A stretch of DNA of 64,000 bases from an uncultured archaeon (GTDB lineage Archaea; Thermoproteota; Nitrososphaeria; Nitrososphaerales; Gagatemarchaeaceae), in NCBI GenBank assembly GCA_963817525.1, contig CAWFOU010000007.1, positions 960,001-1,024,000 on the forward strand, in the 5' to 3' direction. Shown in pieces: positions 1 to 64,000 of this stretch; position 1 is the first letter of the stretch, and every line of letters begins with the position of its first letter. The translations under genes were made by a program, and so were the position numbers. The notes below the pieces were generated by a model, which saw nothing but the letters and a program-made list of their open reading frames with translations, had not been told where the DNA came from and did no database searches.

Positions 1-41
1 ACTTAGCACGGAACCTCGTTCGCTTTACGAGTAGAATAGGC

Positions 42-515
42 GTGCCTTCGCAGAGCTTCTCCGACGTAGACAAGCAGATACTGAAAGTCTTGCTCGCGCC
101 CAAAGGTAACGTCTCCTCCCGCGTGCTGGCTCAGCAGCTCGGTCTTCCTCGCAGCACAATCCACCGGAGGCGGAGCCGGCTGGAGAAGGATTGCCTCGAC
201 CTCAATTACTCTCTCAATCTGCGAAATCTAGGCTACAGGCGGGTTGACCTCCTCATCTACACGGAGCGAGGGGCGACCCAGGCCATCGCAAACGAGCTCT
301 TGCAGCGCGACGAAGTCGTCTACGTAGGCAGGTCGATCGGGGAGCACACCATCGACCTGAGGGCGGAGGTGATCGTCAAGGACAATTCAGAGCTTCTCGA
401 GCTCCTCGAGCTGGCGAAGGCCATGGACGACGTGAAGGACGTCATCTGGAGCGAGATCGTCGACGTCATGGGAACCAAGAGGTCGATACCCTCGGCGATC
501 ATCGACAGCCTCTGA
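42..515 (+). CDS. Lrp/AsnC-family transcriptional regulator
   Basis: N-terminal HTH (DKQILKVL..LAQQLGLPRSTIHRRRSRLE) plus RAM-like C-terminus; paralog of 41418-41897. Confidence 0.85.
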   Translation: MPSQSFSDVDKQILKVLLAPKGNVSSRVLAQQLGLPRSTIHRRRSRLEKDCLDLNYSLNLRNLGYRRVDLLIYTERGATQAIANELLQRDEVVYVGRSIGEHTIDLRAEVIVKDNSELLELLELAKAMDDVKDVIWSEIVDVMGTKRSIPSAIIDSL

Positions 516-752
516 GGCCGATTGTTGCGATTTGCCGTGCGAATGTTGATGAGACAACGAATCATTTCCCAGAATAACTAGAGCATTTTTCTAACGTGAT
601 TGGGTTTTTGCACGACTTTCACTGTGCACCAGAGCCTCTGCCCCATTTTCTCGTTGAATCTGACGGCACGGCTTTAGTAGTGAAGCATCGCATAAGATTG
701 TCGTGACAGGAAGCTCGAGGCAAACGGGTCGGCCGGAGGGGACGAGCCCGCG

Positions 753-1034
753 ATGAAGTACCGGGGCAGATTCGAGATTGCTTCGAGCATCCTCAAGGTC
801 GCCCTCGAGGGCAAGGCTTCCAAGAGAAAGCTGATGTACTCCTCGTTCCTCTCGTTCCCCCAGATAAACGAGTACATGGATTTCTTGCTGGCTAATGGGC
901 TCGTCATGGCAGACAAGGACAACCACGTGTACTCTCTCACGGAGAAAGGTATGCGCTTCCTTCACGCCTATGAAGACCTGAGCGAGTTGATACCGCTCAA
1001 GGAACCGATTCCAGCCTCGCAAGTAGCGATGTAG
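753..1034 (+). CDS. Small winged-helix protein (archaeal DUF4364/ArnR1-like)
   Basis: MKYRGRFEIASSIL..LMYSSFLSFPQINEYMDFL..YSLTEKG pattern; paralog of 42744-43031. Confidence 0.85.
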   Translation: MKYRGRFEIASSILKVALEGKASKRKLMYSSFLSFPQINEYMDFLLANGLVMADKDNHVYSLTEKGMRFLHAYEDLSELIPLKEPIPASQVAM

Positions 1035-1095
1035 ACTCGTAAAGCGCCTTTGTCGCTGCCGTCCGCGCCATCCTCTCGTGATTCCAGGTGAACGG

Positions 1096-1296
1096 CTACT
1101 TCGTCAGCTCGAAAGGTTGCTCTTGAGGGTGGGCTCTCTTCCACTGGTTGAACGCCTTGACCTTGCCCAATACGTTCGCCACATTGTCAGCGCACACAAG
1201 ATGAAGGCGAAAGCCCATGATGTCTATCCGATCCTTTCGGAGGATCTTGTTGCAAAATGAGCAGTCCACCCCGCCCTTCCCTGAAGAATGAACCAT
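1096..1296 (-). CDS. Putative small zinc-binding protein
   Basis: CSFC...HLVC (CxxC/HxxC) in a 66-aa ORF; no better overlapping ORF. Confidence 0.45.
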   Translation of the reverse strand: MVHSSGKGGVDCSFCNKILRKDRIDIMGFRLHLVCADNVANVLGKVKAFNQWKRAHPQEQPFELTK

Positions 1297-1591
1297 TATC
1301 GGTCATTCATGAGGAGTCGCTGCCGGTTAAAGGGCCTTGCGCATCTAAGTCCTGTAACGAAATCTCCTACTAAGGTTCCGTCATCATTCGAGAAGGCGCT
1401 TTCACGTTCGTGGCTCCCAGACTCGACGACTCTGTCTAGAGGCATCGACTAGTCGATGGCCCCAGAGTCATGATGCTCCCGCCCTAGGACTTCTCTAGCT
1501 GTGGAAGGCTCACATGTTCTCTAGCTCATCACATGCTAGACAACATCACTTACGCATATGCCGTTCCTGACCGTCGCTATTCCGACCGGAT

Positions 1592-3136
1592 TTGACAAAG
1601 ACAGAAAGGGGTATTCCGAAGAGAAGCATGATTGTGCTTGCTGTAACCGCCCTGCTCGTAGCAGGAATATTGGGGGCATACGGGACGCTGCAAAGCGCTT
1701 CCGCCGCGACGGCGCCAAGCCTCGGCGCTGCAGGATCTTTCGCGGTGCTTGCATATTCCGGGATCACTAACACCGGAACGACGACTATTACGGGTAATGT
1801 GGGATCATATCCTACTGTCTCTGAGACTGGATTCGGCACAGTGACGATCACTGGAACGAATTATCCTACCGGTGCACCATCATCGACGCAAACCGACCTC
1901 GCTGCGGCAATTACAGCAGCAGCGGGATACGCGCCCACCACAATACATACAGCTTTGGATGGCAAAACTCTGGTACCAGGCGTCTATACGGCTTCATCTA
2001 CGACTTTCACTCTGTCAGGAGGAGTTCTCACCTTGAACGGTGAAGGCGGTTCAACCGGGGTCTGGGTCTTCCAGGCACCAGACGCGATAGCGGGTGCGCT
2101 TTCTACCACGGAAGGTAGCAGCGTTGTCCTCGAGAACGGTGCAGATTCCTGCAACGTCTTCTGGGTGACAAGCGCAGGCGGAGCTACCATCGGCACGTCG
2201 AATACCTTCGTAGGGACGATACTGGCCTACTCGAGCGTCACACTCGGAACGAGCACTTCGCTCCAGGGAGCGGCCTTGGCAAACACCGGCGACGTGACGT
2301 TGGCAGGCAATACCATCTCAAACACTTGTATCACCTCGACGATAAGCTCTAGCTCATCCACGACGACATCCGCCTCTTCCACGAAGACGTCCACCTCAAC
2401 CACGACAATCTCCACTGGCACGACGACAGCCACCTCAACCACGACAATCTCCACCTCTTCCACGAAGACGTCCACCTCTGCCACGACGATCTCCACCTCA
2501 TCCACAGCAACCTCCACCTATTCCACGACAACCTCCACTAGCACGACGTCAAACAATTGTGTAAACCCTGCATCGCCAGTCACTCTGACGGTCAAGTCTG
2601 AGACGGCCAACGGCACTCCCCTCTATGGCTACTATGTGCTCTACAACTGCGTAGGCATCACGACTCAATCGACCGGCTTCACGACCGCGACCTTCGCTGT
2701 CGTACCGGGCATGAGCCACATTATCCTGGTCCTCGGCTACGGCTGCTACGCCTTCTCCCACTGGGCCGACACGGGCTCAGCGTCCCCGTACAGGACATTC
2801 TCGATAACGACCGCCACCACGTACACGGCGGTGTACGCGGACACATGCACGTCAACACCTTCGACTTCCTCGACCATCAATGTCAGCGCGGTCGACACCT
2901 CTGACCATGCGGTGACGGGCCTCTACACGACGCTGTGGCAGGGCGGGGTACTGCTCCAGACCTGCTTCGGTCCGTGCACCTTCACGGTCAGCAACGGACA
3001 GTCGTACCAAGTGCTCGTGGCGGACTATGGCAGCTACGTCTTCAGTCACTGGACTGACGGCACCACCACCCAGTCCCATACGGTGACCATCGGTGGCACA
3101 AGCACGACTATCAGCTTGACGGCAGTCTTCTCCTAG
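1592..3136 (+). CDS. Secreted ice-binding-like (DUF3494) protein with Thr/Ser linker and two C-terminal repeat domains
   Basis: Signal peptide; LGAAGSFAVLA, ITNTGTTTITGNVG, TLVPGVY, VWVFQ, NVFW, FVGTILA motifs of DUF3494. Confidence 0.88.
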   Translation: MTKTERGIPKRSMIVLAVTALLVAGILGAYGTLQSASAATAPSLGAAGSFAVLAYSGITNTGTTTITGNVGSYPTVSETGFGTVTITGTNYPTGAPSSTQTDLAAAITAAAGYAPTTIHTALDGKTLVPGVYTASSTTFTLSGGVLTLNGEGGSTGVWVFQAPDAIAGALSTTEGSSVVLENGADSCNVFWVTSAGGATIGTSNTFVGTILAYSSVTLGTSTSLQGAALANTGDVTLAGNTISNTCITSTISSSSSTTTSASSTKTSTSTTTISTGTTTATSTTTISTSSTKTSTSATTISTSSTATSTYSTTTSTSTTSNNCVNPASPVTLTVKSETANGTPLYGYYVLYNCVGITTQSTGFTTATFAVVPGMSHIILVLGYGCYAFSHWADTGSASPYRTFSITTATTYTAVYADTCTSTPSTSSTINVSAVDTSDHAVTGLYTTLWQGGVLLQTCFGPCTFTVSNGQSYQVLVADYGSYVFSHWTDGTTTQSHTVTIGGTSTTISLTAVFS

Positions 3137-3160
3137 TCGAATGGCGCAGTGGGCGGAGCA

Positions 3161-4071
3161 TCAGCTTCGCCCGCGCCCTGACTTTCGGCTGCCACCGCTC
3201 CTAGTCTTGTGGCCACGCTTGGTTGCGGGGCGACGTCGAGCCACAGCGTCAGTGCGGTCTCCAGGGGGGCCGTTCAGGGCATCCACGATTCCCCGGAGCT
3301 CCGAAAGGTCACTAATGACAAAGTCAGGCTTCGCCTCCGGCCCGGACGCCCCAGCGTAGGTCGCCCACCCCTCCGGCTGCTCGCCGTCGTCGATGAGCAC
3401 GGCGCCCAGTCCGGCCTTCCGGGCGCCCACGATGTCGTGCCTAGGCGAATCCCCGACGAATATCGCGTGCTCCTTCTCGACCCTCAGCGCCCTCAGCGAC
3501 CTCTCGAAGATCACCGAGTTCGGCTTCCTCACGCCCTCCCTCTCGGAGGCGAGGACGACCTCGAAGTGGGAGTGGATTCCCGACTCCTCCAGGTGGGCCA
3601 CGAGGGACTCGTAGCTGTGATGGTTGGAGACCACTCCCATCCTCAGGCCGGCGGCCTTGAGCTCGCCCAGGGCGCGGTGGGCGCTCTCCCTGAGCGGATA
3701 GTTCCTCGTCACCGCGAACCAGAACGCGTCGTTCGCCTCCGTCGCCAGCCTCGCCCTCCCGGTGTCAGGGAGTGCGGGGAACAGGGCGTCCACTATGTCT
3801 CGAAACTTGACCCTGTCAGCGATGTCCCTGTCCTCCTCGGCCTCGATCTTGGAGTACTTCTGAAAGGTCAAGTCCCCAAGCTCGACGAACTCGTCGAGGG
3901 TCGCCTTCAGCCCGCCCCTCTTCAGCAGGAGGTATGCCGAGGCCAGGCCCTTGGCCCTGACCTCTGACCAGGACTTGTTGGCCTTGAACAGCGTCCCCCC
4001 GTAGTCGAATAGGACGACCTCTATCTCCCGTCTCTCCCCTTGCGCGGAGGGAGGGCCGCGGCGTCCTGCAT
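3161..4071 (-). CDS. HAD-family hydrolase (5' end frameshifted or non-canonical start)
   Basis: Motif I FDYGGT (~4010) is in frame with VVSN, RKPN and FVGDSPRHDIVGA; there is no in-frame ATG/GTG/TTG before it, and the ATG at 4071 is one base out of frame. Confidence 0.75.
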
Positions 4072-4239
4072 GACCAGGCGGCTTTGAGTGCCCTATCGTG
4101 CCTACACCTTCCCTTACTCTCCGGTCTTCCCCGGCTTATAATTCTGACACGCCGCTCACAGGCCGACGGCCGTCGAACGCTAGGGAGGATGAGCGTTGGT
4201 TCACCCCGCCAAAAAACAAGTTGACTCGACCGATTTATT

Positions 4240-4983
4240 ATGCGTCCCCTCGCAGCGCTGCGCGTGCCTACTCCGGCCCACATCCTCGCCAGGCCCGGAG
4301 ACATCGCCGACGTGGCCGTCATATCGGGCGACCCTGCGAGGATAGAGCAGCTCTCCAAGATGCTCCGGGACCCGAAGCTGGTCAACACCAACAGGGGCTT
4401 CACGACCTACACGGGCTACTACGACGACAAGAGGATCACGCTCTCCACCCACGGGATAGGCGGGCCCTCGACTGCGATCGTCGTCGAGGAGCTGCACATG
4501 CTGGGCGCCAAGGCCATCGTCAGGTTCGGGACCGCCGGAGGCCTGGTGAGCGGCCTGGGGATCGGCGACTTTGTGGTCCCGACCGGCGCGGCGTATCCCC
4601 AGGGCTCGCTCATGGAATACTTCGAGGACGGCTCCCTCCCTGCCGTCCCGGACTTTGGACTGGCCCAGGCGCTGATAGAGTCGTGCAACAGGGCGGGCCT
4701 GAAGCACCGCGAGGGGCTGGTCTACTCCAGCGACGCGTTCTACTCGCAGGACTTTGTGTCGCTCGAGCCGTGGGTCAGCAGGGGGGTCATCGCGGTCGAG
4801 ATGGAGTGCGCCACGCTCTTCACGCTGGGCCTGCTCAGGAGCTTCAAGACGGCCGCCCTGCTGATGCTCAGCAACAGCCTCGTCAACAAGTCGGAGGCTG
4901 ACCTCGCGCAGGCCGAGAAGCTCAGGCCTTTCGCCGCCAAGGGGGCCGCCGCGATATTCGAGGCGGTCACCCGCCTCCCCTAG
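4240..4983 (+). CDS. Purine nucleoside/uridine phosphorylase (PNP_UDP family)
   Basis: GDPAR, HGIGGPS, RFGTAGG, SSDAFY and VEMECA motifs. Confidence 0.92.
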   Translation: MRPLAALRVPTPAHILARPGDIADVAVISGDPARIEQLSKMLRDPKLVNTNRGFTTYTGYYDDKRITLSTHGIGGPSTAIVVEELHMLGAKAIVRFGTAGGLVSGLGIGDFVVPTGAAYPQGSLMEYFEDGSLPAVPDFGLAQALIESCNRAGLKHREGLVYSSDAFYSQDFVSLEPWVSRGVIAVEMECATLFTLGLLRSFKTAALLMLSNSLVNKSEADLAQAEKLRPFAAKGAAAIFEAVTRLP

Positions 4984-4998
4984 GACGGCGCCCGAGCC

Positions 4999-5634
4999 TC
5001 AACCCTTGGCCTCGAGGTCCTTCATTACCTCTGCATACCCGACCACCCTCCCAGACGCGTCCTTGACCTCGGAGAGGTCCGTCCTGTATCGGGTCCTGTA
5101 GCAGTCTCCCGACTTTACGATCTGGAAGGTCTCGTAGGCCGCGTTGACCCGGCGCTTGTACTCGTCCTTCACGTCGGTGAGGACGCCGACAACCCCGTCC
5201 GCAGGCCAGCCCTCGCCCTCCGTCGCGTGGACGTCCATCGCTGACCTCTCGAGGGCCCCCACCGTCTGGGCGTAGACCCAGTACCTGAACTCCTCCTTCC
5301 ATACCCCCTTCTGCGCCATCTTCTCCGGGACAAGCTGGATGAGCTGCGTGAGCGCGTAGTTCAGCCGCCCGAGCCACGCGCCCCTCTCTCGGGACGCCCC
5401 GCCTTCGCCGAATATCTCGACCGCGAGGCTCCTCGTGCGGCCCGGAGCCCCCGCCTTCCTCCCCCTCTCTAGCTGGAGGACGGCCTTCGAGATGGCCACG
5501 AACGCCTCCCTGTAGTGCACCGAGACCTCGGTGTCCTTGTTCTCCTCCCGGCCGAGGGCTCGGCTTACCTCCTCAGCGAGGGCCTCCACCTTGTCGTCGA
5601 TCGCGGGCCTCTCGTCCGCAGAAATGTAGGGCAT
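4999..5634 (-). CDS. Hypothetical protein
   Basis: ATG-started 211-aa ORF with host codon bias (MPYI...GRLNYALTQL...DEYKRRVNAAYE). Confidence 0.75.
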   Translation of the reverse strand: MPYISADERPAIDDKVEALAEEVSRALGREENKDTEVSVHYREAFVAISKAVLQLERGRKAGAPGRTRSLAVEIFGEGGASRERGAWLGRLNYALTQLIQLVPEKMAQKGVWKEEFRYWVYAQTVGALERSAMDVHATEGEGWPADGVVGVLTDVKDEYKRRVNAAYETFQIVKSGDCYRTRYRTDLSEVKDASGRVVGYAEVMKDLEAKG

Positions 5635-5662
5635 GCCAGAGGCTATGCCGCCTGATTATTTA

Positions 5663-6211
5663 TCACCGAGGCTCGGAGCCAGGATGCGAAGGCCCGCCGC
5701 CCCTCTCGATCCCGAGCCTGCGGATGACGTAGCCCGCCGCCTGCTCCGGGGTCCCTCTGTCGGTGTGGACGAAGACGGCCCTCCGGGGCCTCTCGAAGGA
5801 GGCGCTGAGCCGGTCGAACGACTCGTCGGGGACGGTCGTCTCGCGATGAGAGTTCCTCACCCGAGCCACCTCCGGGTCGCAGAGGACGCAGACGACGTCC
5901 GAGGAGGAGCAGTACCTCGCCAGCTTCCCCTCAGCCTCGGCCCTGTACTCGTCCCTCAGGAAGGTCCCGTCGAGTATCGCGTCGTACCCGCTCTTGAGTG
6001 CCTGCCGCCCCACCAGGAACGCCGACTCGTATACGAACTTGGCCTCGGCCCACGTATACTCGGGCGCGGGGATCATGAACCTCAAGGCGTCGGTTTGGAC
6101 GTGCACCGCCCGCCCGAGGGCGGCCGCCACCATCCGGGCGATGGTCGTCTTCCCGCTGCCGGGTATGCCGCAGAAGATCAAGAGGCGACCCTTCGTCTTC
6201 GTGTCCTCCAA
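5663..6211 (-). CDS. P-loop kinase (AAA_33-like)
   Basis: CGIPGSGKTT Walker A and ILDGTF; TTG start at 6211. Confidence 0.85.
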   Translation of the reverse strand: MEDTKTKGRLLIFCGIPGSGKTTIARMVAAALGRAVHVQTDALRFMIPAPEYTWAEAKFVYESAFLVGRQALKSGYDAILDGTFLRDEYRAEAEGKLARYCSSSDVVCVLCDPEVARVRNSHRETTVPDESFDRLSASFERPRRAVFVHTDRGTPEQAAGYVIRRLGIERGGGPSHPGSEPR

Positions 6212-6289
6212 CGACTCGTCGCCAGTATTAAACCGTCGGCCGGCCACGTGTCCGAACGGCCTTATAGGGCCGCGGGTCGCGTCGGCGGG

Positions 6290-6814
6290 TTGGAGCGGTT
6301 TCGCTACATCGGCTGGCCCGAGTACGGGCGGCTTTTGGAGAAGCTCGCCAAGCTGGTGGCCTCCGATGGGAAAGGGTTCGACCTCGTCATCGGGATCGCC
6401 AGGGGAGGCCTGCCCGTCGCGATGGTGGTCTCGGACCGCCTCGGGGCGAAGGTCGATTTCATCAACGTAAAGTCCTACAGCGGCCTGGGGGCGAGGGGAA
6501 AGCCGAAGATCCTCTCGACCATAACCGAGCAGATCCGGGGCGAGCGCATCCTCCTGGTGGACGACATCGTGGACGAGGGCCACACCCTCGTTACGGTGAC
6601 CGACTACCTCACGACGAAGGAGCCCGCCTCGATAAAGACCGCGGCGCTTTTCACCAAGCCCTGGAGCGTGGTCCACCCGGACTTCTCACTGGGCGTCCTG
6701 GACGCCTGGGTGGTCTTCCCCTACGAGCGGGGAGAGGTCAGGAGGCTCAGGGCGAGCGAGGGCAAGCGCCAGGCGCCCCAGACGAGGAGCGCCTCCACAC
6801 CGACCGCCGCCTAG
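6290..6814 (+). CDS. Type I phosphoribosyltransferase (purine PRTase-like)
   Basis: IGIARGG and [17 protein letters not shown] motif, WVVFPYE; TTG start at 6290. Confidence 0.9.
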
Positions 6815-8289
6815 GGTGGGCCGGGGGCACGCCGCGCGCCGCTCCTCCAGCGCATTGCGACCACCGCTCCGGCGACGACCACCACCGCGGCCACCGCTAC
6901 CAGGATCTCCGCGTACTCGTAGCTGTTGGTAGAAGGCTGGGCGAGGGGCTTCCCGGGCAGCCCCTGGGGCAGGGGGCCGAAGACCGTCCCGTTCGGGTAC
7001 GTCAGGGGGTACTGGTTGGCGACGAAAGGCCCGGGCAGGACGAGCGGGGCTCTGGGCGTCTGGCTAAAGTCGAAAGCGCCGGAGAGGTCGTTAGCGTGGG
7101 CGTCGCGCGAGGTGAGCGAGGGGAGTCCAAAGTCCGTCTCGATGAACTTGAGGATTGAGGTGAAGTCGCCCTGCGTGTTGTCGACGTACCCCTGCCTCGC
7201 GTAGGGCGAGATCACGATCAACGGGACCCTGAACCCGTAGCCATATTGGTCCACCTGCGGTGGCGGGACGTTGTCGTAGAACCCTCCCCAGTCGTCCCAC
7301 GTGAGGAAGATCGCGGTCGAGTTCCAGTACTGGCTCTTCATGACCGCATTGATCTCGGTGACGACGGTCTGCTCTCCCTGGGTGACGTTCGCCGGTGGCT
7401 CCTCGCTCGTCAGGTCGCTGTCTGGCATGACCCAGGAGACGCTGGGCAGGCTCCCGTTCTTGAGGTCGTTGATGAACTGGCCCGTCTCCCAGATGTTCTG
7501 CACGAGCGAGTCGTTGTTCTCGACGTACGGGAAAGCGGGTAGCGGGTTCCAATTGTTCAAGAATCCCGAGTCGCCCGCATAGTAGCGCCACGAGACGTGG
7601 GCCGCCACTAGCTCGTTGATGACTGACCTGAACGTAAAGTCGTCCGCCTTGACCGTGCTCGAGTTGAAGTTGAACACCCCATTCCTAGAGTCTAGCACGA
7701 GGCCTCCCGACTGCCCCGCCATGAGGTAGAGGTGGTTGGGAAGGCTGGGGCCCATGACCGAGCTGAAGAAGTCGTCAAAGAGGACGTACTGAGCCGCATA
7801 GTCCCAGTAGTAGGGGATGAGGTGGTAGTCGTAGTACCCCATGGAGACGTCCGACCCGTTCTGCGCGGCGATGAAGCCGTTCATGCCCCCGTCATCGTAC
7901 GCCTCGTGGGCGGCGGTCCAGCTGTTGTTGAGGTTCGCCTGGAGGACGGCGCTGGTGAAGAGGTACGGCTTCACCGCCGGAGGCCCTCCGGGCTTGTCGG
8001 GCACCGCCGTGTCATTGTAGAGGCCGTTGACCCCCGGATAGGTCCCGAAGTAGTTGTCGAAGGTGTGGTTCTCCTGGACGATTACGATCACGTGCTTGAT
8101 GGGGGTCGCTGCCGTTCCAGCCGTCGCGGCGCTTGCCGAGTGCGGGAGCGCCGATATGATGAGCAATGAGGCGACAATGGCCGCGCCGAGGCCAAGCTTC
8201 ATGCCGTGCCTGACTCCTCTCAATCGACGGCTACTCGCCCGCATCGCCGGATTCTGTTTTTTGAACCTTGCGGCCTTTCCCCGATTCAT
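6811..8289 (-). CDS. Secreted phosphoesterase (phospholipase C/acid phosphatase family) with C-terminal membrane anchor
   Basis: [37 protein letters not shown] and GFRVP motifs; C-terminal TM plus basic tail. Confidence 0.92.
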
Positions 8290-8353
8290 CTCCGTCCAGA
8301 ATTAGCACGAGCGCGTTTCAAAAGTTAAATAACAATTTGACGTCGAAAAGACG

Positions 8354-9967
8354 TTGGCCGAGGGGAAGCGGGAGGAAGCTTCGCCGGCACCAACGATGTT
8401 TGTCCGGGAGGCCACCGGCCTCGTGAAGCAGGCCTCATTCCTTGACTCTCTCAGCCTGAACATCAGCAACATGTCCGCGGGGGCCGCCCTCGGGACCATT
8501 GGGTTCACAATGATCGCCGTGGACGTCAGCGGGGTCAACCTCGCCTACGGTGCCCTCATCGCCTTCGCGCTCTCCATCCCGGAAATAGTAGTCTACACCA
8601 TGATGAGCAGGCGCATGCCCAGGACGGGCGGGGACTACGTGTGGGTCTCCAGGGCCCTCGGCGGGTTCTGGGGGAGCTCGCTCTCGTTCATGGGCTACAC
8701 GCTCGAGACCCTCGCGTTCCTCGCGCTCATCGTCCTCTCGTTCGTCGTCGCAGTCGGCTCGGTCGGCGTCTTCCTCACTAACGGGGCCGGCTCGTGGCTC
8801 AACCTGGCCGTGCCGGGGGCCGCGCCCCTCGAACAGTTCGCGGTCGGCATCGTCCTCTTCGCGGCGCTGATAGGTGTGAACGTAGTGAAGCCGCGCATAG
8901 GGTTCAAGCTGGTCTCAACGCTGACCGTGATCAGCGTCGTCATACTCCTGATAGCCGTGTTCACGCTCTTGGCGAACGGCCACCAGGGCGTGGTCAACTA
9001 CATGAGCTCGGTGAACGCCTCCGAGCCCTTCGTCGTCCCCAACGTCCACTCGGGGAACCTGACCTACTCGCAGGTCTCGAGCACGTACCAGGGGTCGAGC
9101 TTCTCCTTCGGCCCCACCCTGCTCATCTTGCCCTTCTTCGCGATATTCGTCTTCCCCTGGCTGAACGCGGCCCCCGCGGTCGCGTCGGAGATCAAGGGGA
9201 AGTCCGCCATAAAGTGGAACATCCCCGTATCCGCAGCCATAGTCCTGGTCTTGATAGCCGGGGCCTTCGAGGCGATGTACTACGCGGGAGGGGTGCCCTT
9301 CATCAATGCCGCGCTCCACAACCCCGACCTCGTCGTCTACTACTCCTTTAACTTCTGGACGCTCGCGATGGGGGTGACCACCAGCGTCCCCCTCCAGTAC
9401 ATCATCGGCATAGGGTGGATACTGTGGGAGGTGGCAGTCCTCGCCTACGGGATAATCGTCTTCTCCAGGTACATCTTCGCCTACGCCTTTGACAGGTTCC
9501 TCCCGACCAGCTTCGCAAACCTCAGCCGCTTCGGCTCGCCGCTGACGGCCCACCTCCTCGACCTGCTGGTCACCATCGGGCTCGTCGCTGCGTTCGCCTC
9601 CTTCTACGGGAGCCTGTCCGCGCTCTATGCCGCCGTGATCGCCGCGATGATCTACTTCTTCTTCGTCGGAATCTCCGCTGTCGTCTACGCCAACAAGCAC
9701 GAGAAGGGGAGCTCGAAGGGGACGCTCTCGATAGCCGGGGTGCTCATGTCGCTCGTCTTCCTCTTCATCATCTACGAGTTCATCGCCAACCCGACGGTCT
9801 GGGGGACGTCAGCGACGGTGGCGGGGATACCCGGGACCGACTTTGCGTACGCCTATGCCGCAGGCTCCTTCGTCGCCGGGGCGATCATCTACCTCGTGTC
9901 CAAGTCCTACTACGGCAAGCGCGGCATCGACATCGGGATAGCCTACAAGGAAATCCCGCCCGACTGA
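8354..9967 (+). CDS. APC-family amino acid permease
   Basis: FVREATGLVK start, MPRTGGDYVWVSRAL, ~12 TM segments, YKEIPPD end. Confidence 0.92.
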   Translation: MAEGKREEASPAPTMFVREATGLVKQASFLDSLSLNISNMSAGAALGTIGFTMIAVDVSGVNLAYGALIAFALSIPEIVVYTMMSRRMPRTGGDYVWVSRALGGFWGSSLSFMGYTLETLAFLALIVLSFVVAVGSVGVFLTNGAGSWLNLAVPGAAPLEQFAVGIVLFAALIGVNVVKPRIGFKLVSTLTVISVVILLIAVFTLLANGHQGVVNYMSSVNASEPFVVPNVHSGNLTYSQVSSTYQGSSFSFGPTLLILPFFAIFVFPWLNAAPAVASEIKGKSAIKWNIPVSAAIVLVLIAGAFEAMYYAGGVPFINAALHNPDLVVYYSFNFWTLAMGVTTSVPLQYIIGIGWILWEVAVLAYGIIVFSRYIFAYAFDRFLPTSFANLSRFGSPLTAHLLDLLVTIGLVAAFASFYGSLSALYAAVIAAMIYFFFVGISAVVYANKHEKGSSKGTLSIAGVLMSLVFLFIIYEFIANPTVWGTSATVAGIPGTDFAYAYAAGSFVAGAIIYLVSKSYYGKRGIDIGIAYKEIPPD

Positions 9968-10083
9968 GCGACGAGTCCAAGCATGGAGATCACGAGGCCA
10001 AATCCCAGAGTTCTCAGCCCGAGCGATGCGGCGACAGTTTATTCCTCGCCCCGCTTCGGCAAACAACCTTTCGGGTATTCGCC

Positions 10084-10611
10084 CTAAACAGGCTCCACGG
10101 TTCGAAGCAACTGCAGCAATGAGAAAGGCTTTTGCAGAAACGAGAACCCCAAGGCCTTGGCCTCGTGCCTGACAGAGTCATCAGCTGTCGTGATGATTAC
10201 CTTCACATTGGGCCTCAACGCCGTTATTAGTTTGGCGACCTCGATGCCGTTTTTCCCTGGCAAGCGGAAGTCCATTATCACCACATCCGGGGGTGCACTT
10301 CCTTCAGAGACCGCCCGCACAAAATCTTCGCCGTTGAGAAATGTCGATATCCAGTCATATCCGAGACCCTCGAGGAAGGTCAAGTACACTGTGAGCAAAT
10401 CCTGTTCGTCTTCGACTATCGATATCCTAGTCTCTTGCCTGGTTCGGCTCGCACCCTTCACTTTTCCGGGGGGTGTGGATTGGAGGTCGTGCGCTCGAAG
10501 GAACGGGCCATCCACCACGTGGTGCGAGGCCGGGTCGCCTTGGTAGAGCAAAGAAGAGGCGGTTTTTCTTTCCCCAGAGGGAATCTGGATCGTTATTTCC
10601 TCGGTAGCCAT
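10084..10611 (-). CDS. Response regulator receiver protein
   Basis: IVEDE, PDVVIMDFRLPGKNG, FLQKPF; overlaps the end of the kinase. Confidence 0.9.
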   Translation of the reverse strand: MATEEITIQIPSGERKTASSLLYQGDPASHHVVDGPFLRAHDLQSTPPGKVKGASRTRQETRISIVEDEQDLLTVYLTFLEGLGYDWISTFLNGEDFVRAVSEGSAPPDVVIMDFRLPGKNGIEVAKLITALRPNVKVIITTADDSVRHEAKALGFSFLQKPFSLLQLLRTVEPV

Positions 10612-12413
10612 ATTTCCACCACCGTTCCCTTTGTATAGTCGCCCTCGACCCTATTTCTGAGCTCGATCTTCCCGGAGTAACGGTCGACGACCAGCGCCCG
10701 AACGATTGACAGGCCGAGCCCCCTGCCTTTCGTCGTTCCAAGATACCTCGTGAACACGCCAGGCTTGCTCTCGTCAGGTATGCCCCTCCCATGGTCGCTG
10801 ATCGAGACCTTCCAGAACCTCCTGACTAGGGACTTGTCTGACTCCTCTTTTGCCTCGACCTCGACCCCGATGGGAACCTCGCTTCCGTCGGTGTTCTTCA
10901 CCGCGTTCGAAAAGATGTTGACAAAGACCTGGTCCAGCAGCGAGTCGGCGATGACCTCGGGGTGATCGATGTCTCCAATGGATACCTCCACCCTCTTTTC
11001 AGGAAACGCGCTTTTGACCAAGGAGAGCGACCGTTCAAGTGACTCGCGAAGGCTGACGGCTGTGAGGACCACGCTCTCGCCCGAAGTCATGTCCGCTAGC
11101 ATCCTCGCCTTCTGAATAAGATCCGTAGAACCGTCTACTGCCTTCTCGATGGAGTCGACGAACCGCTTCGATTTCTCGTCCGAGACGCTATTTTGAAGCA
11201 GTTCTGCATTCGCCCTTGTGATCTGGTTGTAGTTCCGGATGTCGTGAGTCAGGATGTCCTGCAGCAGCAGTGAAGTATTCAGACTCCTCTCCAAGTCTTT
11301 TGTCCTCTCTTTCACAATCTCGGACAGCGACCTATTGCGTCTGACGATGACAAGAGAGGTCACCAAGGCCGCCACTATAACTCCGAGTATAGCAGAGAAT
11401 GTGAGGAACCGCAACTGGTTAATCTCAGCTACTTGCGAAGCTGCCAGTGTGCTCGGGACTGTGACATATACGACGGCGAAGACTCCTTGATTGGACTCGT
11501 TGGCGATCACGTCACGATAAAGTATAGGCTCGCTCGCAAGAGCCGAGGTCACCCCATCGTAGACAAAATTTCGTAGGGCGGGCGAACCGCTCAAAGAATC
11601 GTTGACGAATCCATAGAATTCTCCCCTGATGGACGGCGGAAGCTGTGCCTCGATGGTAGGGTCGTAGAGGTTTTTCCCGATACTCTGGGTCGAGCTGCCG
11701 TAGAGCACGGTGCCGTTATAGTTCACCACGCCCAGGGTGCCCTGCGTCTGGGGCGCCAACTGACTTTTTACAAGGGCCCCAAGATTTCCGAGGCTGACCC
11801 CGACCGCGATTATGCCGACGAAATTCTTTTCACCCGCACCGCTCGCATTTTGGTAAGCGTACACGGGCTGGGCGAATACGATTACCGTCTTGTTGAGGAG
11901 GATCGAGAAGTATTCCGGATCGATGAAAGTCGCGCCCAATTCCTTCGCTCCGAGGAACCATGGCTGCTGACTGTTGTTTTGCCCTTCCTTGATGGCTATC
12001 TCAAGGCTAGTCCCATTACTTGAACCAACGAGTCTGCCAGACGCGTCGCTGAGGCCGTAGCCGGTGGTGATGTTGCCAGTCGTGCTTTGAGCTTTGGCGA
12101 GGAGGGGCTGCACCTCGGTGAGGTTCAATGCCTGTATGCCGGGAGAGGCCGAGAGGACCAAAAGGTTGTTCGTGACAGCGCGCATGTTGGAAGCCAGTAT
12201 GTTCGCCATATCGTGAACCTCGACCTGAGCGTTGGTATCCGTGGCGGCTACCGCTGAAGCTTGGACGTTCGCTGTCGAGGAAGTGAAGAACGCCAGAACA
12301 GACAGTGATAGCACCAGCGCAGCCACGAGAATGATGGCGAGGGATACCCATGAGGGAGGTCTTGGCTTGAAGCGATTGCTAGTCCGCTGCCCACTACCTG
12401 GGTTCTCTGCCAT
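10593..12413 (-). CDS. Membrane sensor histidine kinase (extracellular Cache-like domain)
   Basis: Two TMs, DILTHDIRN H-box, NIFSNAVK, DHGRGI, GRGLGLSIV. Confidence 0.93.
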   Translation of the reverse strand: MAENPGSGQRTSNRFKPRPPSWVSLAIILVAALVLSLSVLAFFTSSTANVQASAVAATDTNAQVEVHDMANILASNMRAVTNNLLVLSASPGIQALNLTEVQPLLAKAQSTTGNITTGYGLSDASGRLVGSSNGTSLEIAIKEGQNNSQQPWFLGAKELGATFIDPEYFSILLNKTVIVFAQPVYAYQNASGAGEKNFVGIIAVGVSLGNLGALVKSQLAPQTQGTLGVVNYNGTVLYGSSTQSIGKNLYDPTIEAQLPPSIRGEFYGFVNDSLSGSPALRNFVYDGVTSALASEPILYRDVIANESNQGVFAVVYVTVPSTLAASQVAEINQLRFLTFSAILGVIVAALVTSLVIVRRNRSLSEIVKERTKDLERSLNTSLLLQDILTHDIRNYNQITRANAELLQNSVSDEKSKRFVDSIEKAVDGSTDLIQKARMLADMTSGESVVLTAVSLRESLERSLSLVKSAFPEKRVEVSIGDIDHPEVIADSLLDQVFVNIFSNAVKNTDGSEVPIGVEVEAKEESDKSLVRRFWKVSISDHGRGIPDESKPGVFTRYLGTTKGRGLGLSIVRALVVDRYSGKIELRNRVEGDYTKGTVVEIWLPRK

Positions 12414-12591
12414 GTCTGCCTAGGTTCCTTGTAAGGCGCAGCTAGAATCGAGGTATAAAGGAGGGCTGGCAGCGACTGCAGACGACCGCCGATGACGGAG
12501 TTCGCAGCGTCAAGTGACTACGATATCAACGCACCTCGAACACCCAGGAGCTCCAATGGAACTCCAAAGCTGAAAAATTGTAGAGGGGACC

Positions 12592-12750
12592 TCAGCGGTC
12601 CCCCTGTTTCTTCTTGTTCTTGTTCACCGTCGCCCAACCGACCCTCTCAGCCCTTTCGGGGGACATCCCACGTTCCTCTTCCGACTCCTTTACGTGCTCT
12701 GCCTCCCGATGCTCCTTGGCCGTGAACCTATGACCCTTGCCCTCTGGCAT
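12592..12750 (-). CDS. 52-aa charged microprotein (not in ORF track)
   Basis: MPEGKGHRFTAKEHREAEHVKESEEERGMSPERAERVGWATVNKNKKKQGDR; the AEH..AER..WATVNK pattern resembles small bacterial stress proteins. Confidence 0.75.
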   Translation of the reverse strand: MPEGKGHRFTAKEHREAEHVKESEEERGMSPERAERVGWATVNKNKKKQGDR

Positions 12751-12814
12751 GACTGTCACCTCCATCCAACCGGGACCAGCGCGAACTCACAACGTTAAGC
12801 GGGGTTGACCTTGC

Positions 12815-12979
12815 TCATATCTTCCTCTTTGCTTTTCCAACCGCTTGTTCGATTTCCCCCTCGACTTTTTCGCCTGCTCCTCTGACTCTCTCCGACTTAT
12901 CACCAGTTGCCTTGCCAGTCTCTTCACGAGCGGCGCCCTCGATTCTTTTTCGCTTTCCCTCCAACTCGGTGTTGTTCAT
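12815..12979 (-). CDS. CsbD-like general stress protein (54 aa, not in ORF track)
   Basis: MNNTELEGKRKRIEGAAREETGKATGDKSERVRGAGEKVEGEIEQAVGKAKRKI fits the CsbD pattern. Confidence 0.8.
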   Translation of the reverse strand: MNNTELEGKRKRIEGAAREETGKATGDKSERVRGAGEKVEGEIEQAVGKAKRKI

Positions 12980-13262
12980 GCCCTTATTCTACGAGCCAAA
13001 GCTTTTATTTCAGACGCAGAAAGTTACGTAGCTGTTTTCTGCGGGGATGGTGCATTTTCCGGTCGTCTCTCACGACAAAATGAACGAAATCTTCCGCGGC
13101 GCACCCACGACGGGTACTTCGGATTGCGGTTAGTACTTTTCCTTGTGGGTCGCCGCACCCGACGCAATGACAGGGCACGTGGCAGTCGAGCTACAAAAAA
13201 ATCTGAATGAGATTTGGCGAGCAGGGAGTTCGGGTTTGTACTGCCGCGAGACCGGGTTGAGC

Positions 13263-13535
13263 CTAATCGTCTGCCATTGCGAATATGCTTATCACTGCGA
13301 CGGCAAGAAAGGCGATTCCGGCAAGGAAGAAACTGCCTGTGATAAACCAGATGAGGGCCGCCACAAGGATAGCAGGCAGCATGACCAGGGCGGCAGCCAC
13401 CAGGACCAAGATTATCAGTGCCCCCAGCACAAGAAGTATGATCCCACCGAAGGTTCCGGCCATGCCATTGAGGAAACTCGCTCCCACTTGTAGCGCCTGA
13501 ATCACGGCTATCAAAATGGCGTACAAGATCATCAT
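13263..13535 (-). CDS. Small membrane protein
   Basis: Highly hydrophobic ~85-aa ORF with TATA-like TTATA upstream. Confidence 0.65.
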   Translation of the reverse strand: MMILYAILIAVIQALQVGASFLNGMAGTFGGIILLVLGALIILVLVAAALVMLPAILVAALIWFITGSFFLAGIAFLAVAVISIFAMADD

Positions 13536-13650
13536 TTATCCGAAAACCACTTTCGCGGTGCAAGTGACTGGCGCTTACTATAATGATTGTCAAATTCTTA
13601 ACTAAGATTTTTCTCGGCGCTCAGGATCACACTTTAACCCGTGGATTGAA

Positions 13651-13848
13651 ATGGAAAGACAACAGCTGACGTGCAAACTATGCGGGCGGACCTTCAACTT
13701 TTCAGACGAGTTGAACAGGCACAACAACAAAGTCCACGGCTCATCGAGCTCGGGCCGTGACGCCGACAAAGGCAGAGATGGTCAGACTGACTATCAAAGC
13801 GGCGGCCGGAGCATGAGCTCGGGATCGAGTAGAAGCAACCACGATTAA
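13651..13848 (+). CDS. C2H2 zinc-finger microprotein
   Basis: CKLCGRTFNFSDELNRHNNKVH; TTTAA box ~20 bp upstream. Confidence 0.75.
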   Translation: MERQQLTCKLCGRTFNFSDELNRHNNKVHGSSSSGRDADKGRDGQTDYQSGGRSMSSGSSRSNHD

Positions 13849-14174
13849 GGGACCAAGGTTCCTCTTCGGAAGACGACCAACAGCCAAACGGGAAGAGCCG
13901 AAGGAAGGGCAGCAACAAGAGAGCGTAGATTCTCTAGCCCTTCTCTTCGGGTTTTCCAACCGTCGCCGAGCAAATCGTCGCAAGCCAGCGCGAGGTAAAG
14001 TCAGAGGAGGGAGGCTGGACTGAACAGAAATCTTGTGGCCTGGTAGAGAAGTATTTGGGGTCCGTAGGAATCTTATTGTAAATTTCACCTATGAAACATA
14101 ACGCCAAATCTGCTGAAATAATATTAAGGGTAATTCAGTACGTATGCTTAACTTGTTTGCCTGAATACCGGAGC

Positions 14175-15785
14175 ATGTCTGCTCCCTCGGCCAAAGAAAC
14201 CCTCTTTCACACGTCGGTGATTGCTGCCCTTATGCTTCTGCTCTTGCCTGCCTTCTTCGCGGGCCCAGCGCTGGCTTCTACCGCTTCAAGCGTCACGGTA
14301 AATTCTGTTAATCAGGATGCCGCGACGATCACCGGGTACCGCACGGTGCTGTTCGCTTCGAACGGCACCATCCTCGCTGAAAGCTTCACGCCGAGCACAT
14401 TCACAACGACAGCAGGGGACAGCTACAGCGTACAGTCAGATAGCTACGGGAGCTGCACCTTCACGAGCTGGTCAGACGGCGTCACGAACAATCCGCGGGC
14501 ATTCACGGCCACCAGCTCGGCGGTCACATTCACTGCGGAGTACAACTGTACCGGTAGTTCGGCCACGTCGAGCGCGACGGTCGACTCGGTCAATCAGAAT
14601 GGCACAAGCATCCCCAACTACCCGACGACGCTCTACGCCTCGAACGGGACCGCGATCAAGAGTGGCCTCACTCCCCAGACATACACCACCACCGTAGGCG
14701 ACAGCTATGGCGTGAGCGCGGAGAGCAGCGGACCATGCACTTTCACCAATTGGTCTGACGGTGTGACAAGCGATCCAAGGTCGTTCACGGCCACCAGCTC
14801 GGCGGTCACCTTCACGGCCGTCTATGACTGCAGCACCACTACGCCTTCACAATCCACGGTCTCCGTCAGTTCGGAAAATCAGTTCGGGAACACAATCACC
14901 GGTTACTATACCGCTCTCTTCAACTCGAGCGAGAAGGTTGTGGCGTCGGGGTTCACTCCGGCCAAGTTCAACACCACGTCAGGCCAATCATACAGCCTGG
15001 TGGCCGATGGTTACGGGAGCTGCACCTTCACGAGCTGGTCAGACGGCGTCACCAGCGATCCGAGATCATTCACAGCCACCAGCTCCAATCTAGCGTTCAT
15101 AGCACAGTACGACTGTGCGGGCGCATCCGAATACTCGCACCTTGCGGTGAGTTCTGTGAACGAGGATGGAAGTGCGATAACGGGCTACGCGATCACGATC
15201 TTCAACTCCGACGGGGCAAAACTAGCTTCAGGAACCACCCCGCTCAGCTTTGCCACAACTATAGGCCAGTCATACGAGGTCCAGGCAGGCAATGGCACCG
15301 GGAGCGGAGGAAGCTGCACCTTCAGCTTCTGGGTCGCCAACAGCACCTCCGATCTCCCAATAACGTTCACCGCGACAAGTTCGAATCAGACTCTTCCTGC
15401 GGCATACAATTGTAACAACGGCGGTTCGACCAGCATCACGGTCTATGCACACAGGATACCCGCGGGTTACTGGGCTGCTTGCTTTGCCACTGTATGCGCC
15501 GCTGGGACGGGTCCCGGCGCTTCGATGTACTTCGCGTTGATTAACGCGGGCGGAACGGTCGTGGCGACAGGCTTCGCCAATGAGAACGGCTTGACGTTCA
15601 CTGGTCTGGTCGCCGGAGCCACCTACTACCTGCAGGCGGACGATTGTGACGGATGTCACGGCTCGACCCACGACGTGCTATTCAATCATTGGGGGAACAA
15701 TGACACTACCGACCCCATCGCAATCGTGGCCGGGAGCAGCATCGACGCGTGGTACAACTGCACGAATGGATGCGGTGGCGACTAG
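14175..15785 (+). CDS. Secreted protein with 4-5 tandem ~85-90-aa Cys-containing repeat domains
   Basis: Signal peptide; repeated VxSVNQ..YGSCTFTSWSDGVTSDPRSFTATSSAVTFTAxYxC, also conserved at DNA level. Confidence 0.85.
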   Translation: MSAPSAKETLFHTSVIAALMLLLLPAFFAGPALASTASSVTVNSVNQDAATITGYRTVLFASNGTILAESFTPSTFTTTAGDSYSVQSDSYGSCTFTSWSDGVTNNPRAFTATSSAVTFTAEYNCTGSSATSSATVDSVNQNGTSIPNYPTTLYASNGTAIKSGLTPQTYTTTVGDSYGVSAESSGPCTFTNWSDGVTSDPRSFTATSSAVTFTAVYDCSTTTPSQSTVSVSSENQFGNTITGYYTALFNSSEKVVASGFTPAKFNTTSGQSYSLVADGYGSCTFTSWSDGVTSDPRSFTATSSNLAFIAQYDCAGASEYSHLAVSSVNEDGSAITGYAITIFNSDGAKLASGTTPLSFATTIGQSYEVQAGNGTGSGGSCTFSFWVANSTSDLPITFTATSSNQTLPAAYNCNNGGSTSITVYAHRIPAGYWAACFATVCAAGTGPGASMYFALINAGGTVVATGFANENGLTFTGLVAGATYYLQADDCDGCHGSTHDVLFNHWGNNDTTDPIAIVAGSSIDAWYNCTNGCGGD

Positions 15786-15880
15786 CCTGTGTCGGGAGGG
15801 CCGTGCACCTGGGCCTCAACCACCTCCTGAGGTTCTGCCCTAGCAGTAGTCGCCCCGCTTGAGATGGCGAGGATGCGCTC

Positions 15881-16012
15881 GCGGAGGCAGACGGAGGCCG
15901 ACGTGATCGAGCTGCGCTCGAGTGCCTCCGCCCACCTCCTGACGCTCTCGCCCTCCTCGAGTTAGTGGAAGTAGTGCGACTGCGTCAAGCTTAGGCTCCT
16001 CACTTTTCCCAT
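15881..16012 (-). pseudogene. N-terminal remnant of tyrosine integrase
   Basis: MGKVRSLSLTQSHYFH*LEEGESVRRWAEALERSSITSASVCLR is 29/43 identical to the N-terminus of the 39620-41041 integrase; internal TAA. Confidence 0.88.
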
Positions 16013-16069
16013 TGTCGGCCTGATTGCTGTTGTCGACGAGGGGCAGGCGCTTTGAGGTGCGGCTGGGAG

Positions 16070-16101
16070 AGACGAATAATAGTTTTGACGGGGGGACTCG
16101 G
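16070..16101. repeat. Decayed tRNA-Ala att site with arm
   Basis: agacgaataat..gacggggggactcgg resembles 41094-41127; same position relative to the integrase start. Confidence 0.75.
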
Positions 16102-16108
16102 GTCCGAC

Positions 16109-18055
16109 TTACGGCGGGATGCCTACCTTCCTGCAAAAGTCCAGAAAACGAGGGTCGTTCCTCATCGGCGCGTAGAGGGGGTCGATCTTTATTGTAAAGG
16201 GCCAAGAGTGCGTCTCTGCCTGCTGCACCAGCAGCTTGAACGCCTCATCCAGATTGCCAAGCGCGACCTGCATGAATAACTCCCCGCGGAGCAGTAACTC
16301 CCCGCGTAACCGGGAAGACTCCTTCCTGCGGGCGGACATCTCCTCCAGAGCGTCCTCGGCTTGCTTCCTCTTTCCCGCCAGTGCGAACAAGAGGCCCTGA
16401 GAAACGGCGACCATGGGCTCGTCGGGGCCGACGCCGCGGGCTGCATCGACCATCTTCTGCGCTTCCTCGAAATCGTTCCTCGCCATATAGTAATCGGCGG
16501 CGCAGAGGTAGACCTTCGGTTCCTTCGGGTTGAATTCCCTCATCCTTGCGAGGACGTCGCGGGCCAGGGCATCATCGCCGCCCCACGTCGCAGTTGTCGC
16601 GAGCATCTCGCCGGCGCCGAAGGATAGTGGGTCCAGCTCGTAAGCCCTCTTGAACATGAGCAAGGCTTGGTTGAGGGCGCGCATGATGCTGTCCACTACT
16701 CCGAGGGACATGTATGCTTCTGAGAGGTTTGGGTTGATCCGGACGGCGGCCTCGGCCTCGACGAGCGCCGCGTCGAACCGGTCTAGCATGAAATGGACGC
16801 CTGCCATTGACGAGTGGGCTTCCGCGAGGCCCGGGTCGAGCTCCAGAGCCTTCACAGCTGCCGCCTCGGCGTTCTTGGCGGCCGTAAGAAAATCCTCGTA
16901 TCCCATGATCCCTCTCGCGCGCCACGCGTCTGCGAGCCCGGCGTAGCCCCGCGCAAAAGTCGGGTCTTTTGCGACCGACCGCTGGAGGAGGGTCAGCGTT
17001 TCCTTCGTGCTCGCCTCGTTGGTGTCGTAGGAGAGGTGCATCGCCCTGAGGTACAAGGTGTACGCCTCGATATCGTGAGTCTCCTTGCGCGTCTCCCCGG
17101 AGAAGAACCCGGCCGAAAGCGCCGCCGCGACCTTCGAAGCAACGTCGCTCTGTATCGCGAAGATATCGCCAAGCTTGCTGTCGTAGTTTGACGACCAGAG
17201 ATGCTCTTCCGTGCGGGGGTCGATTAGCTGCACCGAAATCCTGATCCTGTCGCCCGCCTTCCTTACGCTTCCCTCGATTACCGACCCGACGCGCAGCTCC
17301 GCTGCGATCTCGGAGATCTTCTTCTCCTTCCTCCTGTAGTTCATGACGGAGGTTCTCGCAATCACCTTCAGCCCCTTGACCTCGGAGAGCCTCGCGATGA
17401 GCTCCTCGGTAAGTCCGTCCGCGAAGTATTCGTCGTTGGGGTCGAAGCTAATGTTCACGAATGGAAGCACGGCCAGCCTTTCTCTCGGTCCTGATTCTTG
17501 ATACCTCGGCTGTCCGCCGGTGGACCGCTCCTCCCCGGGCAGCTTGACCCTGTACACCGCGACAGGCAGCTCGACGTTCTTCAGCTCCACCTCTCCGACC
17601 TTCTCAATGTCAAGCTTGGTCTTGTTCCTGATCTGGTCGAACACCTGCTGGGAGATGCAAACCCCCCCAGGTTCAGCCAGCGGCTCGATTCTTGAGGCAA
17701 TGTTGACGGCGTCGCCGTATATGTCACTAGCTTCGTGGACGATATCCCCTACGTGGATTCCTATCCTCAACTCGAGCTTCCGGGTGGGGGGCACCTCCAG
17801 GTTGCGCTCTTTCATCTTCTGCTGGGTCTCGACGGCACTCAGCACGGCGTCGAGCGCGCTTCTGAACTCAACTAGGAACGCGTCGCCCATCGTCTTCACC
17901 TCGACACCCCCGTGCGTCAGGAAGGTCGGGCGGAGGAGGCTTCTATGCTCCTCCAGAAGCTCCAGGGCCAAAGATTCGTTGGCCTGGGAGAGGCGGGTGA
18001 AGCCTACCACGTCCGTGAACATTATCGCCGCGAGCCTTCTCTCACCACTTGCCAT
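16109..18055 (-). CDS. Class III adenylate/guanylate cyclase with TolB-like and TPR domains
   Basis: RRLAAIMFTDVVGFT, VKTMGDAF, RIGIHVGD, YGDAVNIASRIE; LAVLPFVN..YFADGLTEELI; TPR helices. Confidence 0.93.
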   Translation of the reverse strand: MASGERRLAAIMFTDVVGFTRLSQANESLALELLEEHRSLLRPTFLTHGGVEVKTMGDAFLVEFRSALDAVLSAVETQQKMKERNLEVPPTRKLELRIGIHVGDIVHEASDIYGDAVNIASRIEPLAEPGGVCISQQVFDQIRNKTKLDIEKVGEVELKNVELPVAVYRVKLPGEERSTGGQPRYQESGPRERLAVLPFVNISFDPNDEYFADGLTEELIARLSEVKGLKVIARTSVMNYRRKEKKISEIAAELRVGSVIEGSVRKAGDRIRISVQLIDPRTEEHLWSSNYDSKLGDIFAIQSDVASKVAAALSAGFFSGETRKETHDIEAYTLYLRAMHLSYDTNEASTKETLTLLQRSVAKDPTFARGYAGLADAWRARGIMGYEDFLTAAKNAEAAAVKALELDPGLAEAHSSMAGVHFMLDRFDAALVEAEAAVRINPNLSEAYMSLGVVDSIMRALNQALLMFKRAYELDPLSFGAGEMLATTATWGGDDALARDVLARMREFNPKEPKVYLCAADYYMARNDFEEAQKMVDAARGVGPDEPMVAVSQGLLFALAGKRKQAEDALEEMSARRKESSRLRGELLLRGELFMQVALGNLDEAFKLLVQQAETHSWPFTIKIDPLYAPMRNDPRFLDFCRKVGIPP

Positions 18056-18226
18056 GCCGACTTCTTCATGCTCGCCGGCTCGGTTCCCATAAAGTCGTTT
18101 CGGAGATTGCGCCGCGGGCGCATAATGGTTTCAGGGACTCCCGAGAGACAAAGAGCGGTTCCTCTCCGTCTCCTATGGCGCAACGCCGAGGAATAGCTTA
18201 AATCCCGAGTACGCAAACAAACACTG

Positions 18227-18658
18227 TTGCCGAAGGAGTCTGAGGAGAGACTCGCAAAGATGATAGCGAAAGTGTCGTTATTCTCGAATCTGTCTCAAAA
18301 GCAGCTCAAGAGCATCGCGAAAAGCGGAACCGAACGGGGTTTTGATTCGGGTCACGTGATAATCAAGGAAGGGGAGAAAGGAGTTGGCTTTTACCTGATA
18401 CTTGACGGAAAGGTGGAGGTGCGTAAGAAAGGGAAAATCCTTTCGACACTTTCGGCCGGCGAGTTCTTCGGGGAGATGGGGCTGATAGATGACCAGCCAA
18501 GGTCGGCCGATGTTGTGGCCGTCTCGTCCACGACGACCTTCTGTCTAAGCCCGTGGTCTTTCGCTGGTGCCGTTACGGGGAACCCTGAAATCGCACTGAA
18601 GATGATGAGGGTTCTCATCAATAGGCTGAGAACCAGTAGCAAGGCACTAACCGAATAA
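18227..18658 (+). CDS. Stand-alone cyclic-nucleotide-binding protein
   Basis: IIKEGE, FYLILDGKVEV, GEFFGEMGL..PRSADV. Confidence 0.92.
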   Translation: MPKESEERLAKMIAKVSLFSNLSQKQLKSIAKSGTERGFDSGHVIIKEGEKGVGFYLILDGKVEVRKKGKILSTLSAGEFFGEMGLIDDQPRSADVVAVSSTTTFCLSPWSFAGAVTGNPEIALKMMRVLINRLRTSSKALTE

Positions 18659-18743
18659 CAACACGCCAATCCCTCGCGGCATGTCCTCGCAATTGAGGAG
18701 GCGTTAGTTCTCCCTCATGGGCTGGAACAAGACTCACAACCGC

Positions 18744-18929
18744 CTATGAGCAACAGTGATGTAGACAATCTGGGCATTCACAAGGGCAGGGACACCCACA
18801 ACGACCACATCTTCGTCCTTGGCTGTTCTTTGCTGTTATCTTTATCCACTTATTCTGGACTCCATCCCAGGACCACTCGTATAACTCCTGTGCGGCTTCT
18901 GACCCGTCTGGGGATTCGAGGGTCGACAT
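18744..18929 (-). CDS. Putative Cys-rich microprotein
   Basis: C-terminal CGRCGCPCPCECPDCLHHCCS (metallothionein-like). Confidence 0.5.
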   Translation of the reverse strand: MSTLESPDGSEAAQELYEWSWDGVQNKWIKITAKNSQGRRCGRCGCPCPCECPDCLHHCCS

Positions 18930-19103
18930 TTCCTGTTCTGGCGGTTCTTAGGGACTATTGGGTCTTCGCCTTTTGAAGCGGTTCGTCCTCACAAGGTCAA
19001 TGCGGAATTCCAGCCCGGCTTCGCGGCCTCCTCCAGTTACAAATCTTGTCCGCTTCACCTGCATTCGTTTACGGACGATCGCTCGGCTTGAGCTAGGCCG
19101 ATG

Positions 19104-19511
19104 CTATCGCTTTACTTTTTCAGGGACAATCCCTGTGCTGTATATCGTCATCACGGTGTCCCTGAGGAGGTTCATGTCGTCGAGGCCGAAGTCCGGCTCA
19201 GCCGATATCAACATCACGTTCTTACCGCCGAGGTAGAAGGTCAGCACGTTTAGTCTCTCCCGCTTCACGAACGTGAACTGCATCCCCCCGAAGTACCGGT
19301 CCCAGGTCCTGTCAGTCCCAATCTGTATCGTCAGATTTGCCATCAGCCTGAGATTTTCACTGGCAGGCTCCATGGAGATGATGCCCTTTCTCATCCCCCC
19401 TGCAATCACCCTGCCAGTCTCGTCGAGAACTCCTGCGTACCTGACCCGTCGGTTGAACTTGAAGGCCTGAATGCATAGCTTATCCAGCGGGTAGGTCATG
19501 ATTCCATCCAA
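19104..19511 (-). CDS. Roadblock/longin-like protein (thaumarchaeal type)
   Basis: VRYAGVLDETGRVIAGGMRKGI..YFG....FVKRE...LISAE. Confidence 0.75.
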   Translation of the reverse strand: MDGIMTYPLDKLCIQAFKFNRRVRYAGVLDETGRVIAGGMRKGIISMEPASENLRLMANLTIQIGTDRTWDRYFGGMQFTFVKRERLNVLTFYLGGKNVMLISAEPDFGLDDMNLLRDTVMTIYSTGIVPEKVKR

Positions 19512-19792
19512 GAATCTTCTCGTTCGTTCGGTATAAGACTTGATTGCTCCGCAGTCTTATGGGCTTCGAGCGAGAAGCAGCGGGGAGCCTGTCCATCCAT
19601 GCCTTCTACCACAGCCCAGCCCCCTATTCTCGGGCAATTTGGCCGGTCTGCCAACCTTTGGGAGGTTTCCGGGGGCTTTCGGAATGACTATTTTTGGGAG
19701 ACTTGTCACCGACAGAGTCGTCACCGCGGTGACAGTTCAGCCAGTGACATCTGCCATAACAACTAGTCAATCGTACTCTAACGCGAGTAACT

Positions 19793-20440
19793 ATGTCACA
19801 GTTCGCAAACAAGTGGGACAAGCCAAACAGCAGCGGATTCACAACGAGGATGCGGGATTCTGTAAAGAACCCGGGTCCCTTGAAGCCGAGACTGGACCTA
19901 GCCGTAAGGCAGATCCAAGTCCAAGTCGCAAAGCTCGACGGGACATGCGCAAAGCTGAGGGAGAGGGACGCCTCGATCTTCAACAAGATCGTGTCATCCA
20001 TCCAGAAGCATGACTCTCAGCACGCCTCGGTCTATGCGAACGAACTCTCGGAGATAAGGAAGATGAGCAGGATGGTCACACAGGCCAAACTGGCTCTCGA
20101 GCAGATAACCCTGAGGCTCAACACCGTCACCGAACTGGGCGACATCGTGGTGACCCTCACCCCTGCAATGTCAGTGATTCGCAGCGTCAGGCAAGGGCTT
20201 GTAAGCGTCCTTCCAGAGGCAGAAGGCGAGATCGGAGAGATATCAGGCCTGCTGAGCAGCATCCTGGTGGATGCGGGCACGGTGGGCGGGTACTCGCTGA
20301 ACTTCGAGGCTGCCAACGAGGACGCCGAGAAGGTCCTGGCAGAGGCTGCAGCAGTCGCCGAAAGCAGGATGAAGGAGAAGTTCCCAGAGATTCCCTCTGG
20401 GCTCCCCTCGATGGAAGGCTCGACGGAAAGCACATCGTAG
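19793..20440 (+). CDS. cdvB: ESCRT-III/Snf7-family cell division protein CdvB-like
   Basis: GPLKPRL..YANELSEIRKM..LALEQITLRLNTVTELGDIVVTL..AEKVLAEAAAVAE..EKFP. Confidence 0.9.
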   Translation: MSQFANKWDKPNSSGFTTRMRDSVKNPGPLKPRLDLAVRQIQVQVAKLDGTCAKLRERDASIFNKIVSSIQKHDSQHASVYANELSEIRKMSRMVTQAKLALEQITLRLNTVTELGDIVVTLTPAMSVIRSVRQGLVSVLPEAEGEIGEISGLLSSILVDAGTVGGYSLNFEAANEDAEKVLAEAAAVAESRMKEKFPEIPSGLPSMEGSTESTS

Positions 20441-20681
20441 AGGCGAGAATGGAAAACGTGAGGGGCTTGGACCCGCTTTCGCGGGTCCTCCCCTCCAATC
20501 CTCCTCTTCTCGGACACGATTACAGCGCGAAAAGCATCCCGCCCTTGGGCGGTAAGGATTTGCCCCATCTTTAGCCGCCCGGATTCGGCCCGTGGTTTAT
20601 GCACGCGCCGAGGACACGGTCGACCAGCTGAAGATTGGCGACCTGCAAAGAATTTTAAACAGCGTTGAAGGCTACACGCGC

Positions 20682-20738
20682 ATGGCAAAGTCGAAAAAGG
20701 TCAAGAAGAAGGCTGCAAAAGGAAAGGCAACCAAATAA
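20682..20738 (+). CDS. Putative 18-aa Lys/Ala-rich micropeptide
   Basis: MAKSKKVKKKAAKGKATK; BRE/TATA aaagaaTTTTAAA at ~20647-20659; T-tract at ~20778. Confidence 0.55.
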   Translation: MAKSKKVKKKAAKGKATK

Positions 20739-21013
20739 GGCGCCCTGGGGTTCTTGGAGCGGAATGAGTCCGCCCTGTTTTTTGTCAGCTAGAAGAGGTG
20801 ACAGAGGTCAACCGATGGACTGGCTATCGGCGGACACTCCAAGAATCTGGCCCCCTGAACGCGTCGCTCTGAATACTTGCGAGAAGGACTTCTGCCAACC
20901 TTTTGCGGATTGAACCTCGACCTTTCATAGAGCGAAGAGAATCCATCCGGGTCGGTAGGGGACTAATGGGCGAACACCTAAGTATCCAGCCAGGGAGCGG
21001 CCCCTGAAGAATA

Positions 21014-21325
21014 ATGCCTCAATACGCCCAAATCAAGCTGACCAGTCCCGACCTCGACCAGCTAGAGAGACTTGCGTGGGAGATCAAAGAGATCGCGGAG
21101 AAGACTGGGGTCAAGAGCATAGGTCCGCAACCTCTTCCAACGAAGAGGCTGAAGATCACCACGAGGAAAGCCCCCACGGGCGAGGGCACCCACACGTTCG
21201 ACCATTGGCAGCTCAGGATTCACAGAAGGCTCATTTACATCGAGCCGAACGAAAGGGCGATGAGGCAGATTACGAAGCTGACGATTCCTGAGGACGTCAA
21301 GATAGAGCTCACTCTGACGAGCTAG
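21014..21325 (+). CDS. rpsJ: 30S ribosomal protein S10
   Basis: IKEIAEKTGV..GPQPLPTKRL..RKAPTGEG..RIHRRLI. Confidence 0.95.
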   Translation: MPQYAQIKLTSPDLDQLERLAWEIKEIAEKTGVKSIGPQPLPTKRLKITTRKAPTGEGTHTFDHWQLRIHRRLIYIEPNERAMRQITKLTIPEDVKIELTLTS

Positions 21326-21340
21326 AGTCCCTTACGCGTC

Positions 21341-21709
21341 TCAGCGGATGAATTCTACGCTCGGCAACCCTTCGAACGCCTTGTCCCCCGTCAGGAATTT
21401 CAGTCCCTCTTTCTTGGCGATGTGATATCCCATCGCGTCAGCATATGAGAGCTCAAGTTTTCGCAGCTCATAACGCAACTTCATGGCTGTCTCGACGTCC
21501 AAGAGTGAGAATTCGGTCTCGCGAGCGGAGTAGACTTCCAAGACCTCGTGCGCTGCCCTCGCCCCGTGCACTCTCAAGATGGCGTAGTAAATCTCCATCA
21601 GGTTGAGCCTCGTAAGGACGCCCGTGTTTTTCTCGAAGTAAGGAGCGTATCCGGGGCTGTCGCTGAGGTAGGCTAGGACGGAGTAGCTGTCGTAAAAGAA
21701 CTTAGCCAC
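21341..21709 (-). CDS. PIN-domain toxin (VapC-like)
   Basis: FYDSY, NLMEI, LSYADA and LTGDKAF acidic tetrad. Confidence 0.9.
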   Translation of the reverse strand: MAKFFYDSYSVLAYLSDSPGYAPYFEKNTGVLTRLNLMEIYYAILRVHGARAAHEVLEVYSARETEFSLLDVETAMKLRYELRKLELSYADAMGYHIAKKEGLKFLTGDKAFEGLPSVEFIR

Positions 21710-21917
21710 GCCAGCCTTTCCTCATTTCTTCCTTGGCGGCCTGGAGATCCTCGATGGGATATTTCCCCCTCAGTTCGGTGATGTCGCTCACCTTGGTGAC
21801 CCGAATTTCGACCTCCTCCCCCACACGTAGCCCGTTCCTCTCGGCGGCTTCCTTGGGTATGACGACTCCAAGCGAGTTTCCCCACTTCTTTAGCCGAGCC
21901 TTGGTCTGCACGACCAT
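21702..21917 (-). CDS. AbrB/MazE-family antitoxin
   Basis: KKWGNSLGVVIPK; overlaps the PIN gene. Confidence 0.92.
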   Translation of the reverse strand: MVVQTKARLKKWGNSLGVVIPKEAAERNGLRVGEEVEIRVTKVSDITELRGKYPIEDLQAAKEEMRKGWRG

Positions 21918-22023
21918 GATTATACACGTCTAATTCTAATAGTTAAATGTTTTCCCAAGCGCGCAAAACGCGGCTCAGAACACTCGCAGGCTCAAAGCCT
22001 ATGACAAGAAGAGCGTGATTCAC

Positions 22024-22062
22024 GCCTATTTGGGCGCAAATAGCTCAAATCGGGCTCTACAG
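22024..22062. repeat. 39-bp imperfect direct repeat (copy at 24100-24138)
   Basis: gcctatttgggcgcaaatagctcaaatcgggctctacag vs gcctattcaggcgtaaatagctcaaatcaagctctaaag. Confidence 0.8.
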
Positions 22063-22199
22063 CGATTCTCAAAACACGTTCGGCGCCTGAGCGCCAAGGC
22101 AGGATTTAGACGGGAAGCACGGGAATCAGCCTGTATCCCTCTGAACCACCCAAGGGTCGATGGCACGCTTATATCACGCGGAATCCGGATTAATGGAGC

Positions 22200-22901
22200 G
22201 TGAACTGTCCCAAGTGTGGCACCGCCAACAGCGATGATGCGGTCTTTTGCAGTTCGTGCGGCGCGAGTCTGAAGGCTTCCAGCCCACCAACGACATCTCC
22301 GTCGCCAGGGGCCGCCCAGCCGGGAGGCAAGATGGATGAGATGAAGGCCGTGTTCAACAACGCGATAGCGCTGGTCAAGGACCCAGTGGCCTACATGACG
22401 CAAAACAAGGGCCAGTCTGTTCCCGTGAACTCCCTGATGATAAACTACGTTGCAATCCTCGCGCTCGTGCCGCTCGTCGGAAGGATCATCGGCGATCTCT
22501 TGTTCTACGGCGGCGCCGGTGTCGGATATTCGATTGCCGGGGCGATTGTCTCCTACATTCTTGACATAATCTCCGTCTTCGTGATCGGGATTGTAATCTG
22601 GAAGCTAGGGCCATCTTTCAATACGGTAACGGATCAGGCCAAGGCAACCGTTCTGGCGGCTTATGTGTACACACCGGTCTTCCTCATCGGAATATTGAAC
22701 ATCGTGCCGGCCCTCGGCTATCTCGCGATTTTGGGGTTGCTCTATGGCCTGTACATCCTCTACCGCGGGCTTCCGATATTGCTGAACACTCCGGCCGACA
22801 AGACGGTGATCTACGTGGTCGCGGTGCTCGTCGTCTCGATTATCATCCTCGCCGTTATATCGCTGATAATCGGTGGACTCGACGCGGCCGCCCTCAGATG
22901 A
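22200..22901 (+). CDS. Zinc-ribbon + Yip1-like membrane protein
   Basis: CPKCG..FCSSCG; five TMs with AAYVYTP and YGLYILYRGLP. Confidence 0.88.
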   Translation: MNCPKCGTANSDDAVFCSSCGASLKASSPPTTSPSPGAAQPGGKMDEMKAVFNNAIALVKDPVAYMTQNKGQSVPVNSLMINYVAILALVPLVGRIIGDLLFYGGAGVGYSIAGAIVSYILDIISVFVIGIVIWKLGPSFNTVTDQAKATVLAAYVYTPVFLIGILNIVPALGYLAILGLLYGLYILYRGLPILLNTPADKTVIYVVAVLVVSIIILAVISLIIGGLDAAALR

Positions 22902-23051
22902 GGAGCCGGTCCCAACTTCTAGTTCCTCAAACTAAGGTCGCCAGCAACCGCAGAAAGCTCGAAAAAACAGCAATAATTGTCATACGTGGGTTGTGGAATG
23001 AGTGCCAAGGGCAGATTTGGGCTTGCATGTTCAGCTTCGAATTGCGCCGTT

Positions 23052-23426
23052 CTATACGGTCAGAACAAGGTAGACTGAGAGCAACAGGGCGATTGCGAAC
23101 ATGCTGAGAGCAAGGGTTGTCTCTATGCTCTTGCTCGGTTCGTAGCGTCCTGTCTTGATTCTTTGCTGGTTCATGGTAAACCTGCTTAGTGCCAGCAGCT
23201 GCATGAGCCCTCCTGCTATGACCAGGGCGATTCCGATTATCGACGAGAGGTCATAGGAGGTGGTCGGAGCCGAGGGAACCAGAGACTTCACGATCAGATC
23301 GAACTTGGCCACCACGAAACCCAAGCCCATCACCGCGATGCTTGTACGTACCCACGCGAGAAAAGTTCGTTCGTTTGCGAGATGATCTCTTGCCGTAGAC
23401 GCTCTTTCGCCCGAGTCCGAAGCCAA
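23052..23426 (-). CDS. DUF202/YidH-family membrane protein
   Basis: RDHLANERTFLAWVRT. Confidence 0.92.
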   Translation of the reverse strand: MASDSGERASTARDHLANERTFLAWVRTSIAVMGLGFVVAKFDLIVKSLVPSAPTTSYDLSSIIGIALVIAGGLMQLLALSRFTMNQQRIKTGRYEPSKSIETTLALSMFAIALLLSVYLVLTV

Positions 23427-23825
23427 CTACGCGCCGACCGCCGACAGGACGATCGGTTCTAGCCCGGCGATGTTCTTGACCAGGTCCTCCGGGATGTCGT
23501 GACGTTCCCTGAGATATTCGGGGGAGTTGTACGATACTAGCACCTTTCCGCTTGAATCCTCGGAGACTAAGACCTTGAGGGGGAAATCGATTGCAACGGT
23601 TGGTGCAGCTATCATCAACGGAGTACCTGCCTTGGGGTTCCCAAAGATTACCAATAGAGTAGGATTCATCTCCAGCCCTGCCTTGGCGGCATCTCCACTG
23701 AAGTCTATTCTAGAGAAGATTGTCAAGCCGCGTGAGGTGATGGCCGACTCTAGCCCAGCAACGGTCTCCGCGAAGGGATACTTGCTGACCACCTGTACAA
23801 CTCCATTCACGGCGGTCGAGGCCAA
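23427..23825 (-). CDS. DUF302-family protein
   Basis: FGNPKAGTPLM..AIDFPLKVLV. Confidence 0.9.
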   Translation of the reverse strand: MASTAVNGVVQVVSKYPFAETVAGLESAITSRGLTIFSRIDFSGDAAKAGLEMNPTLLVIFGNPKAGTPLMIAAPTVAIDFPLKVLVSEDSSGKVLVSYNSPEYLRERHDIPEDLVKNIAGLEPIVLSAVGA

Positions 23826-24139
23826 ACCAGCAATAGAACCCTATTTTCGTCCTATTAAATGACGAGGCTTTGATGAGTATACTGCAGGGGCAGGTGGGAT
23901 TCGAACACTCCATTGCCCAAGACCGTACAGACCAATGAAGATTGTTTGTGCTTGTATTCGGGCCGAATTAGCAACGGTATGACTCAATCTAGCGACGAAT
24001 GCGCGAGGGGTTCTAAGGACTCGAACCCTAACGAAGACGGCCCGACGAGACTCGAAACCCTCCCAACTGAAGACAGTTACCACAATAAGTCTGAGTCAAG
24101 CCTATTCAGGCGTAAATAGCTCAAATCAAGCTCTAAAGT

Positions 24140-24165
24140 TGTGGACCGGGGGGGACTCGGACCCC
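24140..24165. repeat. att core, copy of tRNA-Ala 3' end
   Basis: 26 bp identical to 41107-41132. Confidence 0.93.
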
Positions 24166-24288
24166 GGGGAGTCTGGACCCCAATCTTTTCCTGCGTATTG
24201 GGTTCCATTGTATCCTAATCTGATATGAGCCGGGCTTAAAAATACCACGGATCCCCAGTTTCTTTCGGCCATTACGGCTTACCAAGTA

Positions 24289-24333
24289 CGAGCCCGACGG
24301 GACCCGCCCCTGAACAGGTTCTCAAAGTGGATT
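24289..24333. repeat. 45-bp direct repeat (copy at 26209-26253; partial copy at 27561-27581)
   Basis: 41/45 identity; the reverse complement contains a tRNA-like 3' end CCCGTCGGGCCCG. Confidence 0.85.
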
Positions 24334-24494
24334 GCCGCGGAGCAACCAACCAGGTTCGAATCGTCCAGGGGAGATTTTGAAATGACTAGTTCACATATCG
24401 AAATAACTAGTTCAACAATTCCTTGACAGCGGCCTCCGCGCCAGAATATCATACTAAACAGTTAATTATTAGGCAAAGCAACCCTAACCTCGCA

Positions 24495-25253
24495 ATGACA
24501 ACTCACATGGAACGGTACCAAGGTAAAAAAGTCGTGATCACTGGCGGCACCAGCGGCAGCGGGCTCGCCACGGCGAAGATGCTCCTCGATGGGGGTGCGC
24601 GTGTTCTGGTGACGGGGCGGTCGCACGCCGGCCTGGAATCGGCGCAGAAAGAGATTGGAAAGGACGCCATCGTGGTTCCCAGCGACGCGCGCTCGTTGAA
24701 GGACATCGACGCCCTCGCCTCTCGGGTGAAGGCCGAGTTCGGCACCTTCGACCTGCTCTTCGCCAACGCCGGATTTGCCCTCTTTGCCCCTCTCGAAAAC
24801 ACGACCGAGGCCATGTACGACGAGATGTTCGATCTGAACGCCAAAGGACCGTTTTTCGCGGTGCAGAAGCTCGCGCCGCTGATAAACCGGGGGGGCGCCG
24901 TCGTCCTCACGACCTCCATCGCAAACGTCAAGGGAAGTCCCAACCAAGCGACCTACGCAGCGTCCAAGGCCGCGCTGCGCTCATTTGCTCGCGTGCTCGC
25001 CGCTGAGCTTCTGCCTCGGGAGATTCGCGTCAATGCGGTAACGCCCGGTCCCATCGACACGCCGATCATCGGCAAAGTGTTTCCCGAGAAAGGCGTGGCC
25101 GCCCATGTCAGGGAGCAGGCGATCGCTACTAATCCGATGAAGCGCTTTGGGATGCCGGAGGAAATTGCGAAGGCCGTTCTCTTCCTCGCATTCGACGCGA
25201 CCTTCACCACCGGTTCCGAACTTCCGGTCGATGGCGGTGCGTCGCAACTCTGA
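24495..25253 (+). CDS. SDR-family oxidoreductase
   Basis: VITGGTSGSG, FANAG, YAASK, VNAVTPGPIDTP, VDGG. Confidence 0.95.
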   Translation: MTTHMERYQGKKVVITGGTSGSGLATAKMLLDGGARVLVTGRSHAGLESAQKEIGKDAIVVPSDARSLKDIDALASRVKAEFGTFDLLFANAGFALFAPLENTTEAMYDEMFDLNAKGPFFAVQKLAPLINRGGAVVLTTSIANVKGSPNQATYAASKAALRSFARVLAAELLPREIRVNAVTPGPIDTPIIGKVFPEKGVAAHVREQAIATNPMKRFGMPEEIAKAVLFLAFDATFTTGSELPVDGGASQL

Positions 25254-25525
25254 AAGCAGTACGCGAAATGCATCGACACTTGATCTGATGAGCCAAGTGC
25301 GTTGACGGCACCGGTGAGTCACCCTCAACGAACTCGGCAATCTTGTAGGCCTTCCGGCGTTTTGCGCCGACCGGTGACGAGTGCGATCGAATGTTCCATG
25401 GGCGCCTCCGTGGTAAACGGTGAAGGTCGAGTCCTGAGGCCCCGCGAGGCAGTGTCGGCTTGCTAATTACGAACTATTCGGTTTTTATATCGGTGCGACG
25501 GCCTTGTCCAGGAGATTTAAACTAA

Positions 25526-26158
25526 ATGTTGCAAAATGACGCCAGGCCGCGTGGACGGCCGCGCAGCTTCGACGAGAGGTTCGCGCTGGAAAAGGCGATC
25601 CAGGTGTTCTGGTCGAAGGGCTACGACGGAGTGACGATCGACGACCTCGTCGCAGGGATGGGCGTGGGACGGCCGAGCCTGTATTCCGTCTTCGGAGACA
25701 AGCGGACGTTGTTCTTGCGCGCCCTTAGGGCGTACGCAGAGACGAAAGGGGCTCTCGCTGCGAAGGCACTCCTCTCGCCGCGCACTCTTCGCGACTCGCT
25801 CGCCGCCTTCCTGAGGAACGCCGTAGAAACTGCGACCCAGGAGGGATCCGCTCGGGGATGTCTTCTCGAGTGCGTCGCGCCGCTTGTGAACGATGCTGAG
25901 GTCCGGCAGTTCCTACAGAACGCGGCCGCTCACGCCGTAGGACTAGTGGAAGGTCGTTTCCGGGATGCGATCAGCGCGGGCGAAATCCCGTCCGACTTTC
26001 CTGTGGCCATCCGCGCAAGCCAGGTCGTTGATTTTGCTCGTGGCCTTACCATGGGTGCGCTGATAGGCACGCCGCGCAAGACGCTTCTCAGGGATGCCGA
26101 GGAAGCGGCCGACTTGGTGCTCCTGCCGCGGCGTGTAAATGCGGCGCCAGAACGTTGA
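25526..26158 (+). CDS. TetR/AcrR-family regulator
   Basis: RGRPRSFD..FWSKGYDGVTIDDL..SLYSVFGDK; GCLL. Confidence 0.95.
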   Translation: MLQNDARPRGRPRSFDERFALEKAIQVFWSKGYDGVTIDDLVAGMGVGRPSLYSVFGDKRTLFLRALRAYAETKGALAAKALLSPRTLRDSLAAFLRNAVETATQEGSARGCLLECVAPLVNDAEVRQFLQNAAAHAVGLVEGRFRDAISAGEIPSDFPVAIRASQVVDFARGLTMGALIGTPRKTLLRDAEEAADLVLLPRRVNAAPER

Positions 26159-26294
26159 TGACGGCTGGGTAGCCATCGCTCGCAAGGCGGCCGGCCCCGG
26201 AATGGTAGCGGGCCCGACGGGGCCCGCCCGTGAACAGGTTCTCGAAGTGGATTCCGGGAAAGTTAGCTCGCGGATCTGCGCGGCGCCAGTTCGG

Positions 26295-26951
26295 TCAGGC
26301 CGGTGATTCCTTCAGGACTTGCGCCAGTATGCGTCGCTCCGCCTTTATGCGATGCACCACCAGCGTGGAGCTTCGCATCCCGAGTCTCCTCCCGAGCTCG
26401 TTAGAGCTTATCCTCTTTGGAAGGTCATAGTATCCAAGGTTGAAGGCAGCGATTAGGACCTTTCTTTGCTTCTCCGTAAGATTGGCTAGAGGCGAAGTCA
26501 GGGAGAATCTCGCATCTCCAAGAGAGATCACCTTGTATCGCATGCCTGTCTCGTCGACGATCTTCCGAAAGCGCTTAACCTCATTCACATTCCCTAGGAA
26601 TGTCGCTCTAATCCGTCCATCTCTAATCTCAAACGGGAGGGTAAGGTATCCGCCCGTCACGAACATCTTGGGCGTCGGACCTTCTGAGCCGTACTTTCTT
26701 CGCAGGAAGTAGATGTGCGCTCCGCCTTTCTCTTCCTCCAAGTGTTGGGCGACGGTGGAGTCGTCTAAGAGTACATCCTCAAGCTTGGTTGCGCCTCCTT
26801 TGAATTTCACCCGGCATATCATCGCGACCTCGTCCGGTTCCTCCCTTAGGAAGCTGACGACCTCAAATAGCTCGATTTTCCTTAGCGACGACTCTGCACC
26901 CATGAGTCTACCCAGTTCTTCCGTGGTTGACTCCAGCACGAGCCTGCGCAT
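26295..26951 (-). CDS. Bacterio-opsin-activator-like (HTH-10) regulator
   Basis: LTEKQRKVLIAAFNLGYYDLPKRIS..KAERRI. Confidence 0.9.
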   Translation of the reverse strand: MRRLVLESTTEELGRLMGAESSLRKIELFEVVSFLREEPDEVAMICRVKFKGGATKLEDVLLDDSTVAQHLEEEKGGAHIYFLRRKYGSEGPTPKMFVTGGYLTLPFEIRDGRIRATFLGNVNEVKRFRKIVDETGMRYKVISLGDARFSLTSPLANLTEKQRKVLIAAFNLGYYDLPKRISSNELGRRLGMRSSTLVVHRIKAERRILAQVLKESPA

Positions 26952-27046
26952 GCAAAGACAACGACAGTGCGGGAAATATCAATCTTTCTAGCACGCTAGC
27001 ATATTAGCTACAACACTCTTATGAGATTCTCTAATATTTCGAAACA

Positions 27047-27439
27047 ATGACTGCGGAAACCAAACTCGTGATTCGCCCCCAGGGAATCCTGATCGCCTGT
27101 GTGCTGATGATTGTGTTTGGCATCGCGGAGGTTGCCACAGGCTTCACCGGTCATTTTCTCGGCGGCATTTCGGTTGCCACGTCGACGGAATACACAATCG
27201 CAGCGGCCGCGACCGGTTCCTGCTACAGCCTGGCTGGTCTTTTCATTCTAACGATGAGGAAGCGGGGCGCGGCGCTCGGCATCGCCTTTCTCTGTGCTGA
27301 ACTCCTCGGACGGGTCTACCTTGTCTCGACCGGTCTCTACCCGTTCAGCGGAACTGATGAGAGTGCGGTTATCGCGGGAAGCATAATCGCTGTACTCTTC
27401 GCACTCTACATTGGACTGAGGTGGAATAGATTCAGGTGA
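27047..27439 (+). CDS. Small 4-TM membrane protein
   Basis: Hydrophobic ORF divergent from the HTH-10 regulator. Confidence 0.75.
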   Translation: MTAETKLVIRPQGILIACVLMIVFGIAEVATGFTGHFLGGISVATSTEYTIAAAATGSCYSLAGLFILTMRKRGAALGIAFLCAELLGRVYLVSTGLYPFSGTDESAVIAGSIIAVLFALYIGLRWNRFR

Positions 27440-27695
27440 CTCAAATCGCAAAACTCGAGACGGTCCGACGTCCTGGAATGGCCTCTGCGTCTCAGGTCTG
27501 CTCCGCAATAGCATAATTCGGCCTCTTTCTGACAAAACAAGCTCAGAACAGGCCTTTTATTAGCGGGCCCGACGGGGCTCGTCACCTATAGGTGGCGGAC
27601 CCGAGGAGGACCTGGAGGCTTTTATGCGGTCTAGGATATCCAGGAGTCCTCGCCGAGTGGAGTAGCATGTGGGGGGAGATGAAGGAGGGGAAGCT

Positions 27696-28406
27696 TCACG
27701 TGCGGGAGCTCAAGCACTTCCACGACAGACTAGTAGCCTCCGCGCGCTGAGCCTCAAGGTATTCCCTGATGTATTCGCACGCCTGCTCGGGGATGAAGGT
27801 GAAGTAGCTCCTCTTGCTCTTGCTGATCGGCCTGCGGATGACGAGCTTGGCGGGCACCTTCGTGAACGCAGCGCTCTTTTGCGCAATATGGAACTCCAGC
27901 TCCGGAAAGTCGCCAAGCTTCAGGCCGTCGGCACCGTAGATGGTGCCCATCACTTCGGGGCGTATCCCCGAGAACGCGATTAGGGAGCATGCCGCCTTCG
28001 CTCGCAGGTCGGCGTGGTTGAGGATCCTGTTCAGCTCGTCCGGAGAAGGCGTCTTCTCGTTCTCGTACTTGTTCGGGGTGTATGGGATGCGGATCTTCTT
28101 GGTGACGACGATGTCGTTGAACGAGAACCACGACTTCAGCGCCTTGATGTACGACTCGATGAGGGTGCCCGCGTTCCCCCTGGCTTCGAGCATCGACACC
28201 ATGTCGATGAGGAACGAGGTAACCTCCTTGGGGTTCTTCCTGGCCAGGTCGGAGGGGGTGGTGGCGTACTCCCTGCAGATGTTCCCTATTCGCCTGAAGC
28301 AGACGGAGGCATACGTCTGAGAACCTCTCTTGGCGTTCTCGTACCAGCGGAGAAAGGTCTCGTCCTCCTCCAGAAGGTGGACGTAGGGCGATCTCTTAGG
28401 TAGCAC
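27696..28406 (-). pseudogene. C-terminally truncated tyrosine integrase
   Basis: Homologous to 39620-41041 (SPY.H.L.EDE.F.RW, NKYENE, SGIRPEV, DGLKL.DFP); ends before the RxxF/GH/Y catalytic motifs. Confidence 0.88.
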
Positions 28407-28638
28407 AGCATGCTGGTGCGGTGCGGCATATAACGTCTGGGTCCAGACCCGGGGAAGTGTGGACCGGGGGGGACTCGGCCGATTATTCGTCTGAGTCTTC
28501 GGCATCCGATGCCCAAAGACCCATCGCTCGCAATTATATCTAGAGCCTGAGATAAAAAGGTCACGGTCGCGGATTCTGCTTGATTAAGATACATGGATTC
28601 CTAAATATTGATAAGATGCGACCAGAACATTCGTCTCG

Positions 28639-29187
28639 TTGTCTCAACGAAGGGAACGAATTAGGGCGGGCCTTAACGTTCCTCACGTTGAGCAAGGCGA
28701 AGAGGAATATTACTGCGTCCCTGCGTGTATCAGCATGGTAGTTCGGTTCCACGTTGAGACTATGGGGGCGGAAATACCGAACCCTCCTGTTTCCGAGCTA
28801 GCGAGCGCTATGGGAACGGACGCATCAGGCACTTCTCTTAACGACGTTGTGAGGGCCAACCGGACACTTCGGGGCCGTTCTCACTTCTTGGAACTTAAGC
28901 CAAGAAGGAACTGCGAGTTTCGGGACATCAAAAAGCAAGTTCAGGAAGAAGGAAGGCCCGTTATAGCATGGATTAAGCCGCACAGGGAAGACCGAATCGG
29001 GCACTCAGTAGTCGTCAAGGAAGTTGACCCTTCGGGGTTAAAACTGACTATTGATGACCCTGCTAGAGGCGAATGGGTGTTAGAAGTGACCGAGTTCCTT
29101 CGGGTTTGGGGAAACTCCCACTACGTTTTAATCGAGGCGACGGTGGACAACAAGCCTCCGCAATCGGATTTACGTGAATTTGAATGA
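28639..29187 (+). CDS. C39-like cysteine peptidase
   Basis: VPHVEQ..YCVPACISMV, GRPVI, GHSVVV, IDDP (Q-C-H-D). Confidence 0.85.
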   Translation: MSQRRERIRAGLNVPHVEQGEEEYYCVPACISMVVRFHVETMGAEIPNPPVSELASAMGTDASGTSLNDVVRANRTLRGRSHFLELKPRRNCEFRDIKKQVQEEGRPVIAWIKPHREDRIGHSVVVKEVDPSGLKLTIDDPARGEWVLEVTEFLRVWGNSHYVLIEATVDNKPPQSDLREFE

Positions 29188-30110
29188 TGAAAGACGCGAC
29201 AGAAGCCATCGAGCGCTACGTGGACAACACGTATGGCGACCTGATTACCACAGGGAAGCCCTTACATTACAAGAGCCGAGGCTGGGTCGCCGAACTCAAG
29301 TCGGATTATCCACGCACGATTAGGGACGATAAAGACCCGCACTCGACCTTCGTTAAGTTCATCACGCTGAGAGAGCTGGGGGAAGTCACGTTGTCGGATA
29401 ACAACGAGATAGAGGGAACTCCCAGAAAGGAACTCGTTGAAAGGCTCACATCTTCCCTAACTCAGTGGAGGCAACTAGTCGAGGAAATCATACTCAGCAC
29501 TTCGTCGAATAGGCTTGCTAAAATTGGGCGACTCAAGGACACCCTGAATCCTATAGTTCTTGTCGTTGACCACTTCTCACGTGAAGGGGTTGACTTGCTC
29601 TCCTACGAAGAGATTAGGAAAGACCCTCGCTCAAAGAAGATGCTCCGTTGGCTCGAATTCTTAGAGCAAATCAAGCTAGTAGCGAAGAAAGACGACGGAT
29701 TCACCTATGGGAACAAGTTCAGCGAGCTGGAGAAGCAACTCGGCCCGGGAGAGAACTTGACCGACACGGTAATCTCCTATATCATGCAGAACTACTACGC
29801 CACGATGCGCCAAGCCCTAGAGATATGGCGCTTCGACCCGTATCTTCACATGGAGACCTGCTATTTCGGCCCGTCACTCCAAGCCGGGAGGCTTCTATAC
29901 AGAAAGGAAGCGTCCTTGCTCGCACTCTATCACAAGTGGTATCAGAAGCAATCTCCGAACTACAGGATAAGGCCCATACTTGACCAACTTCAAGAAGTGG
30001 GTTTGCTAGAGAAAGAAGGCGAGTATTGGGTTGGCTCGAAAGACATGTGGAAGACTCTCGCCCCGCTGAAAGAGAAAGTTCCGCAAGAGATAGCTCCGCT
30101 GAAAGCGTGA
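29184..30110 (+). CDS. Hypothetical protein, possible winged-helix repeats
   Basis: ATGA overlap with the peptidase; LEFLEQIKLV and LDQLQEVGLLEKEGEYW wHTH-like segments. Confidence 0.75.
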   Translation: MMKDATEAIERYVDNTYGDLITTGKPLHYKSRGWVAELKSDYPRTIRDDKDPHSTFVKFITLRELGEVTLSDNNEIEGTPRKELVERLTSSLTQWRQLVEEIILSTSSNRLAKIGRLKDTLNPIVLVVDHFSREGVDLLSYEEIRKDPRSKKMLRWLEFLEQIKLVAKKDDGFTYGNKFSELEKQLGPGENLTDTVISYIMQNYYATMRQALEIWRFDPYLHMETCYFGPSLQAGRLLYRKEASLLALYHKWYQKQSPNYRIRPILDQLQEVGLLEKEGEYWVGSKDMWKTLAPLKEKVPQEIAPLKA

Positions 30111-30514
30111 TTAACCAAATTAGGCAGTGGGAAAGGTTGAGACTCAAAGCAACCCAAATCGTCATAACTATCGTAGTCATTGCGCTAGTGGGCGGCGGCG
30201 CAATTCTTCTTTACGATGAGACGTCGGGGCCGTCTGTGAGTTCCAGCGTGTCCACAAATGCTAGCTTGGTAAGCGAGCTGGATTGCTTTGGAAGCAATGC
30301 ATATACTACTGTCGCGCTCCGTGTAAACTCAACCTCAACCTCCACCTCTATCACGACTTATTCGGGACCTGGCGAGATGGAATTTGATTATCGAACTAAT
30401 ACGACTGTGGCCGCGCCTGTCGGTACCGTAGTAACTACAACCACTACTTTCGCTTCCAGCTCGGGCAACGTGGTTTCAGAGTGGGAAGCCGTAACCTGCA
30501 CTTACGTGAAATGA
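30107..30514 (+). CDS. Membrane-anchored Thr/Ser-rich protein
   Basis: GTGA overlap with the previous stop; N-terminal TM. Confidence 0.65.
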   Translation: MINQIRQWERLRLKATQIVITIVVIALVGGGAILLYDETSGPSVSSSVSTNASLVSELDCFGSNAYTTVALRVNSTSTSTSITTYSGPGEMEFDYRTNTTVAAPVGTVVTTTTTFASSSGNVVSEWEAVTCTYVK

Positions 30515-30526
30515 CAAGATATCGAC

Positions 30527-30853
30527 TCATCTAGGCTTCTTGACGAGCCTCTTCTTGACCCGGTTCTCCCACTCATGATAGTCAATCAGGCCGCGCTCTT
30601 CTAGCAGTTCGGCGAGAGAGGTTATCATGTTGTCCTGCATGTCAAGCTCGCCCGCGAGGTTATCCGTTGAGATCGACCCGGCCTTCAACGGTCGGCCTTC
30701 TGCGGCCCCTAGATACCCCTGCATGGTGAGATACGCGATGACGATGTTCCTGATTACTTCGGAGTCTCCGTCGCCAATCTTTCCCTTCATCTCAGCGTCG
30801 ATGATTGCCCATAGGCCTTCTGGAAGAGTGACTAGCGCCCTTCTCCGAGGCAT
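30527..30853 (-). CDS. Ribbon-helix-helix/CopG-like regulator
   Basis: MPRRRALVTLPEGLW..DSEVIRNIVIAYL; TGATG coupling to the transposase stop. Confidence 0.75.
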   Translation of the reverse strand: MPRRRALVTLPEGLWAIIDAEMKGKIGDGDSEVIRNIVIAYLTMQGYLGAAEGRPLKAGSISTDNLAGELDMQDNMITSLAELLEERGLIDYHEWENRVKKRLVKKPR

Positions 30854-31731
30854 CAGGCCCTTACCTCCACTTGGACCGCCCCGGCCTTCTCCACGACCTC
30901 TTGAATCGTCTTCTCCGCCGTCGCGTTCTGAATCAGTTGCTTCCAGCCTTTCATCTCTATCCCTGCCGCCTGCGCGGGGGTCTTCCCGATACTTGAGTGC
31001 GTCCGACAGAAGTTGTAGTTCACGACGTAGCCTTCGAGAAGGTTCTTGGGATTCTTCAGGCCCCGCATCGGCTTCACTCTGTCCTTGAGCGTCCCATGAA
31101 CTCGCTCCACTATGTTGTTGGTCTCCCTCGCTCGAATCCCGACCCTTCTCACCCACTCGACCTTGTTCCCCTTGTATCGGGTGTAGAAGACTTTCTTCAT
31201 CGCCTCGTCGTATGCGAAGGAGCCGTCGGTGTAGAAGGCCGTCGGCCTCTGCTTCTCAAGGGCCTGTGTGAAGACCTTGATTGCATCCGCGCTCGTCCGC
31301 GAGTTGCTAACCATGCTTGCGACTATGAACCGAGTGTCTTCGTCGATGGTCTCCCAGAACCACTTCTCTTCTCCGCCGACCTTTATCGCCGTCTCGTCGT
31401 GGTGATACTTGCCTCCCAACTTGGGCGCGAGGGTCTTCACGAACTCGCTGACCATCTCGCCATACTTAGAGACCCAATACCAAACCGTAGAGGCGGCAAC
31501 GGTCTCGCCGAAAATGTCTCCGAGCTGTCTCTGAACCTTGCGAGTGGAGAGACCGTCATAGTAGAGGTTCAGCGCCGTCACGATGACATGCTCGTTCACC
31601 CTCATTCGAGCGAAGGAGACATGGTTATCGTAGAAGTGGTGAGAGCAGTTCTTGCACTGGAACCTCTGGACCCCCATCTTGACCCCGTGTTTCACGACTT
31701 TTTCCGACCCGCAGAACTTGCATGCGTTCAT
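30853..31731 (-). CDS. IS6-family DDE transposase
   Basis: CKFC..CKNC Zn finger, HHDET, IDEDTRF, YTDG, NNIVERVHGTLK, YNFCRTH. Confidence 0.93.
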   Translation of the reverse strand: MNACKFCGSEKVVKHGVKMGVQRFQCKNCSHHFYDNHVSFARMRVNEHVIVTALNLYYDGLSTRKVQRQLGDIFGETVAASTVWYWVSKYGEMVSEFVKTLAPKLGGKYHHDETAIKVGGEEKWFWETIDEDTRFIVASMVSNSRTSADAIKVFTQALEKQRPTAFYTDGSFAYDEAMKKVFYTRYKGNKVEWVRRVGIRARETNNIVERVHGTLKDRVKPMRGLKNPKNLLEGYVVNYNFCRTHSSIGKTPAQAAGIEMKGWKQLIQNATAEKTIQEVVEKAGAVQVEVRA

Positions 31732-32256
31732 TTGCCAACAGGGTGTATATTGGCATTAGACCTATTTATATCCATTGTATAGCCAGTTGATATCCATGTA
31801 TCTTAATCAAGCAGAATCTCATAGTTCGAGCTGCCGTGGTCGAGACGACGCCCTGGAAGAAGGGCCGGAAGGACTGACGAACCGCTAACCAACACGCATC
31901 TTAGCGAAACCAACTACATCCTTACCACGCCGCAATCCAACTGAAGAGCCGTGAAAGTACTAATTCTTCATTCGCCCTAGCCGTGGTAACGGTTGACCCA
32001 GTCATTCACAGGGGTCGTCCGGCCTTGGGTCGGTCCGCCTTCTAAGCAAGTATCCCGTTGGCGCGAGGCCACCACTCGCTTGCGAATCCAGCCGATTGCA
32101 CTTGTATTACATTGTAAGCCATTGCTATATTAGCACGGGCATCACAAGAACTTGCGATGGGCTTTCAGAAGTTGCTTGCTGCGTTCCCTCTAATCCTCCT
32201 GTCGATTGGGATGACGAGCATTCCGATTGCAGCCGGCTTGACGACAGGATTTCGAT

Positions 32257-33300
32257 GTGGTGTATCCAGTCCCGGGTGGAATCTTGGACGGTAAACGCAC
32301 GCTAAGAAATGCATCGGTATGCGTATTGCTTTTGCTCATTGTGATCTCTCCAACTGCAATTATGGCCTCCGGCGACTCAACGAATGCAACAATGACCGCA
32401 AAGGAATACGCAGCGTACATGAATCAGACCCCTACCCCGGGTCCCGGATGTTGGGAGAGTAACTATCCGAACACAACTTGGTTGTCGGTACCTTGCAGCC
32501 AGCCTGACTACCCTGTTCCGACTGTCGGTGGTGGAACGGACGACTATGCCGACTACTCAGGCACGTCAAATGTTGGATGGGCACAAGGCGACTTTTCGAG
32601 CGTATCCGGGATAACTACAGAGGCCGACAGCGGCAATCCTTGCAGCAATTCGAACGGCACGGGACATTGTTCAGACTATTACAGTCTCCAACTGAACACC
32701 AACAGCTGGACATGCACGCCTCCCAGCGGTCATTCGACGACGTGCTGGGAGCAGTTCGTCTACACTGGCGCTAAAACTGTTGGAAATGTCGCGGTCTGGT
32801 GGTACCTTCCGGGTTATCACGGTACTTGGAATAACTGTCCAACTGGTTTCTCACAACCAACGGGTTACCCGAACGATTGTACTGACACCACCAACATTGG
32901 CGTTACACACGCGGACCCGCCAACGACGAAGCTTGGGTCCATGACACTTACCGGTCAGGCCAACTATGAGGGCAGCGGAGATGATGAAGCCTCAATGTGT
33001 GATGGAAATGGTTGTTACGCCGCGACCACCACGGGGTCTATCCTTGGGCTGTCTAGCAACTGGACCATAACTGAATTTAACGTACTAGGGTATGGAGGCG
33101 GGACTCAGGCACAATTCAACACGGGGAGCTCACTTACAGCAGAAATCTTCGAATATGACCACAATGGCAACATGATATCCCCAACATGCACGACTAGCAT
33201 TGGGTCAATAGTTACCGGGGAAACAGCCAACCTAAGTTTGGGTACTTGCACCGCCGTCTCTCCTCCGCTGGCGCACATCTCCTTCACTGAATCACACTAA
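32257..33300 (+). CDS. Secreted Cys-rich protein, thermopsin-like motifs
   Basis: Signal peptide; YSLQLNT, CWEQFV, EFNVLG, TGE; homologous to the N-terminal domain of 47736-50846. Confidence 0.75.
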   Translation: MVYPVPGGILDGKRTLRNASVCVLLLLIVISPTAIMASGDSTNATMTAKEYAAYMNQTPTPGPGCWESNYPNTTWLSVPCSQPDYPVPTVGGGTDDYADYSGTSNVGWAQGDFSSVSGITTEADSGNPCSNSNGTGHCSDYYSLQLNTNSWTCTPPSGHSTTCWEQFVYTGAKTVGNVAVWWYLPGYHGTWNNCPTGFSQPTGYPNDCTDTTNIGVTHADPPTTKLGSMTLTGQANYEGSGDDEASMCDGNGCYAATTTGSILGLSSNWTITEFNVLGYGGGTQAQFNTGSSLTAEIFEYDHNGNMISPTCTTSIGSIVTGETANLSLGTCTAVSPPLAHISFTESH

Positions 33301-33341
33301 AACATTAATAGCGATAGGATGTATTGCGCCGTGAAAAAACA

Positions 33342-33926
33342 ATGGCCAACGGCAGAAAGGCGCTCGCGCTTGTCGCGATTGTGATTCTGGTTGTAGGCGC
33401 CCTCAGCGTTTACTCCATTGTGGCGACGACCAAGTCGGTCGGACAAGGAAAGACAATCTCGTCGCTTGAATCGACGCTGAGTTCGATGGATTCACATCCG
33501 TTCATTTCTGTGAGCACTACAACGATCACCCTTTCTTCGACGGACACTCGACTTCCTTCTTTCCCATGGAACAGCAGCGCCGCGCAATATATGGCCGGTG
33601 CGAACTTTTGCAATGCCGGTTATGAGGGAGCTTGTTTCTCTAGCGCGTTCAGTAATGCTTACGTGTTCACTTGCCTCAACCAAGCCGCGACTCCACAGGG
33701 GTGCACGGTACGAATGAACGCGACCAACTCGATATCCTTCGTCGTCGTCACGGTCTGGTATCCTTACTACAACTCGACTGCGGGTGCGCCCGCTTGGGCA
33801 GATTGTGCTTGGAATAATCCCGGAGGAGGGGGTCCCAGCCAGTTCTATGCTGCGTTTGCATCCTACTGCTTCAAATTAGGTGGAAACGCCTTCATACTTA
33901 CCTCTCCACCTCTTCCCACAGCTTAG
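33342..33926 (+). CDS. Membrane-anchored Cys-rich protein
   Basis: N-terminal TM; NAYVFTC..QGC..YPYYNST..WADC..YC; homolog of 50848-51405. Confidence 0.75.
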   Translation: MANGRKALALVAIVILVVGALSVYSIVATTKSVGQGKTISSLESTLSSMDSHPFISVSTTTITLSSTDTRLPSFPWNSSAAQYMAGANFCNAGYEGACFSSAFSNAYVFTCLNQAATPQGCTVRMNATNSISFVVVTVWYPYYNSTAGAPAWADCAWNNPGGGGPSQFYAAFASYCFKLGGNAFILTSPPLPTA

Positions 33927-34123
33927 GGACCTTGGTGCTGTTCTCCATCACCTTGAATTCATGGAAAGCCCTTTGTATTGCAAATATAACGAGTCCAAGC
34001 CGACAACTCTAGGCTGAGACTCGTGAAGATATTGCGGAAGGGCAATCGTGGCTCTTGGACATGCGTCCCCCCTCGTATAGGCGCTGAAGTATCCAAAAGT
34101 GATTTTGCCTTGAGAAGGACTTG

Positions 34124-34672
34124 CTATTGGCCTTGCTTGGAAAAGCGAATCTTCAGTATGTTGCCCTTGACCTCTATCTGGAGTTTCCCTCTCGACAGAA
34201 CTTCGTAGGCCCCCGAGATATAGCTCTTCAGAAAATAGGACCACTTCTCACCGTACCCGTGGCGCAAGGTCATTCGTTCTGAGTTCTCGGACACGTTTCC
34301 TTCGACCGTGAACCACCCACCTACCTCCGCAAGTATGCTCACCAAGAACTCAACGAACGTCATCTGGCAGCCTGCGCTCTCCAAAAGTTCGAGCACCAGA
34401 GAATAGTTCTTCTTGCCCAGCGCGAACCCGTCCACTTCCAAGGAGTCGAGGTTCGCCGTGCTCATTATCGAAGCAAAGGTCTCACAGCCGAGCGCGATCC
34501 TGCCCAAGGCAGGAATCAGTGGATCGACCTTCAACGCTCTGGTCAGGACTTGCGCCACGTACATGTTTTCGCTGACATGAAGCCGTCGTGCAGTGCGTGC
34601 AAGCTCGAGTGTTAGACGCTCGTCAAGCCGGAACGCCTTGACTTTGGTATGGCTCGCCGTAGCCATTTCCAT
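34124..34672 (-). CDS. Hypothetical protein (RHH-like N-terminus, V4R-like C-terminus)
   Basis: KVKAFRLDERL..VSENMYVAQVL; LRHGYGEKWSYFL. Confidence 0.7.
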   Translation of the reverse strand: MEMATASHTKVKAFRLDERLTLELARTARRLHVSENMYVAQVLTRALKVDPLIPALGRIALGCETFASIMSTANLDSLEVDGFALGKKNYSLVLELLESAGCQMTFVEFLVSILAEVGGWFTVEGNVSENSERMTLRHGYGEKWSYFLKSYISGAYEVLSRGKLQIEVKGNILKIRFSKQGQ

Positions 34673-35345
34673 GAAAGAAACAGAGGAATCTCAATGCAGG
34701 TTCTATTTAGACTTGCCGTATTCACCGCAAAAATACAGCTTGGTGAACATTATTGCGTGAATCGCAACCGCGTTCCAATGTCACATTTCCTACCAGCAGG
34801 ATACCCAAGGTCGTCTTCACGAGCGTGCGCTCTATTATCTCGTCGGGTGATTTGGGCGATTCGAGAGGGGCATAGGTCGCAGGAAGATTTAAGGTTGACT
34901 GGATGAGTCAGGAAACTTGCGCAATTATCGTCTGGAAAGGTAACGACCCTAAACCCAACGAGGGCGTAAGAAGAGGAGACAACCTCATTGATTTTGTCAT
35001 AGGTTAACAATGCTGAAGAATAAAAATTGCGGTAAGCGTTTACCGTTATGAAGTTCCACGGTCAATATTCAGCTTCTGACGCTCATTTTAGCGACATTTC
35101 CATCACGAACTTCGGAACGGTAAACGTGTACAAATTGCGGAGTTCTTTAGAGTTCCCACGCTAGAGGCTCGCGGTTCCCGTGCAACAGCGAACGTCTGGC
35201 AAGTACTCTCCTAGAATCTTCCTCTGTCCTCCTGCTCAGCTTTTCTGCGTCGGCGGCTCCGGCTTACGCGAGAATGAATTGCGTCCCTTCTGGGCGCCTC
35301 GAAGGTATCTATCCTTTTGACAGTGTGTGCGCTCCCTGCCAAAAC

Positions 35346-35480
35346 CTAGGAGGCGAGCTTCCTGCTCCTCATGGCAAGATAGCCAGTTGCGATGGTGAAG
35401 ATCACGGCGACTACCGCTACTCCATACAGTAGGCCCGAGCTCACTCCTGTGGAGGATGTGGACGTGATTGTAGTTGCCCT
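35346..35480 (-). pseudogene. Orphan C-terminal membrane-anchor fragment
   Basis: ATTITSTSSTGVSSGLLYGVAVVAVIFTIATGYLAMRSRKLAS* with no upstream body. Confidence 0.6.
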
Positions 35481-36417
35481 TCCAGGTCAGCCTTCACCTG
35501 GAGAATGGTTTCCTGGAGAGGCTAATGGCAAGGCGGGCAGCCTCTGCCATCAGTATTGACCTGGAAATCGGTCCAAAAAACACACAAGGGGGATGGTATT
35601 AACTAACCCGCAACTCTCTACCGTCCTCTGTCTCCGGCTTCGCGTCATTGGCGCTATCGCAAGCCGATCAAGCTATGGTCGATTTGCTCATACCCGCATC
35701 AGAGGCATGTGATGCCCACCTGAGCGAACCTCTTACGACGCGTTCGAGTGCCTTGTGCCACCATCCACAACCATCCGCGGCTGGGACTAAACTGAGACCA
35801 GACTCCTTACCACGACACGCCAGCTCATTTCTGCCGGGCAGGGACGGATGTGCTTCGACTCAGATGAGCTTGTCCTCAGCTTGGCGAGCGCCCGCTCCGT
35901 CCGATTGTTGGCTTCGTGGCTGACGACCAGGACCATCGAGGTACTCGAGGGCGATAGCTACTTCCAAGTTGAAGAAACCGCGGACGCCAGGGCAGTGCCC
36001 CCTAAGGCTCATTGTCAGGGCGTCGAGGTCGACCGGAGACTTGGCCATCCTCTTCGAAAACCGATAATGCAACCCGGGTCCAACGAATCTCTTGCCCGGC
36101 TCAGCGTGCAAGGGCCTTTCGGTCCACAGTCGTTCCTCAGAATGCAGCAATCGCGCAGCTCTGCCGCTTGGGCATAGCCGAAGCCACTGCCTCTGGGACG
36201 GCACACTCCTACTGGAGTGGGCCTCTGTTTTTGTTTTGGGGGGGTTACTTTTTGCTAAGAATAGCAGTGGAGAAGTAGGCGGGTCTATTTAACGCGGCAA
36301 AATCGGGACCATTCCTATCGCGTTTTCCATAACCTCGGACACAGCCGAACCTAGCATACCTTGAGTTGAGAGCCAGTCAAGGCCTAACGACGACGCAAAA
36401 GCGCCGTTATCGAAGGC

Positions 36418-36780
36418 AAAGCGGACATCTTCAGGGGTCTGGACGGCGCCAAGGCGGACATTCGGGTCGAAAGTGGACATCGGGAGGCGGTTCTGACGGT
36501 GAATGTGGACATCAGGGGTGCCAAAAACGGGTCGCGGTTGCAACATCCATGTCCACCTTCGCGCGCCCAGGGGCGGCAAATGTCCACCTTCGGGCGGTCG
36601 GCGAGGGCGGAGTGGTCGTCGATGTCAACCTTGAGATCCAAAGGCTTGAGATCCAAGGGCCAGGCTTGACATTTTGGGCTCCAAGGTTGACATTTGTGGT
36701 TCGAAGTGAAGGACAGCTTCACGTGTCCACCTTGCCCCGGTAATGGGCGTGCAATGTCCACCTTCATGGATGTGGACATG
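36418..36780. repeat. 12 copies of a 12-bp motif AAGGTGGACATT in both orientations
   Basis: Copies at 36418, 36451, 36470, 36502, 36548, 36579, 36621, 36662, 36683, 36722, 36753, 36769. Confidence 0.85.
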
Positions 36781-36817
36781 GGTCGCTTCGGGGCAGGAGC
36801 CAACCGAGGGGGCTGCT

Positions 36818-37337
36818 AATGCTCGACCCTCGAGCATTATGCATTTGGAGTAATGCGCAACCCTTGCGCACTAGCGCCTTCATGGCAATACGCAACCCTT
36901 GCGCATTAGGCAACCCCGTCTTCTCGGGAAACGCATGATTTGGCACGTGAGGAATGTCTGTGGGACCTGCGAGGCTTCTCGAACGCACCCGTTCACGACC
37001 AATGCACAACCCTTGTGCATTAGCTCGCTTGGGCAAAGGCACAACCCTTGTGCATTGACCAGTCCGAGAGGTTTCACCCCGGCCTCCGCAAAGCTGTACG
37101 CCAAGACCCGTTCCACTATGGAGCGTAACTTTTGAAGATCAAATCGGGCGGGTCCGGCAGTCGCATCATATCATGGGGCTAAGGGTGCTAGAGCTCCCCG
37201 TTAACCAGGAGGTGCAGGATTTGGTGGATACAGGGGAAAATCGATGACTTGTACGAGACACTCACAATTCTGCTCACGGCTGATGCCCAACCCTTGGGCA
37301 TTGCGGCGCATGGGATAATGCCCAAGCCTTGGGTATT
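36818..37337. repeat. 21-bp palindromes AATGnnCAA-CCC-TTGnnCATT at 34-35-bp period
   Basis: Copies at 36818, 36852, 36887, 37001, 37036, 37282, 37317 (plus 38787 and 38822). Confidence 0.9.
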
Positions 37338-37734
37338 GGCTAGCCCTATACGGCCACCGCCCACGTTCCGCCGATGGTAGGGCCAATCCTAAAGCATCCT
37401 CTTGAAGGGCGACGCCCCGCGCAGCTTTACCTGCCGATCGAGAAGCAGCGTGCCAGCGTCGACGTCGAACCGGCCTATCCGCCAAAGGCCAGTGCTCTTG
37501 ATGAGGCGTGCGCGAGCTGAGCGAGAGGTTCGCCTCGCGAGAACCCTATTTTCAGTTCAAGCACTAAAGGCGAAAAGGGTGCGACTGCCGATCTCTCGAT
37601 GAAAGCGTACGATGTCGACCTTCCCGGTGTTCTCTGAAGAAGACAGAAACTGTCGCGAGAGCGAAAGGTGGCGTAGGAACCGAACCCCGAAGAACGATTA
37701 GCTTAAGCCCGATTCGTTCCAGGTTACCGCGCAA

Positions 37735-38193
37735 TTGTCCGGGGATCTCAAATCAAGAGTAAAGTTGCCTGAAGGGTTCAGATTTCTGCGCGAGGGCGAC
37801 ATAGAACGACCATTTCGGACCGGCGACAAAACGATGGACAAGTATGCGCTCAGAGACTACCACGCTTGGAGCCTCCTGCCCAACGAGCTCGTGATCCTGT
37901 ATGAGGTCGCAGGTGATGTTGCGGGCATAATAGAGATGACGGTCGACGAAGACCACATAATGATCGAGATGGTGGCGCGGAACACCCTAGTTGCGGCTTC
38001 TGGCGTTGGGACAAGACTCATGAGCCTCGCTGAAAATGTCTCGAGGCAGCTGGGCAGGAGCGAAATCCGATTGGAATCCCTTGACGGCGTGGTTGCGTGG
38101 TATGACGGGCCTCTGGGGTACGAAGAGTACACCGAGAGATTCTACGATCCTGAGTTCGGCTGGCTGACCCCGAAGAGGAAGTTCATGCGGTGA
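37735..38193 (+). CDS. GNAT-family acetyltransferase
   Basis: IEMVAR..GVGTRLMSLAE..IRLESL..VAWY..LGY. Confidence 0.8.
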   Translation: MSGDLKSRVKLPEGFRFLREGDIERPFRTGDKTMDKYALRDYHAWSLLPNELVILYEVAGDVAGIIEMTVDEDHIMIEMVARNTLVAASGVGTRLMSLAENVSRQLGRSEIRLESLDGVVAWYDGPLGYEEYTERFYDPEFGWLTPKRKFMR

Positions 38194-38410
38194 CCTTGGC
38201 CTTCTGCCTCATCTTGCCTATGACCTTTCGCGACACAGCGTAGACGCCGGTATCTGGGTCGGACCTCACGATGTCCAGATAGTGCTGGACGACCTTGTGC
38301 TCGCGCAGGTAGTTGTCGATCACGCGGGACTTGTTGACTCCCTGGGCTATCGCCATGCTCTCCAGAGCGTCATCCAGCTCGTCAGTCAGCGAGATTGAGA
38401 TTTTCCTCAT
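38183..38410 (-). CDS. Ribbon-helix-helix protein
   Basis: MRKISISLTDELDDALESMA..VNKSRVIDNYLR; ATG at 38410. Confidence 0.85.
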   Translation of the reverse strand: MRKISISLTDELDDALESMAIAQGVNKSRVIDNYLREHKVVQHYLDIVRSDPDTGVYAVSRKVIGKMRQKAKVTA

Positions 38411-38786
38411 GCTACCACGGTCATACTCTGGTAGCAGAGCGCTATATAATCTTGCCGGGAGTCTCTTCCGTTGATTCCCGAATGGACCTTGGCTGAGGCC
38501 AGAGATTCCTTTGCCAAAGAGCCGAAAGAAGAGCAGCCGAGGGAGCCAAGGGGCAAACCATCGGAGAGAGTGTTCTCGAAGGTACTCACAGCAGAGAAAC
38601 ATCGACAACTTTGGGAAGACTGCTTTCAGCGCCCAACGAGCTGTGTCCAGATTGACTCCGCGAGGGCTGCGCCAAGGAAGGGTCTGGCTGAGTACCCCTG
38701 TTTACGAAAGCGAAGATGGGCCTTCCTAGCTTCTAGTCGCAATCTTTCTCGCCTCGTTAGACGCCCAGAAAGCAACTCCTCAGACT

Positions 38787-38842
38787 AGTGTGCAACCCTT
38801 GCATATTAGCGCCTCTAGGGCAATGTGCAACGCTTGCACATT
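38787..38842. repeat. Further pair of 21-bp palindromes
   Basis: agtgtgcaa-ccc-ttgcatatt and aatgtgcaa-cgc-ttgcacatt, 35 bp apart. Confidence 0.85.
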
Positions 38843-39152
38843 AAGCTCGCATGGGCTCATGAGCAACCATGAGCTAATGAGGGTGATTCGCAAGCAGCCA
38901 AACGTCTCGCGAGGAAGCCAGAGGCCGAGCCAAGGACTCGGGAGGGAAAATCGGTCCAAAAAAAATAATGAGAGGAGATAAGAGAATATCCGCAACGAGT
39001 CCGTGCGACCATTTCGACTCCCCCAAAATGAGCGGCCTCGACAGCCGCCGCTAGTAACGGTCGGTCTCCGATTCGTCGGTTTCGGTCAGTTCAGAGAGAA
39101 AATAAATTTAGACAGCATCAAACACCACTGGAATATTTAACGGCCCACTGTC

Positions 39153-39283
39153 AGCTTGCCAAGCCTCCCACTAGGTTGCCACTCAAAGTCCTCCATTTGG
39201 CAACCTCATGACTCATTTTGGCAACCTGTCTCCTCGATTTGGCAACGTTGAATGGCAAGGTTGCCAAAACTAAATGGCAACCT
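39153..39283. repeat. Iteron-like TTTGGCAACCT repeats
   Basis: Direct copies at 39196, 39217, 39238 (21-bp period) and 39273; inverted copies at 39153, 39173, 39258. Confidence 0.85.
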
Positions 39284-39399
39284 GGGTTATCCTCCCGAAA
39301 TGGAGGAGACAGCCCAGAGCTGTCCCACTACCTGTCGAACTTTAGGAGTTAGAGCCTCTTGTTAAAAGCTCCAGACCACAGGGAAATCAGGAAATCGAA

Positions 39400-39618
39400 A
39401 TGGACTCCCGTAACGATGGCTCTGTCGACCTGCGACCATTCAAGGAGAAGCTAAAGAAAAGACTGCCATCCGAGAGTTTCGTCCTGATTGACCTCCTCAA
39501 CGAGCCGGATTCGATGCCGTCCACCCGGGCCGAGGTCCTGATCCCCCACTACCTCCAGAGACTGGAGAGAGAGCTTGAGAAGTACGAATCGAAAGGGCCT
39601 CTCGTCTTGAAGGCCTGA
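39400..39618 (+). CDS. Small hypothetical protein (possible directionality factor)
   Basis: 72-aa ATG ORF convergent with and abutting the integrase stop. Confidence 0.7.
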   Translation: MDSRNDGSVDLRPFKEKLKKRLPSESFVLIDLLNEPDSMPSTRAEVLIPHYLQRLERELEKYESKGPLVLKA

Positions 39619-39619
39619 C

Positions 39620-41041
39620 CTAGGCCGTCCTCAGCCCTATCACAACCTTCTCATCGGGCAGGTCCCGCTTATAGTCCCACCCCTGCTCTATCCACTGCTC
39701 CAGCTCGCCGATGGGAACGACCTTCTGCGTCCCCTGCTTGAGCCCCAGCATCTGTTTGGACTTTTCGTGGATAAGCTCCTGCAGCTTCTCCAAGGTGAGT
39801 TGCGTGACGTCGCCCAACGCTTGGATCTCCGCTTCGGTGTACCCGAACATCTTCAAAGCCTCGACCCTCGCGGTGTTCACAACCTCGTCCCTGCTGATCG
39901 TGGGCTGGGCGAGCGTCTCGAGGTGCTTCGCGGCGGCCTGGGAGTAGGCTTGCCTCATCCTCTCCGCCACCTCCTTGGGCAGCCCCTTGTTCACGCTGTA
40001 CACCGACTCGATGTTCCCCACGTGCCCCATCCAGAACTCCCTCCACTCCCTCAGGATCAGCCTCTCGTACTCCGCGTTCATCATGCAGACCTCGAAGTAC
40101 CTCCTGAGGACGTACGGCCTCCAGGTGAAACCGGCGGCCACGATTGCCTGTTTGAGGCCGACGCAGACCTTGTTCGTGCTGATGTAGCTAGACTTTTGGT
40201 TCTTGATGGCCCCTATGAGCGGAGATTCGGGCGTCAGCTTCTCTCCCGGTAGGCGCACCTCCTCTAGGACTCCCACCCTCTCCCTCCCGTGGGACCAGGT
40301 CTTCCTGGTGTACACCTTCGTCCGCATCCTCCACTCGAGGTAGTTCTTGAGGTACTGACAGGCCTCCGGGGGAAGGAACACAAAGTAGGTGTGCCCCGCC
40401 TTGCTTATCGCCCTCCTGCACACCACCTGGGCGGGCGTGTTGAGGAAGGAGACCGTCCCTCCCACCGCGTTCCCGGCCCCGTCGAGTAGGTTCTCGATCT
40501 TGAGGTCGGGGAAGTCGGCCAGCTTGAGCCCGTCGTCCCCCACCATGTTTCCCTGCACCTCGGGCCTGAACCCGCAGAAGGCGATGAGGGAGATCGAGAC
40601 CTTGGCCCTGATGTCGGCCACGTCGAGTATCCTCCTGAGCTCCTGGCGGGTGGGAGGCACCTCGTTCTCGTACTTGTTGTAGTCCGAGGCGCCGTAGATC
40701 CTGATGCTCTTGGGCGTCTCCATGTCGTTCCAGATCATCCAGCTCTTGACCGCCTTGACGTAGCCCTCGATGCCGGAGCCCTTGATCCCCTTCTTCTCAA
40801 AGTGGGTGATGAGGTCGTGGAGGAAGAACTTGGCCTGCTTCGTGTCCATGGTGACCAGCTCCTTCGGCGTGACCTTCAGCTCCTCGCAGGCGTAGGAGGC
40901 CTTGCGGAAGTAGACGGAAGCGGTCGTTATCGAACCGCGCTCCAGCGCCTCCACCCACCTCCTGAAATTCTCGTCCTCCCCCAGATAGTGGAAGTAGGGC
41001 GACTTCGCTAGACTCAGACTCCTCATCTTTCCATTTCTCAC
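39620..41041 (-). CDS. Tyrosine recombinase/integrase (intact)
   Basis: GFRPEV (R), PYVLRRYF, FWMGH, VYS (Y); adjacent to the att site and tRNA. Confidence 0.93.
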   Translation of the reverse strand: MRNGKMRSLSLAKSPYFHYLGEDENFRRWVEALERGSITTASVYFRKASYACEELKVTPKELVTMDTKQAKFFLHDLITHFEKKGIKGSGIEGYVKAVKSWMIWNDMETPKSIRIYGASDYNKYENEVPPTRQELRRILDVADIRAKVSISLIAFCGFRPEVQGNMVGDDGLKLADFPDLKIENLLDGAGNAVGGTVSFLNTPAQVVCRRAISKAGHTYFVFLPPEACQYLKNYLEWRMRTKVYTRKTWSHGRERVGVLEEVRLPGEKLTPESPLIGAIKNQKSSYISTNKVCVGLKQAIVAAGFTWRPYVLRRYFEVCMMNAEYERLILREWREFWMGHVGNIESVYSVNKGLPKEVAERMRQAYSQAAAKHLETLAQPTISRDEVVNTARVEALKMFGYTEAEIQALGDVTQLTLEKLQELIHEKSKQMLGLKQGTQKVVPIGELEQWIEQGWDYKRDLPDEKVVIGLRTA

Positions 41042-41108
41042 CTGTTTGTTGCTTTTGGTGAGCGACAGGCGCTTTAAGGCGGGGCGGGGACTCAGACGAA
41101 TAATGGTG

Positions 41109-41219
41109 TGGACCGGGGGGGACTCGGACCCCCGACCTGTCCCAATCTGGACTCTTGGTTTGCCAAGGGATTGGACGACGAATAGTCGTCTCTATCCTAC
41201 CAAACTAGACGACCGGCCC
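41109..41219 (-). tRNA. tRNA-Ala(GGC) with two introns (27/28, 21 nt; 37/38, 16 nt)
   Basis: GGGCCGG/CCGGTCC-A stem with G3:U70; both introns form BHB motifs; 74-nt mature cloverleaf. Confidence 0.9.
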
Positions 41220-41417
41220 TCGGGGTCGTCTACAATAGAGCCGTTAAAAGAATTTCAGAATTCGACTAGTTTGCCGGACTTTCAGGAAGCTACCGTGTGC
41301 CAGCAAAGGCGCAACCCAACAAGGCATCGAGTGGCGAGTCGACCCGGATAGAATACCTGAACACCGTGACGCGTGGTCCCTTACAATCAGCAGGCAGATA
41401 AGGGCGCTTTCTAGAGA

Positions 41418-41897
41418 TCAGAGCTCGTCGATGACACGGAATGGCACAGCCGGTTTTTGCCCGATTACCTCGACGACTTCTGTCCACACGACTTCCCTGA
41501 TGCCGTCCATCGCCTTCAGAATCTCCTGCATCTCCAGGATTTCCGAGTTGCCTTTCACCACCGTCTCCACCTTCAAGTCAATCGTCTGCTCCCCTATGCT
41601 CCTGCCGACGTAGACGACGTCGTCCCGCTTGAGAAGCTCTTCCGCAATCTCCGTGGTCTTTCCATGCTCTGTTGCAATCAGGAAGTCCACCTTCCGCCAG
41701 CCGAACTTCTCTAAGTCCATGGAATAAGTCACCTTGAGAAAGTCCGCCTCCAACCTTTTCCGTCTTCTTTGGACCGTCGTCGCAGGTATCCCCAGCTTCT
41801 TTGCTATCATCGCTGAGGTACGATGCCCATCAGGCGTAAGGATGATCTTCAACAGCTTTCGATCGACCCCAGACAACGACCCAGACCTCCTAGCCAT
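41418..41897 (-). CDS. Lrp/AsnC-family regulator
   Basis: Paralog of 42-515 (VVYVGRSIGE.TIDL). Confidence 0.85.
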   Translation of the reverse strand: MARRSGSLSGVDRKLLKIILTPDGHRTSAMIAKKLGIPATTVQRRRKRLEADFLKVTYSMDLEKFGWRKVDFLIATEHGKTTEIAEELLKRDDVVYVGRSIGEQTIDLKVETVVKGNSEILEMQEILKAMDGIREVVWTEVVEVIGQKPAVPFRVIDEL

Positions 41898-42024
41898 TCA
41901 CACCAGTCCGTCCGGTGGCTTTTATGCCCGGAAAATATAAGTTAGATGGTCGAAACCTCTATTCTGAGGAGAGAAAAGTATAAATTAGTCAAAGCGTCTA
42001 ACGTCACAACTAGGTCGTGCGGTC

Positions 42025-42264
42025 TTGGAAGCCTCAAAGCAGGGGAATGACGCCTTGAGTGAAATCCTGAGGAGGTTCGATGATGCAGGATCAATGACAC
42101 TTCGCGATGCATACAGGGAGAACCCAACGCAACCTTGGACGGAGTTTATGAACACCGTGGACAGTCTGGTTTCCCAGGGCTTCTTGACTGCCAAGGGAGA
42201 CGGGTTCGTCGTCAAGTACTCCCTCACGAGCAAGGGCAGAAATACAATCGGCCTCGCTCGTTGA
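42025..42264 (+). CDS. Small winged-helix-like protein
   Basis: VDSLVSQGFL..YSLTSKGR. Confidence 0.6.
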   Translation: MEASKQGNDALSEILRRFDDAGSMTLRDAYRENPTQPWTEFMNTVDSLVSQGFLTAKGDGFVVKYSLTSKGRNTIGLAR

Positions 42265-42371
42265 GCCAATCGCCTCGGGGAATTCCCGAAGGCTCCGTAA
42301 GAATCATGAGTGTCTGTGTCCCTTAGGACTCTAAGCACCCCTCTAAGTATGCGCGAGTCGTAAAGCACACC

Positions 42372-42506
42372 ATGTTGACCGAGCAAACGACCGGTCTTTG
42401 CGGCAGATGTGGAAAGGGCACTCACCTCGAGGGCCCGATTCGTGTCTGCAACGGCTGCGAGCGTGTCTCCAGCGCCTGCAGTTGCACTGCCTCCCGGGGG
42501 TGGTGA
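42372..42506 (+). CDS. 44-aa Cys-rich microprotein (not in ORF track)
   Basis: MLTEQTTGLCGRCGKGTHLEGPIRVCNGCERVSSACSCTASRGW. Confidence 0.6.
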   Translation: MLTEQTTGLCGRCGKGTHLEGPIRVCNGCERVSSACSCTASRGW

Positions 42507-42743
42507 TGAGAGGGCCAGAATCGCGCGCTAGGGCACTGCCACAAGAGACCCAACAAGAGTCGGGCCGTCATCCGCGCATGAGTATCACAGGATTCTCCTT
42601 AGACGAAGGTGGCATCGCCGGTTCTCTGAAGGCAGAGTTGCACAAATCGGAGGGCTCTCTGGGGGATTCGTTCCAAGGAAACACCAAGATTTCATAACAA
42701 TGTTCCATAACCTTGAAATAATGAACCCGCGTTCTACCCAGCT

Positions 42744-43031
42744 ATGAAGTACCGCAGCAGGACAGAAATCATCGAAGCATTGCTGCAGTCTGCGATGAAC
42801 GGCGCAACAAAGACGAGGCTGATGTACAGCGCATACCTCTCGTATGCGCAGGTCCAGGAGTACCTAAAGTTCCTCACTGGAAAGCAGCTTCTGTCGTTCA
42901 CAGAGGAGACGCAAGAGTACAAGCTCACCGAGCAAGGCCTTCACTTCCTCAGGACATACCGTGAGATCAGCGAAGTGGTTGCTCTTCCGGGAAGCAAGCC
43001 TGATAACGATGCGTACCCTTATGCGCGCTGA
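42744..43031 (+). CDS. Small winged-helix protein (DUF4364/ArnR1-like)
   Basis: MKYRSRTEII..TKTRLMYSAYLSYAQVQEYL..YKLTEQG. Confidence 0.88.
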   Translation: MKYRSRTEIIEALLQSAMNGATKTRLMYSAYLSYAQVQEYLKFLTGKQLLSFTEETQEYKLTEQGLHFLRTYREISEVVALPGSKPDNDAYPYAR

Positions 43032-43379
43032 ACGCTTAGAACGCCACGTTTCTTAGCGCTTGTGAAAAAAGTACCCGTTCATCTGTCATGATTTGACAGA
43101 TGAGCAGCGTCTTCCAGACCTACGCCAATCTGGGGCCCCGTATCTCCTCTGCTGGACGAAGAACATTCCGTGATGAGCATCGTCTGGTTGCTCGTGGTAT
43201 GGCTCTAGGGCAAGACAACCCGGATATCTGAGAAGGGGTGACTATCTTCCCTCGATCGTGCGTGCCCCATCCAACGCCTGAGTAGATCATCCGAAATCTT
43301 GGAAGTCTGCGCCCGCTGGAATAATCCACCGGTGCCATGACAGCATAGCAGATAAGCGATGATGGGATAGGAGATAGCG

Positions 43380-43529
43380 TTGGAGAACGAGGAGCCGGAT
43401 CTTATCACTTGCGATGAATGCTCCGCGGTGTTCAAGACTCCAATCGAGTTGGAGAATCACAAAGCGAGGCGACACGTCATTCCTGAACAGCCAGAGGCGG
43501 CGGTTATGCCAGGCTCGCATGAGGATTGA
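43380..43529 (+). CDS. 49-aa C2H2 zinc-finger microprotein (not in ORF track)
   Basis: TTG start; CDECSAVFKTPIELENHKARRH. Confidence 0.65.
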   Translation: MENEEPDLITCDECSAVFKTPIELENHKARRHVIPEQPEAAVMPGSHED

Positions 43530-43747
43530 AATCGAACACTGCAAGAAATCTCGCCATACGCCCGATCAGCTAGCTAGGGCGCCACGGAGCCACCGGTGTA
43601 ATCTCTGCACCCCGCGACTGAACTCCGAGTCAGCGGAAGTTGCGATTCCTAACAATCGCAGGCGAGATTCTTCGCTAACCCTCTTTATGCCAGAAAGCCA
43701 TTTGCTCCCGGTTTGACCTTTTTGGAGGGCCCGGAATTGATTAGCGA

Positions 43748-44788
43748 ATGAAGACAAAAAGGCGAATGAGGACAAAAAGGGCAATGCTGATCATAAATCC
43801 GATGGCTGGGCTGGGGAAGAGAAAGCAGACTCGGGGTGCAAGCAGGGCCGAAGTCGCAGGCGCGGTCGGTGGCCACAAGGAGCCCGCTGAGGAGGTCATC
43901 GAGGCGGTGGCAGAGGAATGCGCACGAGCCAGGATGAAGCTGGACGTGGAATTCACAAAATATCCTCAACACGGGATGGAGATTGCTAAACGAGCGAGGG
44001 GTAGGTACGACTTGGTCATCGCCGCTGGGGGCGACGGGACGATAAACGAAGTCATCAACGGAATCGCCAACTCCCGAACGATATTGGCGATAATCCCGAT
44101 CGGCACGGTCAACGTCCTCGCCTTGGAACTCGGGATACCCCTGAACGTAAAGGAAGCATCTCGGTTGATCATGGATGGACAGACTGTGGCGATCGACCTC
44201 GGCTATGCGGAGACGATGGATGAGTCAAGATACTTTTCCTTAGCTCTCGGTGTCGGTCTTGATGCGCTCGTGATGAAGGACACGACCTTAGAGTTAAGGA
44301 GAAAGTGGGGGGGCCTCGGCTATTTGATGACCGGAACCAAGCAGCTCATGACCTACAAATGGCCAAGAATCAGCATCAATCACTCGGTCACCTCAACTGG
44401 GTATTTCGTTATTGTAGCCAACTCTAAACACGTCTGGGGCGATCACCAGCTGGCGGACGACGCCAGTATGACAGATGGCCTGCTGGACCTTGTGGTAATC
44501 AACAGGAAAGTCTTGAGTGCAGTAGACCTGCTACTCACCTTCTCAAAGGGAAGACTCAACAGATACCTCCGGAAGGAATGCTATCAAGTGAGGCGGGTAG
44601 AAATCACCGCCGAGAGCGAGGTCGTCGTCCAGGCTGACGGCGAGATAATCGGGAGAGCGCCGCTCAAGGTCTCGGTAGTACCAAAGGCCTTGAGAGTCAT
44701 CGCGAACAATGGGATTCAGATAGAGGGCCTGGATTCCCGTGAGAATCGCCAGGAAGGGAGCGTCCCAATTCCTGCTTTGGAGGCATAA
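43748..44788 (+). CDS. Diacylglycerol-kinase-family lipid kinase
   Basis: IINPMAG, AAGGDGTINEV, IPIGTVN, QADGE. Confidence 0.92.
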   Translation: MKTKRRMRTKRAMLIINPMAGLGKRKQTRGASRAEVAGAVGGHKEPAEEVIEAVAEECARARMKLDVEFTKYPQHGMEIAKRARGRYDLVIAAGGDGTINEVINGIANSRTILAIIPIGTVNVLALELGIPLNVKEASRLIMDGQTVAIDLGYAETMDESRYFSLALGVGLDALVMKDTTLELRRKWGGLGYLMTGTKQLMTYKWPRISINHSVTSTGYFVIVANSKHVWGDHQLADDASMTDGLLDLVVINRKVLSAVDLLLTFSKGRLNRYLRKECYQVRRVEITAESEVVVQADGEIIGRAPLKVSVVPKALRVIANNGIQIEGLDSRENRQEGSVPIPALEA

Positions 44789-45464
44789 TCTTCCCGGACA
44801 CTTTGAACCAACCGGACGCGAGGTGTGAGAGCACGCCGACAGACAGATTCTTTGAACCCTCTGCGCGAGTCGTCCTTGCTTTGATGGCGTCCCTGAGCTC
44901 GCCGTCAAACACAGTATAGGCCTTGCCGATGTCGAGCAAGATGTGTGCATCGCTCGAGCCAACTGCAGCTACGGGTAATTGCATCGCTATCCTTGCTGCG
45001 GCGTCGTTTGAGGAGTCAGGAGTTCTAGAATTGATCGTCTCGATCGCGTCGATCTTTCCGACGAGACTATCTAGAGGATACCTGAACGTCTGCATCGGCC
45101 TGAATGGGTGAGGTATGACGACAAGACCGTCTTGGCTCTTTATGTCAGCGATGACTTTCAACAGGTCTCTCTCTCTGACTTCCTCCTCGATGAAGAGCGC
45201 TATCACATCTCCCTTGTCCGTGGTGACCTCCTCGCCTATGATCACCTCAAAATCCTTGTCTTTGTTGAGTTCCTTCGTCACAAGCGCGCCTTCGATTGTG
45301 TGATGGTCGGTGATAGCGATCCCATTCAATCCGGCGCGCTTCGCATCGTGTAGGAGGTCCGCAGGTTTGTTTCTGCTGTCCGGGGAAAAAATGGTGTGCA
45401 TGTGCAGGTCGAATCGTTTCATCTTCACTCCCCTGTCGCCCGTGTTCCTCATCTCGAGTCGCAA
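44697..45464 (-). CDS. PHP-domain phosphoesterase
   Basis: DLHMHT, AITDH, IGEE, PHPF, GSSDAH. Confidence 0.92.
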   Translation of the reverse strand: MRLEMRNTGDRGVKMKRFDLHMHTIFSPDSRNKPADLLHDAKRAGLNGIAITDHHTIEGALVTKELNKDKDFEVIIGEEVTTDKGDVIALFIEEEVRERDLLKVIADIKSQDGLVVIPHPFRPMQTFRYPLDSLVGKIDAIETINSRTPDSSNDAAARIAMQLPVAAVGSSDAHILLDIGKAYTVFDGELRDAIKARTTRAEGSKNLSVGVLSHLASGWFKVSGKIMPPKQELGRSLPGDSHGNPGPLSESHCSR

Positions 45465-45630
45465 TTTAAGCCTGGCAAACCTTGCCTTCAGAGGAATGTA
45501 TATTCAGGAACGGACATCGTGCAGCCCGAAGGAGGTGGTTCTACCGGACTGGACGACCGGCCCGAAGCCCCGCCTGCCTAATTTTCCGGGAGTTGAACAA
45601 CGCGCGGTCTGCGCGAAAACTCGACGAGCG

Positions 45631-46227
45631 CTAGCGACGTCGGCCCTTCTTTCGCTTCTCGGCCGCCTTGCCGTCTGACTTTGGCAGCGCCGACATTATG
45701 AGGTCCTTCGCATACTTCGCGTCCTGCCACTTGCCTATCTTCACGAACTTGTTGGGCTCCGACTCCTTGTAGTGGCTGAAGAAGTGCTCGATCTGCTTGC
45801 GCGTGAACTCGGGAATCTGCATGATGGTGTCGACGTGCGAGTAGATGGGGTCGATGTGCCTCTCGGGGACGGTGACCAGCTTGGCGTCAGGCCCGCCCTC
45901 GTCCTCCATAAGGAGCACTCCTATCGGTCTCGCTCGAATGACAGACATCGGGAACACAGGCTCCTCCGTGATAACCAGCGCGTCGAGCGGGTCGCCGTCG
46001 GCCCCCTTCGTGCGCGGGATGAAACCGTAGTTGAAGGGATAGTGGGTGGAGGTGTAGAGGAACCTGTCCACGAAGACGAACCCGGTCTTCTCGTCTATCT
46101 CATACTTGACGTCGCTCCCCCTGGGGATCTCTATCACGACGTTGACCTTGTTGGGCACGTCGTCCCCGGCGTCCAGTTCGCGATGCAAGCCAATCCCTCC
46201 GCTGTCTGGCCTGATAGGCCCGCGCAC
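45631..46227 (-). CDS. ppa: Inorganic pyrophosphatase
   Basis: EIPRGSDVKYE, YPFNYGFIP, DGDPLD, HFFSHYK; true start may be slightly downstream. Confidence 0.95.
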   Translation of the reverse strand: MRGPIRPDSGGIGLHRELDAGDDVPNKVNVVIEIPRGSDVKYEIDEKTGFVFVDRFLYTSTHYPFNYGFIPRTKGADGDPLDALVITEEPVFPMSVIRARPIGVLLMEDEGGPDAKLVTVPERHIDPIYSHVDTIMQIPEFTRKQIEHFFSHYKESEPNKFVKIGKWQDAKYAKDLIMSALPKSDGKAAEKRKKGRRR

Positions 46228-46237
46228 TCTTTAAGGC

Positions 46238-46696
46238 TTGGTCGAAATTCCGCGAATTGCTCCGTCGAGGGACGAAGGGAGCCAAGGCTTATTTCGGGGA
46301 CGTGCAGGCGCCGAACCCGTGTCAGCACAACCTGAGCCCAGCGCGCCTCCTGCTCCCGTCGCGCCTCCGAAGGTCCCCTTCCAGGCCTTCGCCCAGCTCG
46401 AGATCAGGGTTGGGAGGATACTCACCGTGGACGACATCCCCATCGCGAGGAAGCCGCTCTACAAGTTCACCATAGACTTCGGACCTATCGGGGTCAAGCA
46501 GTGCGCCGGGGGGATCAAAGCGTTCTACACCAAGGAGCAGCTCGTGGGGAAGCAGGTGGTCGCCATCCTCAACTTCGAGCCGAAGCCCATAGCGGGGGTC
46601 GTCTCGGAGTGCATGATGCTCACATCGTTCACTGACACCGACCTCTCGCTCCTCCAGCCGGACAAGGAGATGCCGCTCGGGACGAAGGTAGCATAA
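46238..46696 (+). CDS. tRNA-binding OB-fold protein (CsaA/Trbp111-like)
   Basis: LEIRVGRI, LVGKQVVAILNF, GVVSECMML; start uncertain. Confidence 0.88.
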   Translation: MVEIPRIAPSRDEGSQGLFRGRAGAEPVSAQPEPSAPPAPVAPPKVPFQAFAQLEIRVGRILTVDDIPIARKPLYKFTIDFGPIGVKQCAGGIKAFYTKEQLVGKQVVAILNFEPKPIAGVVSECMMLTSFTDTDLSLLQPDKEMPLGTKVA

Positions 46697-46742
46697 CTGC
46701 GTCGTCACACTTTTAACCGGTAAGTTTCTCGACCGCAACTGC

Positions 46743-46858
46743 GCGGTCGTTGTCTAGCCTGGTAGGACATCAAGCCCATCAGGGCGTGTAGGCTTGCCAA
46801 GCTGGTAATCCCTGTCAAAAAGGGACCAGACGCCCGGGTTCAAATCCCGGCGACCGCA
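46743..46858 (+). tRNA. tRNA-Gly(GCC) with two non-canonical introns (29/30, 19 nt; 45/46, 24 nt)
   Basis: GCGGTCG/CGACCGC-A stem, TTCAAAT T-loop; both introns form BHB motifs; 73-nt mature tRNA. Confidence 0.92.
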
Positions 46859-46922
46859 TACCTAATCCTCTCTCTTCGTCCAAACCGCTCTCGTTAAGTA
46901 TCGCCCGCTCACGGACGGTTCC

Positions 46923-47336
46923 GTGGCTGGCCTCCTCGAGGTTCTGATGCCCTACACATCCTACCTCGCGCTCGTCTTGCGAGTTTGGCTCGGTGGTACC
47001 CTGATGATCCACGGGCGCCCCAAGCTCAACAAACAGAACCGGGAGCAGTCGGTCAAGAATTTGGGGACACCAGCAGTCGCGGTCTTCTTGGGGATGGTCA
47101 TCGAATTCTTCGGAGGTCTCTTCCTCGTCATCGGATTCATGGTGCCGGTCGTGGGGGCGATATTGGCAATCTACTTCGGCAACATCATCGCCTTCAAGAA
47201 GACCAAGCAGAAGGCGGTCTACGTCGGATACGGCAAGCCCAACTTTGAGTTGGAGGTTTTCTTTTTGATGGCCGCCCTGGTCCTGATCTTTCTCGGAGCT
47301 GGCGCCCTCTCGTTGGACGGCCTCCTCGGGCTTTAG
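46923..47336 (+). CDS. DoxX-family membrane protein
   Basis: LRVWLGGTLMIHG, EFFGGL, GAGALSLD. Confidence 0.9.
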   Translation: MAGLLEVLMPYTSYLALVLRVWLGGTLMIHGRPKLNKQNREQSVKNLGTPAVAVFLGMVIEFFGGLFLVIGFMVPVVGAILAIYFGNIIAFKKTKQKAVYVGYGKPNFELEVFFLMAALVLIFLGAGALSLDGLLGL

Positions 47337-47636
47337 CTCGACGGAAATGGTTCGCCGACGTCGAGTTTACGCTTATAGACGCTTGGTCGTTCCCTCCCAC
47401 TCTTCTCGCAAGAGTTTGAAAACCCTCTCACAGTCAGAATGACAGTCGGTCTCTCAATCAGACGAACTCACAACTAACCTTCAATCGCCAGTAGGCTACC
47501 CTGTTCCAGTCATATGACTTGACATGTTCTCGGTCCTAACCGCAGTAATTTTTCTCAGAATTTTTTGCAGCAGTTAACGGGCCTCCTACCGTCAATCCTA
47601 CCATCAAAGGGCACAGCCTCCGGAAGAGAGCGCGCG

Positions 47637-47654
47637 CGCATACCTAATCCTCTC
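47637..47654. repeat. Direct repeat of tRNA-Gly end/trailer
   Basis: cgcatacctaatcctctc is identical to 46855-46872. Confidence 0.8.
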
Positions 47655-47735
47655 CCATTCCTACGTACGCTATGGAGCAGAATAGAAACCACTTCTGGGC
47701 CCGTTATATATCGGGCCCGCTACTATGCGGGTGTA

Positions 47736-50700
47736 TTGCTTCCCTCGAGATACCTCCTCATACCTCTCCTGGGATTCCTTCTGTTCTTCTCTCCTCTAAG
47801 CGCGTTCGCTCTGTCTCCGGCTGCTCGAGGCACCGCGCCGTCTGCGGCAGGAACCGCCATGACCCCTGCCCTAGCTTCTGTTAAGATGGCCGCCGAACCC
47901 GCGGCCGCTAACTCGACGACCGACCCCTGGGAGCAGTCTATGCTCCAGAATCCCCCGGCAGGCACTGGATGCTTCGTGTCCAGCCCTGGCGGAGGCGGCT
48001 GGCAGCCCGCCCCCTGTGGGACCGCCTCCGACGCACCCAACATGCCGCCGGCCGGGTCCTCCGCCGACGAGGTGGGCAACACGGACGACGAGGTGGCCAC
48101 CTCCTCAGGACCAATAATCGGGAGCTCGATTGGGACGTTCCCCGCCATCGACGGGCTGACCAGCGAGGTGGGCGGGACTGGGGCCCCGGCATTCCCGGGT
48201 AGCACCTGCCTGACAGGGGACGGCACCCCCAACTGCTACTCTCTCCAGCTCAACACCCAGACCTTCTCCTGCAACACGCCCTGGACCGGAGGGGTCACCA
48301 CCACCTGCTGGGAGCAGTTCGTCTCCAGCGACTCGGGCGAGCTCTACATCCAGTATTGGGTGCTCGGCTACTGCCACGACTCGGGAGGTTCAAACTGCGG
48401 CGACTCGTCTCCTTTCAACGCAACGAATCCTGCACCAAGCTTCTCGTGCCCCTCGATGAGCATCCCGAGCGGCTCCGGGTGGATGATGAGCGGGGGCGAC
48501 TGCTACGCCAACAGCGCCATGACCAGCCCTCCCACCACCGCTGCGACCAGCCTTGGGACGCTGACCCTCTCGGGGTTTGCCAACTACATGAGTAGCGGAA
48601 ACGACGTCATCATGCTGTGCATCTCGGGAGGGAGCTGCTACTCTGTGACCATCCAGGACAACATCGTGAACCTCTTCGAGAACTGGCACGACTCGGAGTT
48701 CAACGTCTTCGGTGACGCGAGCGGGTCGCAGGCGGTCTTCAACGCAGGGACCACGATCCTCGTGTCGAACCAGATAACGGACGAGAGCGGTGACTCGATT
48801 CCCGCAAGTTGCAACAACACCGGGTATACGGGAGAGTCGAACAACCTCTTCCTCGGCTCTTGTACCGGCGACAGTGGAGGGATCACCTTCGTAGAGTCGA
48901 GCCAGACGTTCAACTTTGCCGGCACCCAGACAGACAGCACGGTACTGGCGAGCGGACTCGCAACGTTCGCGGTCAGTCTGGACCTCACCAATGGCCCCGG
49001 TTCCCCGGTCGGGCTGAGCGTGATCGCCGGTCTTCCTTCAGGCGCGACCGCCTCCTTCTCGCCTAACACCGTCACGCCGTCGGGAGGGTCGACTCTAATG
49101 ATCACCACGACCCCTTCGGTCGCCCTCGGGGACTTCGCGCTGACGATCGAAGGGACGTTCGAGCTCTATACCGTCACCACCAGCGTCAACCTCCACGTCT
49201 ACGACTTTGGCGTGACTCTGTCGAGCGACGACACGGTCCTTAGGGGGACTTCGGCGATATACACGGTGGCGCTGACGCTACTACCGGGCTCTTCGACGAC
49301 AGGGGTTCCCGCCATGACCCTCTCGGTCTCGGGGGCGCCGTCTGACTCGACCACCAGCTTCAGCGCGGCCACCGAGACCCCCACGGATTCAGGCTGTAGT
49401 CTCTCGACGCTCGAGGACTGCCAGTACCTGACGGTCGCGACCAACGGTTCTCCATCGGGCTCTCTCGGCGACTACTCCCTCAGCGTGTCGGCGGTCAACT
49501 CCGGCCTCAGCGGGGGCCCGCGGTCTGCGACCACCGGCCTCAACATCTACGACTTCAACGTGGGGCTCTCTCCCGGGTCTGCCACCATCCCTCTGGGCGC
49601 CTCGACCTCGTACACCGTGACGTTGACGCTGGCTCCAGGCTCGTCAGCCCCTCCGGCGATTTCGCTCACCTCATCAGGCCTGCCGAGCGGCTCGACCTCC
49701 AACTTGTCCCCGAACACCGTCACCCCGACTTTGGCGGGCGCTACCTCGACTCTGACGGTCAACACGTTCCGCGGGTCGCCTGGTCCGACCGCGCTCGGTG
49801 ACTTCGCGCCGACCATCCAGGGGACGGACAACGTTGACCTGAGCAGCGGTTCTCGGTCCGGCTCTGCCGGCCTCCACATCTTCGATTACACGGTCAGCCT
49901 CACGCCTTCGAGCGCCACCCTCTTCTCTGGCTCTTCCACGATGATGTCAGTCGGCGTGGGACTCGTGCCGGGCTCGACGACCGTCGGGCTACCGAGCGTC
50001 AGCACGACCCTCACGGGCCTGCCGAGCGGCGTGACGATCAGCGGCTTTCCCTCCTCTCTCGGGATAGGCTCGAGCCAAACCTTCACCCTCTCGACCATCG
50101 CCACGGGGGGCTACGTCTCATGCCCGCAAGTCTCGAGCCACGGGGGACAGAACCTCAAAGACGCTGACCTCGCCCACTGCGACCTCGCCGGCTACAACCT
50201 GGGTGGGGACAATCTCCAGGGTGCGAACCTGATGTTCTCCGACCTCCAGAACGCGAACCTCGGGGGCTGTAACCTCCAAGGAGCCGACCTCGCCAGCGCC
50301 TTCACCTTGGGTGCCAATTTCCAGGGCACCAATATGGCGGGGGTCGACCTCTCCTCGGCTTCCAGCATCGAGACGGGGACGTTCACCCTGACCGCCACGG
50401 GGATGGTTCATGGCCAGTCGAGGAGCGGCACGGCGACACTCACAGTCTACGGCGACGACCTGAACGGGGGCGACTTCCAAGGAGCTAATCTTTCCGGGGC
50501 GAACCTCGCAGGCGACTTGGCGATGAACGCGAACTTCCAGGGCACCAACATGCAGCAGACCAACCTCTCGGGCGCGGTGTTCAGCGGCTCGTCCTTCCAA
50601 GGGGTCAACCTCCAAGGAGCCGACCTCGCCGGCGACCTGGTCACGAACGCTAACTTCCAGGGCACCAACATGCAGCAGACCAACCTCTCGGGAGGGACTT

Positions 50701-50846
50701 TCGCCGGTTCGACCTTCCAGGGGTCAAACCTGAGCAACAGCAACATGTCAAACGGCGACTTCAACAGCTGCGATTTCCAGGGCACTAACACCCGAGGAGC
50801 CAACATCACAGGAGCCACATTCGTGGGCGCGATCGACGCGCCGTAG
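47736..50846 (+). CDS. Large secreted protein: thermopsin-like domain, Ig-like repeats, C-terminal pentapeptide repeats
   Basis: TTATATA at 47704 suggests a TTG start at 47736; YSLQLNT/CWEQFV/EFNVFG/TGE; xLHIYDF repeats; ANLQGADL repeats. Confidence 0.85.
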   Translation: MLPSRYLLIPLLGFLLFFSPLSAFALSPAARGTAPSAAGTAMTPALASVKMAAEPAAANSTTDPWEQSMLQNPPAGTGCFVSSPGGGGWQPAPCGTASDAPNMPPAGSSADEVGNTDDEVATSSGPIIGSSIGTFPAIDGLTSEVGGTGAPAFPGSTCLTGDGTPNCYSLQLNTQTFSCNTPWTGGVTTTCWEQFVSSDSGELYIQYWVLGYCHDSGGSNCGDSSPFNATNPAPSFSCPSMSIPSGSGWMMSGGDCYANSAMTSPPTTAATSLGTLTLSGFANYMSSGNDVIMLCISGGSCYSVTIQDNIVNLFENWHDSEFNVFGDASGSQAVFNAGTTILVSNQITDESGDSIPASCNNTGYTGESNNLFLGSCTGDSGGITFVESSQTFNFAGTQTDSTVLASGLATFAVSLDLTNGPGSPVGLSVIAGLPSGATASFSPNTVTPSGGSTLMITTTPSVALGDFALTIEGTFELYTVTTSVNLHVYDFGVTLSSDDTVLRGTSAIYTVALTLLPGSSTTGVPAMTLSVSGAPSDSTTSFSAATETPTDSGCSLSTLEDCQYLTVATNGSPSGSLGDYSLSVSAVNSGLSGGPRSATTGLNIYDFNVGLSPGSATIPLGASTSYTVTLTLAPGSSAPPAISLTSSGLPSGSTSNLSPNTVTPTLAGATSTLTVNTFRGSPGPTALGDFAPTIQGTDNVDLSSGSRSGSAGLHIFDYTVSLTPSSATLFSGSSTMMSVGVGLVPGSTTVGLPSVSTTLTGLPSGVTISGFPSSLGIGSSQTFTLSTIATGGYVSCPQVSSHGGQNLKDADLAHCDLAGYNLGGDNLQGANLMFSDLQNANLGGCNLQGADLASAFTLGANFQGTNMAGVDLSSASSIETGTFTLTATGMVHGQSRSGTATLTVYGDDLNGGDFQGANLSGANLAGDLAMNANFQGTNMQQTNLSGAVFSGSSFQGVNLQGADLAGDLVTNANFQGTNMQQTNLSGGTFAGSTFQGSNLSNSNMSNGDFNSCDFQGTNTRGANITGATFVGAIDAP

Positions 50847-50847
50847 C

Positions 50848-51405
50848 CTATCCAGACGCCTGGGGCGGCGCTTCGAGGGTCCCGACTATGAACGAGCCAG
50901 CGCCGACGGTGCTGCAGTACGCCCACCCTGCCTCGGCCGCGGGCGACCCCCGGAGCTCCCAGAGGCAGTTGGCCCATAAAGGTGCGGTGGAGTTGGTAAA
51001 GGGATAGAATGTGGCCACGGTGAAACTCTCGGTCGCCGTCACTTGCACGGTCTGGATGCACCCCTGCTCGGTCCGGGCCTGACTCTGGCAAGGGAAGACG
51101 TATGCGTTCGCCGAACTGCCGCCCCAGCAGGGCGCGGGCGCTCCTCCCGCGGTGCATCCCCCCGTGGCCTCGAGGTATGCATAGGCCTGGGAGGAAGAAG
51201 GATTGGCGATCGAGGTGGAACTCGATACCTCCGAAGTCGTGCCCAAGCCGCTGCTAACGGCCGTGCTGGTGGGCGTACCACTCGAGGTGGTCGTCGCGGA
51301 AGGCACCAACGCCAGGACCGCATAGAAGGTGATCGCTATCACCACGATGACTACGGCGATGCCGATAATTCGCGTTGCCACGCCCGCTCTCTCTTCCGTC
51401 CTCAT
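50848..51405 (-). CDS. Membrane-anchored Cys-rich protein
   Basis: Homolog of 33342-33926 (NAYVFPC..QGC..YPFTNST..WANC..YC). Confidence 0.8.
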   Translation of the reverse strand: MRTEERAGVATRIIGIAVVIVVIAITFYAVLALVPSATTTSSGTPTSTAVSSGLGTTSEVSSSTSIANPSSSQAYAYLEATGGCTAGGAPAPCWGGSSANAYVFPCQSQARTEQGCIQTVQVTATESFTVATFYPFTNSTAPLWANCLWELRGSPAAEAGWAYCSTVGAGSFIVGTLEAPPQASG

Positions 51406-51592
51406 GGCCTATCGCAGGGGGATTTGGCACGCAACAATATAGTCCTAACATCTAGAACAGCGAAGCGAACGCCCGGAGCATCGCGGAGGCGGCTGCGACT
51501 CAGGCCTTCCGGCGACCTATCTGTCCCGCCTCTCTTCTCTTGCTTCTCTGACAACTCGATTGCCCCTTCGAAGCTGAGGAGACCCCCATTGT

Positions 51593-52027
51593 TTGGTGAG
51601 AAAGTATACAGCAGGGAGCTCGGGAGAGGCTCTGGCCCTGGAAGCAGAAAACGTCTTCAAGATAGCGGCGACCCATTCCAGAGTTCGCGAGTTCCTGACA
51701 AGCAACGGGTGGGAGTTCCAAGGAAAGGACGAGGACACGGAGATGGACTCGTTCAGAAAAAAGGGAACCAGGAAAGATCTGTTCGTCGAAGACATTTCGG
51801 ATGACTTTCCGGTGACCTTTCTTATGGGCGCCCTCAGCTTGGCGGAGTTCAGTGACATCGCTAGTGAATTGACGGCAGAGATCAAGCTACTCGAGGTCGA
51901 CAGTAGTTGGGAAGGGAGAGCGACGACCATCGTGGTCGCGATGACAGAAGGGCAGGTTAGGAGAATGTTCGGCGCAAGAACAAAGATGAGAAAGCTTGCG
52001 GTTCGCCGAACAGCACCACAGATTTGA
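51593..52027 (+). CDS. Hypothetical protein
   Basis: 144-aa ORF with plausible composition. Confidence 0.6.
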   Translation: MVRKYTAGSSGEALALEAENVFKIAATHSRVREFLTSNGWEFQGKDEDTEMDSFRKKGTRKDLFVEDISDDFPVTFLMGALSLAEFSDIASELTAEIKLLEVDSSWEGRATTIVVAMTEGQVRRMFGARTKMRKLAVRRTAPQI

Positions 52028-52154
52028 ACCAGGTGCCCAGATTCCCGGGGACCACGTCCTCTACTCTCTCCCAGCCTTGTGCCGTCTGGCCGCACACGCC
52101 GACTAGGACGAATGTTTCATCGCGTTAATACATCGCCTAGTGCCTGCTGGGCAT

Positions 52155-52541
52155 ATGGCAAGCTCAGTGCTGCGAGAGATATTCGGAGGCCCCGAGTACA
52201 TCGGGCCCGTCTCAGGGGTCAAGCAGGAGTACCACGTCTTCAGGACACCACGGGGGGACTACGCGGTCATGAGCAAGAGCAACCGGAGCACAACGTCGTT
52301 CCACATGACCTTCGTACCAGAGGTGAGGGTCGAGTCGCTTAGGACTGCCATCCCGAAGAAGGGGACGACCTCGACCATGCTCTTGAGAGACAAAAAGATC
52401 ATCGAGATGTTCGGGGTCGATGACAAGAACGCGCTCTACTTCGAAGTGCTAACGACCTTGTACGTCCTTGCCTCGCTGGGCGCGGTCGCGATCACCAAGT
52501 CCGGCAGGAGTCTAGTCTTCACTCCCAGAGAAGGGGCTTAA
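52155..52541 (+). CDS. Hypothetical protein
   Basis: ATG ORF with host codon bias. Confidence 0.7.
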   Translation: MASSVLREIFGGPEYIGPVSGVKQEYHVFRTPRGDYAVMSKSNRSTTSFHMTFVPEVRVESLRTAIPKKGTTSTMLLRDKKIIEMFGVDDKNALYFEVLTTLYVLASLGAVAITKSGRSLVFTPREGA

Positions 52542-52570
52542 CTAGGTCAAAGACACTCATCCATGGCCTA

Positions 52571-52591
52571 AAATCCCGGCGACTGCGTACC
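52571..52591. repeat. Degenerate copy of tRNA-Gly 3' end (att scar)
   Basis: aaatcccggcgactgcgtacc is 19/21 identical to 46842-46862. Confidence 0.8.
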
Positions 52592-52633
52592 CCTTGTAGT
52601 TCAGAACAGCCGCGCGCCAGACTTGGGTTCTTC

Positions 52634-54076
52634 TCAGAGTGTCCGTCCGCTCGGGACATGACCGTGCGGCAAAGTCCGCCTGCGGATGAGAAGGTACGAC
52701 GCGACGAGCAGTGCTGTGAACGCCGCCGCTAGTGCTAGCTGATATGGGAATACTGGGACACCCCCGCCACTCTTGCTCGAAGTGGTTGCCGTGACTGACG
52801 TGGTCGGGCCGCCGATTGATGTCGTGATGACGCTGGTGCTAGTGGTCGTGCTAGTGCTAGAGCTAGTGACAATGGTGGTGCTGGATGTCGTGGTCGAACT
52901 GCTGGCCGACGTCGTCGACGACGAGCCTTGGTATGTCAACGGGTTGGCGTACTCGAGCACCCTGGCGTAGCCAGGATCCGAGACCCACAGGTTCCCGGAG
53001 GAGTCGAATGCAAGTCCCTCTGGGTATCCCAGCTGCGTTTGCGTGGCGTTCGGTCCTCCGAAGAAGTACGAGTACTGCCCGATAAGGCGGCTCGCGTTCT
53101 CCCCGGTCGAGAGCGGAGTCGCAAACTCGAGGACTCGGCTGTTCCCGGAGTCCGAGACCCAAAGGTCACCGGAGTGGTCGAACGCGATAGCCTCGGGCAG
53201 GGTCACCGTCGACTGTGTATCGTTCCCGCCGTACGAGGTAAAGTCCGGTGCGCCTATGACCAGGCTCGCCGCCTCGCCGTCTGAGAAGGGATGCGCGAAC
53301 TCCATGATCCTGCTGTTGTCGGTGTCAGCTACCCACAGGTTCCCTGACTGGTCGAATGCCATGTCCTCCGGGCCCGACATATTCGCGTTCGCGAGATTGT
53401 CCGAGGTGCCGGTCAGGCTGGACTGCCCCAAGACCAGGCTCGCTGGCTCCCCCGTCGAGAGCGGCGCCTTGAACTCAACTACGCGGTTATCTGACTGGTC
53501 GGCCACCCAGAGGTTGCCCGAGGAGTCGAAGGCAATCCCGCCCACCTCGCCCAGGTTGCTCGCGTTCACCGTCCCCGCCGACGGTTCTCCGATGATCGTG
53601 CTTACATTCTCCCCAATGGTCAGCGGCGCCTTAAACTCGACGATGCTATCATTCTGGCTGTCCGCGACCCAGAGGTTTCCGCTGGGGTCGAAAGCGATGC
53701 CATTGGGACTGCAGACGTAATCCAGGCCTGTATTGTCGCAACCATTCGCCGCAAAGCTGGGTGACCCGACTTCGACGCTCGCGCTCTCGTTGAAAGTGAA
53801 AGGCGGCTTGTACTCGACCACGTAACTGTTGCCGTAGTCCGACACCCAGAGGTCACCGGACTTGTCGAACGCGGCGAACTCCGGCTGGCTGAGACCGTTG
53901 GGCCCCGGTGCCGCGGCCGAGGAGTAGAAGTTGGGCTGGCCCAGAACGAGCGACGCAGGCTCGGGCGTTATCGTGGGGGGCTCTTGCGCGCGGGCGGAAC
54001 CGAGCGAATTCAAGCCCAGCAAAAGCAAGACCGACAGCGCAGAGAGGGCTGCGCTGCGAGTCGCGACTTTCAACAA
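52634..54076 (-). CDS. NHL-repeat surface protein with PEF-CTERM-like (VPVFP) sorting signal
   Basis: Six AFDxSGNLWVADxxNxRV repeats; Thr/Ser linker; GGVPVFP + TM + RRR. Confidence 0.9.
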   Translation of the reverse strand: MLKVATRSAALSALSVLLLLGLNSLGSARAQEPPTITPEPASLVLGQPNFYSSAAAPGPNGLSQPEFAAFDKSGDLWVSDYGNSYVVEYKPPFTFNESASVEVGSPSFAANGCDNTGLDYVCSPNGIAFDPSGNLWVADSQNDSIVEFKAPLTIGENVSTIIGEPSAGTVNASNLGEVGGIAFDSSGNLWVADQSDNRVVEFKAPLSTGEPASLVLGQSSLTGTSDNLANANMSGPEDMAFDQSGNLWVADTDNSRIMEFAHPFSDGEAASLVIGAPDFTSYGGNDTQSTVTLPEAIAFDHSGDLWVSDSGNSRVLEFATPLSTGENASRLIGQYSYFFGGPNATQTQLGYPEGLAFDSSGNLWVSDPGYARVLEYANPLTYQGSSSTTSASSSTTTSSTTIVTSSSTSTTTSTSVITTSIGGPTTSVTATTSSKSGGGVPVFPYQLALAAAFTALLVASYLLIRRRTLPHGHVPSGRTL

Positions 54077-54116
54077 GCCTCAATTCTCAGTCGTGATATT
54101 TAACCCTGAGACGTAC

Positions 54117-55073
54117 TCAGCCAAGCGAAGGACGCGCCGGAGATGGCGCCGTCCCGTCGGCGGCGAGAGATGACCTCGGGACTGTCCGTGAGTAAGCGAG
54201 GAGGACTGCGAGGTAGAAGGCGAAGAACATGGCGTACCCGAGCCAGTCGTGTATGCTCCAGAAGGCCGCCGAGCCGTCGACGAACCCGAACCATATCATG
54301 AGCGCTATCCTCACCGAGTCGAGGACGGGGATCACTGCCAATCCGACGACCGCGAACTTGAGCGTGGTGGCAAGGGGCGAACCCATGTCCAAGTACATCA
54401 GGCCAAGCAGGGCCAGATAGATGCTGATGGAGTAGACGGCAGAGCAGACGGGCGTCACCACGGCGCTTATCGGCTCGCCCGACGAAGAGATGAACCCGAA
54501 TGAGACGCCCTGCCAAGCGACGTGCAAACCTAGGGCGCTCGTCATGCCCTCGGCCAGAGAGCTGGAGAACGAGGCCATCGGAGCGCCTAGGGTATCGAGC
54601 ATGAAGAGCGGAGACACCAGCCCGAGCGCGTAGAGGGAAGCATAGGGCAACATTATCCTCCACATCGTCGGATTGATGGCCAGTAAGCTCCCATAAGCGA
54701 CAAGCACCAGAGAGCACGCGGACAACTCCATGCCCAGATACTCGGAGGGTCCCCCCTGGCCGAAGACCAGGACCCAGACGATCGCTGGGAGAAGGACGAG
54801 TGCCACTCCGGCCAGCCTCACCGGAAGCATGGACGTCAGCCCATGCTCCTTGAGCAGTATCCTGTGGAAGTCCGGCCATCGCAGTGCGGTGAGCAGGACA
54901 AGGAGAGCGAGGAAGGGGTACGCCGGAAACACGGTGCCCAGGGTCTCCGTCAGCAGCTCGTCGAGCCCCGAAATGAGGATGAATAGCTGATTCGAGTATA
55001 GCGTCAGCACTAGAGCGGCCGTCGCTGCGACCCATACCGTCAGCCTGGCGTGGCCCCGGTCCAAGCTGATCAT
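54117..55073 (-). CDS. Exosortase/archaeosortase-family protein
   Basis: Polytopic; VTPVCSAVYS (Cys), DSVRI (Arg), IHDWLGY (His). Confidence 0.85.
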   Translation of the reverse strand: MISLDRGHARLTVWVAATAALVLTLYSNQLFILISGLDELLTETLGTVFPAYPFLALLVLLTALRWPDFHRILLKEHGLTSMLPVRLAGVALVLLPAIVWVLVFGQGGPSEYLGMELSACSLVLVAYGSLLAINPTMWRIMLPYASLYALGLVSPLFMLDTLGAPMASFSSSLAEGMTSALGLHVAWQGVSFGFISSSGEPISAVVTPVCSAVYSISIYLALLGLMYLDMGSPLATTLKFAVVGLAVIPVLDSVRIALMIWFGFVDGSAAFWSIHDWLGYAMFFAFYLAVLLAYSRTVPRSSLAADGTAPSPARPSLG

Positions 55074-55250
55074 GGCTCAACCTCGGACCGGCACACAGGG
55101 AACACGTAACTCACGATTCGACAGTAATCTGAGACCCTGGCCGGAGAAAAGCGTTGCGACAGGGGGCCGACCAGTCCTCGCCCGGGCCAGAGCCCTCGCC
55201 GCGCGGATGGTTGCGCAAGCCTCGGCGAAACGCCGGACGCGATCAGCGTT

Positions 55251-55451
55251 TCAGCGACTGAGTCTGACCGGAGGCCGAGGGACTTGAGGGGTCCTCCCTG
55301 CTCTTGCCTCTTGCAAGAAGCAGGCGAGGCATAGGTAACCGCCGACACCCTCAACGGTAACGAAGGGTCTTCCCGGATTTCCGCAGGCGCATCGTCCGTG
55401 CCGCTCTTCCCCCTGGGATAGCGCAATCGTCTTCTTGGAGTCCGGGCTCAA
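55251..55451 (-). CDS. Putative small zinc-binding protein
   Basis: CACG...LCLAC. Confidence 0.4.
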   Translation of the reverse strand: MSPDSKKTIALSQGEERHGRCACGNPGRPFVTVEGVGGYLCLACFLQEARAGRTPQVPRPPVRLSR

Positions 55452-55639
55452 AGCTCATCCCTTCCGGGGCCGGACGTCTCTTGCATACCCGGTGTATAGT
55501 CGGCGTCGGACTTAAGTCTTAATTATATATAATTATCAAAATACTAATCGTGGCCTTGAAATCAGCAAGGTCTGCTCTCGCGGCATTGCCCGCCACTCCG
55601 AAGAAGTGCCTTTCCAAAAACGACGTCACCTAGCGCGTC

Positions 55640-57493
55640 TCATCGCCTGCGCTGATGGTGATGTTTCCTCGGGGAATTGATCGCGACGATGTCGAAGAGT
55701 ATCCGCCTGAAGTTCATGGTCAGAGTCCTCGCGTAGAACTGGCCCTCTATCACCATGTCGTGGAGGTTGTGCTCCCTCTTCTCGTGCTCCTCGAACCTCT
55801 CGAAGGAAAGGCAGTCCTCCAGGTAGGGCCTGAGCTTGTAGACGTCTGGGTTCGCCACGACCTCCGCTGGGATGGGCTCCCTCCCTGTGGAGAGGAGCAG
55901 GTCGTCGAGCGCCTCCCTGGCGGCGGTGAAGCTCTTCCAGGCCTCCTCGACGAAGCTCAGGTAGATCCCGTGCCCGATGAGCCTCGAGATGAAGGTCCCC
56001 TCCTTGTCCTCCGAGTACCTCTTGAGGAGCAGCGCCTTGATGTTGAGCTCGCTCGACTTGTCGAAGCCGTAGAGGAAGTTGCGCGCGAGCCCCTCGAGGT
56101 CAGTCTTCCACGCGTGGTTGAGCGAGTCGCCGAAGGCCCCGCTCGCGAGGAGGAACCTCGCCATGTCATAGTCTCCCGAGATGAGCGCGCTCGAGATCAT
56201 GTGGGCAAAGTCTGGGTCGTAGGGGATCTCCGTCATCAGGACTCCCTTCTCGGTTATCTCGTGCGAGTGCTGCTCTATCGCCCCTATCTTGATGAGCCAG
56301 TCCTCCGCGAAAGCCACCTCCTTGTGGTTGACCTTCGACATGAACTCCAGGTCCGAGAGCTTTAGGCCGTACTTTGACATGAGGAGGACGATGTCGAAAG
56401 GCGTCTCGGTCTCGAGCGCCTTGCGCACGGGCACCGGGGTGATCTTCTTCGGGATGGGGGTGTCGGAGATGACCACCGCCCGCCCGGGCTTGAAACGGCC
56501 GATCCTCCCTATCATCTGGAGGAGCGAGTTGTTGTCTATCTTCTTGTAGTGCAGGGTCTTCTGGCCCTCCTTCTCCTTCCCGTCTATCACCTCGTTGAAT
56601 ATCAGGACGTTGTCGACGTAGATGTTGACGGAGGAGGCGATGACGTTGGTCGCGAATATCCTGAGGTTCTTGTCCATCTCCGCCCTCGCCTGGATCTTGT
56701 TGATTTCCGAGCCCTCCAGCCCGCCGTGGATGTAGACGCCGCCGTAGCTCGAGGCGTACTTCTCGACCAGGCGCCTCGTGGGGAGGAAGACCAGCCACGA
56801 CTCGTCGTGGGGCTGGGTGTAGAGGTAGCCAGCGAGGCGCTTGAACATGTCGTCCACGTCCCTCGCCTGCTCCACCTCTATCTTCACGGGGAACCTGCGC
56901 CCGGTGAGCGAGTAGAGCTTGGAGATGCCGAGGAAGTAGAGGAACTCGTGGGGGTCTATCGTCGCGCTCATCACCCTGAAGAGGTTACCCGCCTTCGCCT
57001 CCTCCTTCTTGGCGAGCGAGAGGCAGAGCTCGAGCTGGGAGGACATCTGGTGGCTCTCGTCGAAGTAGATGGACGAGTCGACGACCGAGTTCTCCGCGAG
57101 CATCCTGAGCAGGACGCCGTCGGTGACTATCTCGATCTTCCCTCCCACGTTGATCTTGGTGTCCTTCGTGATGACCGCGAGCTCGTGCTTCACCTCGGGG
57201 TGGAGGGCCTCCAGCGAATAGTAGAGGGCGCTGCACGAAGCCCTCGACGGCTCGCGGATGATTATCCTCCGGCTCCTCCCCGTGAGCTCGAACTCGTGAA
57301 TCGGGGTCACCGTGCTCTTCCCCGTCCCGACGTCCCCGATGATCACAAAGTGGTCGGAGAAGTCTATCTTGTCGAGTATGTTGAATATCGGGAGGTCGGG
57401 CCTCTTCTTCTGCGCGGCCGTGTTCGGCGGAGGGGTGACGACCTCAAGCTGGGCGGGCTCGGCCGAGTCGTCGACGTCAGAATCCAGAGCCAT
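55640..57493 (-). CDS. DEAH/RHA (HrpA/HrpB-like) helicase
   Basis: GDVGTGKST, TDGVLLR, FDESH, MSAT, GRRFPV, LVFLP, ATNVIASSVNI, QMIGRIGR, HA2-like ITEKGVLMTEIPYDP. Confidence 0.88.
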   Translation of the reverse strand: MALDSDVDDSAEPAQLEVVTPPPNTAAQKKRPDLPIFNILDKIDFSDHFVIIGDVGTGKSTVTPIHEFELTGRSRRIIIREPSRASCSALYYSLEALHPEVKHELAVITKDTKINVGGKIEIVTDGVLLRMLAENSVVDSSIYFDESHQMSSQLELCLSLAKKEEAKAGNLFRVMSATIDPHEFLYFLGISKLYSLTGRRFPVKIEVEQARDVDDMFKRLAGYLYTQPHDESWLVFLPTRRLVEKYASSYGGVYIHGGLEGSEINKIQARAEMDKNLRIFATNVIASSVNIYVDNVLIFNEVIDGKEKEGQKTLHYKKIDNNSLLQMIGRIGRFKPGRAVVISDTPIPKKITPVPVRKALETETPFDIVLLMSKYGLKLSDLEFMSKVNHKEVAFAEDWLIKIGAIEQHSHEITEKGVLMTEIPYDPDFAHMISSALISGDYDMARFLLASGAFGDSLNHAWKTDLEGLARNFLYGFDKSSELNIKALLLKRYSEDKEGTFISRLIGHGIYLSFVEEAWKSFTAAREALDDLLLSTGREPIPAEVVANPDVYKLRPYLEDCLSFERFEEHEKREHNLHDMVIEGQFYARTLTMNFRRILFDIVAINSPRKHHHQRRR

Positions 57494-57631
57494 AGCCTAG
57501 CCTCGATTGCGAGCCGTCGGCGGGGAGAGATAAACAAGTCGTAGCCGACGTTGACCTCGTCGGGAGCGAGTCCCGACCGCGAGCATTGTCCGCGAACCAT
57601 TAAATCCTCAAGATACCCTCGCGACGTCGAT

Positions 57632-59227
57632 ATGCAAGCACGCGGTCCCGAAGGGGCGGAAGCCCGCGAACCCCTCCTATACCTGGGGACGGACGGCTCG
57701 GCGCCCTTCGAGGTCAACGCCAACGTCATCGCCACGGGGAGGACGTGCGTCATAGGCGCGAGCGGGAGCGGCAAGAGCTACGCGGTGGGGGTGATCTGCG
57801 AGGAGCTGTGCAAGTGCCAGGTGCCCTTCGCCATCGTGGACACGGAGGGCGAGCACGCGGGCCTCAAGGAGAAGTACGAGCTCGTCCTCGTGGGGGACGA
57901 CCCGACGTGCGACCTCCAGTGGTCCTCCACGGACCTGGGGCAGCTCGCCAGCCAGGCGCCCGACATCGCTCCCCTCATCCTAGACGTCTCCGAGACCGAG
58001 GCGCCGAAGGAGAAGGTGGGGGAGCTGATGTCAAAGATCTACGCGGAGGTCGAGAAGCGACGGACGCCCTACCTCATCATAGTGGAGGAGGCCGACAGGT
58101 TCATCCCACAGAACGGCGAGAGGGTCGCCATCTTCGGAGAGATAGCCAGGCGGGGGAGGAAGCGCGGCCTGGGCCTGATGGTCTGCACCCAGAGGCCTTC
58201 CCTGGTCGACAAGAACATCCTGAGCCAGTGCGGGAACCAGCTCATCGGGAAGCTGGTCATCAAGAACGACCTTCAGGCCGTGGCGCAGTTCTTCTCCGGG
58301 CACGACCTCCCGAAGCACCTGACCGCGCTCGAGGCGGGGAGGTTCTTCGCCATGGGCGGCCTCTCCCCCACGCCCAAGCTGGTCGCCATCAGGAGGAAGG
58401 ACACGCAATACCGCGGGAACACGCCCAAGCTGGGGACCCGGGTCGTCAAGCCCTTCAGTCCGCTGCTCACGGCGGCGCTCAGCCGCAGCGTAAAGGCCGG
58501 CAAGGCGGAGAAGATGGCGCTGGTCGGCATCAACCCCACCTTCTCCGCGGAGGACGTCCCGACAATAGTCAAGCGCGACAAGAGCTTCATCTTCTTCGGG
58601 AAGGAGGAGGTGGTGGCGAGCGCCGAGCTCGTCCTCCGACCGATGGTCGAGGTCGGAGTCGCCTTGAAGGCTGGGGTGATCAAGAAGAGGATCGAGCTGA
58701 GGTATCTCATCCTCGACGGGCAGACGGGAAAGTCGGTCGAGTTAGGGGAGGTCCCGATCATGTACGAGGGGCTCGAGCGGCTGATGGGGCTCGACCCCGA
58801 GGAGATCGAGGTCCTCCGGACCACCAGGCTGGACAAGGACATGAGCCTGCTGGAGGTCGCGAACAAGGTCGGGGTCTCCAGGGAGATGCTGAGGAGGCCG
58901 CTGAAGGTGTTGGAGGAGAAGAGGCTGATAAGGTCCTTCCAGGTCTCAAAGTCAAAGGTCTTCCGCCGCATCTTCACCTTCCCCGAGTTCCCCTGGCACG
59001 AGTCCGAGCGGCCGCTGGAGGCCGTGGAGGGCCCCAAGGCCAAGGTGGAGGAGTACAAGCTGGACGAGAACAAGGTCCGCGAGGTCATCAAGGGGCTCGT
59101 CCCCTACTCCGACGTCCAGACCTTCAAGAGGTTCGTCTACCCACTCTACCGCGTTGAGCTCATCATGAAGAGGAGGAAGAGGATAGTCTGGCTCGACGGG
59201 ACGACGGGCAGGGAGGTCCACCAGTAG
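57632..59227 (+). CDS. HerA-like ATPase (DUF87) with C-terminal HTH
   Basis: GASGSGKS, VDTEGEH, IVEEADRF, RGRKRG, TQRPS; later HTH segment. Confidence 0.88.
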   Translation: MQARGPEGAEAREPLLYLGTDGSAPFEVNANVIATGRTCVIGASGSGKSYAVGVICEELCKCQVPFAIVDTEGEHAGLKEKYELVLVGDDPTCDLQWSSTDLGQLASQAPDIAPLILDVSETEAPKEKVGELMSKIYAEVEKRRTPYLIIVEEADRFIPQNGERVAIFGEIARRGRKRGLGLMVCTQRPSLVDKNILSQCGNQLIGKLVIKNDLQAVAQFFSGHDLPKHLTALEAGRFFAMGGLSPTPKLVAIRRKDTQYRGNTPKLGTRVVKPFSPLLTAALSRSVKAGKAEKMALVGINPTFSAEDVPTIVKRDKSFIFFGKEEVVASAELVLRPMVEVGVALKAGVIKKRIELRYLILDGQTGKSVELGEVPIMYEGLERLMGLDPEEIEVLRTTRLDKDMSLLEVANKVGVSREMLRRPLKVLEEKRLIRSFQVSKSKVFRRIFTFPEFPWHESERPLEAVEGPKAKVEEYKLDENKVREVIKGLVPYSDVQTFKRFVYPLYRVELIMKRRKRIVWLDGTTGREVHQ

Positions 59228-59317
59228 CCGGGCCGCGAGCGCGGCCCGCGCTCGTTCGAGTCATCCTAACGATAAGCATAAACCAACCAGCCGCCGCTCA
59301 TTCACTGGTAAGATGGT

Positions 59318-60925
59318 TTGGTAGACCAGCGCCAGGCCGACGGACGAAATTGGGAGCACCCGTACTTCGACAACTTCAACAGCGCCTTCAACCCGCAGAC
59401 CACGATCAACCGCGACAACGTGCGCAGCCTGCGGTTGAAGTGGACGTGCGAGCTCACGCCGGGGAGCTTTTCCAAGGCAGGAACCGGGTCCAAGTCCCCG
59501 AGCCCTAAGCGGCGCTCGAGAGTCCAGACGATACCTCTTGTCATCGACGGGAAGATCTTCGTGGCCGACGGGAACAACGTGGTGTACTCAATCGACGCAG
59601 GGACCGGCTCCCCAAGGTGGTCGTTCGCCGCCCCGCTGGATGGAGACATGGAGTTCGGCCTCCTCCACACCCTGAACTATCACAAGGGCCTCGTCTACCT
59701 CGTCTTGTCGAACTGCGTCCTCTACGGACTCGACGCGGACAGCGGCGCGGTCGGCTTTCAGATGGGCGGGATATTTCCAGACGGCGCGAAGGGCTACTCG
59801 GGGAGGACCGCTCCCAGCTTCTTCCACGACACCGGGATAACGGGGGCAGCGACGCCATACGAGGTCACGGCGAGGGGTTGCGTGGCGTCTTGTGACCTTT
59901 CGTCCAAGAAGGTGAGATGGAGGTGGTTCTCTGTGCCTCCTGCGGTCAAGGGGCCCAAGAACTGGGACAAGGACGCTTCCAAGGGAAACATCAAGGCCTA
60001 TCCCGGCGACTGGGGCAAGACCGAGTTCTCTGGGAGGGGGAGCGTCTGGACGCAACCCGTCGTCGACGAAGAGGCGGAGAGGGTCTACTTCGGAACGGGC
60101 GACCCTGACCTCTTCCTCCTCAAGGGATCCCTTGTGCCCGGGCCGCTCCTCTACACCGACTGCCTGGTCGCGCTCAACCCGAACACGGGGAAGATGCTCT
60201 GGTATTACCAGTCCACCCCCCACGACGTGGTTAGCTGGGACTTTGGCTGGAACACCATCCTCGCAGAGGCCGAGGTCGACGGGAAGAAGAGGAAGGTCGC
60301 CATCGGGGGCACCAAGGGCAACCACGTCTACGTGCTCGACGCGGAGACGGGCAAGCCCATCTACTCGCCCGTGAGGGTCGGGCACAACACAACGCCCCTC
60401 AACGTCAACCTGGGCAACGAGGCAGACATGCTTAGATCCCTCGAGCCCGGAGTCTACTGCCCGGGGCACGGCGGGGGGATCAACGCCGGCCTTGCCTTCG
60501 CGTACAACCACATCTACGTGTCATCCCAGAGGATGGAGCAGCGCGCCGAGTGGCATCAGGGGAAATACCGCGGCAAGCCGATGAAGATAATGAAGCTCAC
60601 CAACACCGACTCTCCGCAGCACTCCACGATATCGGCGATAGATGCGGGACGGGGGGAGGTCAGGTGGAGCTTCTTCATCCCGAACATCCACCAGAGCGCC
60701 GGCCTCGTGGTCAGTGGCGGTGTGCTGTACGCGGTGGACCGCAAGGGGGTCTTCTACATGCTGGACGCCTTGAACGGGGGGCTGATTCGCATGGAGCAGC
60801 TCGACGGCGCCGGGAGCGCGGGAGTCTCGATAGCGGCCTCGGAGGGAGGGGAGATGCGCGTGTTCGTCCCCCTCACGGGGGCCGAGGGGTCGCCCAACAA
60901 GCTCCTCTGTTTCGGGCTGTCTTAG
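59318..60925 (+). CDS. PQQ-binding beta-propeller dehydrogenase-like protein
   Basis: INRDNVRSL, VYFGTGDP, LWYYQSTPHD, YVLDAETG, CPG. Confidence 0.88.
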   Translation: MVDQRQADGRNWEHPYFDNFNSAFNPQTTINRDNVRSLRLKWTCELTPGSFSKAGTGSKSPSPKRRSRVQTIPLVIDGKIFVADGNNVVYSIDAGTGSPRWSFAAPLDGDMEFGLLHTLNYHKGLVYLVLSNCVLYGLDADSGAVGFQMGGIFPDGAKGYSGRTAPSFFHDTGITGAATPYEVTARGCVASCDLSSKKVRWRWFSVPPAVKGPKNWDKDASKGNIKAYPGDWGKTEFSGRGSVWTQPVVDEEAERVYFGTGDPDLFLLKGSLVPGPLLYTDCLVALNPNTGKMLWYYQSTPHDVVSWDFGWNTILAEAEVDGKKRKVAIGGTKGNHVYVLDAETGKPIYSPVRVGHNTTPLNVNLGNEADMLRSLEPGVYCPGHGGGINAGLAFAYNHIYVSSQRMEQRAEWHQGKYRGKPMKIMKLTNTDSPQHSTISAIDAGRGEVRWSFFIPNIHQSAGLVVSGGVLYAVDRKGVFYMLDALNGGLIRMEQLDGAGSAGVSIAASEGGEMRVFVPLTGAEGSPNKLLCFGLS

Positions 60926-60955
60926 CATGACCTGTCTCCGGACTCGGTCGTCCGA

Positions 60956-61909
60956 ATGAACCCGCCCAAGACGCCCCTGGTCTGGGCTGAGAGGATCAAG
61001 CCGATGCCCTTGGACCCGGGATCAGTCCCCACGCTCGCGAGCGACATCGGGATGTTCTCCAGGGCAGGGGTGGAGCTGAAGATCACCGAGTTCCTCGGGA
61101 GCCCAGACGCCACGGCCGCCTTCCGCGCAGGCAAGGCGCAGATTGTGCACCTGCAGCTCCCAGAGGCCGTAAGGCTCGCGGCCCAGGCCGACCCCCCAGC
61201 GAAGGTCTTCTGGGCGAGCAGGATGGGGAAGATGGCGGGGATGCTCGTGTCAACCTCCTCGATCTGGGGCGTCGACGAGCTCCGGGGGAAGAGGTTCGGC
61301 ATCGGGGCGGAGGGGGACTTTTGGGACCCGATAATCTCAAAGATGCTAAGCTCGAACGGGATAGAGCGGGGCGAGATAACCTGGGTCAAGGGCCTGGACC
61401 CTTCCGAGAGGGCGGACATGCTGCTCAACGGCAAGATCGACGCCACCTTCGTCACCATGCAGACCTACATCAGCAAGCTCGCCGGCAGGGGGGAGATCCG
61501 GCTCCTCCTCGACGACGAGGCGATGAGGGAGTTCGCGGTGAGGAGCGAGTTCCTGGTCGCGGTCGCTACCGACCGACTGATCGAAAAGTCGCCGGACACG
61601 CTCGCGACAGTCACAAAGACCCTGATGAGGGCCGCCCGACTCTTCGGCGAGGACTCGGAGTCGTGGGTCGAGGCGGCGTCGAAAAGGAGGCCGGACGTCC
61701 CCCGGGAGAGCATCAGGAGGCAGTGGCATTACTTCCAGAAGGACTGGCCGGCCAACGGAGACATAGACACCAAGCGCTTCAGGCTCATCGTCCAGAAGTT
61801 GAAGAGCGAGGGAGGGGTCGCGATTGGCGCAGAGATTCCGATAGACAAGTGGGTCACGACGGAGTTCGAGGAGGCCGCGCTGAAGGAACTGGGAGTCTAT
61901 CCCAACTAA
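60956..61909 (+). CDS. ABC substrate-binding protein (SsuA/THI5-like)
   Basis: GMFSRAGVEL, ELRGKRFGI, LLNGKIDA. Confidence 0.8.
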   Translation: MNPPKTPLVWAERIKPMPLDPGSVPTLASDIGMFSRAGVELKITEFLGSPDATAAFRAGKAQIVHLQLPEAVRLAAQADPPAKVFWASRMGKMAGMLVSTSSIWGVDELRGKRFGIGAEGDFWDPIISKMLSSNGIERGEITWVKGLDPSERADMLLNGKIDATFVTMQTYISKLAGRGEIRLLLDDEAMREFAVRSEFLVAVATDRLIEKSPDTLATVTKTLMRAARLFGEDSESWVEAASKRRPDVPRESIRRQWHYFQKDWPANGDIDTKRFRLIVQKLKSEGGVAIGAEIPIDKWVTTEFEEAALKELGVYPN

Positions 61910-62021
61910 CCGACAGACATTAGGAAAAAGACATGTCGGCGACCGAAGCGTGCCCGGGTTGTCCCGACAGAACGCTTAAAGCGACTGAGGCGGGTTTTCT
62001 CGTCGGTCCTCTAGCACGCAG

Positions 62022-63656
62022 GTGAATCTTTCCGAGGGGAAGAACTGGGCGCACCCCTTCTACGACGAGAACAACACTAGCTTCAACCCCCAGAATGCGA
62101 TCAACAGGGACAACGTCCAGGACCTGGAGGTGAAGTGGGTTCGCGAGCTTCGGCCCCCGAACCCTCCGGCGGCCAGGGAGAACCCCATGGACCTGCCGGC
62201 CGCGAGGATTGGGCTGGGAAGGCCCATCCAGACCATCCCGCTGGTGATGGACGGGACCGTGTTCCTGGCCGACAACAGCAACGCGGTCTACGCGGTGGAC
62301 GCCGCGAGCGGTCAGCTCAAGTGGTCGTTCCAGCCCTCGATGCCGAGGCTCGGCGCCCTCCCGATGATCCACACGCTCAACTCGAACGCGGGAACCCTCT
62401 TCGTGCTCTGCGCCCAGAGCGCCCTCTACGCCCTCAACACCGAGACCGGGAAGGTCGAGAGCGAGTGGGCCCAGTTCTTCCCGGAAACGAAGCCGAACGT
62501 GGTCAGGGACAAGGACTGGGGCGCCCCGTCGTTCTCGGCCCCCACCTTCTACGGCTCGAGCGCGATATTGGGCTCTTCGACGGAGGACCCTGACGAGGCG
62601 AGGGGTTTCGTCGCCTCCTACGACGTAAAGTCGAGGAAGATGCAATGGGTCTGGTACGTCACCCCGCCGGCGGTCGAGGGTCCCAAGAACTGGGACGCAG
62701 ACGCTTCCAAGGGGAACATCGCTGCTTATCCGAACGACTGGGGCGAGATCGACATCGCGGGAAGGGCTACGGTCTGGGGCCAGACCGTCGCAGACGAGGA
62801 GGACGGCAAGGTCTTCGTCGGGACAGGGAACCCTTGGCTCTTCCACATAGAAGGGTCTCTGAGGCCGGGGCCCCTGCTCTACTCGGACTGCATGGTCTGC
62901 CTCGACGCGGAGACCGGGAAGATGGTCTGGTATTACCAGTCCACCCCCCACGACCATCTGGGGTGGGACTTTGGGATGAGCGTCATCCTCGCCCAGCTGA
63001 CGGTCGGTGGGCAGAAGCGCAAGGTCCTGATCGGCTCGTCCAAGAACAGCCATGTCTACGTGACCGACGCCGCGACGGGGAAGCTCGTCTTCGAACCCAT
63101 AAGGGTCGGCTACGTCGGGGCGCCCCTGAACGCCAACAAGGGAAACGAGGCGGACATGGTGGGCTCCCTCGAGCCGGGGGTCTACGCTCCCGCGCACAAC
63201 GGCGGCATCAACGCGGCCTCGGCTTTCGCGTACAACAAGATCTTCGTCGCCACCCAGAGGTTCGAGCAGCGCCTAGAGTACGTCGCCGGCGTCCACAAGG
63301 GGAAGCCCATCAGGCGGGCAACCCTCGTGGACATGCCAAGCCCAAGATATTCGACCATCTCGGCGATCGAGGGGTCGAGGGGGGAGATCGCCTGGAGCTA
63401 CTTCATCCCCAACGGGTACCAGGGCGCGGGCCTCACGGTAAGCGGCAACGTCGTGTTCGGCGTCGACCGCACCGCCATCCTCTACATGCTCGACGCCTCG
63501 AACGGGGCGCTCCTGCGGAAAGAGCAACTGGGAGGCCACGGGTCGGCTGGTGCCTCGATAGCCGCGACTCAAGAGGGGGAGATGAGGCTCTTCGTGCCCA
63601 TAAGCGGGGCAGGGGGGTCGGAGAACAAGCTGGTGTGCTTCGGGCCCCGGGCCTAG
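62022..63656 (+). CDS. PQQ-binding beta-propeller dehydrogenase-like protein (paralog)
   Basis: Close paralog of 59318-60925. Confidence 0.88.
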   Translation: MNLSEGKNWAHPFYDENNTSFNPQNAINRDNVQDLEVKWVRELRPPNPPAARENPMDLPAARIGLGRPIQTIPLVMDGTVFLADNSNAVYAVDAASGQLKWSFQPSMPRLGALPMIHTLNSNAGTLFVLCAQSALYALNTETGKVESEWAQFFPETKPNVVRDKDWGAPSFSAPTFYGSSAILGSSTEDPDEARGFVASYDVKSRKMQWVWYVTPPAVEGPKNWDADASKGNIAAYPNDWGEIDIAGRATVWGQTVADEEDGKVFVGTGNPWLFHIEGSLRPGPLLYSDCMVCLDAETGKMVWYYQSTPHDHLGWDFGMSVILAQLTVGGQKRKVLIGSSKNSHVYVTDAATGKLVFEPIRVGYVGAPLNANKGNEADMVGSLEPGVYAPAHNGGINAASAFAYNKIFVATQRFEQRLEYVAGVHKGKPIRRATLVDMPSPRYSTISAIEGSRGEIAWSYFIPNGYQGAGLTVSGNVVFGVDRTAILYMLDASNGALLRKEQLGGHGSAGASIAATQEGEMRLFVPISGAGGSENKLVCFGPRA

Positions 63657-63747
63657 CGCCTGAGGCCTGGCCCAATCGGGGCGACTTCTCTAGTTCGAAT
63701 TATGCTTACCGCAAGTATATTTACTACGCGCTGTCGAAAAAACGACA

Positions 63748-64000
63748 ATGAACCTGCGCAGAGGGATTTCGCGTTCGACCTATGCCGTCATCGGAGTTAT
63801 TCTGATCTTGATAGTTGTGGGAGGAGGATATGCTCTCCTCGCCCCGAAGAGTTCTTCTTCGACGACCTCCTCCAGCTCCTCGTCCGCATCCACCTCTTCC
63901 TCCACCACCCCCATCGTTCAGGGCAACCTGATCCTTGGGACGTTCGGCCTCGGAGACAAGGCCAATGTGGCGAACGCAGGCCAATCGGCCGAATGGCTGG
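63748..64000 (+). CDS. Membrane-anchored protein, partial (runs off the window)
   Basis: MNLRRGISRSTYAVIGVILILIVVGGGYALL plus Ser-rich linker; open to the window end. Confidence 0.7.
   Translation, partial: MNLRRGISRSTYAVIGVILILIVVGGGYALLAPKSSSSTTSSSSSSASTSSSTTPIVQGNLILGTFGLGDKANVANAGQSAEWL

Follow-up and report, generated by a model that had tools for sequence, protein, structure and literature searches.

The 3' end of a tRNA-Ala gene as a probable repeated landing site of related integrated elements in a soil Nitrososphaerales archaeon

The window analysed here is a 64,000-nt stretch (positions 960,001-1,024,000, forward strand) of contig CAWFOU010000007.1 in assembly GCA_963817525.1, from an uncultured archaeon of the Gagatemarchaeaceae. 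The host is an archaeon of the soil ammonia-oxidiser type. A predicted tRNA-Ala(GGC) gene lies in the window. Two introns are predicted in it: one of ~21 nt follows position 27, and a shorter one of ~16 nt sits where the anticodon loop ends on its 3' side. Read from the sequence, its acceptor stem is GGGCCGG/CCGGUCC with a G3:U70 pair, and its loop is UUGGCAA. The unspliced gene is called neither by ARAGORN, with intron mode on or off, nor by Rfam at the gathering score. ARAGORN returns tRNA-Ala(ggc) once the 21 and 16 nt are removed in silico, a result that is consistent but not discriminating, since other cuts give other identities. The gene is kept at full length at 88-96% in six genomes of the same genus, its exons show no variation across seven genomes, and the hairpin of the first intron varies among the relatives through compensating changes and changes in length. 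A search of the genome brought up no second Ala(GGC) gene.

Direct repeats of the 3' end of this gene recur along the window. A search with the pattern GTGTGGACCGGGGGGGACTCGG at up to three mismatches gave three matches in the window, all on the plus strand, at 24139 (one mismatch), 28457 and 41106, and none of 100 shuffled sequences contained any match. By blastn, 41107-41132 and 24140-24165 are identical over 26/26 nt, and 41106-41127 and 28457-28478 over 22/22 nt. The copy at 16087 is degenerate. It is exact over 12 nt only, and the core by itself lies within chance (local score 24, against shuffle maxima of 22-27); it is credible only because it is the end portion of a collinear blastn match, 241 nt long, between 15866-16101 and 40889-41127 (75.9%, E 9e-38), which takes in the arm and the core as well as the start of the integrase. 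With this reservation about the most distant copy, which collinearity supports, the cores proposed in the initial annotation are real and share a single orientation: there are at least three direct att copies, all derived from the tRNA 3' end and all pointing the same way. The blocks that lie between them, and their main features, are collected in Table 1.

Table 1. Features of the tRNA-Ala locus, in window coordinates
Feature	Position	Strand	Remarks
Predicted tRNA-Ala(GGC) gene, two introns	41109-41219	-	attB platform
Separate insertion 5' of the tRNA, 4.3 kb	41220-45564
att core at tRNA 3' end	41106-41132	+	attL of E1
E1, cryptic integrated element, 12.6 kb	28479-41105
E1 proximal arm, 16-bp inverted-repeat half ATTATTCGTCTGAGTC	41089-41104	-
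Intact E1 integrase P0001, open frame	39620-41041	-	473 aa
E1 distal inverted-repeat half	28482-28497	+	beside core 28457-28478
att core	28457-28478	+	attR of E1; also the proximal att of E2
E2 remnant, 4.3 kb	24166-28456		ends kept
E2 10-bp inverted repeat GGGTCCAGAC	28439-28448, 24171-24180	+, -	only 2 matches in window
E2 truncated integrase	27696-28505	-	homology only 27753-28394
att core	24139-24165	+	attR of E2
E3a, integrase-free block	22063-24139		zinc-ribbon/Yip1 protein, DUF202, DUF302
E3b, integrase-free block	16121-22062		PIN, second ribosomal S10, cNMP-binding protein, adenylate cyclase-TPR
Degenerate att copy (~16087-16120) with E1-like proximal arm	16030-16120	+
E4 integrase stub	15878-16020	-	residues ~4-47, 66% identity, in-frame stop; match 15878-16009

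In E1, the block that adjoins the tRNA, the two 22-bp cores do not differ, and the 16-bp inverted repeats that flank the core at both ends match perfectly. A degenerate form of the inverted-repeat pattern, at up to two mismatches, matches the window three times (41089-, 28482+ and 16065-), a number reached in 0 of 100 shuffles. Among the cargo of E1 are a C39-like peptidase, a GNAT protein, an RHH protein and a transposase of IS240/IS6 type (30853-31731), and the element also holds nine 23-nt palindromes (36818-38844) and a conserved 72-aa ORF (39400-39618). All ten of the E1 ORFs that were tested lacked a PHROG match. Modules of E1 occur elsewhere in the genome as well, at C8:18-19.8k, C7:141.8-146.1k and C1:1153.4-1154.9k. 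The GC content of E1 is 0.51-0.57, as it is in most bins between ~10 and 48 kb (maximum 0.62), against 0.61 for the genome, and there is no age gradient in GC across the array.

The E1 integrase gene begins 65 nt from the core, which lies outside and upstream of it. For P0001 and P0002, no Pfam family was found at E<=0.01, PF00589 included. The homologues of P0001 (n=219) are annotated as 'site-specific integrase' in Nitrososphaerota and Bathyarchaeia, and some, with identities of 38-44%, have PF00589 among their precomputed hits. A profile of the family matches XerA of P. abyssi (4a8e) at E 7.7e-7. The AlphaFold model of P0001 has a mean pLDDT of 83.4, and Foldseek gave 19 matches in the PDB at E<=0.001, with XerA 4a8e at the top (E 3e-7). 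The Foldseek matches listed, among them XerA, IntI (2a3v), Brujita Int, XerH, Tn1549 Int and Cre, are all tyrosine recombinases apart from the phage phi3T repressor complex 9rgl, and the predicted fold is of the two-domain tyrosine recombinase type seen in XerA, Cre and lambda Int. Among 21 family members there is no variation at R159, K214, Y310, R313 or Y348 and hardly any at H340. In the XerA profile alignment RPYVLRRYF stands over TPHQLRHSF, which places Y310 at the first His of HxxR; K214, H340 and Y348 were assigned by motif position, as the printed XerA alignment stops before them. With these assignments, the family would have the catalytic set R...K...HxxR...H/W...Y. Judged by motifs and model, P0001 is a divergent tyrosine recombinase. 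Its predicted fold is that of archaeal XerA, the best matches being those of P. abyssi (4a8e) and Thermoplasma (5hxy), but identity is only 15-17%, a Tyr takes the place of the first HxxR His, and the C terminus is extended by a further conserved domain of ~100 residues.

E2 carries a truncated integrase, an HTH_10 regulator and a module of TetR and SDR genes, and its inverted-repeat arms differ from those of E1. The E2 integrase corresponds to residues 13-236 of P0001 at 46% identity, with no match beyond; the part that would hold YxxR, H and Y is absent, and truncation at about residue 236 has cost the protein its catalytic half. It matches the NCBIfam XerA model at E 1e-5 (25.2 bits, far under the curated cut-off of 220) and the PHROG 1 integrase at E 5e-4. 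No integrase was found behind the core at 24140. E3a opens with an arm of ~90 nt (24049-24139), and E3b opens with a second copy of that arm (22016-22062), which has no core adjoining it. Simple decay does not explain this repeated arm of two integrase-free blocks. E4 is reduced to its arm and the ~45-aa integrase stub. The arm includes an inverted-repeat half with one mismatch (16065-16080, minus strand), and no distal end of the element was found, there being neither a partner half nor a further core below 15878. Three cores are accordingly followed by a homologous integrase, which is intact at 41106, truncated at 28457 and a stub with a stop at 16087, and decay grows with distance from the tRNA, both as initially described. 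One element has an intact integrase beside att, and the others are decayed yet bounded by att.

5' of the tRNA, the separate 4.3-kb insertion terminates in a copy of the tRNA's own 5' end that matches at 20/24 positions (45541-45564). The pyrophosphatase gene found at 45631-46227 of the window lies ~110 bp from the tRNA in G008, G006 and G022.

The relatives available for comparison are different species, not strains, and no within-species polymorphism of empty and occupied sites was seen. At locus L013 of genome G018, 17753-17869 matches window 24049-24165, and 17838-17957 matches 41101-41219. The tRNA is joined there straight to the arm, without E1 and E2, and this is thus an empty site for the two elements together. 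The E3a arm is homologous both to the sequence directly behind the G018 tRNA and to an arm with core in G020, and contig 7 of G020 also holds the S10 copy and the arm of E3b. An integrase of the family sits directly behind the same tRNA in two of six relatives (G006 and G020). G018, G020 and G022 have arrays of their own, with additional cores in the same orientation at 11530, 9759 and 344 in G018, at 3522 in G022, and at 3784 and 8760 in contig 7 of G020. Identical content across relatives, which had been named as grounds for abandoning the array, is not what is found: content differs, and the G018 tRNA joins sequence that in the window lies behind att24140.

Nine metagenome loci have related integrases. 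A complete tRNA-Ala gene stands in front in two of them (GGC in L022, UGC in L026), and in another two there is the core only, behind non-tRNA sequence (L021 and L020, the latter with an integrase 92% identical). In L025 and L027 the integrase is not preceded by a core, and three loci end at a contig edge. Elsewhere in the genome the integrase family occurs behind tRNA-Ile(GAT), and an integrase stub at C7:~84.1k lies behind what appears, judged by eye, to be a tRNA 3' end.

It is very probable that this one tRNA-Ala 3' end has been the repeated landing site of related elements, which accreted in tandem and decayed to remnants like the cis-mobilizable elements (CIMEs) of bacteria. In soil Nitrososphaerales, the 3' end of tRNA-Ala(GGC) would be the chromosomal attachment site for divergent tyrosine integrases of cryptic elements. 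An incoming element would recombine with the tRNA-proximal core; each integration would restore the tRNA 3' end, and older elements would be shifted outward behind a displaced copy of the core. The resulting order, in tRNA sense, would be tRNA, E1, E2, E3a, E3b, E4. The initial proposal of serial site-specific integration by one integrase family at one tRNA 3' end is borne out by the cores, the integrase homology and the empty site in G018. Since the integrase copies are only 46% and 66% identical, they would represent independent arrivals and not duplications. Since any of the cores might in theory admit a new element, an element's place in the array is no sure guide to its age; a strict age order, drawn from three points, is a tentative reading. 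The order of arrival, and any mobilisation of older blocks, we infer. With no mismatch in its cores or its 16-bp inverted repeats, E1 is probably still excisable, and its present-day mobility is deduced from these features. The initial suggestion that the intact integrase might excise any att-bounded block is a conjecture to be set beside the differing inverted-repeat arms of E1 and E2.

Integrases of the SSV type are 'suicidal': attP lies inside the gene, and integration splits it into Int(N) and Int(C). It might be that the truncated and fragmentary integrase genes are halves of this kind, and the longest ORF calls (27696-28505 and 15840-16205) do cross cores. Yet the intact gene does not contain its core, homology in the truncated copy begins at its own residue 38, past the core, the ORF that spans 16087 does not share the reading frame of the integrase stub, and no C-terminal integrase piece is found anywhere in 15-28 kb. 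Core position, homology start, frame and the missing Int(C) refute such a split, which is left with next to no probability. P0001 is instead like the pNOB8-type (non-suicidal) integrases, the gene being whole after integration. It is also very unlikely that assembly or binning joined contigs of several strains at short repeats into a false array. The genome is metagenome-derived, with an estimated contamination of 8.75%, the cores are repeats, and att28457 has no bridging contig among the matches listed, one contig beginning inside it at 28474. However, the window sits within a 1.28-Mb contig, the repeats are just 22-26 nt long, and comparable arrays exist in three relatives. Misassembly had been raised from the start as a possible refutation, and it is countered by independent contigs that bridge two repeat junctions with 0 differences: att24140 (run X1, record 2, 23722-24599) and the integrase-tRNA junction (run X2, record 23, 40964-41592).

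In an integron, one platform integrase is accompanied by attI and a promoter, and the cassettes behind them hold a single ORF each and end in attC. The array had been called integron-like, and a form of cassette capture can be envisaged in which the tRNA 3' end resembles attI and integrase-free blocks, bounded by modules of arm and core, are inserted and excised by an integrase that acts in trans from another place, such as E1; the array would then be a platform for gene capture and no graveyard. As in integrons, recombination sites of one orientation separate cargo blocks beside a tyrosine recombinase gene. The window and G018 each have two integrase-free blocks that start with the arm, G020 has one, and cargo differs from block to block (Nramp, ABC transporter, plastocyanin-like protein, catalase-peroxidase, Yip1, S10). 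G018 and G022 have in common a 186-nt module around one core, with unlike block contents. But the arm was found in only three of 23 genomes of the genus (E<=0.01) and, within G000, at this locus only, and its copy in E3b lacks a core. The blocks, of 2-12.6 kb, hold several genes on both strands, and no resident platform integrase with a promoter captures promoterless cassettes; three blocks clearly brought an integrase of their own, now present as genes or remnants of 46-66% identity. The sites, moreover, are derived from the tRNA and are not of attC type. Circular or empty junctions were not seen in contigs of ~3-6x depth, and this is uninformative: the Logan contigs from four runs held no core-to-core joints, and contigs cannot show rare forms. 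The integron comparison is best dropped in favour of classic tandem accretion. Cassette capture is an improbable origin for the array, and there is only a slight chance that the arm-started blocks are not dead but trans-mobilised units, with tRNA-Ala(GGC) as an independently evolved, integron-like capture platform.

Tandem accretion, the reading preferred here, is a real pattern at this locus and one already well known in bacteria and archaea, Thaumarchaeota included. The islands related to ICESt1 and ICESt3 in Streptococcus thermophilus are described in terms of tandem accretion and of CIMEs (PMC5704250). As portrayed there, they resemble the present locus in that att is directly repeated, always pointing the same way, at a target gene's 3' end, that a functional element has decayed neighbours which retain att but no longer the integrase, and that the integrases have one specificity although they are only distant relatives. 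Unlike them, the present array has an archaeal host, no recognised conjugation genes and, as its target, a tRNA with two predicted introns. The integrated elements of Thaumarchaeota surveyed by Krupovic et al. (2019) have XerC/XerD-like tyrosine integrases and short att sites, and 57% of integrations are in tRNA genes, intron-bearing ones included, mostly at the 3' end (PMC6563490). The same source reports 'cryptic integrated elements' with cargo genes as well as tandem integration, and arrays from re-use of one site are said there to be known; tandem arrays of tyrosine-recombinase elements are described for archaea (PMC6563490, PMC8371274). This locus differs from those elements by its graded decay of integrases, by at least five blocks at one tRNA and by the separate insertion 5' of that gene.

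Our understanding of how such arrays form is unchanged by the finding. What it provides is a clean and well-bounded case of the build-up of foreign DNA at a soil thaumarchaeal tRNA gene, with at least 25 kb on the 3' side and 4.3 kb on the 5' side. E1 is a candidate active element with defined attL, attR and inverted repeats, and its integrase belongs to a clade missed by Pfam. To our knowledge there is no genetic system for the archaeal group concerned, and this integrase clade may offer an experimental handle for integration tools in such archaea.

The tRNA gene from which the array extends escapes automatic detection. ARAGORN, with or without its intron mode, makes zero tRNA calls in the window, and Rfam at gathering score has no match there. 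As read from the sequence, the gene has a GGGCCGG/CCGGUCC acceptor stem with a G3:U70 pair, a mark of alanine tRNAs, along with a regular D arm, a T arm GGGGG-UCCGAGU-CCCCC and a loop UUGGCAA. It exceeds tRNA size by 37 nt. Full-length copies (88-96% identity) occur in six same-genus genomes, with 41 related genomes searched; across the seven aligned copies all exon positions are invariant, and a hairpin 3' of the D arm differs between copies in both length and sequence, the changes being compensatory, which fits expectation for an intron. In-silico removal of 21 nt after position 27 and of 16 nt at the 3' edge of the anticodon loop leaves a 75-nt tRNA that ARAGORN calls Ala(ggc), a consistency check only, as other cuts give other identities. 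When all cut pairs were tried, 1003 of 28906 yielded some tRNA call, and Trp(cca) (146) was called more often than Ala(ggc) (121); brute-force intron removal is thus insufficient alone as an identification. Elsewhere in this 2.82-Mb genome (15 contigs, 61% GC), ARAGORN calls Ala(cgc) and Ala(tgc) and no Ala(ggc). Its intron mode finds only 41 tRNAs in total, several of odd length, at an estimated genome completeness of 95%, and has probably overlooked many tRNAs whose introns lie at unusual positions, as it did this one.

Features of the tRNA-Ala locus (window positions)
Feature	Position	Strand	Description
Pyrophosphatase gene	45631-46227		neighbours tRNA 5' side
5'-side insertion	41220-45564		4.3 kb, low GC
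tRNA-Ala	41109-41219	-	read from sequence
E1	28479-41105		element with intact integrase
Intact integrase of E1	39620-41041	-	ORF, 473 aa
Palindrome region of E1	36818-38844		nine 23-nt repeats
Dispersed repeat	35339-35474		~90-135 nt
E2	24166-28456		element with truncated integrase
SDR + TetR module of E2	24374-26198		
Arm	24049-24139		~90 nt, beside core 24140
E3a	22063-24139		Yip1-type, DUF202, DUF302 proteins
Shorter arm copy	22016-22062		without adjoining core
E3b	16121-22062		PIN, second ribosomal S10, cNMP-binding protein, adenylate cyclase-TPR protein
Second S10 gene	21014-21325	+	beside PIN-domain gene
Adenylate cyclase-TPR protein	16109-18055	-	
564-aa ORF	14091-15785	+	adjoins integrase stub

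Copies of the tRNA 3' end recur in one orientation, as the initial annotation had proposed. On the plus strand, a 22-nt core matches without mismatch at 41106 and 28457 and with one mismatch at 24139, and no match of any kind arose in 100 shuffles. The stretches that match the tRNA are 28457-28478 (22/22) and 24140-24165 (26/26). At 16087 no more than 12 bases match exactly and the local score falls inside the shuffled-sequence range; this copy is credible because it lies inside a collinear blastn alignment (15866-16101 against 40889-41127; a single 241-nt piece, 75.9%, E 9e-38) that spans integrase start, arm and core at both 16087 and 41106.

The ends of E1 carry a 16-mer, ATTATTCGTCTGAGTC, inverted around the core position and perfect at both 41089-41104 (-) and 28482-28497 (+); a third copy, with one mismatch, adjoins the integrase stub at 16065-16080 (-). 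Three matches were reached in none of 100 shuffles. Joined via one core, these ends would give an attP of the form repeat-core-repeat, and on this anatomy E1 may still be mobile. E2 is bounded by a 10-bp pair, GGGTCCAGAC, at 28439-28448 (+) and 24171-24180 (-), with no other copies in the window. The E1 integrase might also act on the other cores; the two elements have these cores in common but differ in their flanking repeats. Judged by repeats and integrase states, E1 has an intact enzyme and ends, and E2 has ends only. For E4, the remnant beside 16087, no further core marking a distal end was found below 15878, and no partner for the repeat half at 16065-16080 was found in the window. A separate core copy, accompanied by an E1-type distal arm (72 nt at 90%), is found outside the window (C7:960001-1024000), 219 kb away at C7:1220262-1220332 on the same contig, 150 nt past a tRNA-Arg(TCG), with tRNA-Ala body and integrase absent nearby; beyond it, at 1224.9k, 1235.6k and 1244.6k, come short E1-like stretches whose order is preserved.

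For the intact integrase, Pfam and NCBIfam give no match and PHROG none that is significant. Of its 219 homologues, many bear the name site-specific integrase in Nitrososphaerota and Bathyarchaeia, and a few have PF00589; homologue names assign the window to Nitrososphaerota/Nitrososphaerales. A 21-member family profile matches Pyrococcus XerA (4a8e) at E 7.7e-7, with RPYVLRRYF sitting on the HxxR box, and an AlphaFold model (pLDDT 83) has matches at E<=0.001 almost exclusively to tyrosine recombinases, the class to which the enzyme belongs. R159, K214, R313 and Y348 are invariant in the family and H340 nearly so, Y310 stands in place of the first His, and a conserved domain of ~100 residues lies C-terminal to the catalytic Tyr. 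The gene begins 65 nt beyond the core, which rules out SSV-type split integrases. The description of three homologous integrases, one intact, one truncated and one fragmentary, is borne out: the copy behind 28457 (in tRNA sense) covers residues 13-236 at 46%, where homology ends, retaining the first Arg and the Lys region and lacking YxxR, H and Y, and the stub behind 16087 covers residues 4-47 at 66% with an in-frame stop. No family homology was found behind 24140. Because the copies are only 46-66% identical, they represent separate arrivals and not duplications. At other places in the genome, tRNA-Ile(GAT) is followed by a member or stub of the family, and so, as judged by eye, is a further tRNA 3' end at C7:~84.1k.

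E1 encodes a C39-like peptidase, an IS240/IS6-type transposase, a GNAT and an RHH protein, and no recognisable virus genes were found in it. A virus or plasmid identity for E1 and the other blocks was considered and dropped, as 0 of 18 ORFs match PHROG at E<=0.001. E1-like modules, with integrases 36-53% identical, occupy at least three other sites in the genome. The palindromic repeats of E1 (AATGCGCAACCCTTGCGCAyTAG), mostly paired at 34-35 nt spacing near the RHH gene, are likely operator or origin sites; E1-like modules at C8:18-19.8k and C7:141.8-142.9k share this conserved region. Besides the window copy, the dispersed repeat occurs 11 or more times in the genome, spread over several contigs, at 76-86% identity. 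The SDR + TetR module of E2 is 97.8% identical to C1:777263-779088 and flanked by a pair of direct repeats of 45 nt (24289-24333 and 26209-26253). A deletion variant, in which 24291 is joined to 26212, appears in one contig of sequencing run X2. Contigs cover the module 20-68 deep, with many variants, and its flanks 3-6 deep. Within the 564-aa ORF a 170-nt repeat occurs three times (14385-15121), and a Head_binding match is weak and below cut-off (E 1.8e-4); this ORF could represent the final cargo of E4.

Behind core 24140 the integrase-less stretch begins with the arm, and the second, shorter arm copy divides it into E3a and E3b. The arm is present in 3 of 23 genus genomes, always at the tRNA-Ala locus, where it heads integrase-less blocks with differing cargo. 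A 186-nt module around one core, consisting of arm, core and ~115 nt that include an 18-nt perfect palindrome, CGCCCCTTGCAAGGGGCG, is common to G018 (L013 11475-11659) and G022 (L017 3467-3651) at 85% identity, with differing flanking blocks, and is also found in G020 (L030 8760-8918). These arm-headed blocks might be read as an element family mobilised in trans, which we consider very improbable; alternatively, the arm could be an old trailer sequence copied along. The module was also considered as a tRNA; ARAGORN made no call, and a relaxed setting gave two weak calls in G022 and none in G018. The array S10 gene and the copy at C7:273072-273380 share 82.5% identity. A single S10 is present in each of G022, G006 and G008 (82-83%), and none was found in G018 with the array S10 query. 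The adenylate cyclase-TPR protein has seven further paralogous loci in the genome (31-60% identity).

Locus content differs among the relatives; the initial annotation had named identical content with no empty-site alleles as a refutation. The pyrophosphatase gene neighbours the tRNA on its 5' side in 6/6 fetched relatives. In G018 the tRNA is joined straight to the arm (L013 17753-17869 corresponds to 24049-24165, and 17838-17957 to 41101-41219), without E1 or E2, the state that would be expected prior to their arrival. Additional cores of identical orientation follow at 11530, 9759 and 344, with Nramp, ABC transporter, plastocyanin-like and catalase-peroxidase genes and no family integrase between them. 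In G022 another core lies at 4.1 kb from the tRNA, and G006 and G020 have other family integrases (34-36% identical) immediately behind it. Another G020 contig carries arm and core, an S10 paralogue 92% identical (aa) to the array gene, and a further core. Of nine metagenome loci with related integrases, two have a whole tRNA-Ala in front, two a core behind unrelated sequence and two no core, and three are cut. At one core-only locus the integrase shares 92% identity with the E1 enzyme, suggestive of an E1-like element that sits either at an inner array position or in some other context. The PRTase/DUF6899 genes of the far flank lie near the tRNA only in G008, 5 kb off with a Na/H exchanger and P-type ATPase between; since they are absent there in the other four genomes tested, the outer limit of the island, at about 7-10 kb, is not fixed by synteny.

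The 5'-side insertion, between tRNA and pyrophosphatase gene, is a second and independent one, encoding AsnC-type HTH, HTH_45 and DAGK/YegS-like kinase proteins; at its end, 45541-45564, the tRNA 5' end is repeated with 20/24 matches. G018, G020 and G017 have a 5' insertion of ~0.9 kb with a 24-27-nt 5' repeat; G008, G006 and G022 have none.

A run search returned window sequence in 14 rows from eight studies, all Logan contigs, the runs being soil and peat metagenomes; four runs (X1, X2, X14 and X6) were aligned to 22500-42400. Their contigs (~3-6x, rare forms dropped) contain no 41106/28457, 28457/24140 or 41106/24140 joint, which is uninformative either way. E1 pieces occur at 0-3 differences in runs of two other studies (X14, X6), with cover too patchy for a judgement on the flanks. 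Misassembly at the repeats, raised as a possible objection, is argued against at att24140 and the integrase-tRNA junction, and at these two only, by contigs that bridge them with zero differences.

Repeated integration at the core nearest the tRNA is the simplest explanation, by which older elements would be displaced outward and then decay; anatomy, enzyme class and differences among relatives are established, and the order of events is what we infer. The comparison with an integron-like array fails. In bacterial islands, PMC5704250 describes tandem accretion with decay to cis-mobilizable elements (CIMEs). For archaea, PMC6563490 describes arrays built by tyrosine-recombinase elements through re-use of one site and, in Thaumarchaeota, tandem proviruses and integration in intron-bearing tRNA genes; PMC8371274 likewise reports archaeal arrays and notes integrase gene loss after integration. 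Set beside these accounts, the tRNA-Ala locus is a new and rather complete case of tandem accretion of a known kind.

Follow-up and report, generated by a model that had tools for sequence, protein, structure and literature searches.

Two mobile elements are arrayed in tandem at a single tRNA gene in a soil archaeon. When the ends of either element are joined in silico, the core of the resulting attP is flanked by inverted repeats. We suggest, with a probability of roughly 0.55, that integrases of this family use a dyad-symmetric attP of ~60 bp with paired protein-binding half-sites in duplex DNA, namely two element-specific 12-bp sequences lying 19-30 bp to each side of the dyad. The preliminary description of this DNA had offered either a hairpin or cruciform or element-specific symmetric sites; the second option fits best, and the conserved geometry extends beyond the two elements to the integrase family across four genome families of the same order.

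Tandem elements at a probably intron-bearing tRNA gene

The window (the whole stretch of DNA that was analysed, 64,000 nt) contains three copies of a 21-nt core, TGTGGACCGGGGGGGACTCGG, which start at 24140, 28458 and 41107. No further copy was found in the window with up to 3 mismatches allowed, 100 shuffles being likewise without a match, nor elsewhere in the 2.8-Mb genome with up to 2 mismatches. The core copies delimit both elements, which carry related tyrosine integrases, one of them truncated. Copy A (24140..24160, plus strand, an exact 21-mer match) is the distal att site of the array, with the chromosomal tRNA trailer on its left and element 2 on its right; copy B (28458..28478, plus strand, also a 21-mer match) forms the junction of element 2 with element 1; and copy C (41107..41127, plus strand), which has 26 nt in common with copy A, covers the intact tRNA gene's 3' part, T-loop through 3' end. 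Within copy C, we infer that the dyad falls between 41117 and 41118. A decayed third att end is represented by three remnants at 15860..16101 on the minus strand: an integrase N-terminal fragment (15860-16009), the arm-like sequence ctattattcgtctctccc (16065-16082) and a core remnant of 12 nt (16090-16101). A circular junction of either element was not present in the public contigs examined.

The target gene (41109..41219, minus strand), of which the core is the 3' end, is most likely a tRNA-Ala(GGC) gene with G3:U70 that two short segments, 41172-41192 and 41145-41160, interrupt. Unspliced, it gave no call from ARAGORN or Rfam; once both segments are excised in silico, ARAGORN recognises it as a tRNA-Ala(ggc) of 75 nt. 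Among 10464 trial removals, 818 gave calls, with Ala(ggc) the commonest (166) and Pro(tgg) next (113). The orthologous tRNA gene is occupied in the genomes G132, G306 and G165.

Element 2 (24161..28457, 4.3 kb, between copies A and B) is a decayed integrated element in which a Pfam scan identified short-chain dehydrogenase, TetR and HTH_10 genes besides the truncated integrase. The latter (27696..28397, minus strand) shares 46% identity with the element 1 integrase over residues 13-236 of the latter and retains just the ~240 N-terminal family residues, the catalytic C-terminal part being absent; it gives weak matches to XerA and the phrog_1 integrase. Element 1 (28479..41106, 12.6 kb, between copies B and C) carries, by the same kind of scan, C39 peptidase-like, GNAT and RHH genes, an inserted DDE transposase gene and a full-length integrase of 473 aa (39620..41041, minus strand).

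By its predicted structure (pLDDT 85.9), this integrase is a genuine tyrosine recombinase. The model has ~16 poorly ordered residues followed by a helical core-binding domain (residues 17-104) and a catalytic domain, and the protein ends in a conserved C-terminal extension of ~125 aa. Foldseek searches with the model gave archaeal XerA 4a8e (E 7.6e-8), IntI 2a3v, XerH and Cre as top hits and matched 5hxy and lambda Int as well, and a profile built from 36 homologues matches XerA 4a8e at E 7.5e-6. In the 36 integrase sequences R159, K214, R313 and Y348 are invariant and H340 is present in at least 90%, and we read all five as putative catalytic residues. The element 1 protein falls below the Pfam threshold for PF00589, a domain recorded for some homologues; 220 homologues were collected, some of them annotated as site-specific integrase. 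Between the arm and the integrase start, a TTAAAG motif (41072..41077, minus strand), read from the sequence, is a candidate TATA-like box of the integrase gene, and homologues likewise have an A/T-rich box of this kind after the arm.

Inverted repeats around the core of both attP

The four arm coordinates and sequences given in the preliminary description agree with the window sequence, and the inverted repeats that it reported around the core exist in both joined-end attP. In element 1, the arm distal to the integrase gene, attattcgtctgagtc (28482..28497, plus strand), is the perfect reverse complement (16/16 bp) of the arm adjoining it, gactcagacgaataat (41089..41104, plus strand). In element 2, the distal arm ccccggggagtctggaccc (24162..24180, plus strand) is the reverse complement, over 16 bp, of the adjoining arm gggtccagacccgggg (28439..28454, plus strand) plus 3 extra nt, and its in-register symmetric part is gtctggaccc. 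The arms are separated by 26 nt in element 1 and 25 nt in element 2. Scored by local alignment of 45-nt flanks (+2/-3/-5/-2), the repeats reach 32 and 23, respectively, against a 99th percentile of 18 for shuffled flanks, while attB as reconstructed and the two integrated junctions give only 8-14. The claim that the arm sequences are unrelated does not hold for the outer 10-12 nt: GTCTG stands at 21-25 nt from the tRNA-defined dyad, on both sides, in elements 1 and 2, and the family has a T-arm-like consensus.

The symmetry is specific to attP, absent in attB and both integrated junctions. Integration splits the arm pair, and the half-sites thereby become ends resembling terminal inverted repeats, one beside each core copy. 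Such inverted ends just inside a direct repeat are also what terminal inverted repeats and the target-site duplication of a transposon- or casposon-like element would look like, and casposons likewise stack in tandem at tRNA 3' ends (PMC6563490, in the part of that survey used here). We regard this origin as extremely improbable, since the 'duplication' is the tRNA gene's 3' end and identical in both elements, the inverted repeat of each element stands off from the direct repeat instead of abutting it, and each element has a tyrosine recombinase reading inward from one end. A Pfam scan of 23 ORFs, 16 of which lie within the two elements, found no Cas1, PolB or end-associated transposase, and the sole DDE gene belongs to an internal IS; the casposon and transposon class was rejected on these grounds.

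Recurrence in homologous elements

Of the 75 integrase loci surveyed, 7 belong to the same genome and 68 to further genomes of the order. Element ends were set from direct repeats alone (at least 13 nt, one copy 15-150 nt upstream of the integrase), inverted repeats playing no part in the criterion, and 22 sites were obtained in this way. The attP score reached at least 18 in 12/22 of these a-priori sites and in 0/22 each for attB, the integrase-side junction and the far junction, counts that overstate independence as the loci are mutually related. None of 5000 permutations reached the observed mean attP score. Ten of the 22 sites scored below 18; four of them (G207C44, G264C93, G125C11 and own_C7_1045) keep the arm edges 60-62 bp apart, and the remainder may reflect wrong direct repeats, decay or armless sites. 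In this reconstruction of attP in homologues, which the preliminary description had proposed together with a test of covariation, inverted-repeat arms recur in the 12 sites that reach the score of 18, and between element 1 and its 79%-identical relative G132C26 3/16 arm positions differ, two of them compensated and one not.

A non-functional relic or a chance arrangement, such as degenerate T-arm copies left by past recombination and inverted by accident, would account for the T-arm-like character of the arms, and the T-arm sequence is itself nearly palindromic. It is nevertheless highly improbable: the element 1 repeat is perfect, the contrast between attP and every control junction contradicts it, as do the sharp limits of the symmetry described below, and the symmetry survives across integrases that are just 33-45% identical.

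Geometry of the symmetric site

In 12 of the 15 positives the outer arm edges lie 58-62 bp apart; the other three measure 67, 69 and 71. Relative to the T-stem/acceptor boundary (nominal nt 64/65), the dyad is displaced ~1 nt in the 5' direction and falls within the attB identity block, which always reaches at least 3 nt on the 5' side of the dyad. With an expected offset from this boundary of -1, or +1 for a reversed tRNA, the dyad is within 0.5 nt of expectation in 10 of the 13 elements with an automatically located T-loop, and the offset holds over different tRNAs and both orientations. When the dyad was set from the tRNA alone (n=13, weak cases kept in), complementarity was 0.73 at 19-30 nt from the dyad compared with 0.26, 0.22 and 0.31 in three controls, and it was at background both at 1-12 nt (0.31) and at 31-40 nt (0.32). 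The inner limit of arm pairing ranges from 20 to 44 nt among sites. On the integrase side, 35 non-identical loci give the arm consensus G-t-t-C-G-A-A-A-C-C at +20 to +29, a degenerate T-arm-like sequence resembling the T-arm GTTCRAATCC at -13 to -4.

These features bear on whether attP acts as a folded single strand or cruciform, comparable to integron attC or CTX sites, with the recombinase acting on the fold. With DNA parameters, attP segments of ~66 nt fold arm-to-arm in 14/15 positives (dG -6 to -23 kcal/mol, z -1.5 to -6), pairing is kept while arm sequences differ between elements, two of the changes between element 1 and G132C26 are compensated, and the structural neighbours of the integrase include IntI, but also XerA, Cre and lambda Int. 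However, conservation concerns the outer 12 bp, which keep a fixed distance from a tRNA coordinate, not the length of the stem or the size of the loop, and a family-level consensus of the arm sequence exists. The attB identity block, in which exchange must take place, would fall in the loop rather than the stem, and with loops of 20-44 nt a cruciform in duplex DNA would need that much melting. The 3-nt indel of element 2 leaves the outer blocks in register on duplex DNA, several left arms of the ATCCCTTCCGGCCCA group bear uncompensated mismatches, and the same 23 ORFs contain no recognised rolling-circle or relaxase gene or other sign of a single-stranded replication or transfer stage. The hairpin or attC-like attP put forward in the preliminary description is accordingly disfavoured, and we consider a folded site unlikely. 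Its specific form, in which the excised attP is a hairpin with the tRNA-identical core in the loop and recombines with the duplex tRNA gene, is less likely again; if true, a hairpin attP with its crossover in the loop would be a mode unlike that of attC or CTX.

Proposed binding of the symmetric attP as duplex DNA

For the duplex site that we favour, strand exchange would take place over a few bp centred on the dyad, and the half-sites would be bound by a two-fold-symmetric protein assembly. At 19-30 bp from the dyad the half-sites are beyond the reach of the two cleaving protomers in known tyrosine-recombinase synapses, and extra protomers or another protein must therefore be postulated. The binder would most likely be extra protomers of the integrase itself, or else an element-encoded accessory protein. 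In an exploratory module test on 31 loci (500 permutations), similarity between arms follows the integrase's central module (residues 131-349; beta 0.091, reached in 0/500 permutations), and similarity between tRNA sites follows its N-terminal core-binding module (beta 0.058, 0/500); the covariation with the central module should be interpreted with caution, as it may reflect merely the longest and least noisy proxy of relatedness. The C-terminal extension, the first candidate for the arm reader, shows no covariation with the arms (beta -0.012, reached in 409/500 permutations) and no recognisable DNA-binding fold (best Z 5.3, no Foldseek match at E <= 0.001).

Such an assembly could form only on the excised circle, where both half-sites stand together. 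It would distinguish attP from attB, attL and attR and could set the direction of the reaction, and where one tRNA core serves several elements it could pair each of them with its own integrase. The integrase-side arm would in addition stand directly upstream of a TATA-like box, and the same binding could thereby make integrase expression depend on whether the element is excised or integrated. A minor possibility is that regulation is the sole function, a dimeric regulator on the intact repeat sensing excision and controlling the integrase promoter, with no role in recombination. The integrase-side arm ends 0-12 nt upstream of the TATA-like box in many loci, the half-sites are parted by integration, and the RHH protein of element 1 is of the CopG type. 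An operator, however, has no need for a dyad within ~1 nt of the same tRNA coordinate over various tRNAs in both orientations, and in the examples read no TATA-like box comes after the distal arm.

A conserved, symmetric attP of 60 bp, present in the excised form alone, provides a testable answer to how attP is told from attB despite little shared sequence, and to how elements stack at one tRNA gene without mis-excision. It also supplies a rule for mapping element ends in Nitrososphaerales, namely to seek the mirror image of a 12-mer 19-30 nt past tRNA position 65, which is useful because direct repeats alone are too short in these genomes.

Comparison with known systems

We found no description of this symmetric layout in the archaeal literature searched. 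In the part of PMC8371274 drawn on here, archaeal integrases are described as simple, needing no arm sites or helpers, and those characterised need no directionality factor. The thaumarchaeal elements of Krupovic et al. (2019) resemble ours in their use of tRNA 3' ends including those of intron-bearing genes, their short att repeats (median 17 bp), tandem arrays and XerC/XerD-like integrases; in the sections of that study used here, att sites are noted mainly for their extreme shortness, and inverted repeats appear just for casposon ends or as a search method, not around attP (PMC6563490).

The arm sites of lambda Int-type integrases likewise lie beyond the crossover region, as accessory sites that attP has and attB lacks; their orientation is opposite on either side, integration splits them, and the arm-type sites of heterobivalent integrases are thought to give directionality (PMC8371274, in the portion used here). 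Unlike in lambda, each side here has a single 12-bp site, at only 19-30 bp from the dyad, in exact two-fold symmetry. Membership of the heterobivalent class was rejected: the model is without an N-terminal arm-binding domain and, past its disordered residues, starts directly at the helical core-binding domain. A simple site of the Xer/dif type was also rejected, the arm spacers being 20-44 nt and symmetry at 1-12 nt being absent (0.31 vs 0.26 in attB).

SSV-type archaeal integrases have attP inside the integrase reading frame, so that the gene splits on integration. This class was rejected, as the element 1 frame through attP meets a stop in the distal arm; conservation between elements 1 and 2 starts ~60 nt downstream of the core. 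The attC of integrons and the attP of CTX phage are used as folded single strands, with the recombinase sites and crossover in the paired stem, and attC-like sites carry conserved extrahelical bases. They resemble our sites in that a tyrosine recombinase uses an imperfect inverted repeat whose sequence varies under a conserved geometry. The attC-like class was rejected because here the attB identity block lies wholly between the arms, outside the paired stem.

Flp FRT and Tn3-type res sites are similar in having extra recombinase-binding copies beside the crossover within one short site. The extra element of FRT is single and in direct orientation, and the res subsites lie to one side, whereas the extra elements described here are symmetric about the crossover. 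Large serine integrases have a symmetric attP of ~50 bp, and the likeness lies in a compact dyad-symmetric attP whose half-sites extend beyond the reach of those in attB. Our enzyme belongs to the tyrosine recombinases, and the resemblance to the serine integrases is one of possible working, not of membership.

The tandem array and its target tRNA gene

The 21-nt core TGTGGACCGGGGGGGACTCGG occurs in the window as three exact copies, at 24140, 28458 and 41107. No further copy with up to 3 mismatches was detected there (0 matches in 100 shuffles), and beyond these three the 2.8-Mb genome holds none with up to 2 mismatches. The copies bound element 1 (28479-41106, 12.6 kb) and element 2 (24161-28457, 4.3 kb). 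A 473-residue integrase is encoded at the tRNA-proximal end of element 1 (39620-41041, minus strand) and reads inward; element 2 carries a homologue in the same position, with 46% identity over the first ~224 residues and without the catalytic C-terminal part. The interior of element 1 also contains a DDE transposase (30853-31731, minus strand; IS240/IS6-type Pfam match, E 5.7e-19), which is an insertion sequence within the element.

The rightmost core copy forms the 3′ end of a tRNA-like gene (41109-41219, minus strand), where it spans the T-loop, the 3′ strand of the T-stem and the 3′ acceptor strand. In its unspliced form this gene yielded no plausible tRNA with ARAGORN, just two implausible calls at low threshold, and no Rfam match at E <= 1, because two short intervening segments follow positions 26 and 37. 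When one segment was removed in silico the sole call was an implausible tRNA-Asn(att), which we rejected; removal of 21 nt after position 26 together with 16 nt after position 37 gave a 75-nt tRNA-Ala(GGC) with the G3:U70 pair. Among the trial two-segment removals Ala was the commonest call (166), followed by Pro(tgg) (113), and the target gene is a probable tRNA-Ala(GGC). Its ortholog in three other genomes is occupied by elements with 79%-identical integrases and has inserts at both of the same places, although shorter ones.

Inverted repeats in the joined element ends

Joining the ends of element 1 to reconstruct attP surrounds the core with a perfect 16-bp inverted repeat (arms at 41089-41104 and 28482-28497, spacer 26 nt), and the joined ends of element 2 form a 16-bp inverted repeat in which one arm carries three additional nucleotides (28439-28454 and 24162-24180, spacer 25 nt); on re-reading, all four arms proved to have been placed and spelled correctly in the preliminary description. 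Scored by local alignment of the attP flanks (+2/-3/-5/-2, 45-nt flanks), elements 1 and 2 reach 32 and 23 against a 99th percentile of 18 for shuffled flanks, while the reconstructed empty tRNA site (attB) and both integrated junctions score 8-14.

The wider survey took in 68 loci with homologous integrases in other genomes of the order, together with 7 from the window's own genome, all oriented on the integrase. Exact direct repeats were sought between a 220-nt stretch upstream of each integrase and the sequence downstream, and 22 loci were retained whose longest direct repeat was at least 13 nt with one copy 15-150 nt upstream of the integrase; inverted repeats were not used as a criterion. 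The single choice by hand assigned element 1 the nearer, 22-nt repeat copy instead of the 26-nt copy, because the latter pairs with the far end of element 2. At a threshold of 18, inverted-repeat arms were present in 12 of the 22 reconstructed attP sites, and in none of the 22 attB sites, integrase-side junctions or far junctions. When the left flank of one element was combined with the right flank of a different one, 6.3% of the 462 pairs scored 18 or more, a figure inflated by related elements, and the observed mean attP score of 18.5 was reached in 0 of 5000 permutations. The positives come from four genome families of the order, with integrases as distant as 33-45% identity to that of element 1. 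Four of the 10 attP sites below threshold still have their outer edges 60-62 bp apart; among the others are likely false repeats (own_C1_1153, G186C12, own_C7_84) or decayed elements. The distal ends of two close relatives (G306C24 and G165C24) were not found on their contigs, and an alternative scan that started from the mirror image of the arm mostly caught reverse tRNA genes. For this integrase family, the inverted-repeat symmetry of attP is a real and general feature with solid statistical backing.

Related sequences were seen at several other places. A decayed third att end lies at 15860-16101 (minus strand), 8 kb to the left of the tandem array, and consists of part of an integrase N terminus containing an in-frame stop, an arm closely similar to the element 1 arm, and 12 nt left over from the core; the stretch from 16.1 to 24.1 kb may be host DNA or an older element. 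The flank of the array also holds, at 24089-24097, nine nucleotides (gtctgagtc) that match the element 1 arm exactly. At the contig end of G132:C26 (L034), the distal core copy of a 34.7-kb element has another arm-like sequence after it, suggestive of one more tandem element cut by the contig end. A second hotspot in the same genome, outside the window (G000:C7, ~84-146 kb), surrounds a class-II tRNA at ~131.2 kb: on one side is a 14.9-kb element with an attP repeat score of 21 and edges 61 bp apart, and on the other, at 84 and 90 kb, are repeated tRNA-like segments of ~100 bp with integrase fragments. The copy at 84 kb has an orientation not produced by simple integration, suggesting that this hotspot has been rearranged.

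Free replicons carrying an undisrupted attP were sought by tblastn with the integrase, and neither the phage nor the plasmid collections gave a match. Excised circles and empty sites were sought over 23700-41500 in contigs of four public soil-metagenome runs, where depth was mostly 2-6, contigs broke at the core copies and no joint linked the element ends.

Two blocks at a fixed distance from a tRNA coordinate

Geometry was compared in the 12 positives, supplemented by three elements whose repeats are 12 nt long (G132C26, G014C7, own_C7_691). The outer edges of the arms are separated by 60 bp in eight of these 15 elements and by 58, 61, 62, 62, 67, 69 and 71 bp in the others; between the inner edges lie 20-40 nt, and up to 44 in one weak case. 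In the 13 elements with an automatically found T-loop, the symmetry centre, or dyad, falls at -1.0 from the boundary between T-stem and acceptor strand in seven; further fitting offsets are -0.5, -1.5 and +0.5, the +0.5 coming from an element with an oppositely oriented tRNA, and the three that do not fit (+12, +6, -5.5) all belong to low-scoring sites. The dyad is thereby held at the same tRNA coordinate across different tRNAs and both orientations, and the conserved layout noted in the preliminary description is borne out.

When the dyad was set from the tRNA alone and complementarity computed position by position in 13 elements, weak ones included, attP gave 0.31 at 1-12 nt from the dyad, 0.49 at 13-18 nt, 0.73 at 19-30 nt and 0.32 at 31-40 nt. 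Over the same intervals the values were 0.26, 0.19, 0.26 and 0.29 for attB, 0.22, 0.19, 0.22 and 0.22 for the integrase-side junction, and 0.30, 0.33, 0.31 and 0.25 for the far junction. Judging from the peak at 19-30 nt, what is conserved is therefore two 12-bp blocks lying a constant distance from a constant tRNA position; the symmetry reaches further inward in certain elements, including element 1. Chance inverted repeats are excluded by this profile together with the attP-versus-control scores and permutations, and such an origin is extremely improbable. We give practically no credence to a transposon-like element, for which the required enzymes were not found in a Pfam scan of 23 ORFs, 16 of them within the two elements.

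The identity block begins at least 3 nt 5′ of the dyad in every case and extends to the tRNA's 3′ end, an extent that would fit a short exchange region centered on the dyad. As the symmetry is specific to attP and its dyad lies at the same tRNA coordinate within the identity block, it probably plays a role linked to recombination.

Arm sequences and their probable recognition

The arms had been described as unrelated in sequence. They are indeed element-specific, yet GTCTG is common to elements 1 and 2, 21-25 nt out from the dyad in both directions. When 35 non-identical loci were aligned on the tRNA boundary, the integrase-side arm showed the consensus G-t-t-C-G-A-A-A-C-C at +20 to +29 (0.2-1.3 bits per position), resembling the T-arm motif GTTCRAATCC at -13 to -4 of the same alignment. 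Upstream of one integrase (G125:C11, L021) the target tRNA apparently has ~29 nt inserted in its T-arm, separating the T-loop from the 3′ strand of the T-stem. A TATA-like, A/T-rich box lies 0-12 nt past the integrase-side arm in many loci. A short palindrome (ggcatc-c-gatgcc, 28498-28520) lies just inside the distal arm of element 1, with a TATA-like aattatat ~25 nt past it, before the element's first gene (C39 peptidase-like). A purely regulatory operator would account for the position of the arm adjoining the integrase promoter, but is unlikely, as it leaves the fixed dyad unexplained.

Covariation between homologous attP sites, proposed as a check on pairing, was seen in part. Three of 16 arm positions differ between element 1 and its relative G132C26, with compensating changes in the opposite arm for two of them and none for the third; in the group targeting a tRNA ending ATCCCTTCCGGCCCA, the arm on the integrase side does not vary and the distal arm differs at 1-2 positions, uncompensated. 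Pairing of the arms as a hairpin in folded single-stranded attP is thermodynamically possible, since 14 of 15 positives fold arm-to-arm (dG -6 to -23 kcal/mol), but it would place the identity block in the loop. This, the fixed outer blocks, the family consensus and the uncompensated mismatches make the hairpin, one of two mechanisms offered at the outset, quite improbable. In element 2, the outer decamers are exactly in register on duplex DNA because the 3-nt indel falls in the inner part of the arm. We suggest that a fixed-size protein assembly probably recognizes the arms as duplex DNA, a reading favored by the fixed and sharply bounded outer position, the family consensus, the tolerance of uncompensated mismatches and the duplex register of element 2. 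The blocks at 19-30 bp may be held by extra integrase protomers or an accessory protein, assumed here because that distance exceeds the reach of two protomers cleaving near the dyad in known synapses.

As a candidate reader of the arms, the conserved C-terminal extension of ~125 residues found no support, having no recognizable fold and no covariation with them: no Pfam match rose above noise, Foldseek returned none at E <= 0.001, the best structural match had Z 5.3 over 48 residues, and its Atlas neighbors were unnamed or fragments of the same integrases. In an exploratory regression over 31 loci, the extension did not track arm similarity (beta -0.012, reached by 409 of 500 permutations). 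Arm similarity did track the central module of the integrase, residues 131-349 (beta 0.091), and similarity of the T-loop/acceptor region tracked the N-terminal core-binding module (beta 0.058), each with 0 of 500 permutations. These trends are compatible with an integrase that itself reads both the arms and the tRNA site, and should be taken as a lead only, given that they could also reflect module length and shared descent.

An integrase family with matches to XerA

The element 1 integrase has no Pfam match at E <= 0.01. A structure model built on 36 homologues (pLDDT 85.9) matches archaeal XerA (E 7.6e-8), IntI, XerH, Cre and lambda Int, and the family profile matches XerA 4a8e; as modeled, the protein is a tyrosine recombinase despite the missing Pfam match. 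Its closest database proteins are from Nitrososphaerota and Bathyarchaeia assemblies, some named site-specific integrase, and this origin displaced an initial suspicion, prompted by HTH_10 and DUF matches, of a haloarchaeal host. Matches at E <= 1e-30 occur in 108 of 401 sampled genomes of the order, a tally that includes the unpublished G108 and G271, which contributed to this count alone. The attP of element 1 lies ~60 nt upstream of the conserved integrase start, outside the gene, and the reading frame meets a stop in the distal arm; a self-splitting integrase of the SSV type is therefore ruled out.

The modules of these integrases look shuffled (G000:C1:1153448-1154743; G297, G351, G074, G065, G009, G201). 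Several paralogs share 60-70% identity with the element 1 integrase over residues 267-473 and only ~40% over 13-240, and across loci the identities of N- and C-terminal modules are weakly correlated (Spearman 0.17).

Comparison with known systems

In the portions of the literature consulted, among them parts of Krupovic et al. (2019; PMC6563490), Badel et al. (2021; PMC8371274) and work on SNJ2 and mv4, we found no account of an archaeal attP site, thaumarchaeal or other, with inverted repeats around it. The characterized archaeal integrases need no helper or directionality factor, according to the parts consulted of a review (Badel et al., 2021; PMC8371274). We regard the attP of the present family as a tyrosine-recombinase attP with accessory sites, a reading that is directly testable. 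The closest known arrangements we take to be the arm-type sites of bacteria, the asymmetry between attP and attB of the large serine integrases, and the additional binding elements in FRT and res sites.

Follow-up and report, generated by a model that had tools for sequence, protein, structure and literature searches.

What sort of mobile element carries an integrase, attachment sites and a dense set of repeats, and yet no gene that can be recognized as serving replication or transfer? The question is raised by a 12.6-kb integrated mobile element at 28457-41127 of the window, the 64,000-nt stretch analysed here, from a soil archaeon of the Nitrososphaerales. The original prediction had taken it for a satellite mobilised in trans by helper elements, or else for a decoy array titrating their DNA-binding proteins. 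The two att sites agree at 22/22 positions in direct orientation, and the copies starting at 28457 and 41106 are the only exact ones in the 2.82-Mb assembly. One relative (G034) has an empty site, in which sequence matching window 24049-24165 directly abuts the tRNA-like gene, and the integrase is absent from the corresponding locus in all three relatives examined. Acceptor stem and T arm of the tRNA-like target are visible in its fold; ARAGORN and Rfam make no call. The segment is 88-96% identical across six relatives of the genus. The element is the inner unit of a two-element tandem array at the 3' end of this gene (Table 1). Its neighbour, element B, is clearly degraded; the integrase paralogue there is an ORF at 27696-28505 on the minus strand, with a tblastn match (27753-28394) to residues 13-236 of 473, and element B also contains two TGGCAACC units, at 27130 and 27172.

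The integrase of the inner element, P0001, aligns with homologues of 461-469 aa over 99% of the length (58-80% identity) and keeps R159, K214, R313, H340 and Y348, columns invariant or near-invariant in 24 homologues. P0001 itself has no match in Pfam, NCBIfam or PHROGs, and its family profile matches archaeal XerA structures (4a8e, E 7e-7; 5hxy, E 0.002). Judging from its sequence, the element could with this intact integrase achieve at most its own integration and excision. Searches of Pfam, NCBIfam, PHROGs and PADLOC matched no element ORF tested to Rep, primase, MCM, Cdc6, relaxase, VirB4 or capsid families, and no element ORF matched ParA or ParB families. The original prediction was therefore borne out in its integrase and att sites, in its list of missing genes and in the lack of any recognized replication or partition protein. 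An integrative-conjugative element (ICE) was rejected as a description of 28457-41127, since VirB4/VirD4-type ATPases and pilus or membrane components are absent inside it; they are present in a separate element (C7:1.27 Mb).

An integrase-bearing multigene insert of this kind, devoid of virus or conjugation hallmark genes, is what is called a thaumarchaeal cryptic integrated element (CIE). According to the available text of Krupovic et al. 2019 (PMC6563490), thaumarchaeal CIEs and ICEs carry a tyrosine integrase and use a tRNA-type target, tandem arrays occur at one site, and in many CIEs no replication protein can be identified; ICEs encode TFIIB homologues, and CIEs are thought to derive from ICEs by loss of conjugation genes. 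The window element is alike in its tyrosine integrase, tRNA-like target, tandem array and lack of an identifiable replication protein. Its missing replication genes are by themselves unremarkable, because this is usual in such elements (PMC6563490, available text).

Table 1. Features of the integrated element and its surroundings (window coordinates).
Feature	Position	Strand	Remarks
Outermost att copy	24139..24160		1 mismatch; left end of the tandem array of two integrated elements
Remnant element B	24161..28456		TetR and HTH_10 regulator genes, truncated integrase paralogue
attL	28457-28478		22-nt direct repeat
3.25-kb unit	28571..31818		27-nt perfect inverted repeats at both ends
Two Cys-rich ORFs, 347 and 200 aa	32257..33926	+	hydrophobic N-terminus (by eye)
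182-aa ORF	34124..34672	-	ribbon-helix-helix-like N-terminus by eye; no Pfam support
MITE-like repeat	35339-35474		
Terminator piece	35546..35623	-	T-run on minus strand; ends the module's operon
ZnR pseudogene (zinc-ribbon/winged-helix-like)	35672..36204	-	three frames, two in-frame stops
Promoter piece	36170..36301	-	conserved; BRE/TATA-like box 36283-36295
GTGGACAT/GCGGACAT-type units, G(T/C)GGACAT, n=9	36419-36780		both orientations in iteron field
TTGACAT-type units, n=3	36622-36700		inside iteron field 36419..36780, which uses both orientations
Palindromes AATGCnCAAcccTTGnGCATT, 21-nt, n=7	36818..37339	+	arrays, 34-36-nt period
GNAT acetyltransferase ORF	37735-38193	+	converges on and overlaps ribbon-helix-helix ORF
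Ribbon-helix-helix ORF	38183 to about 38412	-	
Palindromes AATGCnCAAcccTTGnGCATT, n=2 more	38787..38844	+	35 nt apart
Miniature second unit	38948..39282		layout by eye
TGGCAAC units, n=6	39175-39282		21-nt period
72-aa ORF	39400..39618	+	conserved together with integrase in paralogous elements
Tyrosine integrase P0001	39620..41041	-	473 aa, full-length
attR	41106-41127, within 41106..41225	-	inside 3' end of tRNA-like gene with long insertion

The repeats offer more to go on. There are 27 units, not counting a few degenerate copies, and they form four related families, so that the predicted count of about 28 holds and the predicted number of three families does not. Chance is ruled out as their source by shuffling and by iteron clustering: the palindrome pattern has 16 strand matches (nine sites) against 0.73 expected and TGGCAACC has seven occurrences against 1.43, neither reached in any of 100 shuffles, and the genome has only four clusters of at least five iterons within 400 nt, where random placement gives a mean of 0.02. 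Common chromosomal operators, an alternative that the original prediction had itself raised, are likewise rejected: the repeats belong to a conserved module with DNA matches in 18 of the 97 genomes of the family and three of its ten genera. The palindrome stems, with a CCC loop on the plus strand at 36818..37339, covary; in a set chosen by requiring at least 7/9 pairs, 93.8% of 390 cells are paired and one pair takes all four Watson-Crick types (16/10/8/4, with 1 of 39 unpaired), which none of 500 shuffles reaches. Loop and outer stem are conserved and the compensatory changes fall mid-stem. In the miniature second unit, another terminator-piece core (38948-38963) is accompanied by a box-like TATA (39133-39146) and by the six TGGCAAC iterons.

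The module has arrays of 8-11-nt iterons behind an element-specific promoter box (CCCGYGTTAAAT), then hairpin-forming 21-nt palindromes at 35-nt spacing, always in the same orientation. In intact relatives the box precedes an operon of TFB-like, 164-aa, ArdC-like, in some cases PIN, and ZnR genes; G080, for instance, has in order a TFIIB-like gene (E 2e-11), the 164-aa ORF, an ArdcN-like gene (E 2.6e-4, below cut-off) and ZnR. The ZnR gene is full-length in 15 loci and truncated by a contig end in one more, and iteron arrays lie immediately upstream of it in 8 of these 16; among four further loci examined, two have the arrays beyond intervening genes. The promoter piece was found on 13 metagenome contigs, 11 of them with iterons at +117 to +650, and the terminator piece is 74-95% identical across genera. 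A gene for a VirD4/TraG-type coupling protein (T4CP) lies at most 4 kb from a module part at 10 loci in nine genomes, G000 included. The T4CP is present in 12/17 module-positive genomes versus 25/79 others, counts that, as the genomes are related, do not amount to a statistical test. The query used found none in G031, G033 and G003 (completeness 79-86%), whose elements bear ZnR, and the module would therefore occur in non-conjugative elements as well. It is not described in the available text of PMC6563490, where 'ArdC' is not mentioned, 'iteron' occurs in the reference list only, and Konieczny 2014 on iteron replicons is cited.

In the window, the sole remnant of this operon is the ZnR pseudogene, which lacks profile positions 1-75, the zinc ribbon at the N-terminus. 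Its promoter box differs by one base from CCCGYGTTAAAT and reads leftwards, a direction deduced from C8:20152, where the box sits 27 nt ahead of an ATG. Both boxes of the window deviate from the consensus, and neither is among the nine genome matches to it. We give about an even chance to the reading that the element descends, in reduced and non-autonomous form, from the conjugative-type (ICE) lineage found in this archaeal family, and so would be comparable with the integrative mobilizable elements of bacteria. It is probably unable to act alone, the genes that stand beside the repeats in its larger relatives having been lost. The repeat-rich 3.8 kb would be the leftover control region of that lineage; in complete relatives the box would drive the operon, with the coupling-protein gene adjoining, and in the window copy the operon would have shrunk to a broken ZnR gene. 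The iterons would serve as binding arrays for element-encoded DNA-binding proteins, ZnR being the first candidate, and the palindromes may act as hairpins or cruciforms. For any replication or transfer the element would then need the proteins of a complete relative, acting in trans.

The main rival is inert decay: genes were lost after integration, and the repeats persist only through the short time elapsed, with nothing acting on them. Simple decay accounts for the gene loss equally well, and much at the locus fits it, such as the frameshifts and stops of the ZnR pseudogene, the off-consensus boxes, the transposon-like unit inserted near attL, the MITE-like repeat and the state of element B; moreover, no excision, circle or empty-site joints appear among the assembled contigs mapped to the locus, contigs being all that this comparison covers. 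We hold this reading to be possible but doubtful, as the integrase is full-length with its conserved residues, the att sites are identical, and the module seems to outlast its gene elsewhere. Short variants devoid of ZnR keep the layout in G000 (two copies), in G031 and at 7 of the 13 metagenome loci (about three independent sequences), with gene remnants broken in different frames. Iteron cores, promoter pieces and terminator pieces (the last with a mean pairwise identity of 0.94) are conserved at 0.92-0.94, versus 0.82 for the gene remnants. Within copies devoid of ZnR, iteron cores score 0.85-0.89 versus 0.78-0.80 for adjacent spacers; 33-91 of 5000 permutations gave a difference at least this large, in a test that uses leave-one-out definitions on related copies and on repeats that are easily aligned with one another.

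A candidate helper for a non-autonomous ICE derivative is found in the same assembly. The same contig (C7) carries, 260 kb from the window element, a larger ICE-like element that runs from 1.22 to at least 1.28 Mb, where it is cut by the contig end. Its T4CP scores above the Pfam cut-offs, and TFB-like, 164-aa, ArdC-like (frameshifted) and PIN genes stand behind six TGTTGACAT iterons and the box. An att-adjacent arm, 90% identical over 72 nt, is common to the two elements, as are TTGACAT iterons, the promoter box and the palindromes, which keep their relative orientation. The main iteron types are related but differ, GTGGACAT in the window versus TGTTGACAT in the larger element, and only three window units are TTGACAT-type. 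Contamination of this assembly, a MAG, is estimated at 8.75%, so it is uncertain that both elements reside in one cell. The satellite idea is partly supported by integrase, att sites and repeats that stand without recognizable replication or transfer genes, beside a dead module gene; the helper idea gains context from the T4CP next to the module in nine genomes and from the ICE-like element, and loses from the mismatch in main iteron type. Mobilisation of the window element in trans is plausible on these sequence comparisons. The cis site common to both elements cannot be called an oriT, because no relaxase or oriT is known for archaeal conjugative elements (PMC9905601, available text).

The regular period of the iterons calls for another reading, an autonomous replicon or partition locus in which the repeats are an origin or centromere served by the element's own protein, a ribbon-helix-helix protein or another ORF. 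The TGGCAAC period is 21-23 nt in sibling loci, GGTGACAT arrays of relatives have a 21-22-nt period, and two ribbon-helix-helix-type ORFs are present, one recognized by eye. Iteron plasmid replicons (pSC101, R6K, the IncP-1 family) have direct repeats and inverted copies beside the promoter of a DNA-binding-protein gene. The module is similar in its short direct repeats of about two helical turns, its inverted copies and the promoter of a small DNA-binding-protein gene; it differs in having a protein outside the known Rep families and no visible unwinding element, in the transfer-type genes next to its arrays, and in that the associated gene is dead in the window copy. For one small thaumarchaeal element, a wHTH protein has been suggested as a possible initiator of replication (PMC6563490, available text). 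We nevertheless regard autonomy as improbable: besides the missing Rep, ParA and ParB matches, an AT-rich stretch for unwinding is not evident (80-nt GC reaches its minimum of 0.41 at 39080-39159), the repeats have no recognizable initiator gene alongside, and in complete relatives the arrays lie upstream of promoters. In bacterial iteron plasmids, additional iterons are known to have a titrating effect, which lends some sense to the decoy proposal, by which integrated iterons would keep out incoming relatives by titrating their DNA-binding proteins. Iteron cores are conserved in copies without the cognate gene, and several such loci occur in one genome; the same conservation is expected of a satellite, and the window arrays are smaller than those of complete elements, which makes a decoy very improbable.

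It is hardly credible that the repeats belong to non-coding RNAs whose transcription starts at the box promoters. A 130-nt stretch after the box on the plus strand is conserved in short variants (identity 0.92), and contigs from RNA libraries, which may contain DNA, touch 35875-36075 and 38428-38720. Yet Rfam 15 gives no match at the gathering threshold in the whole window and none at E<=1 in 35400-41600, the consensus fold of the 130 nt has a positive covariation term with a double change in only 1 of 34 pairs, and palindrome mismatches are G.T about equally on either strand.

Hairpin signals of single-stranded DNA stages are familiar in bacteria as oriT inverted repeats, single-strand origins and leading-region hairpins near ardC-type genes. 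The palindromes are similar in their fixed orientation, conserved loop and outer stem and compensatory mid-stem changes, and in the ArdC-like gene and coupling protein nearby in complete relatives; unlike those signals, they form arrays with a strict 35-nt period, and no nick site or HUH enzyme has been identified. Bacterial integrative mobilizable elements have their own integrase and att sites and no transfer machinery, and their cis sites are similar to those that a co-resident conjugative element carries, a description that the window element would fit on sequence grounds. A bolder and rather unlikely proposal is that the iteron-plus-hairpin module is the cis DNA-processing region (a functional transfer origin or leading region) of thaumarchaeal conjugative elements, with the TFB homologue reading the box and ZnR the iterons, and that reduced elements hitch-hike through shared cis sites on an ICE in the same host. 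If so, the latter would be an archaeal counterpart of integrative mobilizable elements; if the repeats are mere leftover operators, the finding reduces to an ordinary decaying island. Thaumarchaeal ICEs and cryptic elements have so far been known from gene content only, and orientation-fixed iterons and covarying hairpins beside the T4CP gene and an ArdC-like operon, kept in stripped-down elements, offer a concrete stretch of DNA on which to study how these elements are processed. They also open the question of whether small archaeal elements parasitise large ones, as in bacteria.

The rest of the element is varied. The 3.25-kb unit contains an IS6/IS240-type DDE transposase (30853-31731, minus strand), a C39-like peptidase ORF (28639-29187) and a 308-aa ORF, and no target-site duplication is visible around it. 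The two Cys-rich ORFs, which have no family matches in Pfam, NCBIfam or PHROGs, are cargo rather than replication genes. The 182-aa ORF has paralogues in the ICE-like element (72% DNA identity to C7:1235616 and C7:1244600), and the pair of GNAT and ribbon-helix-helix ORFs also occurs near the module in G033 and G031.

The best reading of the element, the att-flanked right unit of a tandem pair, is that of a non-autonomous, reduced member of a family derived from ICEs, in which a conserved cis module made up of iterons, a special promoter box and covarying hairpins has outlived its genes. The underlying observation of an integrase, att sites and repeats with no replication or transfer genes is confirmed by exact ends, repeat counts and ORF scans. 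The right-unit integrase proved intact, being full-length with the family's invariant residues kept and a family profile that matches archaeal XerA, and the att sites are perfect 22-nt repeats, the sole two exact copies in the assembly (2.82 Mb in 15 contigs, with the window at C7:960001-1024000; estimated at 95% complete and 8.75% contaminated; GC 0.61). Homologues of this integrase are labelled Nitrososphaerales or Nitrososphaerota by their sources, so we take the host to be a high-GC member of the order Nitrososphaerales.

In the relative G034, a match to window 24049-24165 directly joins a conserved 120-nt segment matching 41101-41219, and the integrase is absent from all three relatives' loci examined. 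We therefore regard all of 24161-41105 as inserted DNA consisting of two tandem units, the left of which is a remnant whose integrase paralogue ends about halfway through the protein. When folded, the target segment shows an acceptor stem as well as a T arm, and it is 88-96% identical in six genus relatives; it is called neither by ARAGORN, even with intron options, nor by Rfam, hence the label tRNA-like, and its long insertion is probably what made both miss it. Between this gene and the next conserved flank, about 3.4 kb of DNA are extra relative to G034, G023 and G017; they include AsnC-type and HTH_45 regulators and may stem from a further insertion beyond the tRNA-like gene, opposite the element. 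Several further full or partial paralogues of the integrase (P0001) suggest many past integrations in one genome. The repeats were lacking at both of the related integrase loci considered.

Coordinates of features in the window and, where a contig or locus is named, elsewhere
Feature	Position	Strand	Remarks
Element under study (right unit)	28457-41127
att repeats	28457-28478; 41106-41127		22 nt, perfect
Third att copy	24139-24160		one mismatch
Left unit	24161-28456		remnant
3.25-kb unit	28571-31818		27-nt perfect inverted repeats at ends
MITE-like repeat	35339-35474
Non-coding pieces of the module	35546-35623; 36170-36301
GNAT and ribbon-helix-helix ORFs	37735-38412; L020 6285-7032; L021 12462-13035		convergent, 3' ends overlapping
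Integrase P0001	39620-41041	-
tRNA-like gene with long internal insertion	41106-41225	-	88-96% identical in six relatives
Extra DNA	41220-45650
P0001-family paralogues, full or partial	15818-16009; C7:1045985-1046317; C1:1153448-1154743; C7:144749-146088; C7:691462-693190
Small conserved ORF (MVQEGHE...)	L001 12186-12450; L020 11160-11300
Iterons and box of the ICE-like element	C7:1277592-1277736		six TGTTGACAT iterons
Putative ICE	C7:1220262 to at least 1281378		at least 61 kb, cut by contig end
Tandem repeats in long ORFs	50502-50727; 2353-2538		periods 60/120 nt and 21/42 nt

No att joints occur among Logan contigs, which are assembled contigs only and have no bearing on excision or coverage ratio. 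Contigs of Logan run X5 span 33.2-40.96 kb and neither the left part nor the flanks, which proves nothing; the same holds for RNA-library contigs at 32684-32899, 33374-33575, 35875-36075, 38428-38720 and 40097-40314, and for the gap they leave at 36306-38373.

The repeats of the window amount to 27 units (nine G(T/C)GGACAT, three TTGACAT, nine palindromes and six TGGCAAC). The original prediction of about 28 copies was thus close, but the families number four, not three; the loose GGT(T/G)G..CA(T/A)(T/A) core that it saw in all of them is borne out on reading the sequence. The iteron arrays are of the types GTGGACAT, TTGACAT, GGTGACAT and TGGCAAC. Only four places in the genome hold at least five iterons per 400 nt (0.02 expected), the palindrome pattern gave 16 strand matches against 0.73 expected, and palindromes genome-wide come to 27 units at seven loci, their period always 34-36 nt. 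Since the repeats are clustered at few loci, and the palindromes limited to those seven, they are not general chromosomal operators, the reading that had been raised against the prediction. A search of virus contigs came out negative, with no match in viral_contigs to either the promoter-piece or the palindrome pattern.

Used as a DNA query, window 35540-37350 finds matches in 18 of the 97 family genomes and in three of ten genera, and what is kept best are the two non-coding pieces. The right-hand piece holds a BRE/TATA-like box, CCCGYGTTAAAT, of which the genome has only nine copies, almost all of them at module loci. An ATG follows one copy at a distance of 27 nt and so sets the reading direction: the box would read leftwards into an operon for ZnR, the protein that relatives encode between the two pieces, and this operon would end at the left-hand piece, which has a T-run. 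Iteron arrays, in relatives often with a period of 21-22 nt, stand directly upstream of the box in 8 of 16 ZnR loci and beyond intervening genes in two of four further loci examined. Palindromes lie farther out, and wherever a locus has the piece as well, their CCC loop is on the strand of that piece. At two loci, L001 and L020, a small conserved ORF (MVQEGHE...), missing from the window, directly follows the iteron field and has its own copy of the promoter box upstream.

ZnR, encoded on the minus strand, is a protein of about 200 aa whose N-terminus carries a CxxC...CxxC zinc ribbon and whose C-terminus has cysteines; for the part between them, leads to a winged helix are weak. Among the family genomes, 15 loci have it at full length; the window copy, spread over three frames and broken by two stops, is a pseudogene that lacks the zinc ribbon. 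At least 155 members are in the database, all unnamed or labelled Nitrososphaerota, only 49 relatives occur among 1.84 billion representative proteins, and no fused or longer forms were found. There is no Pfam model for it. In a Pfam scan of 40 members the only matches, to zinc ribbons and winged helices, fell below threshold; atlas leads to winged-helix folds are weak (scores below 0.9, TM below 0.5 by query), and PDB sequence searches were empty for ZnR (as a profile) and for the 303-aa, 391-aa, 766-aa and 308-aa ORFs.

The palindromes have retained the capacity to pair. Selection of the units called for at least 7 of 9 pairs, and adjacent units are duplicates, which leaves fewer independent events than cells; with that reservation, 93.8% of cells pair among 39 distinct units. 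One stem position is T-A, A-T, G-C and C-G in 16, 10, 8 and 4 units, with one unpaired, and two further positions show double changes, a result that none of 500 shuffles reached; for one double change both possible one-step intermediates occur among the copies. A protein dimer that reads bases would need no compensatory changes, which argues for hairpins or cruciforms, formed as DNA or as RNA. Judged by eye in alignment A6, the G.T cases among mismatched pairs are split about evenly between the + and the - strand, and this lack of bias means that no transcribed strand can be named. RNA readings were tried and dropped: Rfam gave no match, and the conserved 130-nt stretch after the box has a consensus fold without covariation.

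Beside complete forms and forms with ZnR alone, the module has a short variant, in which the two pieces are about 470 nt apart and all that is left between them is remains of three genes, namely the C-terminus of an ArdC-like protein, the N-terminus of a PIN protein and the ZnR C-terminus. It is found in the genome of the window, G000 (on C8 and at C7:142 kb), in G031:C2 and in 7 of 13 metagenome loci, these seven being about three distinct sequences. The remnants are broken in different frames; the TGGCAAC iterons stand at identical offsets. Among eight copies, conservation is 0.92-0.94 in the two pieces versus 0.82 in the gene remnants, and 0.85-0.89 in iteron cores (leave-one-out definitions) versus 0.78-0.80 in neighbouring spacers. 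Given that the copies are related and the repeats self-similar, this is evidence of modest strength for continued selection on the cis sites where the genes are gone.

As predicted, no replication or transfer gene is recognisable among the element ORFs in Pfam, NCBIfam, PHROGs and PADLOC scans, whose only matches are a C39-like peptidase, an IS6/IS240-type transposase, a GNAT and a ribbon-helix-helix protein. This lack is common: section 13 of PMC6563490 says that in many cryptic integrated elements of thaumarchaea no replication proteins can be identified. A PADLOC scan of the element for defence systems was negative, and its two Cys-rich ORFs look secreted. The transposase, the C39-like peptidase ORF and a 308-aa ORF lie within the 3.25-kb unit, which is far longer than a plain IS6 element and has no visible target duplication around it. 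The GNAT and ribbon-helix-helix pair, toxin-antitoxin-like in composition and unusual in layout, is also present close to the module in two further genomes. At least 12 more copies of the MITE-like repeat are spread over five contigs (76-86% identity), and a very deep RNA-library contig (909x) has 34 nt in common with this repeat.

Complete relatives indicate to which lineage the module belongs. In G080, a TFIIB-like protein, a 164-aa protein and an ArdC-N-like protein with an HExxH motif are encoded upstream of ZnR; section 12 of PMC6563490 states that all thaumarchaeal ICEs carry TFIIB homologues, and we thus assign the module to the ICE lineage. A VirD4/TraG-type coupling protein gene is found no more than 4 kb from part of the module in G096, G045, G066, G049, G004, G051 (two loci), G065, G063 and G000. 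Such proteins occur in 12 of 17 module-positive genomes versus 25 of 79 others, counts from which we draw no statistic because the genomes are related, and ZnR and iteron elements of G031, G033 and G003 have no detected coupling protein. On the archaeal origin of transfer, the literature yielded only statements in PMC9905601 that the relaxase is not known, and none among the top matches joined iterons with Nitrososphaer... names.

A separate ICE-like element resides in the same assembly. An att-like site at C7:1220262 leads into the 50-nt arm that the window element also has (identity 90% over 72 nt), and GC falls there from 0.65 to 0.52. Farther in, it has two paralogues of the window element's 182-aa ORF and a coupling protein that passes four Pfam cut-offs, together with a palindrome pair and a weak VirB4-like ATPase. 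After its iterons and box come a TFB-like gene, the 164-aa gene, an ArdC-like gene with one frameshift and a PIN gene, and contig C7 ends where ZnR would be expected, which qualifies the finding of no intact ZnR in the G000 assembly. This ICE-like element is a possible helper, and the window element may be mobilised by a helper; it may otherwise serve as a decoy, as the prediction also had it, or be only decaying.

The putative ICE has, in addition, ThiF/multiubiquitin and Schlafen-AlbA genes and a 391-aa protein whose family is present in 27 of the 97 genomes. A by-eye label of ParB-like for this family was dropped, as it has no Pfam support and is not consistently beside palindromes. Elsewhere in the window, tandem repeats inside long ORFs probably encode repeat proteins.
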